Source of the DNA: Psammoneis japonica
Lineage: Eukaryota
Reading direction: 5' to 3'
Assembly (NCBI GenBank): GCA_008632985.1
Contig: QPGO01000113.1
Coordinates: forward strand, 126,947 to 190,946
Length of the DNA stretch: 64,000 nucleotides
Part shown: in pieces, positions 1-64,000 of the stretch
Position numbering within the stretch: the first letter of the stretch is position 1
Layout of the letters: every line of letters begins with the position of its first letter
The notes under the pieces: model-generated
The model's database searches: none
What the model saw: only the letters and a program-made list of their open reading frames with translations
Told to the model about the DNA's origin: nothing
Position numbers and translations under genes: made by a program

Positions 1-2224
1 GGAATTTGTAACATCATGCCAAAAAAGGACCAGGGGCGGATCATATGGAAGGGGATGCTTATGAGAAGCTCGTGCATGATTGCCGACAAGAAAAAAACAA
101 GAAACATAGATGTCAATTTTGAAAGTCTCATGCGGATGCACGGAAAGTAGACATGTCGAATGAGCCAGTAATGAACTGGCATATTCCACAGTCTCCAGTA
201 AGCCGACACCTCTGAAGAATTCCACCAATCCTTGTAGAACACCCGATCCCCAAAGCGAAGAAGTTCCGCCATTAGATTGAGATAGAGATGAAAGTAGATA
301 TAAAATATCAATAACCACTTGGCAACGAGAAAGTGGAAGAAAGGTGAGCGCATTTTTTTCATAAAAAAGAGCATCGTGTCGGGAAGCTCCTCTTACCTCA
401 TAAGTGTTGACGATTGCCAGCTTTAGCCAGTACTCTGCCATGATCTTGGCCGTATACTGCCCATTCGTCCCTTCGAGATCACGCACAAGACTGTTGAGAT
501 TCGGTGCGATTACTTGAGCCGTGAGAAATAGAGAAAGAGAGACAGCAAACAAAAGACGAGCCAACAATCCAACGACCCTCCAGATTCTAATCCTCTGGGT
601 GCGAGGAAACGCAATCTGGTAGGTAAGTGTCGGAGCAAGCCAGAAGTAATACATGTTGGAGAGAGTAACATTTCTGAGCGGAGAGCAGTTGACAAGAGGA
701 GATGATGAGACCAACGTGGTGCTTTTGACATGGACTAGGAATTGAAATCATACACTCATACCTTGGATATGAAACCGAAATTTCTTCGGGATCAACGTCC
801 TCGACAAGGGTGACTGTAGTGCGATGTGTGGTCTCTGGATTCGCGCGGTAGTCCGCATTGGCCAGCATGTAGGAAAGCAACTTCATCCATGTGATCACTG
901 CATTCAAGAGAACGATGCCTCCAATGGTCGGACTGTCGATAAAGTTCCAGACGACAAAAATCATTGTGGCTAGACAGGAGTTTGCATTCAGATGGTGGAA
1001 CGTGCCCCCCAGCCCCTCGCTTATCTTGTTTCTGCTGAGAAGCCACTCAATCATAAAGGCACTTATGATGAAGAGCTGAAGAAGCGCGAATTCAGCGATA
1101 AACGGTGTTTCCTTCCACGACTCAAGAGTGAAGAGAGTAAAGAAGGTTGGAATGTGAACATTTGACAACACGAATCCGTGTTTTCGGCTCGTGTCCAGAA
1201 TGAGGCGAAAATTTGATACAACAAGAATGATCATGGCCAGGTTGAAGAAGCCGCGGTAGTTTTGCATAGATGCTTCTGCACTCAGGTAGGAAGGAGCCGC
1301 GGATCTATGCATTGGCCTTGAGGGAGGATATCCACTCGATGACCTCGGATTCGACTTTGCTGTGTCAGCGTTGGCAGACGTCGTGCGGTACTGCTTTTTC
1401 ACTTTCAACTTGGTTCCAGATGGTGTCCGGCTAAGTGGGCGGGCCTCTCCGGGGGCAAAGTAAAGTGCCGGAAGGGTACCCTTTGTGTTGCGTTTGAGGA
1501 TTGGAATTTCGGAGACCATTGAATTATGCTGCTGTTTTTGCTTCTCCATCTCTGCCAATCTCCTCGCCTCCTCCACTACGAATGTTTCAGAATCACAATA
1601 CGCGCAGGCTTCCGATATCAGACGAACCCACTGCGTCTTTTCTGCCAGACTAGGTGTCGAAAACCGCAAGAGTGGCACGATACCTTCCGGAGAATCATCG
1701 CTATGATCACTCGCATCAATGTCATCTTCGAACGTGTCTGGTCGCTGGAAGATACTGAACACGTGGAAATAGGCACCGACCTCATCAAGAGGCGGAGTCT
1801 CGCTATCTTTCCGCTTACGACTCTGCCGCTTATTTAATTTGTAGCCATCATCGCGAACTCCAAAACCTCGCAAAGTGAGGAAATACCTCGGAGCCTCGTC
1901 GGTATGAGACTTGAAATACGAGAGCTTGCCTCCCTCGAGACATACAAACCTCAAATCCCACTTGGTGCCGCCCCAACCGATTGACCGATCTTGCCACTTG
2001 AATAGATAGCCACGTTTTCCCATGGGAGGGATCGATGTAGACGGTCGAGTGGGCAGTCGTCCATTCACATTTCCACCGGCAGTATCTTTCTCGCTAGAAG
2101 AAGATCCTTGGAGGCGCTTCAATGCCCGGTTTGCATCTTTCAGCTGGCGCTCGAGATCAGCGATTTTATTTCGGACCTCGGCTTCTGCAACACTCTGGGA
2201 TAACAATTTAGGGGTATCAGTCAT
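1..2224 (-). CDS. DGAT1: Diacylglycerol acyltransferase 1 with N-terminal PH domain (MBOAT family); multi-exon, 3' end beyond window start
   Basis: PH-like GYLFKWQDRSIGWGGTKWDLRFV; SxLS..QNYRGFFNL and WMKLLSY motifs. Downstream exons read YFWLAPTLTYQ and LLRFGDRVFYKDWWN after GT-AG introns (about 674-760 and 320-395). Start taken at MTDTPK. Confidence 0.93.
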
Positions 2225-2664
2225 TTTGAGCTTGCGATTCGTGTCCTTCGTGGTTTGTATCAAGGCTCGAAATGAAACGTGCTGCTGCACGATCTTTGGG
2301 ATGATGATGATGATGATATCTCGATTTCTCGATCGCGATAGTGACTGCTTCGCGCGTGCGAAAGATTTCTTGGACAACCGCACGGGCGCCAAAACCGACC
2401 GCCCTCATCATCACTCTCGGTAGCTACTGTAGCAGGCTCTGCTCGATCCGCTGGCGGCGCCGCGTGAGAGTCGTCCTTTGCAGTACGTAGATGGCTCTTC
2501 AAGATACATTAAAAGCTGTTATAGTCATATAATAAATTATGTAGTTCGGGGTGCATGGTGTGACAGAAGGAGTCCATGTCGCTGTGCTTCCAACAATTTC
2601 ATGAATCGCAGAGTAGGCCGCTCATTCGAGGCAGAGTTCGAAACCGAAACTTAAACTTTTGATT

Positions 2665-4248
2665 TCAAACTGATGCAACTTCCGAGTAGCTGTCAATGCT
2701 TTCAGGCTTTTCGTGAGAAGTACTCATATAAAGTGTTTGGTGAGCTTGGGTTCCGTTAGCTTCTTGTTCCGTTTTCGGCTTGATCAGAGAGACATCCGAG
2801 CGCTTCTCAGAATAAGACTCGGTCGACATAGCTTCACTCCTAGTCTCGTCTCTTGCTTCAAGGTTCGTGGCAGTTCCTGAGTGTGGCTTTGCCCGGCTGT
2901 TGTGAAAATCTGCGCAGACATCGATATCGCTCGGGGTTTCGGAACTTGTATAGGACGTGAGGAGTGACGGCTCCCCTGACGAGTTGCAGGCAAGATACTC
3001 TGGAATCTGTTTTTCGTCTTTGGTATCGTCAGCCAGCCTCTGTTGCGCCCAATCCGCATCCTGTGCAGACGGGTCGTCACGTATTTCACTTATGTCAAGC
3101 CATTCAACTGCATTGTTGCTTTTCTTGACACTCAACTTGCAACTGCTCTCCGTGGCTTTAAGTCTTGAGATCATACGCCTTAGATCACCCACCCCATGAT
3201 GCAAATCGAACGATGACTGGTTGGAGCTCGAGACCATATCACTATTACTTCCATCAGAATCATCGTCTTGATTCATCATGGTATACAGCTCCCTGCGTGC
3301 CATGTGTATTTCCTTTGCGGTCGCCTTGCTTTCCTCCCTGACTTTCGCTTGTTCGTTGCGGAGTTCTGAAATAGTGACTACGCTTTGCTCTTGCCGTGAT
3401 TTGTGTGTTTCGAGCTCATCCCGAATGGTGACAAGTTCTTCCCTCAGCCACAAGTTCTCAGCTTCGAGAGATTCGTTTTCAAGTTCCAAGTTCATGACAT
3501 GGTCCTCTCGATCCAATTGCTGCATTTTCAATTTCAAGACACGATCTTGACATGAAGCGAGTTTTTTCTTGTATTCTTTGTTTTTGACGTCCATCTTCAA
3601 AAGCGTACTTTGTTGCCGTAGGACAAGATCTCTCATTGCAAGCAATGCGCGTTCTTTATCGTCCTTGTCAATGTAAGTAGCTGACTTCTGTGAAGACATC
3701 GATTGCTCTGCATCCGCCACAGAATCAGTGCCCGATTGCCCTTCGTCTTCTTCCACAATTTCCGATACAGCGGGTAAAGCATAATTGCTTAGATCTGAAA
3801 AGATTAAGGATTCGATGTCATTGTCTTGATCACATTCGCTTTTCTGTGTCGTGCTTGTGAGGTCCTCTTGCTTTTGTTCGTCGTCAGCGAATTTATCGCT
3901 AATTAGGTTCCACAGCACAGGAAGCTCCAAGTCAGGATCATGGTAGTTTAAAGTCTTTGTTCTGTCCAGTCCATCTTTCTCTTTTGATTGATCGAGCGAA
4001 GAGTCGAATTCAAGCTCTTTGTAGTAATGCTTTTTACGAAACTTCCGCTGCTTTCTAGGCGCATCAAACGACTTGATATCGAGTTTATTGAGGAGGGTCT
4101 TTGGCTTCAACGATTTTCGTTTCGACGGTGACTTGATCTCAGGGCTATCTTTAAGGACGGAATCATCAAATATAGCATCAAAATCTGAAGCCTTGCTATC
4201 ATCTGGAAACGAACCAGAGCCGCCGTCAACACGATGGAACATCGTCAT
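2665..4248 (-). CDS. Hypothetical coiled-coil, Ser/Asp-rich protein
   Basis: Long ORF with a heptad-rich central segment (RDLVLRQQSTLLKM...LEAENLWLREEL); first ATG at 4248. Confidence 0.7.
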   Translation of the reverse strand: MTMFHRVDGGSGSFPDDSKASDFDAIFDDSVLKDSPEIKSPSKRKSLKPKTLLNKLDIKSFDAPRKQRKFRKKHYYKELEFDSSLDQSKEKDGLDRTKTLNYHDPDLELPVLWNLISDKFADDEQKQEDLTSTTQKSECDQDNDIESLIFSDLSNYALPAVSEIVEEDEGQSGTDSVADAEQSMSSQKSATYIDKDDKERALLAMRDLVLRQQSTLLKMDVKNKEYKKKLASCQDRVLKLKMQQLDREDHVMNLELENESLEAENLWLREELVTIRDELETHKSRQEQSVVTISELRNEQAKVREESKATAKEIHMARRELYTMMNQDDDSDGSNSDMVSSSNQSSFDLHHGVGDLRRMISRLKATESSCKLSVKKSNNAVEWLDISEIRDDPSAQDADWAQQRLADDTKDEKQIPEYLACNSSGEPSLLTSYTSSETPSDIDVCADFHNSRAKPHSGTATNLEARDETRSEAMSTESYSEKRSDVSLIKPKTEQEANGTQAHQTLYMSTSHEKPESIDSYSEVASV

Positions 4249-4818
4249 TGTCAAAACTGATGTGATGAAAACATCGAAGTTTTGCCTGAAGTCTGCAGCA
4301 TTTCCGTTGAATCTGTAAGATCCTCGTACAAAACGTATGACAATATTACTTAGGGTCTTGTTGTGTTCAGCGATTATGATAAGATAGTCAGCGATATTTG
4401 CTGTCAAAATGCCCTTAGAATGATTAAATAATGTTAAAGCTTAAGTCCTGAATAAAGTATTTTTACTGGATATCACCTATTTTTAATGAATAATACTAAT
4501 AGTTATCTTGTGTTAAACCTACAAGCTTAGATATTGTACTTTTTCAAACTGTGTCGTCGGACGGAAGCGCGCCAAAAAAAAGTGACTGCTTTCGCGGCAA
4601 TTTTTGGATTTTGGGGGGGGGGGGGTGATTTAAATGTGGTGCTTTTGACAATGGACGGAGAACTGAGCTTCGTCTGAAAATCGCGAGGACAAAGAACACC
4701 AGTAAAAGAAGCATCAGTTAAGTTTGAATAGTCGCGGCAAGTCGGTTTACTTATTCGTGAGTTGTTTTCTTACCGTTACGGCAAGTAAGCTCGTCGAACT
4801 TTTGCAACTGACAACAAA

Positions 4819-5685
4819 ATGCCGATAAACGCCGAAGGGAGAAGTCGAGCTGCTGATTCCAAGATGAGAGTAAGCCGTGATGTCTCGCCTCTTAAATGGT
4901 ATGCCTTCTATTGTGAAAAGGCGGGGCGTGAGTATTTCTACGAGCCGGAGAGTGACACCACAACTTGGATATTACCGGACGATATTATAAATCCATGCAA
5001 CTACAACGTGGTCGATGATTCTGCACCAGGGTATCACCAACGGCCCAAGTATATCAAGATGGAAGATTCTTCAGCTTTGTCTTTATATCGTTCCGATAAG
5101 TTGGATAGCTATCATAGCTCAATTCATACTGAAGAAAGAAACGAAACGAAACGTCGTTGTTTGGCGAATGTATCTACTTCTATGAAACGTGGCACGTCTC
5201 TGCTGGTGTTTGTCCTGTTGCTAGTAGCGGGAGCTTGGGTACGGGGGCTGCAAAGATGTGTTCCGAGCTCTAGGGAAAATTATGTTCCTGACGGAAACGT
5301 CGAGGAAACTGATCGTAGCCACCGGATTCAGGAAGCGGAAAAGTTCTTTGATTCAAGTCAGCAGCACAAAACGGCCATTGGAGAGGATCCAATCCAAATT
5401 CGAGAAAGTGAGCATACAACGAAAATCAATCCTTCAATAGCCTTTCAATGCGACTTTGATGCACCTGAAAAAAGTATGGTCGATGAGTTGAACGACACGG
5501 TTGAAGAGCCGCCCAGCGAAATCGTGAAGAACATTACAGATGTATGCAGGGTTCAAGCGACTGCACAAACAAATGTGGAGTGCTGTATCCCTTTTGCTTA
5601 CCTCGTCTGTCGAAAATGTCGTGACTGGGCATACAGCGACCTGTCGTTTCGTCTACAAGAACTACTAGACTGGATGATGGAGTAG
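4819..5685 (+). CDS. WW-domain protein with one predicted transmembrane helix
   Basis: WYAFYCEKAGREYFYEPESDTTTWILP fits the WW signature; hydrophobic LLVFVLLLVAGAWV. Confidence 0.7.
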   Translation: MPINAEGRSRAADSKMRVSRDVSPLKWYAFYCEKAGREYFYEPESDTTTWILPDDIINPCNYNVVDDSAPGYHQRPKYIKMEDSSALSLYRSDKLDSYHSSIHTEERNETKRRCLANVSTSMKRGTSLLVFVLLLVAGAWVRGLQRCVPSSRENYVPDGNVEETDRSHRIQEAEKFFDSSQQHKTAIGEDPIQIRESEHTTKINPSIAFQCDFDAPEKSMVDELNDTVEEPPSEIVKNITDVCRVQATAQTNVECCIPFAYLVCRKCRDWAYSDLSFRLQELLDWMME

Positions 5686-5757
5686 TCAAAGTGCGAAGAG
5701 TAGAGTGGGGAGCAATGCTACTTGAAAGTGCTATGTCTTGGGACTTAGTTGAATCAT

Positions 5758-7397
5758 TCAAGAGCTGCGCTGCCAAGCGATCAAAAGATCAAGTTTAACA
5801 AAGTCCTGGTTGTTGTCTTCCGCTGGCAGCGGTCTCACCAAGGATGACTCCCAGGAACCCTCTCCAACTTGAATGTCTAGACCAATGGGAGCAGCGAAAT
5901 ACAGGTTCTCCTCTTCTCTCATGGAATTGTGGGTAACAAACTCGAACCACGCAGTGTCATTGTCCTTTGCAATGAATCGAATGCTCTCTTCTCTGGAAGC
6001 ATTTAAAACCTCTTCCGCATTCCAGCTTTCTACTTCAGGCGGGTCCTTCTGCTGAGCCTTTCCAAGTTCCAAAAAGGCGTCCTTGACTGGGTTCAATTCG
6101 ACAAGTTCTGTTGCGGCCAATTCGATGTTGGAGCTGCTACTTAGCATGGCATCAATTCGCTTGGAAACAATGACGTCCACCAGGAGGCTTTCGAGTCTCT
6201 TGATCCGACCATTGCCCTCAGATTCTGGTTCACCGTCGTACTCCGATGCCGTCAATCGCAGCCGAACAATTCCAAGTGTAGGATTAGCTACCTTTAATAA
6301 GAAAGCATGGCGCTTCCCTTCTGCATCGGATCGAAAACGAATAGCCTCCACTCTTGGAACAACATGGATAGCACTAGAATCCTGTGTAGAGAAAGATATA
6401 TCGTGAGTCTCAGTATCATGTTAACGACACGGGTTGAGAAAAGCACAGAAACGCATACCTTTTTCCACCACTGGCCGTGTCCAGTACGAAGACTGCTATC
6501 GCCCTCTAGAGGGTTAAGCTTTGGTTTAACGAGAATACCAGGGCGGCCATCAGCTAGCTCAGCCCGACATCGCCGACTTTTTCTCGGTCGCAAAGGGATT
6601 GGTAGCGGGAGTAAATCTCTGCGAGATCGCGGTGTTGCTGCTGTTACCATGGCTTGTAATGCCAGAGCATCCAAGCTAACATTTTCCAAGGATGAATCCG
6701 TTTCAGCCTCGCCTTCATTCAATGATATTTTTTCAAGAATTACACCTCCAACAGTAGCAGCTGCTTCTTCTTGCGCTTTTTCTCGCTTTCTTCGAACATC
6801 GTCTTCGAGGGTGTCGATAGACCAACCTTCTGGTCCATCAGCGTCCCAACCACGACGAGGGCCCAATACAACATTGCTTTGCTTTTGGCGTTTCATTTCT
6901 GTATCAGCAAGCTTACTCCAAGAATCGACCATGGTTTTGTAATGCTTCTCCACTGCGTCGTCACCTGCAACAATTCGCTGTTGAATCGCGGTTCCCAAGT
7001 CCTCAGCTGCGAGCGCAACTTGCTCTCTTCCGACGCTGCCATCTTCTGCCAGAGATAGATTCACAACAATATCACATTCCTTCGAAGTCCATGAACAGTA
7101 TCCACATTTGTAAAAACATTGTTTCTCTTTTTGGTCTACAAACACTTGAGCAACTGCGGTACACAAAGGACATCGCTTACACTGTGGCCGCGGACAATTG
7201 CCCAGGGATGCGGCTGAACCAACGTCATGGAATGACAGGCACTGCGGACAATAGGCAGAATCTATTTCCGTTTGTGTGGAGGGAGGATACCGATCAATTG
7301 AAGAGGACAGTCGCCGTGAAGCCGTGGCGTGGTAGCAGCAGGCAAGCGGAGCTGGGTGTCCCTGATGATCAACATAAAGAACGTGCGCTGACGACAT
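5758..7397 (-). CDS. DCTN4: Dynactin subunit 4 (p62); intron 6382-6458
   Basis: YCPQCL...C...CKRCPLC...CGYCSWTS zinc motifs and LRPRKSRRCR...ILVKP. A GT-AG intron joins WWKK to DSSAIHVVP. Confidence 0.85.
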
Positions 7398-7544
7398 GAC
7401 TTCGTATCAACGCCTTGAACTATTTACCAGTGATCTGTATCAACTGATGTTGTCGAGAACCGACGGGGTAGAAACGTCCTTGTCGTTCTGTTATCGGCTA
7501 TGATACTCATACGGTACACTGCAGGTCATCATTGTCGATAACGC

Positions 7545-7946
7545 TTAAGGGGGGTCATCCCCGCGTTTATCCTAAAATTACCGTTGCATTTGAATAAGGT
7601 TTTTTATAGTGTTTATTTTTGAATACAAGAATTGTTCATAGTCACACCCGATCGCGCACGAAAACGAGAACCATCAGCACCGCGATCGAAGCACGACGAT
7701 GATGACAATCATCGATATTTCTCAAAAACGTAGTTTGCCGTCTACCAACTTTTCATGTATATACAATCTTTGATACATAACAAACATAAAATAAATGAGA
7801 GTTGGTAGACGGACCACCTCCGTCACAGACTTATGGCTTGTTGTTTTCACCACGGTGAAGCACGGTGAAATCCAGGAAAAATCATGCAAAACACGAGCTA
7901 TTCGGCCGAATTCGAGCTAAAGAAAGTAGCAACCGACCACCCTTAA
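7545..7946. mobile_element. Possible non-autonomous MITE with TTAA flanks (Kolobok/piggyBac-like ends)
   Basis: ttaa|ggggggtc at 7545 and gaccaccc|ttaa at 7946 (7/8 inverted match); internal 13-bp inverted repeat 7738-7750/7800-7812. Confidence 0.3.
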
Positions 7947-8354
7947 CGCTGAGGATCCAGAAAACACAGCAATGGCACAGAAAAAGAAAATCCCATAAAG
8001 GATCAAATTCATACCTGTATTTCTGCAAAAAATGTACGTTTTGGAAAAACGGACAAGCGAACAAGGTCCGGCTCACATTTTTTGATACTACGTAGAAACT
8101 ACGTGATTTTTGTACCAACAACAGGCGTTGTTTTTGCGAATTTCTCGGAGGGAAAAATACAGTGTAAACGAAAGCCAAAACGCACGAGCAGCGGCGAGCA
8201 AAGACGTCGCATACGTGGCGTCTAACTTGTGCCGTTGTCAACAACCACGGTCAAATCAGGCCTGAGAACAGCTCACATCATCCTTTCGAAGAAGCTCTAG
8301 TCTTCTCTTACAGCCTCGACCCAAATCTATTCTCATTTGGTGAAGACTATCATC

Positions 8355-8910
8355 ATGAAATACATACTCAGTGCCATGGCTTTTGTAACTTTTTGCGCCG
8401 GAGCCGCATCCGCTTTTGCTGCCAGCGGTCGAGCAGGTGGGCGCTTTGCTTTGACCAGGAATGCAGCAATCACTCAGGCCGCCGGAAATTACAACACTGT
8501 CCTCATGATGTCGGCGTCACCAATGGATTTCGTCAAGTCGGAAATCGCCTCCAACAATGTACGTGCGATTTGGGTGGTTTGTTGACCGAGAACCGCCGAC
8601 AATGCCATATGTCATTTGTTTAACTCACCTCTTTGTGCCCTTTTGTTTCCTGTAGGTTATGGTTTTTTCCAAGAGCTATTGTCCCTTTTGCAAATCAACA
8701 AAAAGCATCTTGAGTGATCTGAATGCAGACGCTAAAGTGATTGAGCTCGATGAGATTGAAAATGGAGACGAGATTCAGGACGCCCTGTTGGAGTTGAGTG
8801 GACAGCGTACTGTTCCGAACGTGTTTGTTGGTGGCGAACACGTGGGTGGAAACGACGATACCATGAAAGCAGCAAAATCAGGAAAGCTCCAGGAAATGAT
8901 TGGAAAATAG
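8355..8910 (+). CDS. Glutaredoxin (CPFC), probably plastid-targeted; intron 8559-8655
   Basis: VFSKSYCPFC, GQRTVPNVFVGG, GGNDD; N-terminal signal peptide followed by ASA-FAA motif; GT-AG intron keeps frame. Confidence 0.93.
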
Positions 8911-9119
8911 AGAAGCTAAGAATTATGTAAAAACCAAGTGTGAAGAATACTTAGAACTACATTAGCAGAACACAGCCATACCGATGAAGTTCTTCTTTTT
9001 ATTCAAGGAAGCGTGGTCCGAAACAACCATCTAGTCCAGAATCCCACTGTTGATTTACATGTTGTCTTAATGCTTCCCATCTTCTCCCGAAAGAACAGAG
9101 AACAGGAAACGAAACTCAT

Positions 9120-10262
9120 CTACCTCCCTCCAGTAATTTGTTGACGCAACGCCAAGATACTCTGTTGCTTATCCGGTGGTAGCTGAGCAATCAGTTCAGG
9201 AGTCAATGACATAACCTGCTGAACCAGGGTCGGATCGATATTCGAAACGGCGGCCTGCGGCGCCTGCATCGCTGGTTGAGGCACACCGTATTGCTGCTGG
9301 GGTGGTGGCGGTATCGCGGGTGGAGCAGCTGCTTGCTGTTGCTGCTGCTGACGAGGATCCATAGCAGCACGTGGATCCTTTCGAGGAACTGGAGCCGCAG
9401 TCGCTGCTGCTGCAGCAGCAGCCATGCGCGGATCAACGCGGGCCCTCGGATCGGCTGCACGTGGAGGAGCAGCTGCAGTTGTTGTTGTCGTCTGTGGGGG
9501 CGGCGGCGGAGGCAGTCCGGGTGTTGCGGCAGGGTTCAAACCAGCATATCCTTCGGTACTGACAGGCGTTTTGATCATTTCTAGCTTGCTCATGAGATGA
9601 AGAATAGCTTCTGGGAGTTGTGGATGCCCTGATAACAACCTACGCGCTTCATCTGGGTCGCGGTCTGCAATCTCTTTAAGTTTCGCAATCACGTCATACA
9701 TTTCTCCCTTATTCATGCTCTTGAGAGCTTCCGCTACAGCTTGCGTTCCTGCACCTGCTGAAGATGCACTACCAGCGCCTGATCCAGCACCAGAACTCCG
9801 CTGGGTCTGTTGCGACAAGTCCATACCAAGTCTCCCCGCGAGCGCCTCTAAGTGAGAGCTGTTACTAAAGTTGACACGAATCCGCCTGCCGTTCAGTTCG
9901 TAATCGTTCATATTACGAATAGCACTCAATGCCACCTGCGGGTCTTCAAACTCAATAAACGCAAAACCACGCGGCTTTCCTGTATCCATATCAGTCACCA
10001 TGCGAACCTTGATCACTCGACCAATCTCAGAAAAAGCCTGATGCAACTGTTCTTCTGTCGTGGTGAAGGCGAGGTTACCAACAAAAATATCATGCTTTTG
10101 CTGCTGTTGCTGTTGCTGACCACCTTTTAGAAAGAAGCAGATGTTTAGTCAAGCGATATGCTAAGACATCGAAATACTACCGTAGCAAAACATACCTGGT
10201 TGGATCCCACCGTAGGTCATGCCACCAGGTGGAGGCGGAGCTCCAGGTACACCTCCCCACAT
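9120..10262 (-). CDS. CSTF2: Cleavage stimulation factor 64 kDa subunit-like (RRM + hinge + C-terminal domain); intron 10124-10195
   Basis: IFVGNLAF (RNP2), KPRGFAFIEF (RNP1), ALSAIRNMN; hinge ARRLLSGHPQL; C-terminal QQVMSLTPELIAQLPPDKQQSILALRQQ. Confidence 0.88.
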
Positions 10263-11033
10263 TTTAACGAAACTATCTGATCCTGAAGCCAATGTCACCG
10301 TTCACTTCCCTTAGACAGGTGTCTTGTTGCCGCTGCTACAGTATCTTCTCTAACTATATCTCCGTTTGATAATTGCTAATCAGCAATCAACATTCGATCT
10401 CGATCACACACAAGACACAAGCAGCAAACATAGCAGCAAGCACGCAAGCTGCGATACAAGTACCGGTAGGACGACACGCGCAAGTTTGGGATGGACGGAC
10501 GGACAGGCGAGGTTTCTCGTGCGTCCGTATGTCCATCCTGGGGGAAGACTCCAGCCAGCTGCTGGCTGAAAAAAGTCTGCTCGTCAGTGCGTTTGGGGGT
10601 TTTGCAAGTACAATTTTTACGTACGCAAAAGAAGACGAGTCTGTCCAGCTTTCACCAAACCCCCCTAACGCACAGACTGACAGACTCTTTCAGTACAATT
10701 TCTACACAAAATTCTTCAGCCAGCAGCTGGCTGGAGACTTCCCCCAATCCCGCCGTTTCGACGGTCGGCGATTTTGCGATTTCAAACAAACTGAAAACTG
10801 GAAAACTTCGCAACATGCACTGAACACACAAAAAACGAACAATAACAACGGCACTGAACATCATTTCAAAACCGCGACTTACACACTAATCGGCAGCGGA
10901 ATAACCAAGCAGCCACGTCCTTGAAATTCAACAACAGTATTCTTCTTGCAATCCACAAAAAGGTGAGCATCTTCAGTGTTGTTTTCATTGTTCGCCTATC
11001 CGTTTCAATGTCTCACGACAGCACTATCTTTCA

Positions 11034-12611
11034 ATGCACGACTCGACCATTACACCACTGTCTTTCAACATATTGACCTCGGCACAACAGATTCGGCAGC
11101 CTTTTCCTAGCCTTGTTCACACACAAACACCGAGCCTTGTCCGCAGTTCCAGCCAGGCTGCTGATTCTTTGTCTTCCGTGGCCAACACGGCGAGCGCGCG
11201 ACACCAAAAGAGCGTAGATAGGGTGAGGGATAAGAACGAGAAGCTGGTCGTGACCATGGACAATATCAGCGCGCTGGAGGAGTTTGGAGACTATAGCTAT
11301 GAGGAGCTTCGTCTTGCAGACTACATGCAGGGAAACCGTGGTGTTCAAGGTCGCAAGTGGAATCAAGTTAGCGCGATGGAGGAGTTTACAGACTATAGCT
11401 TTGAGGAGCTTCGTCTTGCAGACTACATGCAGGGAAACCGTGGCATTCAAGGTCGCAATGGAGACCACAGCTTTGAGGAGCTACGTCTTGCGGATTACAT
11501 GCAGGGAAACCGTGACATTCAAGGTTGCAACCGGAATCAAGTTAGCGCGATGGAGGAGTTTAGAGACTATAGCTTTGAGGAGCTTCGTCTTGCAAATTAC
11601 ATGCAGGGAAACCATGGCATTCAAGGTCGCAACCCGAATCAAATTAGTGAGATGGAGGACCCAAACTATAGCTTTGAAGAGCTACGACTTGCAGATTACA
11701 TGCAGGGAAACCGTGGCATTCAAGGTCGCAACCGGAATCAAGACATTGTTCATTACGTTGCTCCGGATTCGAACTTCAAATTTTCCAAAACTCCACAAAA
11801 CGAAGAAGAGAGTTGGAAACCGACCGTGAGCTTATCGCCGCAACCATCACAACCTCTAATGTCACCAGTGGCGGCAACGCTGCAACAGATGAAGAAGACT
11901 ACAGAAGGGCAAAGCCTGGTGGATATCATGGGCTTGCAGGGCGTAGACCGAGAAGTGCTCTCGTTCCTCGCAGTCCAAGACGTGACACGACTGGCCGAGA
12001 CATGTCAAGCCCTCCGTGAGCAACCCCTGCAATGGATGTTGCACAGCGAGATTCTTGTCCGACTCCTTTGCCCCTGGGAACTTCGACAACGCATCCTATC
12101 AAGTCGTAGCGTGACTGTCACGGCCTCTTCCCGGCTGGTGGAAAGGGAAATCACCGCACCGTCAGTGTGGCAAGCACTCAAACCGATTCTGCACAATCGG
12201 CCGCTCAAGTATTCCTATGGTCTGAAGTTTACCATAAAACTCCATAATCAAGAGACGGTCCACTGCGAAGTTCACTTTCCGAATGATGTTTTTTGTCACC
12301 AAGCTGACGTTACGGTGGTGCCAAGGGGTGGCATGTATGGCGCTAACATTTTCCAAACCAAGCCGGCAACGTTGAACTGTCGTTGTGAGTCCAAGGGCTG
12401 CTGCTACGGAGGAACTTATCGGTACTATTACCTACCGACAGCACCATTATCGTTTGCGGCTCAGTTTTATTGTAATGCTTGTCTGGAATACAACATCTTT
12501 TGCAAGCTTCGCAAGATTGCACATCACCCCGCCTCCTATGTCGTGTGGGACCAAGACAATGTACGCACAAAGTATCAGTTTGATAAACGGCCTCGTGCTA
12601 CACTATTGTGA
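11034..12611 (+). CDS. Protein with five Nup98-GLEBS-like repeats, an F-box-like motif and a Cys-rich C-terminus
   Basis: Five S(F/Y)EELRLA(D/N)YMQGN units at about 11260-11740; LVDIMGLQGVDREVLSFLAVQDVTRLAETCQALR resembles an F-box. Confidence 0.75.
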   Translation: MHDSTITPLSFNILTSAQQIRQPFPSLVHTQTPSLVRSSSQAADSLSSVANTASARHQKSVDRVRDKNEKLVVTMDNISALEEFGDYSYEELRLADYMQGNRGVQGRKWNQVSAMEEFTDYSFEELRLADYMQGNRGIQGRNGDHSFEELRLADYMQGNRDIQGCNRNQVSAMEEFRDYSFEELRLANYMQGNHGIQGRNPNQISEMEDPNYSFEELRLADYMQGNRGIQGRNRNQDIVHYVAPDSNFKFSKTPQNEEESWKPTVSLSPQPSQPLMSPVAATLQQMKKTTEGQSLVDIMGLQGVDREVLSFLAVQDVTRLAETCQALREQPLQWMLHSEILVRLLCPWELRQRILSSRSVTVTASSRLVEREITAPSVWQALKPILHNRPLKYSYGLKFTIKLHNQETVHCEVHFPNDVFCHQADVTVVPRGGMYGANIFQTKPATLNCRCESKGCCYGGTYRYYYLPTAPLSFAAQFYCNACLEYNIFCKLRKIAHHPASYVVWDQDNVRTKYQFDKRPRATLL

Positions 12612-12698
12612 ACCAGAGATAATTTTTAGATACTTCCTTATGTAAACTAGCACTCCAACCGCCGAGGCCATATGACTAGCTAGATGATCAAATCTGTA

Positions 12699-15289
12699 CT
12701 ATTTGGACGCAGACGGTTTTGCCACCTTCTTAATCCGGCTGTCAATCTGGTCGATTTGCTTGCTCGTATCGGATCGAATAGTGGCGTCCCAACCATTCTC
12801 CCCATCAGAAGCTTCTCTCAGGTACCTTCGGACCTCGTCAAGGGCACGAGAAATCTTTCGACTGACCGGTTTTAGCAAAATGCTCTGAGTAGCGGGATTA
12901 TCCAGATACAGTCCCATCTCGTCCGTAATTTCGCCCAATTGCACCTCTAGACCATCTTCGATTTGTGAAAGCATCTTTTGCACCGATTCTGCATTCATAA
13001 AGTCTTGGCCCTTCAACGTGTCTGTCGCCACGCTTTTGCACTGTTCACAAAAATGGAAAAGGCCCTTGGCTATGGACGACGACGTGTGCTCGATAAAGTC
13101 GTTACAAGCCGAACGAAGGGCCTCCTCCAAGTCGCGTTTTGAATCCACAGACGATTCTTGAACCGACACACCCTCACGAAGGAGCGTCAGCAGAGCGTTT
13201 TCGGTGCTCATGGAGAACAATCGCCGGTTACGATTAGCCAGGAAACGTGACACGGCCTTGCCAGCGTCGCTGAAATCGAGTTGCCGTTCCACAGAACGAA
13301 GTTCAATGTCGAACGGCGAGAGCTGCTCTCTTAGAATCTATCCAAGGACCAGAAAAAGAACGACGTGAGACAGTGAGTTGAAAGAAGAGAGAGAAAGATT
13401 AACGCAGAAAGACTTCTTACCAAAAGATGTTTTACCAGAAATAGATCCGCATGCATGATTCCGCTCTTTTGCTTAATGTACTCGGAGCCGTCCTTTAGGC
13501 TTTTGGTGCAGGCTTGCACGGACTCTCTAGCAATATCTTCAAACACACGAGGCTCCACGACCCGAAAGATTTTTGAAAGAATCCTCAGCACACTTCGCAT
13601 AGGTGGAAACCAGGACTCGTACACCTGCAACTGTTTCTGGACCGGGTCATCTTCTTGAGGCGTGGCACTCGCGTCGGTCGAAGCGGGCTTCTGCTTGTTG
13701 CGAAGCTTATCAGGATAATCGAGATCTGACGGCTTCGCTTTAAATTTGATAACCTCCTTGGTGAGAGAAGAGTTTGCACAATAAATGAGGCGCTCCTGTG
13801 AGTCTGCAATGACACTGGCTATAGCCCGAGCCGCAGCCATGGTGGTTGGAGAGGAACTCGCCATTGTACGCTCTTCGCGCAACACGCTCACAATCTGGCA
13901 GAGCGTGTCAAGATCAAGCACTGTAACGAGACCTCGACGAACCGTGCGATGAAGTGCCAAACAGAGGGTGCCTAGATATGTCTGGAACTGAGCGTCATGA
14001 TAGGTACCGTCTTCAGCCATGACTTGCGACGCAAGGGACGTTGTGGTCGAAGCAGATTTCTTCTTGTCGTCATTCTTCTCTCCTTGGCTGGCCTTTTCCT
14101 TATCCCCGAAAAAGTCAAGATAAAGCGAGGTCTCGACTGTGCAAATGCGGATTAAAAAGACGCTCGCCAAGCGAGTCATCCCCACCAAACCATGCTGATC
14201 TTTCAGTTTGTCCATATGGGCTCGAATCGTCATTTTGAGCATACTCTCGCGGCTACTACAATACGTATTTCGGCAGAGCTGTAGCAACTCACGATAAGGC
14301 TCTCCTCTATTAAGGCGCTTTCGAACCAAGGCTAGCAAGCGGTTGCTTCGAGAAGAGATTCCATGATACCGGGTGTACACCAGCGACGCTTCAAGTTTGT
14401 CAGCCGATATCGGTACTTTGGGTATGTTGAGAGCGGCCATTACGTCTGCCGTGGTTTGAGAGATTCTATCCGCAACGGCTTCTCGAATCAACGATAGCGC
14501 AGCCTCCTGGAGCGCAAGTGATCGTCGATAGTATTCAATAGAGCCACTTAGGAGCTCGCCGCTGTCTTTGTTTGTCCTTCGACGCTTCATCTCAGCCTCG
14601 AGAGCTTCACGTCCGCCACTCTCGTTTCCAAAGAAGTCGACAGCCTCATCAATTTCATCGAGGACTTTTGGAAAGTCATCATTGTCTACCTTGAGTTTTG
14701 CAAGTCCTCGTACAACAGCCTTGCCTTTGAACAGAACCCCAACAAGTACACCGATGCGATCAACCGCGTCGTAGTGCTTCAGTGGCATCCCGATTTCCTC
14801 AGCATGTCTACTTAGCATTGCCTCTTCTGACTGAAGGCGATCTGCAGCAGCCGATAGTTCTCCAGAGTGACGCAATAATTCTGCATGTCGATTGGATATG
14901 TCGTCAGCAATGTTGATAGAGGCACGGAGCGCCAGACGAAGCGACGTTGTGTGCTTGAGCATCTTTGTCATGTGCTCAGACGTTTGATGAGTCTTTTCGA
15001 GTGTCTGTTGCACCGGATCACTCTCTAATGATGAATCATCTGGTGAGGGGTCCTGAAGAGACCCGTGAGGCGGCGTCATGGCCTGCCATAAGTCAACAAA
15101 CGATCCATCTTTTTCTGTTTCTTTGCCTGCGCTTGCGGTCGGACCTGCCGTCAGTGCGGCGAGCTGCGAGAGCCGCTGAAGCTGCGATGCTGATCGGGGT
15201 GCAAACGTCTCATAGGATACTGAAGGCTTCTTAGCCGAGGGTTTGGGCTTTGGCGGCAAAGGAGGAGACGGAGCGGCAGCTGTCGCCAT
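12699..15289 (-). CDS. COG3: Conserved oligomeric Golgi complex subunit 3 (Sec34); intron 13338-13420
   Basis: DLDYPDKL, ESWFPPMRSVLRILSKIFR, LFLVKHLL|ILREQLSPFDI across a GT-AG intron. Confidence 0.92.
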
Positions 15290-15429
15290 GGTCAAACAGC
15301 AGGGTCATTCGCAATGTCTGCAGAATGTTTTTAACCACCTCGCGCGATCGCGCGCGGCCGGTAAGTAGACCTCGAATAAGCACGACAACTCATTTCTGAT
15401 AATGTTATCGGCCAATTTTGAAATGTGAT

Positions 15430-16320
15430 TTCCCAGCGCCGAAACATCCAACATGATGAAACTGACAACATACCGCCACTACTTCCTTTCACATTGACAT
15501 CTTCGGTCACTGTTAGTTTCGATGGTTCCTCGGGTCCAAAACCAAGTCAAAAGTCGAGACAAAGGCTTCTGAGAGACAGGGAGGGGGAAGGAGGAGCACC
15601 AAGAGACCATCACACAACGAAATGTTCTCTCACTGAGCTTGAAACGTTGGCAGCCCCCATCATCATGAGACACTTGTTCGAGTGGTGCCAAGTGACCAGG
15701 TTGCAAGCATTTTTGGTTTGGCTCCCCCAAAACTGAACAGGTTGCCCAGCACAACAACGCGGCACAGCACCAATCAAGGGCAGGCTGGGGCAGCACTTTG
15801 CAAAATGATGCTCAAGGTTGGTGCGGAGTCCTTTTGGCAATGGAAAATGGTCAGAAAGCCATGTTTTGGTCCCACAAGTCTGTGCTCCAATGCCAGCATG
15901 AGGCAGAGAAGTGTTTTGAGAAAGCTTGCAAGCAACCCTGGCTGACACACATTTGCAGAGCTTTGGCCAAGGTTTTGCAGACTTCTTTTTTGCCAGTGCC
16001 TGTCAGGATTTCAATGTGGCCCAGGCTGATCTTTTTTATGATTTCTTTTTCATTAAATGCCAGATGCAGACTTGGCGCATGTCATGCAAGATGCATGTGC
16101 TGCCCACTGGCAGCTCAAGCTGGTTTGAATTTTGTGTTGAACCTGAGGAGAGCTGTCTTGGCCCAAACAGTGCTGTTGGTCTCATGGACAGAGTGTTCAC
16201 TGTCAACTGTCATCTTCGATTCAAGAGCAGAACTGGCAATGCAGGCCATTTGTTTGTGGACTGTGACAATGCGCCATGACGGATTCATGAGTTGCCATCG
16301 AACACCTTCTAATGAAACTA
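15430..16320. repeat. TpA- and CpG-depleted island, probable decayed transposon fragment
   Basis: About 0.9 kb with very few TA and few CG, rich in TG/CA, unlike the flanking genes; only broken ORFs. Confidence 0.6.
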
Positions 16321-16377
16321 GCCACTGACACGCACATATCCATGACTTCTACTCTCGCGACTCTCCTAATTTCTTTG

Positions 16378-17752
16378 TTAATGTGCTCCTGTGGCAGGCA
16401 AACCAAGGAGTTGTTTGACTACATCATATAAAACTAGCTGAGACGTAATGATGGCACCAACGTGGAAAAAGCGAGCGGATAAACCTGCAAAGAATCCGCC
16501 AAGACCTTGAGATTGAAACACCTCCGATACCGCTTTTCCAAAGCTAATGTTTTCGGGATTCTTGTATGTATCTGTGAGCACAACGTCCCCTGGATGGCTA
16601 GTTATACAAGAGAGAATCGAAGCAAAGAATGCTGCTCCAACGGATACTTCATACTTTATATCCTTGGCAGCCCATTGTAGCTTCGCCGCAGCATCGTACA
16701 GCATTTGGGCGATTTCGTCGAAGCTTACTTGTTTTGTTATTGTCTACGCGAGTTGAAACCAAGCGGATCATGAGAATAAGAAAAGGAGTAGGGAAAGAAA
16801 GAACGGCCGAGGCACCCGTGATTGACTTACGTAGGGTACCTGTTTCGAGAGCATAGCTGGCATTCCCGAGAAAATGTTTTCGATACCTTCTTCCTCAATG
16901 ATCTTTGGAAGGCCAGTAAGCTGAAGGAATACGCAAGTCAATCGTTAGATAACGTAAATGTGTTACCATTAGGAAATACAGAGAGTATAAAGCTATAGCA
17001 ACTCACCAGACCACTAGCAAAGGACGGATCTGTCACCAATCGAATTCTTGTTCTTTCCATAGGACAAAGCATGAGGCTTGCTACTGCCCCGGCCACAACA
17101 CTTGCTAAAAGGTACGGAACTGCAGGGTTATCGGCAGACAAGAGTTCGACAAAGGCCGGCTTTAACGACTCATACAGACCGAATTTCATCGCTCCTTCTG
17201 CACCATATCCCACAACAGTCGGTCCGAGTCCACCCACAAGTGCCTTGAGGCCGTCTTGTTGTATTATTGTCTTTGTGGATTCAATGAGGCCGTCACTGAA
17301 AACATCTGGCTCGCTCTGAATTCGAGTCTTGATTACATCAATGGGAGTTGTGACTCCATGGCTGACTGCGGCACACAAGCCACCAGAAATAAAATATCGA
17401 ACGTCCGGAACTGGAGTCGGGATGCCAAGTGAAAGTGGTCGACAGGATGGTCAACGGCAGAAGCGATCAGAGGTAACAAGCATAGCGCACCCAATAGAAT
17501 GGGAACATTTATATAGTTTGTTGAAGATTGATTCAAAGAAGCATCTTCCTCCTTCAACATTAATTGTGTTCTCTCTTTCCTTGCAGGCCGGAGATGTACA
17601 TTCACAGGCTTTGGGCGCAATACTTCGCCGCGATTGACGCATCGTTTCTCGTTTCCGGGGACAAATGCAGGATTAAACATTGATCCGCTTGCTGCCATAC
17701 CTGTGGCAACGTGGAAAGCACACAAACAGAAAATTTGGTTCCATTTTATCAT
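16378..17752 (-). CDS. Mitochondrial carrier family protein, phosphate-carrier-like, with N-terminal extension; multi-exon, one apparent frameshift near 17430
   Basis: PIDVIKTRIQ, GLGPTVVGYGAEGAMKFGLYE, PMERTRIRL, HPGDVVLT; GT-AG introns near 16750-16830 and 16920-17005. Confidence 0.85.
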
Positions 17753-19284
17753 TGTCACTGCTGAGTTTGAGAATGTGGAGCTACTGTATTTGATGGCTGA
17801 TCGCGAATAGCGATGCCTTCGGCTTTTGCTCTCTGTTGTGCGAGCTACGCGCAGAAAAAACGCGCGTCAGGAAAAAACAGTTGTCAGATGGAGCGATGAG
17901 AAGTATGGGAACTTTCTCGTAGATTCTACGAGAAAAACGGGCGATAGACAGACAAATGCGACAGAAGACTCTTCCCCGTGCTTTTTGTACGGCATTCGAT
18001 GCTGACAATGGCGTGCCGCCGGTGACGCTGTTGATTAATTTTTATTGGATGAAAAGCACCAGATACGTCGTATTGCAAGTGATAAGTATAGACATGCATC
18101 CATATTGACCCTGGATGCAGTTTGTGGTTGATTTCAGGGCATCGTTGTCACTGGCTTTTTCTGCAATTTTCTACGTGAATTACGCGTAGCAACAATACGG
18201 GATATTGATGACAACGGCATCATTTTGAATGATCGATTAGAGCTACTAGACAGACACCAATGAGCAAAGTATTGTATCAGTTAAATTTACCATGCTTATA
18301 TTATTATTATTGCTGAATGCCTGAAATTAGTGTGGATGTTGTTTTCATCCCCACATGGTCACCATTGTCGCATCTCGTGTTGTGTCGTGTTTTTTGTGGG
18401 CATCTGTCGCATCTTCCTAGGCTATCCAACCTCATCTTTTTTTGAAATTGTCTCGCGCACGTGTGCGCGGTTATTAGACTGTGTAGGTGTGTGTACGTGT
18501 GTGAGGTGTAAGTAGGATATACGTAGAATTACTACTGAGTGATTGACATGCCGTGGATTTTCCGCCGGTACACAATCTACGTGGTCTACATGGAACATAA
18601 ATTTATGTTTGTCTCTGAGGCTATTACATATCATTGATTTTGCTAAGGCCTCTAATATATGTATATACCAATTCAAAAGTCTGACAGAACACCCCGAAAG
18701 AACTCTGGAATCTGGATAAAAAAAATTTCTATTTAACGGTCCGAACAGGGTTTCCCCGAAGCGCTTCTCAAAATATCTACAGATTGTATATAGTAAAACA
18801 TCTACTATTAGCAAAACAGAGTCACTGTCGGATAAATAGATCCCGTGTTCTTCGCGCGCAAACAACACGTGCAATATGCGTTGTCATGTACGTACTATAT
18901 ATGTATATCTATATATTAAATAAAAGTATATTTCAATCGTACGTCAATCGTGGGTTCGTACGAAGTACAGATCAATCACACAGAAGTGATCGGATGTCGA
19001 GAATCGCAAATGCGATTGTACGATAATGTTGACATCTTATGTGTCAATATCAATCGTATCCGGACAATCTGTTGTCACGATCATATTCTCCGAAAGGCCT
19101 TTTGTCTGTAGGAGCAGTACAAAAGGTTTAGGCTGTTGAGAACCCGTTCGGAGAAACCCAAAATGATTGAGCAGAAATGATTCTCATAATTTTCACTTTT
19201 TGAACTTCACTCTACTTTCGTTTACACTCGTTCTTCGAGCATAGTGCATTGTGCATACACACCACAGAAGGTAATGAGTTCAAG

Positions 19285-20439
19285 ATGAAGCTTTCACCTC
19301 ATGCAACCAACGCCAAAACTTCGTCAAGGCAGGAGAAAATCGTCCCTCAACCGCTGCAATCGAACTCCGAGCCGAAGAGCCTCAAACCGAGCCAGTGCCT
19401 CAAGATGGAGCAACGTTTTCATCCCGAGAAGAAGGATGGCCGTACCCACACCATCAATGTTGAGCACCATAAGAAACAAGGTGTCCCCAAGTTCATCGAA
19501 TTTCTCAAGAGCTACGATCAACTTTCAGTGGGCCAGAATGTCAGGAAGCAATCTGACAAGTTTCGTCTCATGCGCATGTTACTCCAAGGAGACGCTCTAC
19601 ATGCTTTCGAGAATGCGGCAGCGAACCTTGAAGACGAATCTGCAGAAGGAAGCTTCGAGAAATGCCTGCAACATCTCACGAGGCATGTGTTTCCCAAGAA
19701 CGCACTTTCGGTGCAGAAACGTTATTTGCGTCGTGATCTCAAGAAGCCGGAGTCCATGAAAGTGCGCGAAATTGCTGCTTGGGTCCAAGAAGTCAACGAA
19801 GACCTCAAGTTCTATCCTCCCTTTGGGAAGGAACAGAAGATCGAGGACGACGAGCTCAAGGACATCCTCTTCAACCTTGCACCTCGAAAGTGGCAGCGTC
19901 AGTCGACCGTCCAGGGTTTCGAAATTTTGAGACATGCCTGTGACGAGCTGGTTGAGTTCTTGGAGCGCCTGGAGGTCGCAGAAGACACATTTGATGGCAT
20001 TCATGCCAAGGCTGATGGCAGTGGCGGTGCTGCATCAAAAGCCAAGAGTGGTTCCCAACGTGGTTCCAAAAATGGTCACCAACATGGCACCGAAAAATCT
20101 CAGTCCGAGAAGTGGTGCATTTTGTGCGAGAAATCCACTCATAACACGGACAAGTGCTGGTCGATCAAAAGACTTGCGAAAGAATGCCGTGGGAACTGTG
20201 AACCCGACCCGAAACGGCGCCGTTCAAATGGCAACCGCATGTGGTCTCGTCGCGACAACGACAACGCCGCTCGCAAAGAAGAGTTGAATGCCATGGCGAT
20301 CCAAGCAGTTCAAAAATTGCTCAAAGCGAGTTCTTCGAACAATGATAAAAAACACAAGAGCAAAGATTGTGATTCTGACACCCTTGACGAGGAAAATTGT
20401 CAGTTTGAAAAAATGACGCGCAGTGATTCCGAGGAATGA
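19285..20439 (+). CDS. Gag of Gypsy copy 1
   Basis: QKRYLRR...KP segment and CxxC-x4-H-x4-C knuckle (CILCEKSTHNTDKC); follows the 5' LTR. Confidence 0.85.
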   Translation: MKLSPHATNAKTSSRQEKIVPQPLQSNSEPKSLKPSQCLKMEQRFHPEKKDGRTHTINVEHHKKQGVPKFIEFLKSYDQLSVGQNVRKQSDKFRLMRMLLQGDALHAFENAAANLEDESAEGSFEKCLQHLTRHVFPKNALSVQKRYLRRDLKKPESMKVREIAAWVQEVNEDLKFYPPFGKEQKIEDDELKDILFNLAPRKWQRQSTVQGFEILRHACDELVEFLERLEVAEDTFDGIHAKADGSGGAASKAKSGSQRGSKNGHQHGTEKSQSEKWCILCEKSTHNTDKCWSIKRLAKECRGNCEPDPKRRRSNGNRMWSRRDNDNAARKEELNAMAIQAVQKLLKASSSNNDKKHKSKDCDSDTLDEENCQFEKMTRSDSEE

Positions 20440-23400
20440 CTTGCACCGCAAGAGGAGTCTTACGCTCTGCTGGATGTTAGGAAGCCCAGAAAAAGGGCCA
20501 AAGTAATTCACACTAGTCCAGCAGTCGTCGCCCACATGAACACTTCATTGGGTGAGGTGAAAAACAAGCCTCCACGCGTTCTCCTTGACAGCGGAACATC
20601 GTCAACCATAATTTTGCGCAAATTCACGCGGAAACTCAGAACAAAAGCATCCGCCACCAAACTCTGGGAAACCAAAGGAGGGCTCTTCACGACTGATGGT
20701 CGATGTAAGATCCAATTCTCCTTGCCCAAATTTGACAAACATGAGATGATTGAAACAACGGCACATGTTGACAACTCCCCTTCTTCTTCGAGTCGTTATG
20801 ATGTGATCATGGGACGCGACTTAATGTCAAGTCTTGGGATGATGTTAGACTTCTCGAATGAAGAAATTAAATGGGAAGATGCAACTGCTCCCATGAAGAA
20901 TGTTGATGCACTCTTCGATGCCGATGTTTTTAAGTTGATTGCCGATCACATTGAGGAATCTCATGCAGTGATCAGTCTTAATGACAGGGTCAATCGGATC
21001 CTTGACTCAGACTGTCACGCTGCAAACCTCAATGATGTGACCGCAGCAGCTGCTCATCTAACTCCTGAAGAGCAGAAGCAGCTGAACTTCCTCTTAAAAA
21101 GATTTGAAAACCTTTTCGATGGTTCTCCAGGCAAATGGACCGGGAAACCGGTGGATTTAAAGTTGAAATCGGGCGTGAGTCCGCATCATGCCAAACCATT
21201 TCCCGTACCACAAGCCTTGGAGGCGACTGCTCGTAAGGAGGTTGAAAGACCATGCAAGTTGAAAGTCTTAAGAAAAATAAATTGTTCTGAATGGGCGGCT
21301 CCAACCTTCATTCAACCCAAGAAAAATGGCAGAGTTCGGTTCTTGTCCGACTTTCGTGAGCTAAATAAGAGGTTAATTCGTGCTCCGTTTCCTCTGCCCA
21401 ACATTCAGGATGTGCTACAGAAGCTCGAAGGCTTCATGCATGCAACGTCCCTAGATTTAAACATGGGATGCCATCACATCGAATTGACGCCGCGTGCACG
21501 TCGCTTGTGCACGATTGTCATGCCTTGGGGCAAACATGAGCACTGTAGACTCCCGATGGGAATCTGTGGAGCTCCAGATATTTTCCAAGAGCACATGAGT
21601 GAGCTCATGGCAGGTCTGGAGTTCGTCAGAACTTGTGTTGACGACACATTGTGTCTTGCAAAAGGTGATTTTCAAGACCACCTCAAGAAGCTTGAAACGG
21701 TGTTCTTACGCCTAGAACAAGCCGGATTGAAGGTCAACGCCGAGAAGTCCTTTTTCGCTAAACCCGAAGTAGACTATCTAGGCTTTCATGTCACCCGCAA
21801 GGGCATCAGCCCGATTCCAAAAAAAGTGGAAGCGATTCACGCGATCGCAACTCCTAAAACTCGCAAGGAATTGCGACGCTTTATCGGCATGATCAACTAC
21901 TATCGAGACATGTGGCCTCAACGATCTCATGTTTTAGCTCCCTTAGCCAAACTCACTTCTACCCAAGTAAAGTGGCAATGGACCGAAACAGAACAAAAAG
22001 CCTTCGAAAATATGAAGCGCATCATCTCCAAAGATATACTATTATCATACCCGGATTTTAATATACCCTTTGAGATATATACCGATGCTAGTAAATCTCA
22101 ATTGGGGGCGGTTATTACTCAGAAAAACCGACCAATTGCCTTCTACAGCCGCAAGCTGAATGGAGCGCAGACGCGTTATACTACAACGGAAAAAGAGCTA
22201 TTGTCCATAGTGGAGACGTTAAAGAGTTCCGAAATATACTGTTTGGCCAACAGATAAATATATATACGGATCACAAAAATCTCACACACAAAAATTTCAC
22301 AACGGACAGAGTCATGCGTTGGCGTCTAATAATAGAAGAATACAGTCCCGAAATAAAATACCTTGAGGGCAAGGCAAATATTGTCGCAGACGCGATTAGC
22401 CGACTTACTATGAAGAAAATAGAACCTATGGAAACCCTCAGCACAGAAGAGCTAGCTGAAAAGGTCTACCAAAATCCTACGACAATGTCTTTCCGTTAAA
22501 TTACAAAGTTCTTGATTATGAACAAAAACGGGATAAAGACATTCTCTCCCAATTGTCAAATAAGACGTTTTATACGAAGACTTTTCGTGGAGGCGAGCGA
22601 GACCGGTTGCTCATATGTCATAAGGATAAAATTGTCGTCCCGAGGACGTTACAAAAGGCAGTGATAGATTGGTGTCATACATGCCTTCTTCACCCTGGCA
22701 TAAATCGAACAGAAGAAACAATCTCACAACACCTATGGTGGTCCACCTTACGTGAAGACATACGAAAATACGTGTCGAGATGTGAGACGTGCCAAAAATT
22801 CAAAAAGAAACACAAGAAATATGGACATTTACCTCCTAAGTGCGCAGAATCCGCACCATGGGAACGACTATGTGTGGACCTTATTGGGCCATACAAAATA
22901 CGCCGTAAGGGAAAGAAAAAACCCCTAGTCCTGAAATGTTTAACTGTGATCGATCCAGCAACCAGATGGTTTGAAGTTGTGGAAATCCCAAATAAGGAGT
23001 CCACAACTGCAGCTGGACCATTAGAACGAACATGGCCAAGCAGATGTCCTTGGCCATCGTCAATTGCATGTGACCGTGGAAGTGAGTTCATCGGACACCA
23101 ATTTAGAGAAATGGTGCAAGATGATCACGGCATTAAAGTCAAGCCCACAACTGCGTGAAATCCACAAGCAAACGCAATTGTTGAACGCGCACATCAAGCA
23201 CTGGGGAACATGCTCCGCACATTTGATTTGCAACATGCACCTCCAGACACTGAGGATCCTTTCGCTGGAATGCTGTCAGCAGCAGCATTTGCGGCACGTT
23301 CTGCGCATCACACCACTGCGCAAGCTACACCAGGACAACTGGTCTTCAACAGAGACATGACATTTAACGTCCAACATGTCGCGGACTGGAAATTAATCCA

Positions 23401-23638
23401 GCAGCGAAAACAAGAAATCACAAATAAAAACAACGCTCGAGAGAATGCTCGACGCACTCCTCACACGCACAGAGCAGGAGAAAAGACACCACTCGAGAAA
23501 GACTCGCAAAAATTAGAACAGCCCCATGTTGGACCGCATGCAATGACAACGGTGCATGCCAATGGCACAGTGCAGATCAAACGCGGCAACGTTGTTGACA
23601 CTGTCAACATTCGTCGAACAGTGCCGTTTAACGACTGA
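20440..23638 (+). pseudogene. Pol (PR-RT-RNaseH-IN) of Gypsy copy 1, disrupted
   Basis: LLDSGT, LPMG, CVDD at the YxDD position, YTDAS, HPG...CxxC, DRGSEF. One-base frameshifts near 22220 and 22465 and a TGA near 23156. Confidence 0.92.
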
Positions 23639-25012
23639 CTCTAATGTGCAATTGGGGAGGCGAGTGCAACATGCGTTGTCATGTGCGCACCATGTGTGTG
23701 TGTCTGTGCATTGAATAAAAGCACATTTCAATCGCACGTCAATCGTGGGTTCGTACGAAGTACAGATCAATCACACAGAAGTGATCGGATGTCGAGAATC
23801 GCAAATGCGATTGTGCAATGATGTTGACATCTCATGTGTCAATGTCAATCGCATCCGGACAATCTGTTGTCACGATCATGTTCTCCGAAAGGCCTTTTGT
23901 CTGTGGGAGCAGCACAAAAGGTTTGGGCTGTTGAGAACCCATTCGGAGAAACCCAAAATGATTGAGCAGAAACAATTCTCATAATTTTCACTTTTTGAAC
24001 TTCACTCTACTTTCATTTACACTCGTTCTTCGAGCACAGTGCACACGATAACGCACAACAACACCATGGCGAGAAACGCGAACGCCGTCCCCTCATCTGC
24101 AAGCTGGGAATGCGAGATGCCATTGAAGTGGTTGGACAACATGCATGCGCTGCATTCATGGGTCAAGTTGGGTTTCTTCTCGCTGCTTGTTGTTGCGTCA
24201 TTTTACAACGTTTTGACCCACGCCGTGTTCTTTGCTTTGTTGCTTCTGCTCGCGCGCCACCAACAGCTCTTCCTGCAGGGTGTGGCCAGTTGCACGGCTG
24301 CATCGAACCCAAACGTGCGCGACCAACTAGCCCTGCCCCGGCTGACTCATGCGCAAACATTGAACAATTTGTTTGCCACCTGAATGCCAGGAAACTGGCG
24401 TCAGACAACCGTTTGTTCCTCCCGGCCGTAGCGAGTGCGAACAGTGCGAAGGTCGCACAGGTTCGAAGGTCGCGCAGGACGAGGAGACGGGCTGATGGTG
24501 CGCGCGATCTCGGTCCTCTTCCGCACCACTTACAGACCTCCCAGTTGGGAGTGGCGCGCGATGTGCGATGCGGATAGAGGAGAGAAAAAGACCCGGAAAA
24601 GAGACGTCCACGTCATCGTGACAGCATGTTCAAAGTAAAATCAAACATTTCACAAAGTCGGTAAAGACTTCATGATCGTGGCTGAATGACGACAAGCCCA
24701 CAACCCAAAAACGTTGTTCGACTTCGAGCCAAAGCAAGCCAAATGAATGGTGTAAATCGTCAAGTGTCATTTCCACTTCGACACAAAGAAAGCTGAATGA
24801 ACAGCGGTCAGATTTCAAATTCAGAGCAATGCAGAAATGCCAACAGTGAATGAGAACCACTGTGGGTGTGCGCTTTAATGTCATCAGACGAATCCTGGCA
24901 ATGAACACACAAATGAATTTGTGTTCCATCCACATTCTGAACTTTGATGTGTCGGCTTTTTTTTGACACCCGACAACATCAAACGCATGCTTGTAATGTA
25001 GACCTGTGCATC

Positions 25013-28000
25013 ATGAATCAAGGCTCTAATCCCACAGTGGTCAATCCACACTCTGCAAGAAATGAAGCCACAAGAAGGAACAAGAGGTTGGCGGAAAACA
25101 CAGTGGCGAGAATGATGAATGCGGCAAAGAAAACAGCCGAGCAGGAGAAGAGTCGCGTCGCTAGCACTGCAGCTGCTGCCAGGAGTTGTCGTGGAAAGAG
25201 GGCGGCAGAAACTCGTGCTTCCAACAGAGCAGCAAAGGCTTCACGACAAGATGGGAATGCCATTGTGGAAGATGGTGCTTTGAAGGGCTCTTTTGCTTCA
25301 TGCACCTTAAAAGTGTGCGACAAGTTGTCTGAGCATCTCAAGAAGTGTGTTGGGTTCAAGGCAAATGGCAAACATGAGCCATGCGGAAGCTGGCCTCAAA
25401 TGTTTGGCTCTTCAATGATTGATTTGTCTTCTGATCCAGTGAACAACTTTCCTTTTGCACCAGGACAAGAAAGTGCGGAACAAGAAAACGCCGCACCGCT
25501 CTGCCGAGAGGATTTTGCTGTGCCGCCTGTCATGTTTTTTGGGCCGGAGGATCGTTGGCGGTTGTTTCATTGGCCAGAATGCAGGCCCTGCTGCCCCTTT
25601 CATCCCGGAGAAACTGAGTGTGTTGGCCATCTTGGACATTCAGATTGTGCCAGGCGTGCATGCGGGGAGCATCAAAATGAAGCTTTTGTCAGGCGTCGGC
25701 ACATGTGCACGCGAATGCAGAAGGAGAGCCACGGCACCCGTGACAGGGAGAGCTGCACATTCCATGGCTGTGACTCTGCAGCACTGTCACAATCACCCGA
25801 GTGTGTTCAAGGTTGGTGGCGGCAAAATGGTTGCAAAATCACTTCCAAAGGCGCGATCAAATGGAAACTCATTGACCAAATGAGATCGTCTCTTTCACAC
25901 GGAATGAGTGGGCTTGGCTTTGTGAAGTCGCTGATGGAGCGATGCAAGCAGACTCATGCTGTGAAGGCAAAAATGTGGCGAGGATGCGTTGCTTTTGCTC
26001 ACAACTCAGTTAAAAGGGACAGTCGAATTGAAAAGCAAAGTTTGTATTTTGACTTTGACGACGAGAGGTCGGAAATGCAAGTGCCCTCCCTAGCGCAACT
26101 GTTGGAAGCAACAATGTCAGAAATCGAGTCTTGCATTCCTTGCTGTCGTCACAAAATGACAATGAATGGCGGCCTTTTCCTTTCTGGGGACCATTTTGTC
26201 AAAATTGGAAAGGTCGTTTTGATCGAGAACAAAAGAGGTTTCATTGGATTGTGCACGGTTGTGAATGAGTTTGGCCATGCATTGTCATTCCGACTTGTCA
26301 CCGGCACAACCTCATTGGAGGTTGAGGACAGCCTGCGTGGTCTCAACAGACGGCACAGAATGCACGGTTTTAAAGGCCCTGTTGTTTTCACGACGGATCG
26401 ATGCTGCGATGAGCGCTCGTTCTATGAAGGAGACAGAAACAATGGCGAGGAACCCACATTCCATTCCTTTGTTCCAGAGACAGAAGAAGAAATGGATTGT
26501 GCCACATCCGCCATGGAGCCACAAGGTGAAAGTGGCACAGACCAGCCTCGAAAGGGATTCAAATTTGTTGAGCATCTCAACATTGCCAAGCCACCAATCA
26601 CGTTCTCTACAAAACAAGTTGCCGATGCCACAGCCAAGGACATTCTTGCCAAATGTGCTGAAAATAATTGGAATGCATTGTCCATTGACACAGAGTGGAC
26701 GGTCGGGACCGAGGATGGCCCGCACACTGTTCAAGTTGCTACGCCTGATTTGGAGAACTGCGTTTTTGTGTCACCCTGTCCTGACGGGCTCAAGCTTCTC
26801 TTGGAGTCGAAAGCCATAAAGAAAGTTGCCTCCAAGATTGATGCAGACAAAAGGAAGCTTGCACAGATTGGGGTGTCATTGACCAATGCAACAAACCTGC
26901 AGAACGTGGCAAAAGAACGAGGCATCGTGGAAAGGGCGACGGTTGGTCTTAATGACATTGCGAAGGCTCTTTTTGGCTGTGGAGTCAACAAAGACAACAG
27001 ACTGCGTTTGTTTGATTGGAAAGGATCCCACATTGATGACGAGCATTGTCGTTGTGCTGCTGTCGATTCTTGTGTGCAAATGATGGCGCACTTGAAAATG
27101 GCGGCCATGCCGGATGTTGATCCCAGAGAGATTCCGCCCCCAGACGCAAGGGATCTCAAGGAAAATGACAAGATGTTGCTGCACACAACCAACAAATCTG
27201 TGGTGGTTGCAGAAGCAAGCTATGTGGGCCCATCAAAATCAGTGACTCCCTTTTGCGTCAAAGTCGATCCAGCTGCTGTCATGGTTCGACTCGACACCGT
27301 CAAGCGGCCTTCTGCAACTGTTCCGAAAATGGACAAGAAATGCATTGAGGAGATCACTGCAGATGGCACAAATGAAATTACACGGGAATTGAGGAACTTA
27401 CGGGTTGTCCCCACGAGTCAATGCAATGCGGTCGCGTTTGAAATGCACACGAGAAAAACACAAGAGCGAATGTCGGAGAGCGATGAAAGCGCCGACGATT
27501 CTTCTGTCCCGCCTGCTGCTGTGCCGCCACCTGGAATAGAGAATGAAGACGATGAAGAAATTGATGATGAGGGAGAGTGTGATGATGAACATGAAGACCA
27601 ACAACAAGCGGGAATCGAGCGTCAGTTTCACACGAAGCAAGACATCGAACACATTTTCATTCGGTTCGGGAGGGTCATCTCGAAAAGCCACGGTGCCTTT
27701 GGGGTGTTCATGGCTCGACTGTCGGATGTCTTCTTTGTTCCTTGCCAGACTGACATTGAGTTTGTCAAGGAAGCATTGCGAAAGAGTGGACTCAGCGAAG
27801 ACGACATCAACGCCTTGCCCTGGAAGTTTTTTCGAAAACGGGTCCGTCGTGCAGTGCCGGGCCCGAAAGAGTTGGAGAGAGAATTCACGAAGCTTGTGAA
27901 TCTTCTTGCAAATGTGCCGGACGCAAAGACCAAGAAGCCACTCTTTCAAAAGAAAGCATGGAATCTCTACAAGTCTACGCTTCGTCACATGCGGAAGGGT

Positions 28001-29416
28001 TGCCTCAGTGACATCCCTTTAATGTCGTGCCACGTTCAGATCGGCACGGACTCATGTGGCATCCCGCTTTTTAAATGTCTTCGAGGAACGAGTGCACTTG
28101 AAGGATGTCATCAAAAAGTCCGACAACTGCTGCGAGCATTCAACTACTCTCCCAGGCTTGTCATTGCATTGCTGTATGAATTTGTTCACCGTTGGAACCA
28201 CGATGTCAGTGTGCGCGTTCTCGGTCTACCCAGCAAATATGCCAACTACTACGATGGCTGGGAGGTGGAGCAAGAAATCAAGGTAACGGCATCATGGGAA
28301 GAGCTGCTCGAGCCGCCACACTCAAAGTGGGAGATGACTGAGGACTTTAAAAATACTGGGGAGGAGTTCGGCATTGAGGGTGCGCTCCGAGAGAGCAATC
28401 TTGAAGACGAAGTCACGAAGCTTGTTGATGCGTTTGAAGATGGCAGCTTGGATGATGATAATGCTGATGGCGATCAATCTCTTTCTAAGTATCAAGAATT
28501 GCCTGCATCAGCCTCCTGGATTGCAAAGAAGCTCGGTCGGAAAAGAGGCGTCAAACCAGTTGAGTCGCCTACAGAAGTCGATTTTTTCCGTCGTAACTAC
28601 ACAAGTTATCAAAGCCTTGACGGCCGACAAACCGAAGCTGATAATTATTCGTGCATTCAATGGGGTGAGATGACAAATTTTTGGAATCAAGTAGTCAAGG
28701 ATGAAGATGATGGAAAGAGACCGGTGACTGATATGACTTACAAAAACGCATTTCATCTCATGGCGTATTGGCAAGAGTTCAAAAGGAAAGGGAATGTCGC
28801 GGCGACTGTTCTACCAGTGAAGGAGGCGAACAAGAACTTGAGACAGGAGTTGAGAGGACCGTCTCGAACAACAGAGGTTGCTTTCCTTGGCAGCAGAAAA
28901 ATAGTGGAACCGGCCCCTCGAGGCAAGCCGGCGTCAGAGACGGCGGAGGATGATCCAAAGCCGTACTCTATTTTTGAAGACGACCAAACGTTTCCGACCG
29001 GCGATGATTTCCACATCACGGATGACACTGATGACTTGCTTCCAACAGCTGAAGATGATCACAGTGTGGAATATACAAAAGATACAGAGTCACCGTTGCA
29101 AGAGCCTGTTGCCGTGCTTCCTTTCGTGGGCAAACTTCCCAGCGGCAAGCGTCCTTCAGACTACGTTACACGTCAACCAGTGCAAAATACAACACCTCCT
29201 GGAGCAAGCAGAAAGAATAACAAGCAAAAGGTGAGAAGGAGATGTCGAAAATGTGGTATGGACAAATCTTTTGATATGTATGCTGAATATCACCAAGGGA
29301 CCGGATTCAACAAGGAGCTACGGAAGTTCATTCAGGCGAATGACGTCTGCACGACCCCAGCAGATGAACGCTTGGATGGCTTTCCCATTGCCAGTGGGGT
29401 GCGCATGGCTCGATGA
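25013..29416 (+). CDS. Dada-like DDE transposase with inserted DEDDy 3'-5' exonuclease domain
   Basis: SGDHF, TTDRCC, QDIEH (DxxH), RGTSALEGCH; SIDTEW...QVAT...DW...CAAVD exonuclease motifs lie between the second D and DxxH; C-terminal CRKC...H...C. Superfamily assignment is from recalled architecture, not a search. Confidence 0.75.
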   Translation: MNQGSNPTVVNPHSARNEATRRNKRLAENTVARMMNAAKKTAEQEKSRVASTAAAARSCRGKRAAETRASNRAAKASRQDGNAIVEDGALKGSFASCTLKVCDKLSEHLKKCVGFKANGKHEPCGSWPQMFGSSMIDLSSDPVNNFPFAPGQESAEQENAAPLCREDFAVPPVMFFGPEDRWRLFHWPECRPCCPFHPGETECVGHLGHSDCARRACGEHQNEAFVRRRHMCTRMQKESHGTRDRESCTFHGCDSAALSQSPECVQGWWRQNGCKITSKGAIKWKLIDQMRSSLSHGMSGLGFVKSLMERCKQTHAVKAKMWRGCVAFAHNSVKRDSRIEKQSLYFDFDDERSEMQVPSLAQLLEATMSEIESCIPCCRHKMTMNGGLFLSGDHFVKIGKVVLIENKRGFIGLCTVVNEFGHALSFRLVTGTTSLEVEDSLRGLNRRHRMHGFKGPVVFTTDRCCDERSFYEGDRNNGEEPTFHSFVPETEEEMDCATSAMEPQGESGTDQPRKGFKFVEHLNIAKPPITFSTKQVADATAKDILAKCAENNWNALSIDTEWTVGTEDGPHTVQVATPDLENCVFVSPCPDGLKLLLESKAIKKVASKIDADKRKLAQIGVSLTNATNLQNVAKERGIVERATVGLNDIAKALFGCGVNKDNRLRLFDWKGSHIDDEHCRCAAVDSCVQMMAHLKMAAMPDVDPREIPPPDARDLKENDKMLLHTTNKSVVVAEASYVGPSKSVTPFCVKVDPAAVMVRLDTVKRPSATVPKMDKKCIEEITADGTNEITRELRNLRVVPTSQCNAVAFEMHTRKTQERMSESDESADDSSVPPAAVPPPGIENEDDEEIDDEGECDDEHEDQQQAGIERQFHTKQDIEHIFIRFGRVISKSHGAFGVFMARLSDVFFVPCQTDIEFVKEALRKSGLSEDDINALPWKFFRKRVRRAVPGPKELEREFTKLVNLLANVPDAKTKKPLFQKKAWNLYKSTLRHMRKGCLSDIPLMSCHVQIGTDSCGIPLFKCLRGTSALEGCHQKVRQLLRAFNYSPRLVIALLYEFVHRWNHDVSVRVLGLPSKYANYYDGWEVEQEIKVTASWEELLEPPHSKWEMTEDFKNTGEEFGIEGALRESNLEDEVTKLVDAFEDGSLDDDNADGDQSLSKYQELPASASWIAKKLGRKRGVKPVESPTEVDFFRRNYTSYQSLDGRQTEADNYSCIQWGEMTNFWNQVVKDEDDGKRPVTDMTYKNAFHLMAYWQEFKRKGNVAATVLPVKEANKNLRQELRGPSRTTEVAFLGSRKIVEPAPRGKPASETAEDDPKPYSIFEDDQTFPTGDDFHITDDTDDLLPTAEDDHSVEYTKDTESPLQEPVAVLPFVGKLPSGKRPSDYVTRQPVQNTTPPGASRKNNKQKVRRRCRKCGMDKSFDMYAEYHQGTGFNKELRKFIQANDVCTTPADERLDGFPIASGVRMAR

Positions 29417-29476
29417 TAAATTAAATAACTTACTGTCACATTGCATGTAGCATGTTCGGCGTCATCTTAGACCCCA

Positions 29477-29748
29477 CTCGTAGCTTGTCGTGTCCTACAC
29501 CGCCTACTCCAATGCCGCCCAGATACTGCAATGCCACCCACTCCTACTCGTAGCTTGTTGTGGCCTACACCGCCTACTCCAATGCCGCCCAGATACTGCA
29601 ATGCCAACTGCTCCTACTCGTAGCTTGTCGTGTCCTACACCGCCTACTCCAATGCCGCCCAGATACTGCAATGCCACCTGCTCCTACTCGTAGCTTGTCG
29701 TGTCCTACACCGCCTGCTCCAATGCCGCCCAGATACTGCAGTGCCACC
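29477..29748. repeat. 70-bp tandem repeat, about 3.9 copies
   Basis: ctcgtagcttg recurs at 29477, 29547, 29617 and 29687 with near-identical intervening sequence. Confidence 0.95.
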
Positions 29749-30300
29749 TTTTCCCACATCGACTGGCTACTCCACAATGCCGACGACTCGTGAGCCTCCT
29801 TCTCCAATGCTAACCCCCATTTGCCAGTGGGGGGGTGCATGGCTAAATGACAATAAAGTAGAGTTCGCTTTCCCCATCCATCAACTCTAGAGTAAGTATG
29901 CTCCACATCAACCTATAGGATATGGTGCAACCCCAAGAAAAGATGTCAACCTGTAGGAAGTGGTGCAAACCCTGGAAAGAATATAGCAAGACAAAGATTA
30001 GTGCTGGAAAGAGGAACAAATGATGCCAAGCATGCGGAATGGACAAGGCTTACACCTGCTCAAATGCCGCATGCTACTATTCCACCTACTCACAATCGGT
30101 AGCTTACCAGTAATGTCACTCTTCCCACAACGGGGAGATTGATGACGTGGTCTCACTTATTCCAGGTGCCGTCAAGCTACCAGTAATGCTGCTCTTCCCA
30201 AAAGTGGTACATTGTATGATAGATTGCCACAAAAAATACTCCACGCCCTTGAATTTTCTGTAATGGACAAAGATTAACGCAAACTAAAAAGTAGTGAGAA

Positions 30301-30698
30301 AATTGGTGAAAACGCGATTGAGAATCGAAATAGCACTAACCTGTCTCCTTCGCGCGCGCTTTTTCGATTTTGAAATTTCTGTGAGGTTTCAACGAAATGA
30401 GAAATCCATGAATCTCATTGACACACAATGGGACCAAACCCTTCAGACAGATTGTGCAATTATCGTTATGAATGAAACAAGAAACGGGTAAATCGGTGAA
30501 AAATTCATTGAGATATCGTAATAGCACTAACCTGTCTCGAATAGCGCAATCGATTTTTTTGGCACACTTTCGACAAACCACAAATCCATAATTCTGATTG
30601 ACACGCAATGGTTCCAAGCCTTTCGGAAAGATTGTAAAATTATCGTTTAGAATGAAACAAGAAACGTGAAAATTGGTGAAAGACTCATTGAGATATCA
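30301..30698. repeat. Diverged 180-190-bp tandem repeat, about 2.2 copies
   Basis: aat(t/c)ggtgaa at 30301, 30491 and 30671; shared tagcactaacctgtctc and aatgaaacaagaaacg blocks. Confidence 0.85.
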
Positions 30699-31085
30699 AC
30701 ATGCCTACGGTGACACCGGCAGCACTCATCATTGTGCTGCTCGCATGCGCTTTTTGTTGCGTGAAAAACAGTAAATTGAGCCAATTTAGATAGAGGGAAC
30801 CCACCTCTCGCGCTCAACGCGCTCGCTATTTGTTTTTTGTGTGCGTTCAACGCCTGAATCCCCTCCTTTTTTCCGTTTTCCTTTTAACCGGCCACGAATA
30901 TGAAAAAGTTGCCACAAAGTCGTGGGCAAAAGTTCCCGCCAACCGCCAACACCGCGCGGACTTCAGCCTTCAGCCTTCAGCCAGTTTGCCTTTTTGCTGT
31001 GGTGCTCCACACCGGTTGTTTCCTTCGCCGCCTTTGCTGAGTTGAAAAGCCAGACCTATTATTCCATTCTTTGAAAGCAAGCAGC

Positions 31086-31307
31086 ATGACTTTTGTTTAC
31101 ACGGGAAAAGGAAAAAGAGGAGCGCAAAAAGACGACGCACCGCCAGAACAGAAACACTGTGCAAAACAGGCCTGTGCGATTCAATGGTGTCTGGCTCGAC
31201 GAAATCACCAAGAGCGACTTTGCCAATCCGTGATTGACGAATGGAAAGAATGTCGAGACAAGGCTGTGGCAGCAGCGAATGCTCGCAATTTTTCAAAAGA
31301 GGCATGA
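31086..31307 (+). CDS. Cx9C-motif protein, CMC4/MTCP1-like
   Basis: HCAKQACAIQWCLARRNHQERLCQSVIDEWKEC matches the CMC4/p8-MTCP1 cysteine pattern. Confidence 0.75.
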   Translation: MTFVYTGKGKRGAQKDDAPPEQKHCAKQACAIQWCLARRNHQERLCQSVIDEWKECRDKAVAAANARNFSKEA

Positions 31308-31898
31308 GACACGAAGGACGCGAGACAGCGGGCTACTCTTGACTCTTGACAGATCTGAAGACAGTCGGCACCACACTATTTCATGCACAAGAACAACAGC
31401 AGCAAGATTGACCGTAGCTCCTGTGGATTACGATGAGGAGCTCACGTCACAGTATCTTGGAAAGAAGAGCTTCGCAATAACTGCAGTCGAAGAAAAATCC
31501 TACATAAATTGCGTCGGGAAATGGCTGTTTAAAGGGATGAGTACTAAACGCACCAAGAACTCTTCGAACTACGCCAATGCCCTCCCGAAACGATTCGAAT
31601 AATTAGCTGCCTCTAAAAATTTTATGAATCGACAGCGTACTTCTAGCTTGTCAGCTTGTCGACAATATGGTAGCACTCACTGAAAGGAAACCTTGATGGA
31701 TGGACTAGGTCCAAAAACAAGAACAACGTTGGAGTTCGATTCCTTCTGAAGAAGGTTTGGAAATTATATCTGGGATGAAATTTTTCCTCACCTTCACGAT
31801 AATTTCTGTAGCGATCTGCGTGTATTCAGGAGGGCTGCGGTGACCGCGCTTGATCCCATGGCAGGTGGCTAGACTACAGCACGTTGGTGCTACGTTTG

Positions 31899-31901
<3 letters not shown>

Positions 31902-31931
<30 letters not shown>
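31902..31931. repeat. (CT)n microsatellite
   Basis: About 15 perfect CT units. Confidence 0.95.
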
Positions 31932-31932
<1 letters not shown>

Positions 31933-32024
31933 GAGTGGCTCTTCTTCCCGGCGACTCGGAGATGTGAATAGGCATCGTCTGTAATTTGAAGACAGCGTTA
32001 CCTTCTATTCATCTATCACATTTG

Positions 32025-33260
32025 CTATATCATCTTATGGTGCGGCTCTTGTTGGTCTTCGTGAAACCAGCCTGAAGATGACCATCTTTCCCGTTGCTGG
32101 GCTGGCAAAACTTCGTGGGGCAACGACACAGAGTCAAACATGACTAGCGTTCCACCCAGCGGAGGGACATCCACCGACAGTTCATCCGATTCTGGTTCCG
32201 AGGGAGCTGTCGCTTTCTTCAACAAGGCTGTGGCAGCGGATTTGGGTGGTTCCAAGAAATGAAACCGTGGCGCCAAGTCAGGTGCATCAATCAAGAGTCG
32301 CTGCGCAAAAAAATCACCTCCCGACAGAAACAAGACAGGATCTGGATTGAAATTCTTGGAAATGTAAACTGGTTTGTCGTCCTTGAGAATGTACATGGCG
32401 CAATACCCATCAGTTTCGGCGTTGTTATTGTTCAAATGCCGTCTCCCGTCCATAAACACGGCCCGTTCCGTTGGATCAGATTTGGTCGAGCGTAACCACC
32501 CAATTTGCAAGTCACCGTTTTCTCGGGAGCCAATTACCGCATTTTTTGTGGGGTGGTTGCGTCTTTGGAAGCACCGAATACAACCACCATGTAGGTCTGG
32601 ATCCCAATCTTCCTCGTTCAGATAGATTAACCACGACACGGAACGACGAGTTGGCTTTTCCCAACCACGTCTTCCCTTTAGTTCTTCATGGTGCTCGTCA
32701 ATATGGCGTTTCAAATAGGCGCCAGGTCCAAAACGCGTATAAGAAATTTCTGTCGATCCAACTCCATACTTAGTGGTGCTTACGCCTTTATCCAAATGAG
32801 GACGATCCAAATGAGTCGATAAGTCGGACCGAACCTTTGCCATTATGGACCCAAACACATTGTGCCTCAAATGCGGATTCCCAATATCTGTACGTTTCCA
32901 TTGATCGAGTTTTAACACGGTACGATCGCGTGCCGGATCGAATTTCGTGGTGGCCTCCGTCCCGTAGGCAGCAAGTGCGTCGGCAGAAAAATGCACGTCG
33001 CGATACAACCCAACAGCATCCTTTCTCAATTCTGACACAAGATCCTCTTGCAAGAAATTGGGAACAACTGCAATCCTGCCCTGTAATATCGTATCATACA
33101 CCGAATCATCAAACAGCTTGTCTGCAGCCAGGTCCACTTTAGTAGAACTACTGCACAGTCTCCAATCTCGCCCACTTTCTCTTCTGGGCAACGGCACAAA
33201 TGCCAGGGAGCCTTGGCAACCCCACAAGGCCAGAATAGAGCATGACCACGCAACTTTCAT
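32025..33260 (-). CDS. 2OG-Fe(II) oxygenase (prolyl-hydroxylase-like), probably plastid-targeted
   Basis: RHIDEH (HxD), SWLIYLN, GGTLVMFDS...PHEV...R..GWF; signal peptide followed by SLA-FVP. Confidence 0.85.
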   Translation of the reverse strand: MKVAWSCSILALWGCQGSLAFVPLPRRESGRDWRLCSSSTKVDLAADKLFDDSVYDTILQGRIAVVPNFLQEDLVSELRKDAVGLYRDVHFSADALAAYGTEATTKFDPARDRTVLKLDQWKRTDIGNPHLRHNVFGSIMAKVRSDLSTHLDRPHLDKGVSTTKYGVGSTEISYTRFGPGAYLKRHIDEHHEELKGRRGWEKPTRRSVSWLIYLNEEDWDPDLHGGCIRCFQRRNHPTKNAVIGSRENGDLQIGWLRSTKSDPTERAVFMDGRRHLNNNNAETDGYCAMYILKDDKPVYISKNFNPDPVLFLSGGDFFAQRLLIDAPDLAPRFHFLEPPKSAATALLKKATAPSEPESDELSVDVPPLGGTLVMFDSVSLPHEVLPAQQRERWSSSGWFHEDQQEPHHKMI

Positions 33261-34323
33261 AATTGTTTAGGTATCGCAACCACCATACCAGTTTGGAAGT
33301 TTTTTGACCTCGTGTAGTACAGAGGTTGAAGTTTCCCGCCCTCGCAGATTTTTGAATTTTTCTGTGACGCAAGCATTTCTAATGTTGTGCAGCACCCATA
33401 AAGCCAATCGAAAGATCATCATCTTCTGTTGCTCTGTTTTGCTGCCACACCTGCTGGTTGTTTAGGTTGTTCGTTGCTCTGTGTGTGACAGTTTGTCAGA
33501 TGCAAATGCAAAGCTGAGTTGAGTTGAGTTGAGTTGCACTGTGCTCGCTCATGTCGGTCGCTGCTGCTCACTTTCTCGCCTGCCTGTGCCAACAAGCAGC
33601 ACGAGCCATGGGCTGAGCAAAAGATGTTTGATTGCAACACAAGGCAGCAGGCAATTGTGTTTCCAGAGCACAGTGGTCAGTTCTGATGTGAGTTCATCTG
33701 GCTTGATGACATCCACATGCCACACTTTGAGAGGCACTTTGTTGTGCCTCCGTGGATGAAAGCGCTCTGAGAGAGACAGCAAGCAACGACTTCTCTTGTT
33801 GTTGTTTGACCATGAGCTGCTGGTGAATGGCTTTTCAAAAAGTGGCAGCTTGGGGCATGGCACAGTTGCTGATGCTGCTGATCCTGTCCCACCAATTGTG
33901 ATGCAGCCAAGCACACACAAAAAGCCCACTCTTTTTGGCAACATGATGCTGTCCCCACAATTTGTTGCTTTCACCTGACATCTGCTTGTGGTGTGTCTGG
34001 TGTTTCATCATTGGCATCTAAGAAAAATGCTGCACAGGACAAATCTGCTGAGGACAACAGCAGTGTGCCAAGAGAAGCTCATTGAGAATTTTGGGCTGGC
34101 CGTGCTGTGCCAATGCTGTGCCAGAAAGATGCTCTGTCCATGGTCAAATCCCAGCCGGACATCTCGTGAAAAGCAAACTTTGCCAGAATGATGCCATTGT
34201 GGCAAAACAGTTTGGCAACCATTTTTTTTAAGTGATGCTGCATCAGTGCCATCTCAAAGTGAGCAGCTGTTTGTTGCAGTGGCGCACTCTTGAACCAACA
34301 ACAAACAGATGTGGCAGAGAGTT

Positions 34324-37300
34324 TGACAGAAATTGAAGGCAAATGGCAAGAATTCAAACAACAACTCCTCACTGCTGTCTAAATAGCAGATGAGTCTCCG
34401 CTCAGAGACCGTTGCAGGAGCCGAAAGACGGGCAAGTCAGCACAATCGGGCCACTGTTGTTGTTCTTGTGAGCCTTGTGGCTCGAAAGCAAACTACATCA
34501 CGCGTGAACGCGCGGAACTAAAGCACACAAAACTGTGCGCGGTAAACTAAACAGCGCGCGATGCTTCGCGCGCATCCAAATCCTGTTCAAATCCTGTCAC
34601 TCCCCAGTTTGCTTGAGGAGCCACAGAAACAGATTCGACTTCGGATGGAATGAAGTTCCAGAACATGAGGGGTCGGAGAAGGTCCCAGATTTGGGAGTGA
34701 CCCCAATGCTTGCTGAGAATGTCAGCAGGGTTGCGGGAGCCTTCGATGAAGTGGAACTCAAGGTAACCAGAGGCAATTGCCTCACGCACACGGTGGAACG
34801 ATGGTGCGGTGTGTCGCTTGTGTAACTTGGAGTGCGGGATGGTGGCACTGTCTACAACCGACTTGTTGTCACCGAACATGCAACTGACATTACGGATCGG
34901 GACGCCAAGGCAGCGCAGGGTGATGCGCAGGTCGACAATCTGCTCAACACAATTCCTTGCGGCAACAAATTCAGATCCGCAGGTTGCAGTCTCCACGGTG
35001 GCTTGTTTCTTGGAGAACCAATCAGCCGGGAATTTGTTGAGGAAGTGGAGCATTCCATGACAGAGCGTCCGGTGAGCATGCAATGGCACAAGTTTGCATC
35101 GACGTAGTGGGTGGCAGTGACGAACTTGCCAAGGGGCGGTGGAGCGTCCTTCGGGATCATCTCTTCTGCTTCACCACACACGGAATGCATCCATTCGCAG
35201 GCCGGAGCAGGGAGATCCGAATGGTCGGGCTCTTCCGTGCGAACACGGAGAGCACCGTGTCGCATCTTGGAGAGGCACCCACAGACGCGTTTGGCACGGT
35301 CCAAGTGGCCTTGACGGGGCGCAGCTCGGAAGCTAGAGAGTGACATGACGGCCGTGGCAATGTCAATTCGACCAAGGGACACTGCCCATTGGAGTGAACC
35401 AACAAGAGACTGGAACTTGTGAATGCCATCGGGTCCCAGCAGTTCGGAAGTGTCCAGTTCGGGGTGGTCACCCTTCTCTAGAGGTGACAGGGCGTTGGTG
35501 GTGGGTTTCTCCCCAAACAGTCGGGCGCAGCTGTCGACCATGCGCTCGATGTACTTGCGCGGAGACAGGCACAAGGTTCCGTCGGGGTCCCGGGAAAAGT
35601 TGCAACCCAGATGGAACTCAATGGGTCCCGCACCCTTGAGCTTGAACTTGTGCTTTTCCGTGAGAGTGTCGACGAAAGATTGAGGGTCCTTCATGGCAAT
35701 GGCGAGGTCATCCACATAAACGGCAATGCATTCACAGTGGTCGCCGTTCCTGCGCATCCAAATGTCGGGTTCGGCGCGGCAGGGGAAGAAGCCTTCAGCT
35801 CGCAGGCAGTCGGCGAAGCGCTCGTGCCAGCGGAGACCGGAGCTGCGGAGTCCATACAGTGCCTTGTGTGTGACAAGGATGTGTCCTTCGAGTTTGCCAA
35901 ATTCGGGTCCAGCTGCAATGTAAAGCTTCTCCTTGGTGGTGGCTTCAAGGCAGGCATTGCCAATGTCGGTGGCCCATGTCTCCAGCTCGTTGAGTTCGGC
36001 CAGGAAAATCATCAGCCGAAGGCCACGAAGGGAGACTGCTCCGGAGCAGACACTGTCGATGGGTACGTCCGTGAGGTGCCCGTCGGCTACGAGTCGTGCC
36101 TTGTGGCGACCGTCGTGTTTCACGTCGTGCACCAGGTGCACTCGGATCTTCTTGTGTCCCACAGGAGGAGTGGAAGACTTGAAGGGCCCGCAGTCATGGA
36201 AGACTTCACATTCGTCGAGTTGGTCCATCTCGAGATTAGTTGCGTCTCCCCACTTGCGGTTGCCGTTGCGTTCGTCTAGTGACATGGCGTGTTTGTAGTT
36301 CCGGGGAACTTCGCATCCGCACTTGCAGCGAGGTGCAGTGCGGAAGGAGTGAAGCTTGGCTTGGTTGGCCATGCGAAACAGCTTCTTTTGGCGCCTCGCG
36401 ATGGTGCGGAACCGCTTCCATCCATCCGTGTCGAGGAGTCCGTTCTCTCGTGCATAGATGGCACAGGTGACGGGGTCGTCCTTGGCGATGATGGCAAGAG
36501 GCTCGGACGTGATCTCCCCACTTTCCCATTCAAGCATGATGTTGTAGCTTGAGCCTTTCCAGGTTGGGTCGTGAGGCTTCAGAGGGCCTTCGTGTGACAC
36601 GATGCGTCGAAATTTCCAAATGGTGGTGTCTTCGTCTTCTTGCTCAATGTGATTCATGATGTCATTGCAGGCAAGGACTTCCTCGTATTCGTCATTGTTG
36701 ACAGAGCAGACGAACTTAGTGAGCTCGGGATTGCCGTTCACTTTCCATTCGTGGGAACCCATCATCAAATCTCGCCATGACGACAACCCCATCGATTCTC
36801 CTGATGGGGAGATCAGGACACCCAAGATGCCAGTTTTCGATCCGCAAGACATCATTGGACGTACCTTCCTCATGCAGCCACAAGAGGACAGACGAACTTA
36901 GTGAGCTCGGGATTGCCGTTCACTTTCCATTCGTGGTCTTCGACGGCCTTGACGATGCGAGCTCTGTGGCGTTGTCCGTCCTCTTGTGGCTGCATGAGGA
37001 AGGTACGTCCAATGATGTCTTGCGGATCGAAAACTGGCATCTTGGGTGTCCTGATCTCCCCATCAGGAGAATCAACGGGGTTGTCGTCATGGCGAGATTT
37101 GATGATGGGTTCAGGTGGCTCCCCATCAGGAGGATCAAGACGCAGGTTTCGAACGGCAGGATCGGGGGTGGCGGAGCGAACGTTGGACCGGCAGAGGATC
37201 TTCTGAGTCTCGTCAGATAGAATCTTGAAGGTCATCTGGTGGCCGACGTGCTCAGCAATGCCAACGAAGCATCCACGCAACTCACGAGATTCGGACGGCC

Positions 37301-40300
37301 AATCGGAGTCATCGAGGTGGAAGCACACTGGTTCCCACCAGTGAAAGCGAAGCAATGGGCTGATGTCCGGGGTGGATCCAGTGAGAGTCTCGAGGGGCGT
37401 GCGCCAGTGGAGACGTGGGGACGCTGCATGGTTGAGCATGAAGCACACGCACATGAGTGCCAGCAGCCATGTGTGGGCGGGCGAACCAAAACGGTCCATG
37501 ACAGTGTTCGCCATGCGCTTCACAGTCTGGCATCGACGTTCGGCAAAGTTTTGGTGTTGCTGGTGAGGCTCACTTTGCCAGCTGGAGATGAAGAGGGCGC
37601 GCAGGATCCCGAGCACTTTGTTGCTGATCTCAACTTGAGCACGGTCGCCAATGAGTTTGGATGGGGCACCACGTTCACGGATCTGATCCTCGAGTGTGTT
37701 GACAAACTCTTTGTCCGTCTCAGTGCTGTAGACGTCAGTGACGGTAGACTCGGTGCCAACAAACAGTTGGGCGCTGGTGCAACCAGAGTCGACGGCCGGG
37801 GTGTCGGCATGAACGGTGTCAGTGGCGACAGGCTCGTTGCGACGGTGCACATTAAGGGCGGGGTTGGGTGATTTGAAGGCCTTGCGAAGGTGTGCACCGG
37901 CGGGCATGCGGGCGTACTGCGTGGTGCAGTCAAAAGTACGACGGACCGCATCGGCAGGTAGGAAGCCAAAGTGAGGCCGAAGAGACTCGAAGGGGGGGTC
38001 CTTGGGCTGCACAGTGCGCTCTGGAGGTGGAATGTCATCGCCCTTGGGGTCAATCGCATGCAGATGACACTCGTAGAACACGTCGTCGTTTGGAATGAGG
38101 TGATCATCGAGGGCGGACGCGTGATCGGCAGACAAGGAAGCGGACAAGATGGTCTCGTTGACAACGACACGGTGACGGTAGTTGCCGCATTCATCAAATG
38201 GGTTGGCAGTGGGATCGTCCTGCAGGTCAGAGATCGCGTCGTACCACTGGTCATCCTCAGCGACAGAGTGATCGAGGACGGAAGGGTCCCATGTGTCATC
38301 ACCGGTGAGGATGACCTGGGGCAGGGTGTCCCATTCGGCGTCAGTGTGAGGTCGCATGGCAACATGAGGCAGGCCAGCCTTGACGTCAATGGGGATGACA
38401 TAGCCATCAGGAGTGGCAATGCGTTGCAAGCCGTTGGGCACCTTGACAGAGCGATCGTTGACATCCTGTTTGTGCCATTCGAGCTGGCCGCAGGAATGGA
38501 TGGTCTTGCCCTTTCCCGTGTGTGCGCACTGATGGAGGATGGCGATGACGGGACCACGCTGGGTCTCAATGACGGCACCAGCGGTGACAATGGGGATGTC
38601 CACCAATTGATGATCGTCAATGCCCTGAACGTCGACTTGGCGAGAGGTGCGTGCGATGACGCGGACATCGTCGCCAGCAATGCCGCCGTTGGCCCCACGA
38701 TCGACTAGAGCGCCAGTGCGTGTGGAGCGATGAGCAGAGGCAGAGCAAATGACATTGTGGTTGTTGACGCGGCGGCAAGTGCGGCCGTTAAGTTCCATGT
38801 CATCTGCAGAAGCTGGCGGGGTAGAGGAAGCAGCGGATGGCCCCGGTCGACTGGCATTGGGGGCTTGGTTAGGAGACAACAGACGTTGCAGATCACCGGG
38901 TGGCAGTGGCTTGCGCTTGGTGAGGTGCGCCAGGATGGGATCATCCGAAATGGCACCCACATGTGCAGCGGAGTCACCATGGTCAGCAGGAGTCGTGTTG
39001 GACAAGTTGACATCACCGTCACTCCCAAGGTGTTGGTCGTGAAGGTTGGCCGCAACAGACTCATGGCAGTCACTGGCTCGCGGGTTGCGGGGAGGCGGAC
39101 GAGAGTGCTCAAGGATGATCGCCTTGGAGGAATCGGGCAACGAATCCCAGAGCCGTTGGTGGTCGGGAGGGAGACGTCTCCATTGGACACCGGTGAGGCT
39201 GGGACCACGGGTGCAGGCAGCATTGGCTTGAAGGACGTCAACGTCGCTGTCAATGTCGTAGAACACATCGTCGGACGGTTCCTCGGAGCAGACGTCGTGT
39301 GCGCACATGGCGCGTCGGGGAGCTCAAGGTGTCGTCTTGGGTTGAAACGTGCTGTCGCACTGAGCTGCCGCGGAGAGGAGCAAGCCACAGCATTGATCGT
39401 ATGTGAGGCTCTTGCCACTCTGCGCACGATGCTGATCAGCTTGGTTCTTGACAGCACGGAGTTCCTCGACAGGGTGCACGGCATTCTCGAGCATGACGCG
39501 CTTCTGTCCTTCAGAGAAGTGGTCGCTGGCGGGGATGAGTGCCTCGTGCTTGCGCAACTGATCTTGCCAATGAAGGATGAACCCGTGGGTCGGACCTTTC
39601 CAAGTGCCATCACCAAGACGTGCGGTGGTGAGGTGCGTGAGCAGGGTGGAGGACTTGATGGATGCACGGGTGGAGGCAAGCGCGCACTCAGACAAGGAGC
39701 GGCAGACGGTCTGTGCGTCAGAGGACCCCACATTTTCGCGAATGAGAGCCTTGCCCTTGTCGGTGAGAAGGATGTGTTCGAAGACAGCGAACATGCACTT
39801 TTGCTGTTCAGCAAAGAGCAGTTTGTCTTCGGGGCTGGTCGGTTTGTACGACGAGTCTAGAATGCACTCGACGTCTTGGGCACGGGCTTGTGCCACAAGT
39901 GAGGTGTGCCAAGTGTGCCACTGCTTGTCGGATTTGAGAGCCGTGAAAGCGGTGGGATCACGCTTGATGCCTCGCTTGAAGTCTCGCACCGGGTCGCGTG
40001 CCTTGGTCGGGTTGGTGACATGTGGAGGTGCAAGGGGTGAGCTGCCGATGGACAGAGAGGACATGCAGTCCGGGCTGAGGTGGTGGGCAAGGAACTCGTC
40101 ATGTGCGAACAAAGAGGAGTCGTTGGCAACGTCAAGACCTTTGTGTGCTTTGACAATGTACAGGCTAACTGGTGCTGCTAACATGTTCTCATAACCACGG
40201 GGCAAAGGGATTGCATTGGTGCCGTTGTCGCACTCAAGTGAGTCGATTTGGGACGGTGTGAACGTGAACAGTTCCTGATGTGAGTCCGTGCCGTCTTGGG

Positions 40301-41604
40301 CCAAAGCCAAACGAAGAGGACTCCCAGCACCTTGGGCAAGCACGGTTCCAACAACGTGCTCGAAACCATCGGTTTGTTGCTGACGAGTGAGAACCATGGT
40401 GGACAAAAGTGGTGTCAGGACAATCAATTCGAGCGAAGGTAGACTCGAAACTTGGGTGAGAATGGACTTGACTTGAAATGGACTTGACTTGAAATCTTGA
40501 ACTGTCTTAAAATCAGAAGTCGCCGGGCTTTGTTATCCCGTTCGTTGTCAAGTGCTAAACTTCCCATCCGGTCCGCAGAGTTGTGCCGGCACGTCCGAAC
40601 CCGCAGCCAGCGGCGCTTTGGGTTGCTTGCGAGCGGAGTGGCGGGTTGTAAACCCCTGCAGGTGAGCTGACTAGAGGTGGACAAGACCCCCGAACCGTTC
40701 TCATTTTATGTCGGTTGGATTTCCCGATCAGGCTGGCCAGTTGACGCAGGCGTCAGGCGCTGTGGACGAACGAACAAACGCGGGAAAGTGCCCTCGCCCC
40801 AACGCAGGCTGCAACCACGGCTGCTTGCTCTCACAGTCGTCCTCGTGGACCTAGTAGAACTGTAGAGCACCAGTAGTCCGGGGTAGATCAGGTACAATGG
40901 ACTCGGTGTGCTTGTAGAGTGGCAGCAAAACCGCAGTCCGAAGAGTGGGTACAGGTTCTTGGCCGTGAAGATATGTATATATATGTGTGTCTTCAGCGAC
41001 GAAGATCCTTGAATATGTAGGGTTCTTGACCGTTAACCGATGAATAGGTATATCAAGGGATGAGGATCAAGGATAGACTTGGATATGACCGTTGAATGTA
41101 TGTCTTCAGCGATCAAAGGTAGTATAATCAATCCAGATATCCAGCGGTAAGGAGACTTGACGGTGACGTTAACTTCCTGCCGATGCCCTGGTATTGAATG
41201 CGCGTAGACTTGCCGATGTATGTAGAATATATACGGAGGTCCACGTAGAATTGAAATAGCGTCGTTGGTAAATCAACGACGACGATGGCGGTTGCTCAAT
41301 GGGTTGACAATGAGCAAGACTGTTAATCTGACAGAAATTGAAGGCAAATGGCAAGAATTCAAACAATAACTCCTTACTGCTGTCTAAATAGCAGATGAGT
41401 CTCCGCTCAGAGACCGTTACAGGAGCCGAAAGACGGGTAAGTCGGTATAATCGGGCTACTGTTATTATTCTTGTGAGCCTTGTGGCTCGAAAGCAAACTA
41501 CATCGCGCGTGAACGCGCGGAACTAAAGCACACAAAACTGTGCGCGGTAAACTAAACAGCGCGCGATGCTTCGCGCGCATCCAAATCCTGTTCAAATCCT
41601 GTCA
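34324..41604 (-). mobile_element. Ty1/Copia LTR retrotransposon (CoDi-like), full length, mutated
   Basis: 276-bp LTRs 34324-34599 and 41329-41604 (TGACA...TGTCA); 5-bp TSD GAGTT; PPT aaactggggag; order gag, PR (LVDRGA), IN, RT (KARLVA, YVDD), RNaseH (NPADILSK). Confidence 0.97.
34600..40397 (-). pseudogene. Copia gag-pol polyprotein, disrupted
   Basis: ORF pieces 39324-40427, 36870-39308, 34852-36750 and 34547-35089 are separated by frameshifts and an internal duplication/inversion. Confidence 0.9.
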
Positions 41605-44600
41605 GAGTTCTTGGCAGCTCTGCATGATCCAAGATGTCTCCTTGCTCAACCCATTTTCTGAAAATTTGGGTGGGCTCTCAAGGACATGTGGCATGGATTC
41701 AGCATCAGAACACAACAAAGATGTGGACATTGTTGCCAAGGCAGTCAACAGCAGCAGTGCAGCAAGTCTCAAGAGTGCTGCACTTGGCTTGGGAGACATT
41801 TGTTTTTGCACAAGCACCCCAAAGGACCACAAGTTAAGTCCAAAGTCTTTGCCATTTGACACATGGATTTGTTGGCATTTTGTCAAACAATGTGCACTGA
41901 TTTGATGGGTGAGTTGTTCCTTGCATCAAAGTGAAAAAGTTTTGTGGATGATGAGAACATCAAAGTCTCAAAAGGACGAAATGCTGTTGCTGCTGTGCAC
42001 AATCTGAGGCTTTTGTGCAGCAGACAATCATTTGACAGTGCAACAACGAAGAAATGGAAGAAGACAGTTGCAGAAGTGTTGCCACTCTTTGTTTGTCTTG
42101 AGCAACAACTCAGTGCATTCTCAAACAACAACATCAAGGGGAGAAGGCAGCAAGTTGATTGTCAAAGTCATTGGAAGACAGCTGCACTCACACCACACCC
42201 TTTCAAAGCCACAACACCAAAAGGCAGTGTCCAGGAAAAAAGAGAAGAAGCTCAAACAAGAAAGGGTGGAGAGGAGCAGGAGAATGCCTGCAGTGACTGC
42301 TGCTGAAGCAAAAGAAAAAGACGTGGCTGTTGGTGGAGCCAAGCTGCACCTGCCTTCAAAGCAAAACCACTTCTTGCTCCACATCAAGGAATTGACTCCT
42401 GTTTCAGGGCTCAAGTTCAGGGCATTGACCCTCTGTTGTGTGAAGATGCAACACCATTTTGAGGCCCAAGGAGCTGTGGTCAATGGGCTTGCATGACCAG
42501 CATGTGCTTGACCTTGTCACTCACCACATCTGGAAAATGTCATCACTCTTGTTGTTCAGAGCTCATCTGTGCTTGGTCAGAACCCTGTGTTCTCAACAAG
42601 TGCCAGTCAATTGTGGTCAAAGGGCCTTTCACAGGTGTTGGTTGATGAAGCGGGAAATGATGGTGTGCACAATCTTGACAAGATGATCTTTGTGCAGATC
42701 AAGAATGATTTTGACATGACTTGGTTTCTGTCCACAATTTGTGTGATTGGCGACAAAGCAGGAAATGACAACAAACAAAACTTGTGACTTGCACTTGTTT
42801 GTTCTGAATGACCATGCACAATTGCAACAACTTTCTGGCGCTGCTCATTTCTGAGAATGACAACATTCATTTTTCTGATTGGCACATGCTCATGCTCATG
42901 CTTTTTAATTTTTCTGTGCTGAATCTGCTTTTGCTTCTAGTTTCCTGCTCTTTGCTCCTTGGTTTTGTCATGTCTTCCACCAGTGCTCCCGTCATCATTC
43001 ACTGGTGTCTGCACATGACATGGGTGCCCTGTTTTGGTCATGGCATTGTCCCTTGCAACTGCTCTGGTGCTCTCCATGATGGATTGTTCCATGTTGTGAC
43101 CTCTCTTTTGTTCATCATGCTTGGTTGGCCAAAGCGCCACCTGCGAAAACAAGAGAAAAGAGTGTGCAATGGATCAGAGTTTTGTGCATGTTTTGTTTTG
43201 AATCAGCTTGGTGCTGAAACTGTTTTTGCTTGCCTTTGTGCCACCCCCACACTTGCTCTGGTGCTGTCTTCCCTCACTGCTGTCATTGTCAGGATGTTGG
43301 ATGAGCCCTGTGTTTTGCATTTTGTGTCTTGTGAGGCAATGATGATTTGTGTTCTTGTGACAATGTTGAGCCTGTCTGCCCAGTGATTCCTGTCAGTGTC
43401 ACTTTTCAAGTGACATTTTTGTTTTAAAATTCTTCCATGTTCGTGCACTTGCTTTTGAAAGTTTGAATGATTTAAAAATGACTTGAGTGAGTCACTGAGT
43501 TGTTGAGATTTTGCACCAATTCAACATTGCTCTGGCTGTCACACACAGTTCATGGCTGCATGCAAAGAACTGTTCGAATCAGTTTCATTGCACACATGTC
43601 TGCAGTCAGTCAACATCTCAATTTTTGTCACATCGGTGTGTTCTTGTTAAGATGGAAATTTTCACAGTGGTGCTGGCACACTCCATCTTCTTTCACAATG
43701 TTCCAGGACTTCAATCCTTGCCACCTGCTTGACACCCTCACAACCACATTTTCCATTTGGTGTGTTGCAACAATGCTGCCAAAAAGGAGCACAAACCCTC
43801 ATGGAGGCAGTGGATGCTGTTGCACTGCCAACCATTCCAGTGCAGGTGGCAGTGACCATGATGGTTTTGGAGGCTGGGCTGGCCAATCAGCGACCCAGCA
43901 GCCACTGCTGCTGCTGCTGTTGCCTCCATCAACAACAAAGCTGCCACCTCTGCCAATGTGGCAGATGAGCTGCATTCTCTGGCCATTCCATCTAAAGATT
44001 TCAAATTTCCCTTGGTGCATCACAATGAAATTCCTTCCTTTGAGGACAGCAATGTGCTCAAAGCATCTGAGCACCATGCCCTTTGTGCTCTTGACCCAAA
44101 CAACGAGGATTGCAAAATGTGGCTGCTGTTTTGCTGGTGGGTGCACAGCCTTTACAAAAACCAACAGGAAAAGCTGTGCAACCTGTTGCTGAGCAAGCAC
44201 ACCACCAATGAGGGAAAACAGCTGCTGCCACAATGCCACAATGTCGGACCCTTCATGCCAGTCATCCATGACATGTTGCCAGAGTGAGGGTTGTGGTGAG
44301 GCGACAAGCCAAGTCATCTTGTGACCTTTCACATCACTGGTTGTCATGTGCAATCAAAAGTGAAGGTGAGCAAAAGAACAAAACCCAAGAGATGCTGTCA
44401 CAATGGGGAAACCAGCTTGCTCTAAAAGGCAAAGCAACTCAGTGAATGTCTCCTGCAAAGAGCTGTGAAAGAGGTTGATGTGCATCTCCTCCTGTCATCT
44501 CAGCTTTGACTGTTGGTCCATGGTTCACTCATTGCCAGTCTTTGGGTGCAGCAGCACCATTCCCAGTGTTGATCAAAGGAGCTGGCTGTGGCAACACTCA

Positions 44601-44934
44601 TTGCTCAGCCAAGTTGCCCAATGTCACAAGAGCGGGTTGTGCTTGCAGATGACCTGCACTGTCACAGAAAGCAGAGTCACCAAACAATGCGGCGGGACAA
44701 ACAAAGTGTGACTTAGAAGAGCACTCATTGCCCTGATCAGCCAAGAAGCAGCTGAGATCATGCTTGGCTTGCTTCCACCAATGATCTCCAGTGTTGAGAG
44801 AGCTGCAAATGTGCCAATTTATTTTGGGACAGTGCCCAGTGCTTCGCCTCATGTGACCAATGACAAGACTGGACAACATGGGGATCATGGAACACCCTTC
44901 TCAAACAATGCAAAAAGGAAAATTGGCACACATG

Positions 44935-47900
44935 TGCAGCATGCGACTGTTATATACATGTTTATGATTACACATTATTTACATGTCAATCGTACCACAG
45001 TCGTGGATGCGTACAAAGGACAGAACGATCACACAGAGTTGATCGGATGTCGAGAATTGCAAATACGATCGATTGACGATGTTGACATCTTACGTGTCAA
45101 TGGCAATCGTATCCGGACAATCTGTTGTCACGAATGTGTTCTCCGAAAGGCCTTTTGTCTGTAGAAACAGTACAGAAGCTTTAGGCCATTGAGAACTCTT
45201 TCGGAGAAACCAAAAATCACAGAGTAAAATTCAATCTCATAATTTCCACTTTTCGTACACCACTCTACTTTCGTTTACACTCGTTCTTCGAGCACAGTGC
45301 ATTGTGTGTGCACACCACAGAAGGTAAAAAGCACGGAAAATGAAAATTTTAACTAGTGCGCCTTTGCAAATTCTTCCACAAACAGGAATGAATCGCGTCA
45401 GTTCTGCTGGAATCGATTTCCGAGCGGAAGAAGCTCAAGCCGAGCAGTGCCTCAAGATGGAACGCTGTTTTTCGTCTACCAGACAAGAGGATTCGCTCTA
45501 ATGCGGTCTATTCCAAGCACCCAAGGATCAAGGGCTCTCAAGCACACCGCATCATCAAAAAATCTACACCAAGTCATGGTTGCAGAGAATGCAAGTTCCG
45601 AGTCGATCAGGTCCGAGAAATGCATCTGGTGTGCAAGGAGAGACTATTGGAGAGTTTTTGGAGACCGAATCAACGAGCCTCGAGTCCAAGAGCAAGATGG
45701 AACCGTTGGAAAGCACCTCAAGAGTCTCACATCTCATGTCTTTCCAAGAGTTGCACTTCAGAATCAGAACTGTTGTTTTCAAGACGATCTGAAGAAACCA
45801 GAGCTGCTTGACAACAAAAAAGCCTCTGTTAGACCCAAGAGGTCAATGATGAGAGTCTGTGCGACCCTCAGATGGATTCTAAGTCGAATCTAGTGGGAAA
45901 CCGAGCGCTGATTTATCAGCTGTCACTCGCACCGCAAGGATGGCAGCATCAGCCCACTGTCCAAAACATTGAACTGCTGGATCACACCCTTGACGAACTG
46001 ATTGAGGTTTGAGTCGTCTAGAGGTCGGCAAGGACGTCCATGACAAAAAAACACATCAATTCGGGCTCTGACAGCGCAGTTGATTCCACAATCAAAAAGG
46101 TTCCAATTTTGGTTCCAAAAATGGTCTCCTGTGTGGTGCCACCACAATCCAAAGTGAACAAAAGGTCCAATCTTTGAAAAAAGAACACCCACATCACGGA
46201 TTAAAGCCATTCTGAAAATGAATTAGCGAAAGAGTGCAAGGGTGGCTCTAAAAGAGACCCAAAAATACGACGCTCTAAATGGCAATCGCACGCGAACGTG
46301 ACGAGAGCAGAAATGCCTCTGTGAAAGAGGAGTTGAACTGAACTGTGAACCAGGCAGTTCACAAAAACAATTGGAGCGAGTTCCTTGACAAAGGAACGTA
46401 AAAATAAGAGCAAAAATTAAGACTCTAAAATGCTTAACGAACAAAACTGTCAATTTAGAAAAATTGACCCGATCGAGTCCGATCAAAAATTTGCACCGCT
46501 CAAGGAGTGTAACGCGTTACAGGACGTCTGGAAACCCAGAAAAAGCATCACAGCATGTCACACGAGTCCCACTCTCGCTGTCTGTATGACTGCTTCTCTG
46601 AGAAAAGCAAAAAATGAGCTTCTACGTGTTCTCTCGACAAAGAACATCGTCAGCCCATGATTTTGCGCAAAATCGTGCAAAGTTGAGAACCAAGATGTCC
46701 GCCACCAAAAAACTTGGGAAACCAAGGGTGAGCTCTTTACGACTGACAGTAAACACCGAATTCAGTTCTCAGTGCGCGAATTTAAGGCATGCTGACATTC
46801 AAACAGCACATGTTGAAAACACCAAATTTTCTTCAGGTTCAAATGACATGATCATGGGACGCGACTTAATGTCCAGTCCTGCAAGTCACACTGGACTACG
46901 CAAATGAAGAAATCTAATGGGAAGAAGCAATTGCCTTATGAAGAATGTTCATACACTCTTCGATGCCGATGTTTTCAAGCTGAAAACCGATCACATTGAA
47001 AAACATGACGCCGTGAACAGAGTTGACAACGGAACCAATGGTCCTCGACTCACATTGTCACGCCATCGATCTTAATCAAGTGACAACTGCGGCGATGCAT
47101 CTAACCCAAATGAACACAACCAACTCAATCTTCTTCTCAAGAGGTTGAAATCGTTTTGAAAAGTTCCTCAGACGAATGCATGGGAAGCATCAGTGGATCT
47201 CATCATGGAAAATCTGACGCGATTCCACGACGCGTGAGAACCTTCTCCTGTCACAGTCTTTGGAGGCGTCCAATCAAAAGGAGTTTGACCTGTTATGAAA
47301 GATTGAAGTCTTAAGAATGAAATTGCTCTGAACAAGTCGCTCTGAGACTCATTGTCCAAAGAAAACAGGTCGAGTTCGACCGTGTCCGACACTCAGAAGC
47401 TCAGTGAAAGGTTCACACACGTGGTGCATCCTTTACCCAATGTTCAGGAAATGCCATTGAAGCAAGAACGTTTCATGTGTGCAATCTATTTGATTCAAAT
47501 GTGGAATGCCACCATGTCAAATAAAAAAAGCACACGTCGTGCTCACACGAAAATCATGCCGTGGGGAGAAAATGAGTGCCACGGACTTCCAATGAGAATC
47601 CACAGAGCCCCAGACATTTTTAAACAACACATGAGTGAACTCACAACAGGTTTGAAGTTGTCAGAACGACTGCATGTGATCGTTTGTACCTGACAAAAGG
47701 TGACTTCAAAATGTCACCTGCACAAGTGACAGCTCAGTGCGGCATTCAAACGACTGGAACAGTCGCTTAGAAGGTTAACAACAAAAGTCCTTCACCATTT
47801 AACTTGAAACAAACTATCAAGACTTCCATGCGCAACGATGTGCAATCGATTGCAAAGAAAATGGAGGCGATTCAAGCAATCGCAACACGAGAAAAACGCA

Positions 47901-49571
47901 AAGAACACTGCGACATCTCGTTGCTGTTGTCGAGACATGCAGTCTCAACGATCTCCTGCACAATGCTAGCCAAATTCACCTCAACAAAGGTCAAACGGCA
48001 AAAGTGCAAGTACGGAACGAAAAGTCTCCGAAAATGTGGAGCGCATCAAATCAAAAATTACATTGTCATCACACACGGATTTCAATGTCATGCGTTACAA
48101 CGGAAAAAAGAACTTCTGTCCACAGTGAAAACACTTGTAAAATTCCGAAATGTGCTGTTTGGCCAACAGATTTGTGCACACACGGATCACAAGACACAAC
48201 GGACAAAGTCATGCGTTGACAACTTCAGTCCCAAATTAGAGTGCAACGAGGGCAAGGCGAACATCGTCGCGACAGACGCGATCAGCCGACTCACTGTAGA
48301 AAATTGAATCCTACGACAATGTCCTGCCGTTAAAACGGGATAAAGACATTTCCTCCAAATTGTCGGACGCGACATGTCATACGAACACTTTTCGTGGAGG
48401 CGAGCGAGATCAAAAATGCTCATGTCATAAGGAAAAAATCGCCTCATTTAGGGACGGTTAAAGAAAAAATCAGTGACAGATTGGTATACATTGTACGTAC
48501 CTACTTCACATTGGCAAAAGACAATCTCACAGCACCCGTACGATTGTAATGTACGATGTACGAGGCAAGACATAAATAACGTCACACGAGATGTGCCAAA
48601 GATTCAGAAACAAAACACAAAAATGGACATTATCCCCATAGTGCACGAAAGCAGTGCCTTCGGAATGACAAAATAACACCGGTATGTCAAAAAGAAACGT
48701 CCAAATAACGATTAAAATCCAACTGATAGATGGTTGAAGTACACAAAAATCCATAATGGAATTCATAACCATCACAGGATTGAATATATCAAGACGAAAT
48801 GGTCATATCCTTGACCATCGTTAATTACTACTTAAGAAACGTGGTAGTGCAGCAGAGCAATATGGCATATAAAGTAAGCCGGCCAAACTACACGAAATCC
48901 ACAAGTAAGTAAGTGAACGCCAATTAAGTGCGTACATCGAGTACTGGGCAAAATGCTATGTACAATCGATACCATGAAAGAACAGCAGGACAATTGGTCC
49001 GTGTGTCCAAATGAACATGAGACAAACCATGATACTCTCGAAAGACATTTGGAAAATGAAACGGCCCTGTGTATGCTGGCCTATAACAACAACAGTCATT
49101 GCTAATGGCACAATACAGTGAACGTGGAGACATTATTGACACTGTCAATGTCCGTCGAATAATCCACTTAACAAATGACTCTAATGTGCAATTAGGGAGG
49201 CGAATGCAGTATGCGACTGTTATATACATATTTATGATTATATATTATTTATATGTCAATCGTACCACAGTCGTGGATGCGTACAAAGGACAGAACGATC
49301 ACACAGAGTTGATCGGATGTCGAGAATTGCAAATACGATCGATTGACGATGTTGACATCTTACGTGTCAATAGCAATCGTATCCGGACAATCTGTTGTCA
49401 CGAATATATTCTCCGAAAGGCCTTTTGTCTGTAGAAACAGTACAGAAGCTTTAGGCCATTGAGAACTCTTTCGGAGAAACCAAAAATCACAGAGTAAAAT
49501 TCAATCTCATAATTTCCACTTTTCGCACACTGTTCTGCTTTCGTTTACACTCGTTCTTCGAGCATAGTGCA
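44935..49571 (+). mobile_element. Gypsy-derived non-autonomous LTR element (family B)
   Basis: 367-bp LTRs 44935-45301 and 49205-49571 related to family A LTRs; TSD CATG; PPT attagggaggcgaa; interior has decayed gag/pol remnants (DMIMGRDLMSS, FRNVLFGQQ). Confidence 0.93.
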
Positions 49572-50540
49572 CATGCACTGGGAAAAACACAGGTCCCATG
49601 TGCACACAGCAGAGCAGATGGGCTCCAGCCAAACATGATCGGCACATGCTTTGCTTTCGTGCATCACAAGGCAGTGAACCAGGACAAAGACTTGTGCTTG
49701 TGGCAACTCTCCTTGGCTCATCTGGCCCAAGACAGAAAAGCCTTGCACAAAGTCAACCATGGGAGAGAAGATGCTTTTTTTCATCATCACAGCCAACTCT
49801 TCCTCAACTGGGTGAAGCTTCTTGGTGGCATTGGTTTCACAAATGCATGGAAAGTCACAACAGCTGAGCTTCTCCCATTTCCTCTAAATCAAGTGTGCAT
49901 CAAATCAAGTCAGTGCAAACCATCATCTTTTTCATGGATGCTGCAACTGCTGTCCTTGTTCAAGAGAGAAGAGGATGAGCAAGAATGATGCACCAAGAGA
50001 GCACCAAATGTCATGACAGCACAGACCATTGTCAGATGGGTCTTGAGCCAGAGAGCCAATGCTGAGTTTCTCTGTCTTCCCCGGTGTGTGATGAGAATTA
50101 ATGCCTTCATTGAACAACCACTCAGTGCAACATGCGTTGTCATGTGCGCACTGTGTGTGTACATCCATGTGTTGAATAAAAGCACATTTCAATCGTACGT
50201 CAATCGTGGGTTCGTACGAAGTGCAGATCAATCACACAGAAGTGATCGGATGTCGAGAATCGCAAATGCGATTGTACGACAATGTTGACATCTTATGTGT
50301 CAATGTCAATCGCATCCGGACAATCTGTTGTCACGATCATATTCTCCGAAAGGCCTTTTGTCTGTAGGAGCAGTGCAAAAGGTTTAGGCTGTTGAGAACC
50401 CGTTCGGAGAAACCCAAAATGATTGAGCAGAAACAATTCTCATAATTTTCACTTTTTGAACTTCACTCTACTTTCGTTTACACTCGTTCTTCGAGCACAG
50501 TGCATTGTGCATACACACCACAGAAGGCAACAAGTTCAAG

Positions 50541-51695
50541 ATGAAGCTTTCACCTCATGCAACCAACGCCAAAACTTCGTCAAGGCAGGAGAAAATCGTC
50601 CCTCAACCGCTGGAATCGAACTCCGAGCCGAAGAGCCTCAAACCGAGCCAGTGCCTCAAGATGGAGCAACGTTTTCATCCCGAGAAGAAGGATGGCCGCA
50701 CCCACACCATCAATGTTGAGCACTGTAAGAAACAAGGTGTCCCCAAGTTCATCGAATTTCTCAAGAGCTACGATCAACTTTTGGTGGGCCAGAACATCAG
50801 GAAGCAATCTGACAAGTTTCGTCTCATGCGCATGTCACTCCAAGGAGATGCTCTACGTGCTTTCGAGAATGCGGCAGCGAACCTTGAAGACGAATCTGCG
50901 GAAGGAAGCTTCGAGAAATGCCTGCAACATCTCACGAGGCATGTGTTTCCCAAGAATGCACTTTCGGTGCAGAAACGTTATTTGCGTCGTGATCTCAAGA
51001 AGCCGGAGTCCATGAAAGTACGCGAAATTGCTGCTTGGGTCCAAGAAGTCAACGAAGACCTCAAGTTCTATCCTCCCTTTGGGAAGGAACAGAAGATCGA
51101 GGACGACGAGCTCAAGGACATCCTCTTCAACCTTGCACCTCGAAAGTGGCAGCGTCAGTCGACCGTCCAGGGTTTCGAAATTTTGAAACATGCCTGTGAC
51201 GAGCTGGTTGAGTTCTTGGAGCGCCCAGAGGTCGCAGAAGACATGTTTGATGGCATTCATGCCAAGGCTGATGGCAGTGGCGGCACTGCATCAAAAGCCA
51301 AGAGTGGTTCCCAACGTGGTTCCAAAAATGGTCACCAACATGGCACCGAAAAATCTCAGTCCGAGAAGTGGTGCATTTCATGCGAGAAATCCACTCACAA
51401 CACGGACAAGTGCTGGTCGATCAAAAGACTTGCGAAAGAACGCCGTGGGAACTGTGAACCCGACCCGAAACGGCGCCGTTCAAATGGCAATCGCACGTGG
51501 TCTCGTCGCGATAACGATGACGCCGCTCGCAAAGAAGAGTTGAATGCCATGGCGATCCAAGCAGTTCAAAAATTACTCAAAGCGAGTTCTTCGAACAATG
51601 ACAAAAAACACAAGAGCAAAGATTGTGATTCTGACACCCTTGACGAGGAAAATTGTCAGTTTGAAAAAATGACGTGCAGTGATTCCGAGGAATGA
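50541..51695 (+). CDS. Gag of Gypsy copy 2
   Basis: Near-identical to the gag of copy 1. Confidence 0.85.
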   Translation: MKLSPHATNAKTSSRQEKIVPQPLESNSEPKSLKPSQCLKMEQRFHPEKKDGRTHTINVEHCKKQGVPKFIEFLKSYDQLLVGQNIRKQSDKFRLMRMSLQGDALRAFENAAANLEDESAEGSFEKCLQHLTRHVFPKNALSVQKRYLRRDLKKPESMKVREIAAWVQEVNEDLKFYPPFGKEQKIEDDELKDILFNLAPRKWQRQSTVQGFEILKHACDELVEFLERPEVAEDMFDGIHAKADGSGGTASKAKSGSQRGSKNGHQHGTEKSQSEKWCISCEKSTHNTDKCWSIKRLAKERRGNCEPDPKRRRSNGNRTWSRRDNDDAARKEELNAMAIQAVQKLLKASSSNNDKKHKSKDCDSDTLDEENCQFEKMTCSDSEE

Positions 51696-54600
51696 CTTGC
51701 ACCGCAAGAGGAGTCTTGCGCTCTGCTGGACATTAGGAAGCCCAGAAAAAGGGCCAAAGTAATTCACACTAGTCCAGCAGTCGTCGCCCACATGAATGCT
51801 TCATCAGGTAAGGTGAAAAATGAGCCTCTACGCGTTCTCCTCGATGGCGGAACATCGTCAACCATAATTTTGCGCAAATTCACGCGGAAACTCAGAACAA
51901 AAGCATCCGCCACCAAACTCTGGGAAACCAAAGGAGGGCTCTTCACGACTGACAGTCGATGTAAGATCCAATTCTCCTCACCCGAATTTGACAAACATGA
52001 GATGATTGAAACAACGGTGTGTGTTGATGACTCCCCTTCTTCTTCGAGTCGTTATGATGTGATCATGGGACGCGACTTAATGTCAAGTCTTGGGACAATG
52101 TCAGACTTCTCGAGTGAAGAAATTAAATGGGAAGATGCAACTGCTCCTGTGAAGAATGTTGACACACTCTTCAATGCCGATGTTTTTAAGTTGATTGCCG
52201 ATCATGTTGAGGAATCTCATGCAGTGATTGGTCTTAATGACAGGGTCAATCGGATCCTTGACTCAGACCATCACGCTGCAAACCTCAACAATGTGACCGC
52301 AGCAGCTGCTCATCTAACTCCTGAAGAGCAGAAGCAGCTGAACTTCCTCTTAAAAAGATTTGAAAACCTTTTCGATGGTTCTCTGGGCAAATGGACCGGG
52401 AAACCGGTGGATTTAAAGTTGAAATCGGGCGTGAGTCCGCATCATGCCAAACCATTTCCCGCACCACAAGCCTTGGAGGCGACTGCTCGTAAGGAGGTTG
52501 AAAGACTGTGCAAGTTGAAAGTCTTGAGAAAAATAAATTGTTCTGAATGGGCGGCTCCAACCTTTGTTCAACCCAAGAAAAATGGAAGAGTTCGGTTCTC
52601 ACCCGACTTTCGTGAGCTGAACAAGAGGTTAATTCGCACTCCGTTTCCTCTGCCCAACATTCAGGACATGCCACAGAAGCTCGAAGGCTTCATGCATGCA
52701 ACGTCCCTAGATTTAAACATGGGACACTGTCACATCGAATTGACGCCGCATGCACGTCGCTTGTGCACGATTGTCATGCCTTGGGGCAAACATGAGTGCT
52801 GTAGACTCCCGATGGGAATCTGTGGAGCTCCAGATGTTTTCCAAGAGCACATGAGTGAGCTCATGGCAGGTCTGGAGTTCGTCAGAACTTGTGTTGACGA
52901 CATGTTGTGTCCCACAAAAGGTGATTTTCAAGACCACCTCAAGAAGCTTGAAACGGTGTTCTTGCGCCTGGAACAAGCCGGATTGAAGGTCAACGCCGAG
53001 AAGTCCTTTTTTGCTAAACCCGAAGTAGACTATCTAGGCTTTCATGTCACCCGCAAGGGCATCAGTCCGATTCCAAAAAAAGTAGAAGCGATTCACGCGA
53101 TCGCAACTCCTAAAACTCGCAAGGAATTGCGACGCTTTATCGGTGTGATCAACTGCTGTCGAGACATGTGGCCTCGACGATCTCATGTTTTAGCTCCCTT
53201 AGCCAAACTCACTTCTGCCCAAGTAAAGTGGCAATGGACCGAAACAGAACAAAAAGCCTTCGAAAATGTGAAGCGCATCATCTCCAAAGATGTGCTGTTG
53301 TCACACCCGAATTTTAACACACCCTTTGAGACACACGCCGATGCTGGTAAATCTCAATTGGGGGCGGTCATTGCTCAGAAAAACCGACCAATTGCCTTCT
53401 ACAGCTGCAAGCTGAATGGAGCGCAGACGCGTTGTGCTGCAACGGAAAAAGAGCCATTGTCCACAGTGGAGACGTTAAAAGAGTTCCGAAATGTGCTGTT
53501 TGGCCAACAGACAAACACATGCACGGATCACAAAAATCTCACACACAAAAATTTCACAACGGACAGAGTCATGCATTGGCGTCTAACAACAGAAGAATGC
53601 AGTCCCGAAATAAAATGCCTTGAGGGCAAGGCAAATGTTGTCGCAGACGCGATCAGCTGACTTGCTGTGAAGAAAACAGAACCTGTGGAAACCCTCAGCA
53701 CAGAAGAGCTGGCTGAAAAGGTCCTGCCAAAATCCCACGACAATGTCTTTCCGTTAAATTACAAAGTTCTTGATTGTGAACAAAAACGGGACAAAGACAT
53801 TCTCTCCCAATTGTCAAATAAGACGTTTCACACGAAGACTTTTCGTGGAGGCGAGCGAGACCGGTTGCTCACATGTCACAAGGATAAAATTGTCGTCCCG
53901 AGGACGTTGCAAAAGGCAGTGATAGATTGGTGTCATGCATGCCTTCTTCACCCTGGCATAAATCGAACAGAAGAAACAATCTCACAACACCTGTGGCGGT
54001 CCACCTTGCGTGAAGACATACGAAAATGCGTGTCGAGATGTGAGACGTGCCAAAAATTCAAAAAGAAACACAAGAAACATGGACATTTGCCTCCTGAGTG
54101 CGCAGAATCCGCACCATGGGAACGACTGTGTGTGGACCTCATTGGGCCATACAAAATGCGCCGCAAGGGAAAGAAAAAACCCCCAGTCCTGAAATGTTTA
54201 ACCATGATCGATCCAGCAACCGGATGGTTTGAAGTTGTGGAAATCCCAAACAAGGAGTCCACAACTGCAGCTGGACCATTAGAACGAACATGGCTGAGTA
54301 GACATCCTTGGCCATCGTCAATTGCATGTGACCGTGGAAGTGAGTTCATCGGACACCAATTTAGAGAAATGGTGCAAGATGATTATGGCATTAAAGTCAA
54401 GCCTACAACTACACGAAATCCACAAGCAAACGCAATTGTTGAACGCGTGCATCAAGCACTGGGGAACATGCTCCGTACATTTGATTTGCAACATACACCT
54501 CTAGATACTGAGGATCCTTTCGCTGGAATACTATCAGCAGTAGCATTTGCGGTACGTTCTACGTATCATACCACTACGCAAGCTACACCAGGACAACTAG

Positions 54601-54896
54601 TCTTCAATAGAGACATGATATTTAACGTCCAACATGTCGCGGACTGGAAATTAATCCAGCAGCGAAAACAAGAAATCATAAATAAAAATAACGCTCGAGA
54701 GAATGCTCGACGTACTCCTTACACGTACAGAGTAGGAGAAAAGATACTACTCGAGAAAGACTCGCAAAAATTAGAACAGCCCTATGTTGGACCGTATGCA
54801 ATAACAACGGTACATACTAATGGCACAGTACAGATCAAACGCGGTAACGTTATTGACACTGTCAATATTCGTCGAATAATACCGTTTAACGACTGA
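51696..54896 (+). pseudogene. Pol of Gypsy copy 2, one premature TGA at 53658-53660
   Basis: PR-RT-RH-IN motifs; CGA in copy 1 is TGA here; many Tyr->Cys/His changes. Confidence 0.92.
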
Positions 54897-55949
54897 CTCT
54901 AATGTGCAATTAGGGAGGCGAATGCAATATGCGTTGTCATGTACGTACTATATATGTATATCTATATATTAAATAAAAGTATATTTCAATCGTACGTCAA
55001 TCGTGGGTTCGTACGAAGTACAGATCAATCACACAGAAGTGATCGGATGTCGAGAATCGCAAATGCGATTGTACGATAATGTTGACATCTTATGTGTCAA
55101 TATCAATCGTATCCGGACAATCTGTTGTCACGATCATATTCTCCGAAAGGCCTTTTGTCTGTAGGAGCAGTACAAAAGGTTTAGGCTGTTGAGAACCCGT
55201 TCGGAGAAACCCAAAATGATTGAGTAGAAACAATTCTCATAATTTTCACTTTTTGAACTTCACTCTACTTTCGTTTACACTCGTTCTTCGAGCATAGTGC
55301 ATCAGAGAGCCAATGCTGAGATTCTCTGTCATTGGTGCATGGCGAGATGAACAATCACTCTCCCTGCCTTGATTGTTGGGGGAGACATTTCCATGGTTTG
55401 CCAATTGAAGCTCTTGATTGTTGCCAGGAGGAAATGAAAAAAGAGGAGATGAGTGGGATTGATCACCATCAAGCCTGATGCAAGGTGCATTGTTCAGGCT
55501 AAAATGGAAGAAAAAAACACTGGGGAGACCTTTGAAAATGTCAGCAGAGAGCATGCTTGTCCTTGTTGTCAGCCAATGCAACCTGGACCAAGTGTGACTG
55601 TGTCAGGGGTGCGCCATTGTCGCCAACAGATGTCAGATTGAAGGACTGGTTGTGCAGTGTTCAGCAAAAAAAGACTGGTGCAGCAGAAACACAGCAAAAC
55701 AAAGGTGGAGAGCTGTCAAACAGAAGGAAAAGAAAATGAGCCACACAGGTGACTTCGAATGGGCAAAAAACATGTGATTGTTTGTGAGTTAAAAACCATC
55801 ACACCAGACAAAATTAACACTCACTCAAATTGATCAGTTGTGGAAGTGATCAGCACAAAAATGAATGTGAAGTTTTGGTCATTGATCAGTGCTCTTCTGG
55901 TTAAGAACTGAAACATGTCACAGACACAAAACAACCAAGCACCATGATT

Positions 55950-56442
55950 GTGTGTGTGGGGGGGGGTGCATTGCAGTGATGATGACTTCGTTCAAACTCT
56001 CTGTGGTGAACAAACAAGATGCCATCAAGGAAGAAGGTTAACTTTCATGGCTTCAAACACCCTGTGGCACCAAGGTAAAGTGGAAGCAGACTTTGAGAAG
56101 GACAAACCAATCTTTGTCCGAATGTTCCCAAGACCTCACAAAACTGTTCATTGGGCATTGTCAAACCAGAGCTGGGCAAGATCTGTTTTTTTTTGTTCAG
56201 CTCCCAACTGTTGCCAAAAGTCACTGCCTGAGCTTCAGAGCATGAAGGCCGGAACACCTCTTGTCAACAAACATGCCAAGTGGACAAGGGTTGAAATGCC
56301 ATGGCAAGCAAGACATTCAAATGATTGTGGAATGTGGACATGTTGTGTTGCAGCCGCAAACACTCGACTTCTCAAGCTTCATGGGTTGTTAGATGAAGAA
56401 CCTGTTGGAGAGAGAAAAGATACAATGGAAACAGTAAGATGA
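55950..56442 (+). pseudogene. Relic of Ulp1/C48-like cysteine protease domain
   Basis: VHWAL ... PWQARHSNDCGMW resembles the HW...Q..N.DCG catalytic motifs. Confidence 0.5.
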
Positions 56443-56889
56443 AAACAATGACACTCGCGCCGGACATGACGATGAAGGATTTGGGCTGCATGGGTCGAAA
56501 ACACATGTTGGATTGCTTCAGTCACAACGAATGCAAGAGATGACATTAACATCGCCGCATAACTTGCCATTTCATCTGATTAACGTCGACATTACCTCTG
56601 GGTATCTTACATAGTGTGTTTACGAATATGCAAGAGAGCTACTTTGGGCTGTACTATCCAACAGCCTCGAGCGTTTCGACATCACCGAAACTAATTGCCC
56701 GATTTGATCGATCGTCCGATTGCGTATCGCTTTGTTTGCTTACAGGCCAAGCGGCTTTTTACACTCTCGCATTTGCTGTTGTTGTCGAGCAGTAAAACCA
56801 ATTGTTCGTACAAGGTACCTTAACCATACAACATCGAGACACAAAGCGATAAGAGAGACCTTTATTATTATTGTTGTTTCGACTCGTCT

Positions 56890-57549
56890 CTAATTCCAAA
56901 GCAACCAGGCTACAAAACCAAAGATCATAGTCAAACCACTCCAAGCCGCTTTGAAAGAGGCCGAATTATCGTCAGAAGGACATCCCGGTTCGGTAGAGCT
57001 GGAGGGGCAATCACACGTGCTATGCAAGCAGAACCACTGCAAATCCCCTTCCCCTACGGGGCCAACTCCAAAGGTCGTGTCCACACACCCGCATACTGCC
57101 GTCAAATCGCCACCGTCACTGCATGTGTCATAAGAACAGGGAGGGTCGCCAACTTGGCCGGTAGGATTGTCAGTGGTACACTCTGGATTCCTGCCATCGT
57201 TTCCTTCAGCATTAGGGTCGAAGCCAACGGGCACGGGGATGGTATCCGGGCAGATCTTGTCCGCCGCGGGTCCAAAGGGAACGGGAGGTTCCTGCAAAGC
57301 ACCATTGGCATCCTCATTGCACTGCCAAATCCATGGGCCCAAGGGATCAGAGTCTCCAAGGATTGGGCTGCAATAGCACTTGTTATTGTCACCAATGGAG
57401 CAGCCTTGTTCTCCACTGACGCGCCACTGCCCGAAAAAGCCTCCATCACTCAAAAAGTCGGTTCCCGTGACGCAGCACTCGTCGCCCGTTTCCACAGACA
57501 GGGCGCTGCCGACGACGATGCTGAGAAGAAGCAGTCTACGAATGATCAT
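56890..57549 (-). CDS. Secreted Cys/Gly/Pro-rich protein, possibly GPI- or membrane-anchored
   Basis: Signal peptide MIIRRLLLLSIVVGSALS; two C-x-C...W-x-C modules; hydrophobic C-terminus. Confidence 0.8.
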   Translation of the reverse strand: MIIRRLLLLSIVVGSALSVETGDECCVTGTDFLSDGGFFGQWRVSGEQGCSIGDNNKCYCSPILGDSDPLGPWIWQCNEDANGALQEPPVPFGPAADKICPDTIPVPVGFDPNAEGNDGRNPECTTDNPTGQVGDPPCSYDTCSDGGDLTAVCGCVDTTFGVGPVGEGDLQWFCLHSTCDCPSSSTEPGCPSDDNSASFKAAWSGLTMIFGFVAWLLWN

Positions 57550-57851
57550 GGTTGTTGCGGCTGCTGTTGGCTTCGTTTCGTAGTAATGTAATCCGATAGA
57601 TCCGAAGACTCCTCATCGATGTCCGATGTAATGTCTGTGTCTGTTTACTGTATTTCGCGATCCAGAAATTGGAAATGATCGCATTTTCTTCATTTTTGAG
57701 AAGAGGGGTTCTAAAATAACTAAAAAATGTGACAAAATCGAAATGTCCGATGAAACCAATGTCGACGAAAGAATCATCCTGGCTGTTGGTTTAAGTTGTT
57801 CGTTGCTGTAGGTACAACAGATTGTTAGAGGCAAATGTGAAGTTAAGTTAA

Positions 57852-59763
57852 CTATCGCCTGTACCAATGAGTAGTGAAGTTGAAGTATAGCGTGAGAACA
57901 CCTCGCTCAAAGGTGCTCTTGAAGCCACGTTTCCTGGAGCGATTCCACTCCCGATTGATAATCTTGAAGGCAATGTCTTCGTATGGAGGGCCAGCGTGAA
58001 ACCTAATAATGCAGAACTCGTCAGAGTCAGCTGGTTCCAGAAAGAACTGTGGAGTTTTGGTTCTGTCAAGCAAATCAGGATAGAAAATGTTGAACTTGTA
58101 ACCTTGTACCGTTTTCGGCGGAGGGTTGTCATGGTCATAGTGAGTCTGATTGTATTTGTTCCAATCGTATCCCGTCTTCACGCGATTGAAATAGCGAGGC
58201 TTACGGGGCTTGTATTTGTCTTGCCAAGCGTAAGAAGTTCCTTCCATGTCAACCTCGTTAGTAAGGCCGATTTCTTCCTCGAGGTTACCAAACCCTGGCT
58301 CGACACCCTTGGGAAGAGCTGGAGCCTCATCGTCCACCTTCTTGTCGGTTTCATTTGCTTCGGCGTTTCCTGCAGCTTTGCCCGACTCGGCTTCTCTAGC
58401 CAATGACTCTTTCTTCAGTTCGAGCCTCTCAAGTTGTCGCACAAGCATCTTGGAGTGCAAATGAGACAGCTCCATCTTGGCGAGATGCACGTTAAGTTGA
58501 CTCAACACTGTCTCCCAGTAAGGAACATCAACCACACCGCCTCCAGATTCACCAAAGGTTGCTCCGGTAGCAGCCCTCCGGAGTTTCACAACGATTTCGT
58601 CTCTCATTTTACACAAGGCTGCAAAGGATTGCTCCTCGAATAGCTTGTGAATCTCCTTGACAGTGTCCGCATGAGATCCCTCGTCACCGCCAGTCTTTAG
58701 GTACTCAATCTCATCCTTCACCACCAAGCGTAGAGCGTCCCAATATTTTAGAACAGTATTATCTTCGCCTTCTTTAAAGTCTTCGCCACTCCGTCTCGCC
58801 GCAACCACCGCTTCATTTTCCAGGTTTCGGAATACCTCAATGTCCACCAAGAGCTCTTCCAACTCATTCAGTTTCAAAACCTTAACAAACGCGTGCGGTT
58901 CCTCGAGCTCTGCTTCCAACGTTTCCAACTCATCCATCGCATTGTAGTTTTCTTGATATTTAACTTTGGCCCTATTCTTCTTTTCCTCGTCAGACAGGCC
59001 AAACAACAGCAGGTTTTTGGCCAAAACATCAACAGGCTTTTCTCGTCCTTCCACCAGTCGAATCGCAGATCGCTGCCTCTGTTGCTGCAAGTGAAACTCT
59101 TCCTCCTTTCTGGCCCATTCATCATAATTCTCCAGCTCCTTCATACGACTCTCTTCCGCTTTAATGCGTTCCATTTCTTCAAATTGCTTCTCTCTATCTT
59201 CACGGCGACGTCGTACCTTCTCGATTTCCTCGAAAATGTGTTCCTGCTGTGAGGAGCGAGACTTCTTACTGTCAGCGTCAGTCTTTCGCTCCTTACCGAC
59301 TTTTTCTTCCTTCTTTTTCCACGAAAAGGTTTCATGTAAGTTAGGGTCGTTAAAGGGATTTTCTTCCGCCGTGTAGCCAAACTTGGCCGTGATTCGGGCT
59401 GCTCGACGATCTGCACGTCGCTGCTCCCTCTCTTCTAGCGTCTCTCCTCTAGCCGACAGCTTCTCGAGGAGTCGCTTGTTTTGCACCTTCTTTCGCTTTA
59501 CTTCGTCTGACTCTCATCACTGCTACTGCTATCACTACTGCTACTACTCGAAGATGAGGATCTGGACCTCTTGCGTTTCTTGCGCTTCTCGTGACGGTGT
59601 CGGCGACGTGACGACGATTTCTTCTTCTTCTTTTCTTGCGTCTCTTCTTCCGACCATCATCAGATGACTCATCATCATCTACACGTGACTTCTTACGATC
59701 GTCTCGGCGTCTGTGTTTTCTGGGTCGGTTATCATCGTCGTCGCTGTCATCGTGACGCCCCAT
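57852..59763 (-). CDS. CACTIN: Cactin (spliceosome-associated); apparent frameshifts in the low-complexity 5' part
   Basis: GYTAEENPFNDPNL, FHLQQQRQRSAIRL.EGR.KP.D, RKPRYFNRVKTGYDWNKYNQTHYD, FHAGPPYEDIAF. Confidence 0.93.
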
Positions 59764-59899
59764 CGTCAACTCGAGTTTCTTGTGTGTTGTTCGTGTTTAC
59801 GCTACCTACGTTCGTTTGATTGTATTATTGTCTGTATGTATGTGCGTGCGGTGTGCGTCGTCTGCCCGCCCACTCTATCTGACCAAGACCCCCCTACAA

Positions 59900-61260
59900 G
59901 CCTCGAGGAAAAACTTCACTGCAACAACGAAAGCAACAGCAACAGCAGCAACACCAAACTGCGGCTGCTCAAAGCAACATGACCAACTCATGCAAAGAAT
60001 TGGCCCAGAGAGCCTCCACCTCCCCTTCTGTGTGAGGAGCACAAAGAGAGAAGAAACATCAGATGCGGCGGGCTCGCAGCAAAGCGAAGTGCGCTGCTTT
60101 GGATGACAAAGACCTGGGTGATGCAAAAAGAAAGCTGGACACAGCAAAGACAGAGATTGCTAAAAAGGACAGTTGATTGGTGCAATTTCACCAGCCCAGG
60201 ACAAAGTGGCACAGAGCTCGACACCTTTTGCTGCCGAGCACTCCACGAGAGGGTGCAAAAGAGAAGAAAGACGACAGGGAACCCTCGCGGGAGCGCAAAA
60301 GAGAAGAAAGAGATGATGGCAAAATTCCAAGACAGAAGGCACTGGAGCTGCCAGACTTGCAAAGACCAATGAGTGCAAGTGGAAGATGTGTGTGTTTCTC
60401 TGTGTGCTCGTTTCTGTCGCGCTGCTTTTCCCAGTTCTTCGCACAACTTCCAATGCCCAGCCTGATTCCATCATTTGTTTTTATGGCACTGCAGTGTGGG
60501 GAGCAAGAGCAGCAGACCTTTTAAAAGAGACAACAGCAACCCACACATTGGCAAGCCAAGAATGTGCTCATCGCTCTCACGAATGTGCACCCGGCAATTG
60601 ACGACAAAGCACAACAAGGGGGGGCAGGCAAGCAGCCGCAAAGGCTGACCCAAACTGAAAAGTCTTAAAGATTTCTGCTCATGATGGTGCAAAACTGAGG
60701 GTGTTTATGTCATGCTGACAGTGCAATGATGATTTGCTTCAGCTGTGAAGCAGAAGCAAAGCTGTGCTTGCACACACGTCATTTGGACAAGGGGGGAAGT
60801 GAGTGAGCCAAGTGCGAGGTGTGGCTCAAGGTGGTCAAGCTGAGTGCCAAACTGCTTTGGAATTGTTTCCTTTCCTGCAGCTTTAACAGTGTGTTGCCAA
60901 GAAGCAATTCCCTTGTTGTTCATGGCAGCACACACACTGCCTTGACAGGAGAGTCTGTGGAAGATGGAAGAAGTTCACAAAGAAAAATTTTGCAGAAGAA
61001 GTTTTGACAGCTCATGCAGAGGCCAATTGAAAGCTGACTGAACACACAGAAGGATTGAGACACGGACGTTGGCTTTTCTTTCGTTGTCAAGCATGTTTCA
61101 AGCTTCATCTGCTTTGACTTTGTCATCCCATGGCCACAAGAGGGAGTCAAATGGGAAGGTGCTTGCTCTTCTTGTTGTGTCAAGAGTGTCATTGAGGAGT
61201 TCCCTGACGCTTTTACCCTCAACATCAGCAGAGGTCTACCGGTGCTCCTAATTCCCACTG
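59900..61260. repeat. TpA-depleted island, probable decayed transposon fragment
   Basis: About 1.3 kb with very few TA, TG/CA-rich, broken ORFs, between intact genes. Confidence 0.6.
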
Positions 61261-61414
61261 TAAGGGAAAAGCAGAGAAGAAGAAAAAATTGATCATGTGT
61301 TCATTCAATCTATTCTATATTCTGGAACAGGCCTTTTAATGTTGGGCTGATCAACGCCGGGAGTACTGTACTCTTTTGGTTGATCAACTTCCTCTACAAT
61401 ACATGGTCTCCTTT

Positions 61415-62437
61415 CTAAGTTGTTGGAGAGCATGTCTGAACCCACGCTTGAGTGAATGATTCCCAGGTTTGATTCTTGGTACGGAGCTCGAGATTCGTCG
61501 AGCCTGGCGCGTTGTGTAGCTCTGAGAAGAAGTCAGTCAGAGGTCGTAGGATCTTAATCGATTCTGGTACTTGTTTCAGAGCCATCTCTATAGTCTCGTG
61601 TGGAACAACTCTGCCAGTAGTTTTGGACCTTTCCTTAGCTCTTTGGAAAACTGCCGATCTCGGGGCTGTCACATGCAGTATTCCGATCTTTAGACTTTTA
61701 CGCGTCTGACGCAGCTCCCCAAAGTACTGCTTGTACCAGTCTGAATCTCTCAAAGAACCGTCCACCAAAACATTCTTTCCTCTTTGCAGAGCTGCCTTGG
61801 TCATGATTTCTGCTATAAACCCAGCTTCCAATCGAGTCAACTCGCCTGCGCGTTCCCGTTGTTGCTCAGCATACAAGTGAAACTCTGGCAAGTGTCGCCG
61901 AATTTCGTCCGGATCTACAGTCACAAAAGAATGGAGAGGGAATTTACCCTCTGAAGCCAGTTGCTTTACCGTGTACGATTTTCCCGCCCCCATGGCGCCG
62001 GCGGTAAACACAATCCACGGTTCGGTTGCAGTGTCGCAAATATTACCCGCTGAATCGGTTAACCACGTTCTGTTCAGCATTGAATCAATTATTTTGTCTT
62101 GCAATAACTGCCTTGACTTGATAAAGTTTCCATGATAGGAGTAATCGAGTTGGGACCTGATTTTTGCGTGCCGACCGACAAAGTGTCTGTCTGTCGCTCT
62201 GTAATTCTCGGCTGTGGAAAGTGCAAGTGAAAATGGGAAATGGCCTTCATCGGAAAAGGACTGTCCATAATAAGGTATACCCGCAATTGGCGACGAGTCG
62301 TCCACCATGCGAGAAGACGCCCATGATAATGACCAATGCGTAGACTGTTTGTTGGCCACACCGATTGAGGATACAACGAGGGCCGCATACAGAAATGCGC
62401 ACGAGAATCCGATCAGTGCGAGCTTGTTGGTAAACAT
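61415..62437 (-). CDS. Zeta-toxin-like P-loop kinase with N-terminal hydrophobic helix
   Basis: FTAGAMGAGKS, VDPDEIR, VLVDGSLRD, TGRVVP. Confidence 0.85.
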   Translation of the reverse strand: MFTNKLALIGFSCAFLYAALVVSSIGVANKQSTHWSLSWASSRMVDDSSPIAGIPYYGQSFSDEGHFPFSLALSTAENYRATDRHFVGRHAKIRSQLDYSYHGNFIKSRQLLQDKIIDSMLNRTWLTDSAGNICDTATEPWIVFTAGAMGAGKSYTVKQLASEGKFPLHSFVTVDPDEIRRHLPEFHLYAEQQRERAGELTRLEAGFIAEIMTKAALQRGKNVLVDGSLRDSDWYKQYFGELRQTRKSLKIGILHVTAPRSAVFQRAKERSKTTGRVVPHETIEMALKQVPESIKILRPLTDFFSELHNAPGSTNLELRTKNQTWESFTQAWVQTCSPTT

Positions 62438-63178
62438 GCTGAAAGAATCTGAACCAATCGGTGCTGAACGCTCTCCAGTGTGTTTTCTCGTCAATTATTA
62501 AACTCTAATAAGCGGTTTGTCGAATACTATGATGCGAAAACAAGAATGTTCGGACCAAGTCATGGTCGATTCTTGTTCTTGTTTCTTTCTCGGAGGGTTG
62601 TGTGTNATGTGCAGGGGTTATGAGTCCCGAAAAACAGGGTTTGGGCCGATTTCTGGTACAAAACTCACGTAGAAAATTCGCGTAGAATATCTTGTTCGTC
62701 GTGCTTTTCCCGTGCTTTGCGAAAAATAGGCCACGACCTCAAGGAATCGATTTCAGTCATAACGGTTGACACTTTGCGTACTTACTTTTTGATGACAAAC
62801 ACAACGATGTCCACCGTTCGGCAAAATTCCATCATTGGAAAATGTTTACCGTGGTGGTACCGTGGTGAAGTGTTGATCGAATTTCTGAAAATGGAATTTT
62901 GAAGTGTTCACACACAGAATCGTGTTACTTATGTAAAAGTCATCATGTAAAGTGTCAATGGTTTCAGGGGAAAACGATTCCTTGAGGCGTCGGTGGAGCA
63001 GAGAAGCACGGTAGAAGCAGGAGAAAAAAATCGGCCCAAACCCTAATTTTTATAATTTTTTCTACGTAGAATATCTACGTGATTTTTGTACCAGTGCACA
63101 TGGCTTATCTGAATCAATCTTGAATCTTGACTCTCTTGAAGTGGGCAGCAGATTTAAAAGTTAGAAAGTTTATCATAA

Positions 63179-64000
63179 CTATGATACTGCTTTTCCTCCG
63201 ATTGCAATCTTCTCTTGCAACTGTTTGCTAGACTTCAAGAACTTCCGTCGAGACGGGATGAACTTGCATGTTTGATGCCAAGTCGACTCAAACGAATCCC
63301 AGTCCTGTCGTTCGGTTAAAATTTCAATGTCTGGAGCCCCGGGCGCATTATTTAACTCGATAAAGTAGTCAACTAATGGACCCAGTACCTTTACAGACTT
63401 TGGGACCTGCTCGAGGGCTTTTTCTAGTGTTTCGCGAGGAACAATGCGTCCTGTTTCCTTTGCTCTGGCCTGTTTAACAAGGGATGATTTGGAGGAGGAA
63501 CTCGTAACAAAACAAGAATCAATTTTATGCAAGACTGAACTTACCGCAGCGCGCTCGTAGACAGCGTCCTTGGGTGCTGTTACATGAATAATTGCTTGGC
63601 GGAGAACAGGAAACTGGTGGCGCAACTCTTGGAAATAGCTTTTGTACCATGCTGAATCACGTAGCGACCCGTCCACCATCACGTTTTTGCCAGCCTTCAA
63701 AGCCGCCAGTGTTAAAATCTCCGCGACAAATCCCGCTTCCTTTCTTGTCAGTTCGCCAGCTAATTCTGGGGAGTGGTCCACATATATGTGAAACTCGGGA
63801 AAGTGCCGTCGAATCTCGTCAGGATCCACAGATACAAATGCCAACAATGGGAACCGACCTTTTTCTACGAGCTTGTTAATGGTGTAGCTCTTTCCAGCCC
63901 CCATTGCTACAACACGCGACAACAGCGTCATTCAGAAGAACAAAACGTGAGCAGAATCCAAGAAACTGACGGTTTTCGAGATTGTTTAGAATTCCATACC
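63179..64000 (-). CDS. Second zeta-toxin-like P-loop kinase paralogue (5' part outside window); introns 63470-63544 and from 63907
   Basis: AMGAGKS, VDPDEIR, VMVDGSLRD, TGRIVP; GT-AG intron signals. Confidence 0.85.

Follow-up and report, generated by a model that had tools for sequence, protein, structure and literature searches.

The described systems closest to the one considered here are fungal RIP, a premeiotic process that depends on RID/Dim-2, the TadA/ADAT2-3 enzymes together with the adenine base editors derived from TadA, and a newly reported TpA hypermutation in a chlorarachniophyte alga. The target site of native TadA is U-A-C, and YAC was the preference of early base editors. Adenine base editors now in use are laboratory-evolved, and we know of no natural enzyme established to edit A:T to G:C in genomic DNA. 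The third system was described in a 2026 preprint by Mettrop et al. (bioRxiv 10.64898/2026.01.13.699255), which reports that giant-virus and virophage DNA integrated in the genome of Bigelowiella natans is hypermutated from TpA to TpG/CpA. According to the preprint, A to G/T to C changes, all at TpA, arose there de novo in a subset of lines at ~1e-7 to 1e-6 per site per generation, and the long-term footprint consists of TpA-depleted, CpA+TpG-gaining clusters enriched for reverse-transcriptase and DDE domains; it also cites reported DNA activity of amphioxus ADAT2. This account overtakes the statement of a first-pass annotation of the present locus that no mechanism of this kind had been described. 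A literature search returned nothing linking diatoms with TpA, CpA and TpG, or diatom transposable elements with hypermutation, and a term search of the text of the founding diatom retrotransposon paper (PMC2806351) returned no mention of hypermutation or deamination.

The present locus is a stretch of 64,000 nucleotides from the diatom Psammoneis japonica, analysed as a whole and referred to as the window, in which host genes alternate with mobile elements. Our explanation, to which we assign a probability of about 60%, is that diatom transposons undergo TpA hypermutation after integration by a DNA adenine deaminase recruited to silenced DNA, and that this is the same process as in B. natans. 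The relevant features, with their positions in the window, are these:

15250–16000, no strand assigned: short TA-depleted relic between host genes (TA 0.20).
18870–24043, forward strand: Gypsy copy 1, a Gypsy-type LTR retrotransposon (gag, PR-RT-RNaseH, integrase), found by self-BLAST, repeats, Pfam on the sister copy and a 4-bp target-site duplication (TSD), CACG.
18870–19248, forward strand: 5′ LTR of Gypsy copy 1 in the unmutated state, with 31 TA; the 3′ LTR of copy 2 matches it at 99.2% identity.
19178–21888, forward strand: tract mutated in both Gypsy copies, with few TA left and many CA-versus-TG sites (tract map, bins).
21898–22993, forward strand: segment with TA sites preserved in Gypsy copy 1 but mutated in copy 2 (TpA O/E 0.87 over 21891–23036).
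23037–28250, no strand assigned: continuous TA-depleted tract (TpA O/E 0.22, 0.19 and 0.13) spanning the last 1 kb of Gypsy copy 1, the flank and most of the adjoining transposon-like ORF.
23665–24043, within the preceding tract: 3′ LTR of Gypsy copy 1, with 6 TA left.
24941–29416, forward strand: 1491-aa ORF with a 3′-5′ exonuclease domain (Pfam, Atlas, composition, contigs of the public run X1).
33267–34323, no strand assigned: old relic low in TA (0.14) and CG (0.32), by composition.
34324–41604, reverse strand: Copia-type LTR retrotransposon with LTRs at 34324–34599 and 41329–41604 and TSD GAGTT.
41605–44934, no strand assigned: first part of an old element (TA 0.05, CG 0.11, CA+TG O/E 1.88), by composition.
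44935–49571, forward strand: partly mutated Gypsy-like element of family B with LTRs at 44935–45301 and 49205–49571 and TSD CATG.
49572–50124, no strand assigned: middle part of the old, doubly depleted element (TA 0.05, CG 0.10).
50126–55301, forward strand: Gypsy copy 2 with TSD TCAG (self-BLAST, repeats, tract map, TSD).
55302–56450, no strand assigned: last part of the old, doubly depleted element (TA 0.10, CG 0.16).
60001–61000, no strand assigned: short relic between host genes, low in TA (0.10) and CG (0.38).

The old, doubly depleted element thus hosts nested insertions of family B and of Gypsy copy 2, the latter mutated from 50126 to ~54293 (TpA O/E 0.24) and untouched over the final 1 kb, 3′ LTR included (0.92). 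The interior of the Copia element combines heavy TA depletion with a GC content of 0.56. The 1491-aa ORF is probably the gene of a mobile element, since its nearest Atlas clusters carry DNA_pol_A_exo1 and DUF6729; it is TA-depleted up to ~28250 and ordinary thereafter (Tyr 0.7% versus 3.1%). Pfam searches with ORFs of the 42–45 kb block and of Copia positions 36870–40532 found no family. For a putative DNA transposase in the former block the annotation had claimed the same substitution pattern; its TA depletion is evident, and the pattern itself would have required a second copy, whereas the window has a single one.

Comparison of Gypsy copy 1 (18869–24043) with copy 2 (50125–55301) illuminates the character of the changes. 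The two 5.2-kb copies differ in 292 columns, made up of 288 transitions, two transversions and two indels, so that transitions account for 288 of 290 substitutions. Sorted by dinucleotide these become 248 events: 167 of TA against CA or TG, 43 of CA against TG, 24 of CG against CA or TG, one of TA against CG, 11 others and the two indels, and 211 of the 248 are TA-derived. The control, 15 pairs of closely similar related elements on metagenome contigs, has 227 TA-derived events of 1266 and 502 transversions; the excess of the TA class in the Gypsy copies has a Fisher p of 3e-93. Ordinary TpA levels (0.61–1.10) were found in 78 of 79 related metagenome loci, with ordinary spectra in the close pairs; as a single locus (L039) shows the TA-depleted composition, the process does not appear to be general to this clade of elements.

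The LTR pairs extend this analysis to single insertions. Target-site duplications are retained in all four LTR elements (CACG, TCAG, CATG, GAGTT), and each pair was therefore identical at insertion, as the annotation had assumed. The two 65-nt strings that it quoted are present as written at 18870 and 23665, and 14 of their 15 TA sites are changed with no other difference. Over its full length the LTR pair of Gypsy copy 1 is 7.9% apart, and every one of its 29 differing events is a change of a pyrimidine-purine (YR) dinucleotide: 26 derive from TA (25 TA versus CA/TG and one CA versus TG) and three are CA versus CG. The pair of Gypsy copy 2 has 20 TA versus CA/TG events and one other transition; that of family B has 11, together with one CA versus TG and one other transition, the pattern previously ascribed to it; and the Copia pair has nine, with two CA versus CG, exactly the counts given before. 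Pooled, the four pairs show 74 dinucleotide events without transversions or indels, 65 of them TA versus CA/TG, 67 TA-derived and five involving CG, and the hypermutation, as proposed, post-dates integration.

Mutated sites are gathered in sharp-edged tracts of kilobase size (1–5 kb). Within tracts 148 of 194 ancestral TA sites are mutated and one is hit twice, a saturation of ~76% that is partly circular, the tract limits having been set after viewing the data. Resolved by the base that follows the A, mutation per strand is 0.50 for C, 0.47 for T, 0.25 for G and 0.16 for A; the preferred target is 5′-TAY-3′, and ATAT is mutated at 31 of 32 sites and TTAA at two of nine (p = 4e-8). TG and CA arise about equally often (50 to 45 and 32 to 40) and are intermingled, and a runs test found no strand coordination (41 runs versus 48.4 ± 4.9 expected, and 38 versus 36.6 ± 4.1). 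Strand-coordinated runs of C to T changes of the APOBEC type were likewise absent, the changed base being another and the runs test negative. Near position 23037 the state of both Gypsy copies switches, to mutated in copy 1 and to unmutated in copy 2, which suggests that sharp edges inside one element could arise partly from gene conversion between mutated and unmutated copies. CpG decay is also at work, contributing 24 of the 248 Gypsy-copy events and bringing CpG O/E to 0.10–0.16 in the oldest element.

Host genes are spared. In this one 64-kb window TpA O/E is 0.51–0.61 in host-gene segments versus 0.05–0.32 in transposon segments, with sharp edges at the genes, and Tyr makes up 1.2–4.4% of eight host ORFs versus 0.5–1.3% of mutated transposon ORFs, so the earlier statements that flanking genes keep both TA and Tyr codons are borne out. 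COG3 matches proteins of the diatoms Seminavis, Nitzschia and Pseudo-nitzschia at 68–69%, the basis on which the sequence itself was placed among diatoms; Atlas matches of the cactin ORF added nothing on the taxon. The further description of the process as repeat-restricted and RIP-like finds no support. The TA-depleted ORF portion 24941–28250 (TpA O/E 0.13) has a summed X1 contig depth of 62–113 versus 49–58 for single-copy genes, near single-copy although such a depth is not a copy number, and the depleted tract crosses an element boundary, running from 23037 inside Gypsy copy 1 to ~28250 in the flank. For these reasons the target looks like mobile or silenced DNA chosen by region, not sequence duplication as such. 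RIP hits both copies of a duplication; here one LTR of an element is mutated and the other is not, though past copy number may have differed.

Several other readings must be set against this evidence, beginning with those that question the change itself. RIP in Neurospora uses the same three dinucleotides (CA, TG, TA), and the polarity might be misread, ordinary RIP-like C to T changes at CpA/TpG having created TA in the TA-rich copies. This possibility is practically negligible, and is refuted by residue, stop-codon, CA/TG and LTR tests alike. Of 22 integrase positions that differ between the Gypsy copies and show agreement of at least 70% among 120 homologues, the consensus residue comes from the TA allele at 14 and from the other allele at one (binomial p = 0.001); position 215, a Tyr in 120 of 120 homologues, is Cys and His in the two copies, as is the conserved reverse-transcriptase Tyr 344 (Cys in copy 1, His in copy 2). 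Neither TAA nor TAG occurs among the 210 codons that differ, both stop differences being CGA/TGA; CA in one copy stands opposite TG in the other at 43 sites; and the two TA-rich LTRs, which belong to different elements, are 99.2% identical, whereas the two TA-poor LTRs differ. In Copia, conserved Tyr columns are kept in seven of 23 cases versus 298 of 341 other conserved columns, the 23 including, besides the seven Tyr, 11 Cys and one His. The ancestral state of TA and an A:T to G:C change on either strand, the reverse of RIP, are thereby upheld. Ancestral CG is likewise excluded, as the ancestral codons are those of Tyr, Ile or Leu with TA and CpG O/E in young tracts stays at 0.9–1.0. The Copia forward strand holds far more G than C and more TG than CA, which sits uneasily with a coding-strand ratio of 11 to 1 for Tyr to Cys versus Tyr to His, and we draw no reading from these figures. 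Nanopore consensus sequences are known to carry transition-type errors at methylated motifs, and, the effect being limited to transposon DNA that is likely modified, basecalling errors left unpolished in repeats might mimic it. As the source of TA depletion a long-read artefact is unlikely, since X1 contigs carry the depleted sequence: at a depth of 54–64 (~55x word depth) they span 25834–29046, repeating the TA-depleted 25.8–29.0 kb with 0–4 differences per piece, although X1 may be the same sample as the assembly. In X1 the same LTR sites recur in additional, independent CA/TG combinations, the changes make coherent sense in the proteins, and TG/CA swaps between alleles or copies are not predicted by a consensus error model, leaving a sequencing or polishing artefact a very slim chance. 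Among the 40 listed of 388 places at which X1 differs from the window, 10 of the 14 dinucleotide differences between 24112 and 28355 are TA-derived, including four TG/CA swaps, which do no more than hint at recent activity. Runs X2 and X3 have next to no coverage of the stretch. X1 also has empty-site contigs for Gypsy copy 1; because the flank is itself repeated, the insertion is not called polymorphic. It is very probable that the signature is genuine, arises at the DNA level and has the direction TA to TG/CA.

The remaining alternatives concern chemistry, for which sequence has a built-in limit: TpA being a palindrome, A to G cannot be separated from T to C on the other strand. A thymine-directed process therefore has to be considered, in which a TET/JBP-type dioxygenase would act on TpA in silenced transposons, oxidizing its T to 5-hydroxymethyl- or 5-formyl-uracil, which mispairs with G at replication, giving T to C, that is TA to CA, or TG on the other strand, with the motif 5′-RTA-3′. 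The symmetric signature fits it as well as it fits adenine deamination, and a dinoflagellate TET/JBP enzyme is reported to make 5hmU that silences transposons (PMC11572971, which also cites older work in which 5hmU preferentially replaces T in TA and TC). A base-resolution map in Breviolum is reported to give no sequence motif for 5hmU (PMC11071213). TC sites are also unaffected here, C following in three of 145 T/C differences. Furthermore, 5hmU pairs mostly with A, and on that basis the 97% conversion of ATAT would take very many rounds of replication; 5hmU is, to our knowledge, not known from diatoms, and we regard this route as unlikely, if the strongest of the rivals. Error-prone repair synthesis is far less likely still. 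In immunoglobulin hypermutation, WA motifs acquire A to G errors from polymerase eta, and a pol-eta-like enzyme that repeatedly copied silenced DNA and misinserted G opposite T could leave tracts mirroring repair patches. The AA half of WA is nevertheless untouched (a 5′ A in four of 143 A/G differences), transversions are two of 290 substitutions, and conversion of 31 of 32 ATAT sites with one double hit in 194 lies beyond any polymerase error rate; with AA to AG nearly absent and tracts near saturation, the pol-eta-like route named in the annotation fits poorly and has a very low probability. ADAR edits repeat-derived dsRNA and prefers a 5′ U and a 3′ G. ADAR-like A to I editing of a retrotransposon transcript, fixed by reverse transcription, would account for the 5′ preference and the repeats (and is also discussed in 10.64898/2026.01.13.699255), but predicts identical LTRs in each insertion, where the pairs differ, and changes on the sense strand only, where TG and CA are equal and interleaved. 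A non-retroelement ORF and flanks are affected as well, and a 3′ G is disfavoured (0.25), opposite to the ADAR preference. RNA editing is thus refuted for the LTR differences, and is scarcely credible overall.

We therefore return to adenine deamination, itself a tentative choice of chemistry with somewhat less than even odds. What the sequence shows is that transposon DNA is hypermutated after integration from TpA to TpG or CpA (A to G on either strand) in sharp-edged kilobase tracts, about three quarters of whose TA sites are converted once and are then immune, because either product removes TpA on both strands. The edited A preferentially precedes a pyrimidine (5′-TAY-3′), the strand is chosen per site and not in runs, and host genes between tracts are spared. 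Older elements have in addition lost CpG by ordinary C to T decay, so that both dinucleotides converge on CA/TG. The agent would be a base-converting enzyme, most likely a DNA adenine deaminase of the TadA/ADAT kind (A to inosine, read as G), which is our best guess among the candidate enzymes named previously, and chromatin or small RNA, not sequence duplication, would guide it to silenced mobile DNA; the process would be the one at work in the B. natans mutation-accumulation lines. It is possible, though somewhat more doubtful than the chemistry, that diatoms and chlorarachniophytes share a dedicated defence enzyme, in effect an adenine base editor of natural origin that acts on double-stranded or chromatin DNA at 5′-TAY-3′, is steered to new mobile DNA and erases Tyr, Ile and Leu codons without creating stops. 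If true, this would be an adenine-directed counterpart of RIP across the SAR supergroup, possibly with bursts in the sexual phase. With the TpA signature now in two unrelated algal lineages, what looked like an oddity of one species becomes a candidate for a widespread defence, and diatoms include transformable and crossable species in which the enzyme might be found. There are practical consequences as well. Dating by LTR divergence is badly inflated (the LTRs of Gypsy copy 1 being 7.9% apart), local GC content is raised, and because long open frames persist on both strands of hypermutated transposons, which domain searches miss, these elements will be mis-annotated as genes.

Compared with known systems, the diatom process resembles RIP, as known from Neurospora and other fungi, in that transitions at particular dinucleotides accumulate in tracts within transposons, genes are spared and local base composition is reshaped. 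Unlike RIP, which changes C to T, makes TpA and creates stops, it changes A to G (or T to C), destroys TpA and removes TAA and TAG so that long open frames remain, and a dependence on duplication is not evident in the window. With TadA/ADAT2-3 and the TadA-derived editors it would share A to I conversion read as G and a required 5′ U/T, and the T-A-Y preference resembles the U-A-C and YAC preferences and is compatible with the family; natural TadA/ADAT enzymes, however, act on the tRNA anticodon loop, activity on DNA being engineered or, for amphioxus ADAT2, reported. Deamination of 5-methylcytosine, the CpG decay that accounts for 24 of 248 events and both CGA to TGA stops, acts on the same elements far more slowly than the TpA process (five CG versus 67 TA-derived events in LTR pairs; CpG O/E 0.9–1.0 in young tracts). 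From the B. natans system as the preprint presents it, the diatom process differs in its host, a stramenopile and not a rhizarian, in its targets, LTR retrotransposons and a DNA-transposon-like gene instead of integrated viruses, and in being inferred from LTR pairs and copies where the other was seen de novo. Its tracts are short (1–5 kb), sharp and near saturated, whereas a 186-kb region of B. natans still has 3.3% TpA, and its 3′ pyrimidine preference (TAY) has no mention in the abstract, Results and Discussion of the preprint. The likenesses are these: changes are almost exclusively A to G/T to C (here 288 of 290 substitutions are transitions, polarized from TA to TG/CA), the sites are TpA giving TpG or CpA (here 211 of 248 and 67 of 74 events), and the effect is confined to foreign, mobile or silent DNA with the rest of the genome ordinary (here within one 64-kb window). 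A single-copy region can be a target in B. natans, as seems so here, and its episodic process, active in some lines, fits the all-or-none tracts of the diatom. The TpA signature is of a known but very new kind, with the diatom as its second lineage and transposons as its targets.

The window holds a nest of mobile elements between flanks of compact host genes:

1-15200 and 56451-64000, flanks with compact host genes
about 18.4-56.5 kb, nest of mobile elements
18870-24043 and 50126-55301, Gypsy-type element, copies 1 and 2 (94.4% identity between copies)
24941-29416, 1491-aa ORF with a 3'-5' exonuclease domain (closest Atlas clusters pair DNA_pol_A_exo1 with DUF6729)
32025-33266, minus strand, 2OG-Fe(II) oxygenase host gene (Pfam 2OG-FeII_Oxy_3), mid-nest
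34324-41604, minus strand, Copia-type element
41605-44934, 49572-50124 and 55302-56450, older unclassified element, interrupted by family B and Gypsy copy 2
44935-49571, family B element, related to Gypsy

The flanks encode a PH-domain protein, dynactin p62, CSTF2, a Nup98-like protein, COG3, cactin and two zeta-toxin-fold kinases, the COG3 ORF being 68-69% identical to proteins of Seminavis robusta, Nitzschia and Pseudo-nitzschia (as named in the hits), which makes the organism a diatom and probably a raphid pennate. The two Zeta_toxin/AAA_33 ORFs are adjacent (61415-62494 and 63179-63931, both minus strand) and are probably a tandem duplicate that has since diverged, with one N between them at 62606. 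The oxygenase gene is of the prolyl-hydroxylase kind, not Tet_JBP. Both Gypsy copies carry an in-frame TGA between gag and pol (20437-20439, 51693-51695) in an otherwise continuous frame, which looks like a read-through gag-pol junction, and the only other stop in the copy 2 frame (50460-54896) is a CGA to TGA change.

Target-site duplications are intact in all four LTR elements (CACG, TCAG, CATG, GAGTT), so that the two LTRs of each element were identical when it integrated. The first-pass annotation had described a TpA to TpG/CpA hypermutation from LTR strings that do occur where it placed them, and the observation is real: 65 of the 74 differing dinucleotides (events) in the four LTR pairs are TA versus CA or TG, the remainder being two CA versus TG, five CA versus CG and two other transitions, with no transversions or indels. 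In the LTRs of Gypsy copy 1 all 29 events are YR-dinucleotide changes (26 TA-derived, three CA versus CG), with 25 of 31 TA sites converted, an extreme rate. Over their full length the two Gypsy copies differ at 292 columns (288 transitions, two transversions, two indels), equivalent by dinucleotide to 248 events: 167 TA versus CA/TG, 43 CA versus TG, 24 CG versus CA/TG, one TA versus CG, 11 others and the two indels. The identical script, run as a control on 15 close pairs drawn from 79 related elements in metagenome contigs, returned 227 TA-derived events out of 1266, together with 502 transversions (window versus control, p = 3e-93). Composition agrees with these counts, as the observed/expected ratio (O/E) of TpA, 0.51-0.61 across host segments, falls to 0.05-0.32 in the elements, in line with the sparing of flanking genes already noted at first pass. 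Tyrosine content is 1.2-4.4% in eight host ORFs versus 0.5-1.3% in the mutated element ORFs, where His and Cys are elevated.

Read in the opposite direction, these differences would reflect an ordinary RIP-like change of CA/TG to TA, but five tests rule this out and uphold the earlier polarity, with TA as the ancestral state. Against an alignment of 120 integrase homologues (50-61% identical), 22 positions could be scored that differ between the Gypsy copies and show agreement in 70% or more of the homologues; the TA-bearing allele encodes the conserved residue at 14 and the other allele at one (binomial p = 0.001), while three match neither allele, two are CpG decay, one is reverse CpG and one a CA/TG swap. 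At one of the neither-allele positions, where 120 of 120 homologues have Tyr, the two copies show Cys and His. At Gln and Trp codons RIP should have produced many stops, yet TAA or TAG appears in none of the 210 differing codons of the Gypsy copies, the sole two stop differences being CGA/TGA. The 43 sites with CA in one copy and TG in the other require a TA or CG ancestor; that the ancestral codons are Tyr, Ile and Leu, and that young tracts have normal CpG levels, excludes CG. Between the two separate Gypsy insertions the TA-rich LTRs share 99.2% identity, whereas the TA-poor LTRs differ at 17 events; unmutated copies resemble the source and mutated ones diverge independently. Finally, the Copia element, which has no partner copy, retains Tyr at only 7 of 23 conserved-Tyr columns (11 have become Cys and one His) versus 298 of 341 other conserved columns. 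Of four conserved Tyr columns in the Gypsy RT/RNase H region, none is retained in copy 2 and two are in copy 1, both within its unmutated segment.

A sequencing or polishing artefact is made unlikely by contigs of X1, a public run with no platform on record that may be the assembled sample itself. X1 contains 64% of sampled words of 18000-27999, and its contigs, at a word depth of 54-64, match the intervals 25834-26200, 26441-26848, 27402-28522 and 28662-29046 with 1, 3, 4 and 0 differences, respectively, indicating that the TA-depleted sequence is present in accurate reads. Between X1 and the window at 24112-28355, the differences listed (40 of 388 places) include at least 14 dinucleotide events, and the 14 comprise six TA versus TG/CA, four TG/CA swaps and four involving CpG. 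Since these are mostly TA-derived or swaps, sample and assembly, or two haplotypes, have diverged via the same process. One X1 contig carries a third, distinct CA/TG combination at hypervariable LTR sites.

Within tracts as drawn by us, 148 of 194 ancestral TA sites were changed and only one of them on both strands, implying that the first conversion removes the target. When each event is read on the strand where A became G, the base 3' of the edited A is C or T in 130 of 167 cases, and per-strand conversion by 3' base is 0.50 for C, 0.47 for T, 0.25 for G and 0.16 for A. ATAT was converted at 31 of 32 sites and TTAA at two of nine (p = 4e-8). Together these rates define the target as 5'-TAY-3', which becomes 5'-RTA-3' if the attacked base is T. 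Outcomes are split evenly between TG and CA (50 to 45, and 32 to 40) and strand runs are no different from shuffles (41 versus 48.4 +/- 4.9; 38 versus 36.6 +/- 4.1), so neither long single-stranded nor transcription-strand exposure is involved. CpG decay, a distinct and slower process, accounts for five events in the four LTR pairs, and CpG O/E as low as 0.10-0.16 is confined to the oldest element, whose CA+TG reaches 1.8-1.9. The two processes are indeed separable, as three metagenome loci with related elements (L016, L031, L067) show CpG decay alone (CpG O/E 0.00-0.04, TpA 0.71-0.72, an ordinary level). Another such locus, L039 (1518 bases, related integrase), is doubly depleted like the oldest element of the window (TpA O/E 0.19, CpG O/E 0.04, CA+TG 1.65), so that the TpA process may exist in another organism.

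Mutation is regional. In Gypsy copy 2 mutation extends from the 5' end to about 54293, leaving the last 1 kb unmutated, while copy 1 is unmutated in its 5' LTR and at 21898-22993, and mutated at 19178-21888 and from 23037 onward. This last tract runs unbroken across the end of copy 1 and its flank into the exonuclease/DUF6729 ORF, to about 28250; the sequence immediately left of copy 1, which adjoined the right flank before insertion, has a TpA O/E of 1.01. This is most simply read as a single regional episode that followed insertion of copy 1 and was blind to element borders. Near 23037 copy 1 turns from unmutated to mutated and copy 2 the opposite way, suggesting that gene conversion between the copies may shape some tract edges. 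Within one element, one LTR may be saturated and its partner unmutated. Summed X1 depths, which do not equal copy numbers, are 62-113 in the exonuclease ORF tract, 49-58 in neighbouring genes, 5,700-17,400 in Gypsy and 66,000-189,000 in Copia. Given this near-gene depth, the crossing of an element border and the saturated LTR beside an untouched partner, the earlier description of the process as repeat-restricted should be dropped. Host genes are spared a few hundred bases from tracts, and the oxygenase gene is unmutated (TpA O/E 0.51) with a hypermutated block on either side; the pattern fits targeting by chromatin domain or origin better than by duplication. Tandem repeats occur at 29473-29822 (70 nt, four copies, family D2), 30300-30697 (about 180 nt) and 11183-11742 (102/174 nt), the last within the Nup98-like ORF. 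The kilobase at 29-30 kb, which contains tandem repeats, has ordinary TpA (0.82); thus the process is not attracted by short tandem repetition. X1 contigs also link the left and right flanks of copy 1 (18866-18869 / 24044-24047) directly, as an empty site, but this flank is itself repeated (summed X1 depth about 2,300-6,000), so the empty site may be another host-repeat copy and not an allele without the insertion.

In the Copia interior, 383-codon frames are open on both strands (38705-39856, minus; 38709-39860, plus) because TAA and TAG are nearly gone: the plus strand of 35000-40000 has 4 TAA, 22 TAG and 114 TGA, versus 53, 53 and 116 in a 5-kb length of genes. False genes would therefore be called here by annotation software. 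The plus strand of 34600-41328 also has more G than C (2179 to 1606) and 56% GC, beyond what some 380 lost TA sites explain.

The process acts after integration, on DNA and on both strands, with one hit per site, and is motif-specific, near-saturating and regional. These features point to an enzyme converting a base directly, and away from polymerase error (including the pol-eta-like error-prone repair proposed at first pass), gene conversion bias and RNA editing. A candidate enzyme would deaminate adenine in TpA to inosine, the most economical chemistry, to which we assign a probability of roughly 0.4. The T-A-Y preference resembles the site of TadA, U-A-C. A thymine route, in which a TET/JBP enzyme oxidises T in R-T-A with subsequent mispairing, would leave the same signature in mirror image and has a transposon-silencing precedent in dinoflagellates (PMC11572971), but is less likely, since TC sites in the window are unmutated. 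Adenine deamination stands as the leading candidate chemistry.

Within the paper library searched, nothing relevant emerged for diatoms with TpA, CpA/TpG or hypermutation, and a term search in the founding diatom retrotransposon paper (PMC2806351) gave no mention of hypermutation. The finding is nonetheless not categorically new. According to a 2026 preprint on mutation-accumulation lines of Bigelowiella natans (bioRxiv 10.64898/2026.01.13.699255), mutation in two integrated viral regions is about 1000-fold faster than in the remaining genome, in a subset of lines only; 230 of 231 changes are A to G or T to C, every one of the 230 at TpA. In the B. natans genome the preprint also describes clusters of TpA-poor, CpA+TpG-rich windows enriched in reverse-transcriptase and DDE domains, and its authors propose an ADAT2-like DNA adenine deaminase. 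The diatom case is a second, independent instance of this very recently described genome editing, adding the TAY motif, the one-hit-per-site logic, tracts on the kilobase scale and a rate that greatly exceeds CpG decay. Both systems convert TpA to TpG/CpA, in integrated viral regions in B. natans and, in this new lineage, in transposons.

Follow-up and report, generated by a model that had tools for sequence, protein, structure and literature searches.

Two young copies of one LTR retrotransposon that read CA and TG at the same positions raise the question of which ancestral sequence lay behind both, and of what kind of process can mutate mobile DNA in this way. Both copies lie in the window, that is, the whole 64-kb stretch of diatom DNA analysed here, and the entire inference on the process is drawn from standing differences within this one window. 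In particular, repeat comparison, LTR alignment, Pfam searches and inspection of the flanks delineate a first copy of 5174 bp (c1, 18870..24043, + strand) and a second of 5176 bp (c2, 50126..55301, + strand) of the same Gypsy family. The limits given for them in the original prediction proved exact: each element begins with TG, ends with CA and is bordered by a target duplication, CACG for c1 (18866-18869 and 24044-24047) and TCAG for c2 (50122-50125 and 55302-55305). Their direct 379-nt LTRs occupy 18870-19248 and 23665-24043 in c1 and 50126-50504 and 54923-55301 in c2 (+ strand), and the Pfam domains of Pol follow in the order RVT_1, RT_RNaseH_2, Integrase_H2C2 and rve. Both the LTR and duplication structure and the domain order are those of Ty3/Gypsy (Metaviridae-like) elements. 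In addition, a protease DSG motif is located at 20584-20598 of c1, aspartyl-protease domains are present in the relatives, and c2 is covered by a single reading frame (50460-54896, + strand). The 4-bp target duplications of c1 and c2 differ, and the two are separate insertions.

Other mobile DNA is found in the same window. An older Gypsy relative (c3, 44935..49571, + strand) shares 67% identity with c1 and has the target duplication CATG, again of 4 bp; a Copia-type LTR element with 276-nt LTRs and the target duplication GAGTT occupies 34324..41604 on the - strand; and an old unnamed repeat, in which TA and CG are nearly lost into CA/TG, extends over 41605..44921. Pfam searches on the open reading frames of 41605-44921 and 55302-57851 returned no match, nor did Rfam and tRNA scans across the 64-kb window, and none of the 37 open reading frames scanned in the window contains a deaminase domain. 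The host is identified as a diatom by one gene, COG3.

Alignment of c1 and c2 over their whole length reveals 290 mismatches, all but two of them transitions (288), together with two one-base indels. As many as 253 of the 290 are of the TpA type, when random placement of transitions gives a mean of 65 and a maximum of 89 such sites in 2000 trials. Specifically, a T precedes 80 of 96 A/G mismatches and an A follows 83 of 96 C/T mismatches. Counted by dinucleotide, TA in one copy faces CA or TG in the other at 167 sites and CA faces TG at 43, with TA kept in both copies at 76 sites and CG at 254; CG facing CA or TG is limited to 24 sites. The interval that first drew attention (20536..21660, + strand) encodes the c1 protease and reverse transcriptase and belongs to the stretch mutated in both copies. 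Here, 71 bases are mismatched, comprising 27 CA/TG sites, 9 sites with TA against CA or TG and 4 CpG-type sites, and 47 CG/CG and 16 TA/TA are kept. The motifs quoted in the original prediction are all present at the positions stated there. GCHH of c1 (GGATGCCATCAC, 21466-21477) is paired with GHCH of c2 (GGACACTGTCAC, 52722-52733), ACGGCACATGTTGACAAC with ACGGTGTGTGTTGATGAC in an HVD motif (20758-20775 and 52014-52031), GACAGC with GATGGC in the protease (20584/51840) and KHEHC with KHECC (21534/52790), and CVDD is encoded by TGTGTTGACGAC in both copies (21634/52890).

A CA in one copy and a TG in the other may descend from TA or from CG, and the proposal made for this locus was TA. Three independent lines, namely the dinucleotide counts, the comparison with homologues and the tyrosine motifs of the relatives, support this choice. 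With regard to the counts, mutation of roughly half the TpA in each copy would leave approximately 77 TA/TA sites, and 76 are seen; a CpG origin would demand that about 89% of CpG had been mutated, and 254 CG/CG sites are intact. A better match of CG than of TA to profiles or intact genomic copies had been named as the outcome that would speak against the proposal. In a per-site test, 42 coding CA/TG sites were compared with 60 related Pol proteins, 10 of them being without a homologue column: the TA-encoded residue fits better at 28 of the remaining 32 sites and CG at only 3, with one tie (sign test p = 5e-6). The same test applied to control CpG-type sites gave the opposite answer, with CG better at 13, TA at 1 and 2 ties. 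Moreover, GCHH/GHCH, KHEH/KHEC and CVDD of the copies correspond to GYYH, KYEY and YIDD or YLDD in the relatives, in agreement with the GYYH ancestor proposed; Tyr accounts for 80% or more of the residues of the 60 relatives in 24 columns, and at 17 of these one or both copies have His or Cys. The HVD motif departs from the pattern: CA is the better fit at this one site, since the relatives have His, as c1 reads, and the tyrosine suggested as its ancestor was not borne out.

The LTRs tell the same story at the nucleotide level. Positions 18869-19168, in the c1 5′ LTR, are 100% identical to 54922-55221, in the c2 3′ LTR, and these untouched parts of 300 nt read TA where the other two LTRs carry differing CA and TG. 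The outgroup c3, itself mutated, has TA at 6, CA at 8, TG at 10, CG at 2 and another dinucleotide at 14 of the 43 CA/TG sites, with 3 gaps, which points weakly to TA.

Two known routes to the same dinucleotides have to be considered against these data. Decay of methylated CpG, with C>T on opposite strands of a former CG, would turn one copy into TG and the other into CA and generate an identical discordance; indeed, a minor second process at CpG is present here, as seen at the 24 sites with CG against CA or TG and in both private stop codons, which are CGA>TGA. Nevertheless, the 254 intact CG/CG against 24 decayed, the 28 to 3 vote of the homologues and the TA still present in one copy at 167 sites leave CpG decay with a negligible probability as the source of the CA/TG sites. 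The second route is a C>T process at CpA in the manner of RIP, which would make CA and TG ancestral and the TA-rich tracts derived. The sites with TA against CA or TG lack direction on their own, and RIP is a known repeat-directed process for this dinucleotide pair (PMC2621366), but RIP cannot place CA and TG at one and the same site, as observed 43 times. In addition, c1 and c2, though inserted independently, match base for base over 300 nt in the TA-rich parts of their LTRs, the relatives keep Tyr where the copies have His or Cys, and TA is depleted rather than enriched (obs/exp 0.43 for the whole window and 0.21-0.26 in the mutated tracts), so that we attach practically no weight to a RIP-like origin. 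The direction of change at these sites is from TA to CA or TG.

Conversion of TpA is organized in kilobase tracts, in which 59-80% of the sites are changed and which adjoin untouched tracts; TA obs/exp is 0.21-0.26 in the former and 0.84-0.89 in the latter. In c1, an untouched part of the 5′ LTR (18870..19177) is followed by a first hypermutated tract (19178..21889, TA obs/exp 0.26), by an untouched tract in which c1 bears no change (21890..22944, TA obs/exp 0.89) and by a second hypermutated tract that includes the 3′ LTR (22945..24043, 66 of 82 TpA converted, TA obs/exp 0.23). In c2, a single hypermutated tract extends from the 5′ LTR to the inside of the integrase (50131..54304), and the untouched remainder includes the 3′ LTR (54305..55301, TA obs/exp 0.89). 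The CA/TG discordances occur because c2 is also mutated over the stretch matching 19178..21889 of c1; opposite the untouched 21890..22944, c2 has 60 of 78 TpA converted. The tract ends are sharp, and the end of the c2 tract (22945-23045 in c1 coordinates) coincides with the start of the second c1 tract, with an overlap of about 100 bp, a near-coincidence that could hint at exchange between the copies. On a wider scale, 1-kb windows in the elements have TA obs/exp of 0.03-0.33 and CA+TG of 1.25-2.0, against 0.48-0.73 and 0.95-1.25 in host genes, and the internal part of the Copia-type element has TA obs/exp of 0.09-0.22. Within the window, mobile DNA is mutated in bounded regions and host genes are spared.

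Both strands are used equally, with 73 changes to CA and 72 to TG, and the strands are interleaved (runs tests, p = 0.92, 0.058 and 0.53); a search for strand-coordinated clusters found none that was significant. The neighbouring base, in turn, matters: a pyrimidine lies 3′ of the edited A in 117 of 145 changes, the strand offering the pyrimidine is favoured 45 to 16 in paired strand choices (p = 2.6e-4), and ATAT was changed 31 of 32 times against 2 of 9 for TTAA.

The comparison of 5′ and 3′ LTRs allows the process to be timed. Mismatches between the two LTRs are of the TpA type in 27 of 30 cases for c1, 20 of 20 for c2, 13 of 14 for c3 and 9 of 11 for the Copia-type element, whose other two are CpG-type, giving 69 of 75 over the four pairs; the LTR pairs of 21 related metagenome elements, taken as controls, have 57 such mismatches out of 436. 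With mismatches inside the four pairs nearly confined to TpA, it is DNA already integrated that the process attacks. The TA obs/exp of 80 environmental relatives has a median of 0.73 (range 0.56-1.06), a value used as a baseline only, because these metagenome loci were found with a homologue-alignment scan requiring an intact GYYH and are biased towards unmutated elements. A separate metagenome scan with the mutated c2 protein as query found no relative.

This timing bears directly on two further explanations. A possibility is that A-to-I editing by an ADAR-like or ADAT-like activity struck the RNA before reverse transcription. The RNA of a retroelement is a natural substrate, and A-to-G change with a 5′ U preference resembles ADAR, as set out in the Discussion of a recent preprint (bioRxiv 10.64898/2026.01.13.699255). 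Only sense RNA is copied, however, and + strand A>G would be expected, when T>C and A>G occur in equal numbers (73:72) and are intermingled; the divergence of the LTR pairs is likewise at odds with editing of RNA. Furthermore, ADAR prefers a 3′ G, as opposed to the 3′ pyrimidine preferred here, and is not known outside animals. Editing of RNA is on these grounds very unlikely.

The second explanation accepts a real TpA process and places it elsewhere: the changes would have arisen in older copies, and c1 and c2 would be patchworks assembled by template switching on RNA or by gene conversion. It would account well for the sharp tract ends, two of them nearly coincident, and it draws on the great abundance and variability of the family, with 4632 contigs of sequencing run X1 aligned to c1. 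Transitions make up 502 of the 563 variant places in these contigs, which for its part speaks for the TpA process across the family; the assembly may derive from the very sample of run X1, in which case the two are not independent. At two CA/TG sites (20123-20124 and 20697-20698) most contig depth reads CA, the c2 state, and not TA, and at alignment column 303 a CA is common to both c1 LTRs, which points to inheritance from an already mutated source. On the other hand, reverse transcription makes the LTRs of a new insertion identical, and all four pairs differ, 69 of 75 times at TpA; the mutated 3′ LTR of c1 is continuous with the tract 22945-24043 and the mutated 5′ LTR of c2 with its own; the tracts do not abut but overlap by about 100 bp, an outcome not expected of a simple crossover; and a separate gene conversion would be needed for each of the four elements. 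We regard a mosaic origin as improbable, albeit the most serious of the alternatives. The claim that the two copies mutated independently is supported by the different duplications and by the His/Cys pairs at conserved Tyr columns (5 discordant and 5 concordant), with the reservation that inheritance seems likelier for a small number of sites. As a guide to the ancestral state, the 40 variant places with the best support in run X1 were also tried and set aside, being mostly c1-private changes of mixed kinds. Runs X2 and X3 yielded no contig aligned to the stretch.

The X1 contigs also address whether the changes exist in the DNA at all. A modified base in TpA could have misled base calling or the consensus in a systematic way, with the DNA itself unchanged; the site being palindromic, a noisy consensus might produce both the random choice of strand and the incomplete conversion; the two one-base deletions carried by c1 and absent from the other copies could be read in the same way. 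Yet 54% of the 31-mers sampled from c1 are found in X1 contigs, when the untouched part of c1 amounts to about a quarter, and short deep X1 contigs show an equal transition excess across the family. Changes of this kind have, moreover, been measured as true mutations with Illumina reads, according to the main text of the same preprint (bioRxiv 10.64898/2026.01.13.699255). An artefact is therefore highly improbable, slightly more so than editing of RNA.

Taken together, these data make it very probable that a process of the diatom host changes T:A to C:G at TpA, tract by tract, in mobile DNA that has already integrated. The direction of change, its restriction to TpA, the tracts, the timing after insertion and the strand symmetry are demonstrated by the differences described above. 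The process acts in sharp-ended kilobase tracts, on both strands equally and interleaved, converting TA to TG when one strand is attacked and to CA when the other is, with a preference for T-A-Y, that is, for a pyrimidine 3′ of the altered A. The two copies would have been mutated independently, and CA would face TG because ancestral TA was struck on opposite strands. Proteins would be ruined through Tyr to His or Cys, Ile to Thr or Met and similar replacements and, because no stop codons are created, reading frames would remain long and open but dead; the G+C content rises by about 6 points through the T:A to C:G change. We infer that the process is enzymatic and serves as a defence, with silenced or foreign DNA as its target. 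Its chemistry may be deamination of adenine to inosine, a tentative reading for which our confidence falls somewhat short of even; a thymine-directed modification would fit the palindromic TA equally well.

The closest known system is that of Bigelowiella natans, in which de novo hypermutation of TpA to TpG or CpA was measured in mutation-accumulation lines (Mettrop et al., bioRxiv 10.64898/2026.01.13.699255). As reported in the main text of this preprint, the targets are integrated giant-virus and virophage DNA, TpA-poor genes are enriched in reverse-transcriptase domains, and an ADAT2-like deaminase is proposed. The three features of that signature are shared by c1 and c2: changes that nearly all belong to the A>G and T>C classes, restriction to TpA with TpG or CpA as the outcome according to strand, and confinement to bounded regions of foreign DNA. 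B. natans is, however, a chlorarachniophyte and thus a rhizarian, whereas the host here is a diatom, a stramenopile; the targets here are high-copy LTR retrotransposons, and the main text of the preprint contains none of the words retrotransposon, LTR and diatom; and de novo rates were measured there, as opposed to standing differences alone here. With respect to that main text, the near-saturated kilobase tracts inside single elements, the LTR-versus-LTR proof of action after integration, and the equal, interleaved use of strands with a 3′ pyrimidine preference are new. A literature search retrieved the B. natans preprint as the sole relevant match and no report of a TpA signature for diatoms or LTR elements; an apparent match on diatoms (PMC9258296) proved to have no bearing on the question.

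Other systems are more distant. RIP in fungi similarly introduces dinucleotide-specific transitions at the DNA level into repeated elements after integration, and concerns the same pair, CpA/TpG and TpA. It proceeds, though, from C:G to T:A, creating TpA, A+T-rich DNA and stop codons, whereas here TpA is lost, G+C rises and no stops arise; RIP is also directed by repeats, and a dependence on repeats is a possibility here. APOBEC3 and ADAR of animals resemble the present case in that retroelements are hypermutated in the manner of a deaminase, with a preference as to the neighbouring base, but their substrate is cDNA or RNA in the course of replication and their marks fall on one strand, in contrast to the marking of the two strands of integrated DNA and the diverging LTR pairs seen here. 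Deamination of methyl-CpG in silenced transposons likewise feeds CA/TG, from a different dinucleotide and through the opposite transition; here it is a minor process, seen at 24 sites of the c1-c2 comparison and in the CG obs/exp of 0.11 in 41605-44921.

From the literature searched, targeted A:T-to-G:C hypermutation of DNA is otherwise known from one alga in one 2026 preprint, and diatom LTR retrotransposons extend the TpA signature to a second eukaryotic supergroup and a second class of targets. Whatever the mechanism, it has to accommodate the T-A-Y context, strands that are used equally and tracts close to saturation. On a broader view, to which we give only slightly less than even credence, diatoms would possess an active defence at the DNA level, a chemical mirror of RIP, able to seek out integrated retrotransposons along with other foreign DNA and to convert the majority of TpA in a tract on both strands, probably by adenine deamination at T-A-Y, leaving frames that are open but dead and TpA-free fossils enriched in G+C. 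If so, its occurrence in a stramenopile and a rhizarian would indicate either an old trait of SAR or more than one invention, the enzyme could be sought by genetics in diatoms, and a natural TpA-directed editor of DNA adenine would be of interest to the builders of base editors.

There are also consequences for annotation. Removal of TAA and TAG stops results in long reading frames that are spurious or dead, and the G+C content of repeats is raised. Together with CpG decay, old repeats are driven into a CA/TG sink, and in the old repeat at 41605-44921 TA obs/exp stands at 0.05 and CG at 0.11, with CA and TG at 1.86 and 1.89.

Three Gypsy-type and one Copia-type LTR elements are found in the window. 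Two of them belong to a single Gypsy family: copy c1 (18870-24043), with the 4-bp target duplication CACG, and copy c2 (50126-55301), with TCAG, each bounded by 379-nt LTRs of the form TG...CA. As the target duplications differ, the two copies represent separate insertions. The third Gypsy-type element, c3 (44935-49571), has the target duplication CATG and is an older element related to c1 (67% identity), and the Copia element (34324-41604, minus strand; duplication GAGTT) carries 276-nt LTRs and, at 36755-37112, an internal inverted repeat of 155 nt, 94% complementary and with 48 nt spacing.

The alignment of c1 and c2 contains 290 mismatches, 288 of which are transitions, and two one-base gaps. 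Specifically, TA in one copy faces CA or TG in the other at 167 sites, CA faces TG at 43 sites (86 mismatches), CG faces CA or TG at 24 and TA faces CG at one, with 11 mismatches of other kinds. The first two classes, termed TpA-type and read as T:A to C:G changes at an ancestral TA, account for 253 of the 290 mismatches, against a mean of 65 and a maximum of 89 in 2000 trials in which transitions were thrown randomly on the sequence. Within the protease and reverse transcriptase interval of c1 (20536-21660), 27 of the 43 CA/TG sites fall alongside 47 conserved CpG. The sequence strings quoted in the original prediction were all found in both copies, at their positions. The gaps correspond to one-base deletions in c1 at 22220 and 22465, of bases present in c2 and in four contigs from a sequencing run (X1); they break the pol frame and could be either real deletions or errors of the assembly consensus.

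The proposal that the CA/TG discordances descend from TA, and not from CG, is borne out by site counts, untouched tracts and relatives. If roughly half of the ancestral TpA had been hit in either copy, a simple model would leave about 77 TA/TA sites; 76 are observed, alongside 167 sites hit in one copy and 43 hit in both, on opposite strands. By contrast, a CpG origin would require the decay of about nine tenths of the CpG, whereas 254 CG/CG sites are kept and 24 decayed. Moreover, the 5′ LTR of c1 and the 3′ LTR of c2 are identical over their first 300 nt and read TA where the 3′ LTR of c1 and the 5′ LTR of c2 read CA or TG, frequently differing from each other. These TA were retained and not gained, because the same gain at about 25 sites is impossible for two independent insertions.

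The same direction emerges from 60 aligned Pol proteins of public metagenomes and genomes, with 49-61% identity to the query. At the 42 coding CA/TG sites it was asked which dinucleotide encodes the residue of the relatives; ten sites have no homologue column, and among the other 32 the better fit is TA at 28 and CG at 3, with one tie (p = 5e-6). Control CpG-type sites gave the opposite outcome (CG 13, TA 1, ties 2). In addition, of 24 columns with Tyr in at least 80% of the relatives, 17 have His or Cys in at least one copy, 5 have Tyr in both and 2 have Phe in both. The relatives read GYYH, KYEY and YIDD/YLDD where c1 and c2 read GCHH/GHCH, KHEH/KHEC and CVDD. The HVD motif departs from the prediction, as the relatives have the His read in c1 and not the Tyr of the TA state. 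Over the 43 sites, the related element c3 has TA six times and CG twice, which favours TA only weakly because c3 is itself hit. Taken together, the kept CpG and the homologue fit exclude CpG decay as the source of the CA/TG sites, and RIP is likewise excluded by the ancestral-state tests.

The two LTRs of a new insertion are identical, as products of reverse transcription, and their differences therefore date from after integration. TpA-type changes account for 27 of 30 mismatches in the c1 pair, 20 of 20 in c2, 13 of 14 in c3 and 9 of 11 in the Copia element, that is, 69 of 75 in total, the remaining six being five CpG-type and one other. For comparison, LTR mismatches in 21 relatives from metagenomes that have terminal repeats are TpA-type in only 57 of 436 cases. 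On this evidence, the process acts on integrated DNA in this genome, and far faster than background mutation. In contrast to the LTR pairs, the copies of two tandem repeats, at 29473-29822 (70 nt, four copies) and at 11183-11632 (about 174 nt, within a Nup98-like gene), differ chiefly at non-TpA sites.

The hits are confined to tracts. In c1, 18870-19177 and 21890-22944 are untouched, and 19178-21889 and 22945-24043 are hit; in c2, the hit tract spans 50131-54304 and the rest, from 54305 to the element end, is untouched. Where only one copy is hit, TpA conversion reaches 19/32, 60/78 and 66/82. TA observed/expected is 0.21-0.26 in hit and 0.84-0.89 in untouched tracts, with G+C rising from about 0.41 in the latter to about 0.47 in the former; 80 related metagenome elements, retrieved with a search pattern that favoured intact copies, have a median of 0.73 (range 0.56-1.06). 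The end of the c2 hit tract and the start of the second c1 hit tract overlap within the same ~100 bp (22945-23045 in c1, 54203-54303 in c2), which could reflect chance, an element feature setting tract ends, or exchange between the copies, for which this near coincidence leaves some room. The upstream flank of c1 (18001-19000; TA observed/expected 0.95, G+C 0.40) is untouched like the adjoining 5′ LTR, whereas the downstream flank of c2 (55302-56000) is strongly depleted (0.25) though adjoining an untouched 3′ end; hit tracts, therefore, do not simply spread from neighbouring DNA.

Both strands are used equally (73 CA, 72 TG), with no significant runs (p = 0.92, 0.058, 0.53). Accordingly, RNA editing before integration fails as an explanation, on this strand symmetry and on the divergence of the LTR pairs. 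When the change is written as that of the A, a pyrimidine follows it in 117 of 145 hits, and at sites with a pyrimidine on one strand only, that strand was hit 45 times against 16 (p = 2.6e-4); among tetranucleotides, ATAT was hit in 31 of 32 cases and TTAA in 2 of 9. A base-calling artefact is unlikely, as the contigs of run X1 contain 54% of the words of c1, more than its untouched quarter could supply. Of these contigs 4632 align with c1, with transitions at 502 of 563 variant places; the run possibly derives from the same sample as the assembly.

The independence of hits in c1 and c2 was also upheld: conserved Tyr columns hit in both copies comprise 5 discordant (His/Cys) and 5 concordant pairs, the ratio expected for independent hits with random strand choice. 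One LTR column is CA in both c1 LTRs and remains TA in the c2 3′ LTR and in c3, and in run X1 the majority of contig depth has the c2 state at two CA/TG sites. Some sites thus look inherited from sources already mutated.

Direction, dinucleotide, tracts, both-strand use and action on integrated DNA are established, and from these a host enzyme that targets silenced or foreign chromatin is inferred. The simplest chemistry would be adenine deamination to inosine, read as G. As far as is known, the A34 encountered by tRNA adenosine deaminases always follows U33, which is a T-A context. A thymine-directed change, in the context R-T-A on the other strand, would fit equally well, because TA is a palindrome. 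The only comparable case in the literature searched is a 2026 preprint on mutation-accumulation lines of Bigelowiella natans, whose authors compare the process to RIP and suggest an ADAT2-like adenine deaminase as its agent (10.64898/2026.01.13.699255). As described there, two integrated viral regions accumulated about 6e-7 mutations per site per generation in some lines only, nearly all of them A>G or T>C and every one at TpA; reverse-transcriptase and DDE domains are over-represented among TpA-poor genes. The signature is the same as in c1 and c2. The words diatom, retrotransposon and LTR are absent from the preprint's main text, and relative to that text the host lineage, target class, tract structure, LTR evidence and T-A-Y context are new.

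As for coding capacity, 73 of 122 polarised in-frame hits alter a residue, including Ile>Thr (13), Thr>Ala (11), Tyr>His (11) and Tyr>Cys (9). A stop is created by none of the 122, because the chemistry allows only the loss of TAA and TAG. The only two private stop codons (c1 ~23414, c2 ~53658) are both CGA>TGA and so represent CpG decay. CpG differences, at 24 of 278 sites, far exceed the 11 other mismatches in ~5 kb, which suggests CpG methylation of the elements.

Depleted 1-kb windows (TA observed/expected at most ~0.33, CA+TG at least ~1.25) take in all four elements, an open frame of 1491 codons and several unnamed stretches, against 0.48-0.73 in host genes. The open frame (24941-29416, plus strand) immediately follows c1 and has a TA observed/expected of 0.05-0.15, a weak 3′-5′ exonuclease match (Pfam E = 5.5e-6) and Atlas look-alikes with DUF6729 and an exonuclease domain (score 0.96). 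It probably represents a mobile-element gene that was hypermutated, and would still be open only because the process removes TAA and TAG stops and makes none. The unnamed stretch 41605-44921 has no Pfam match and retains very little TA (0.05) or CG (0.11), with CA/TG raised to 1.86/1.89. It resembles an old repeat depleted by TpA hypermutation together with CpG decay, two processes that feed the same dinucleotides. Milder versions occur at 33001-34000, 55001-56000 and 60001-61000.

Neighbouring host genes (COG3, cactin, CstF-64, the Nup98-like gene and others) are single open frames. The host is taken to be a diatom because the named relatives of its COG3 protein are diatoms (Seminavis, Nitzschia, Pseudo-nitzschia and Ditylum; 61-70% identity), with the single exception of one transcriptome labelled otherwise. 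Finally, a Zeta_toxin/AAA_33 kinase-like domain is found in two adjacent minus-strand ORFs, 61415-62494 (E = 8e-24) and 63179-63931 (E = 7e-14), with a lone N between them at 62606.
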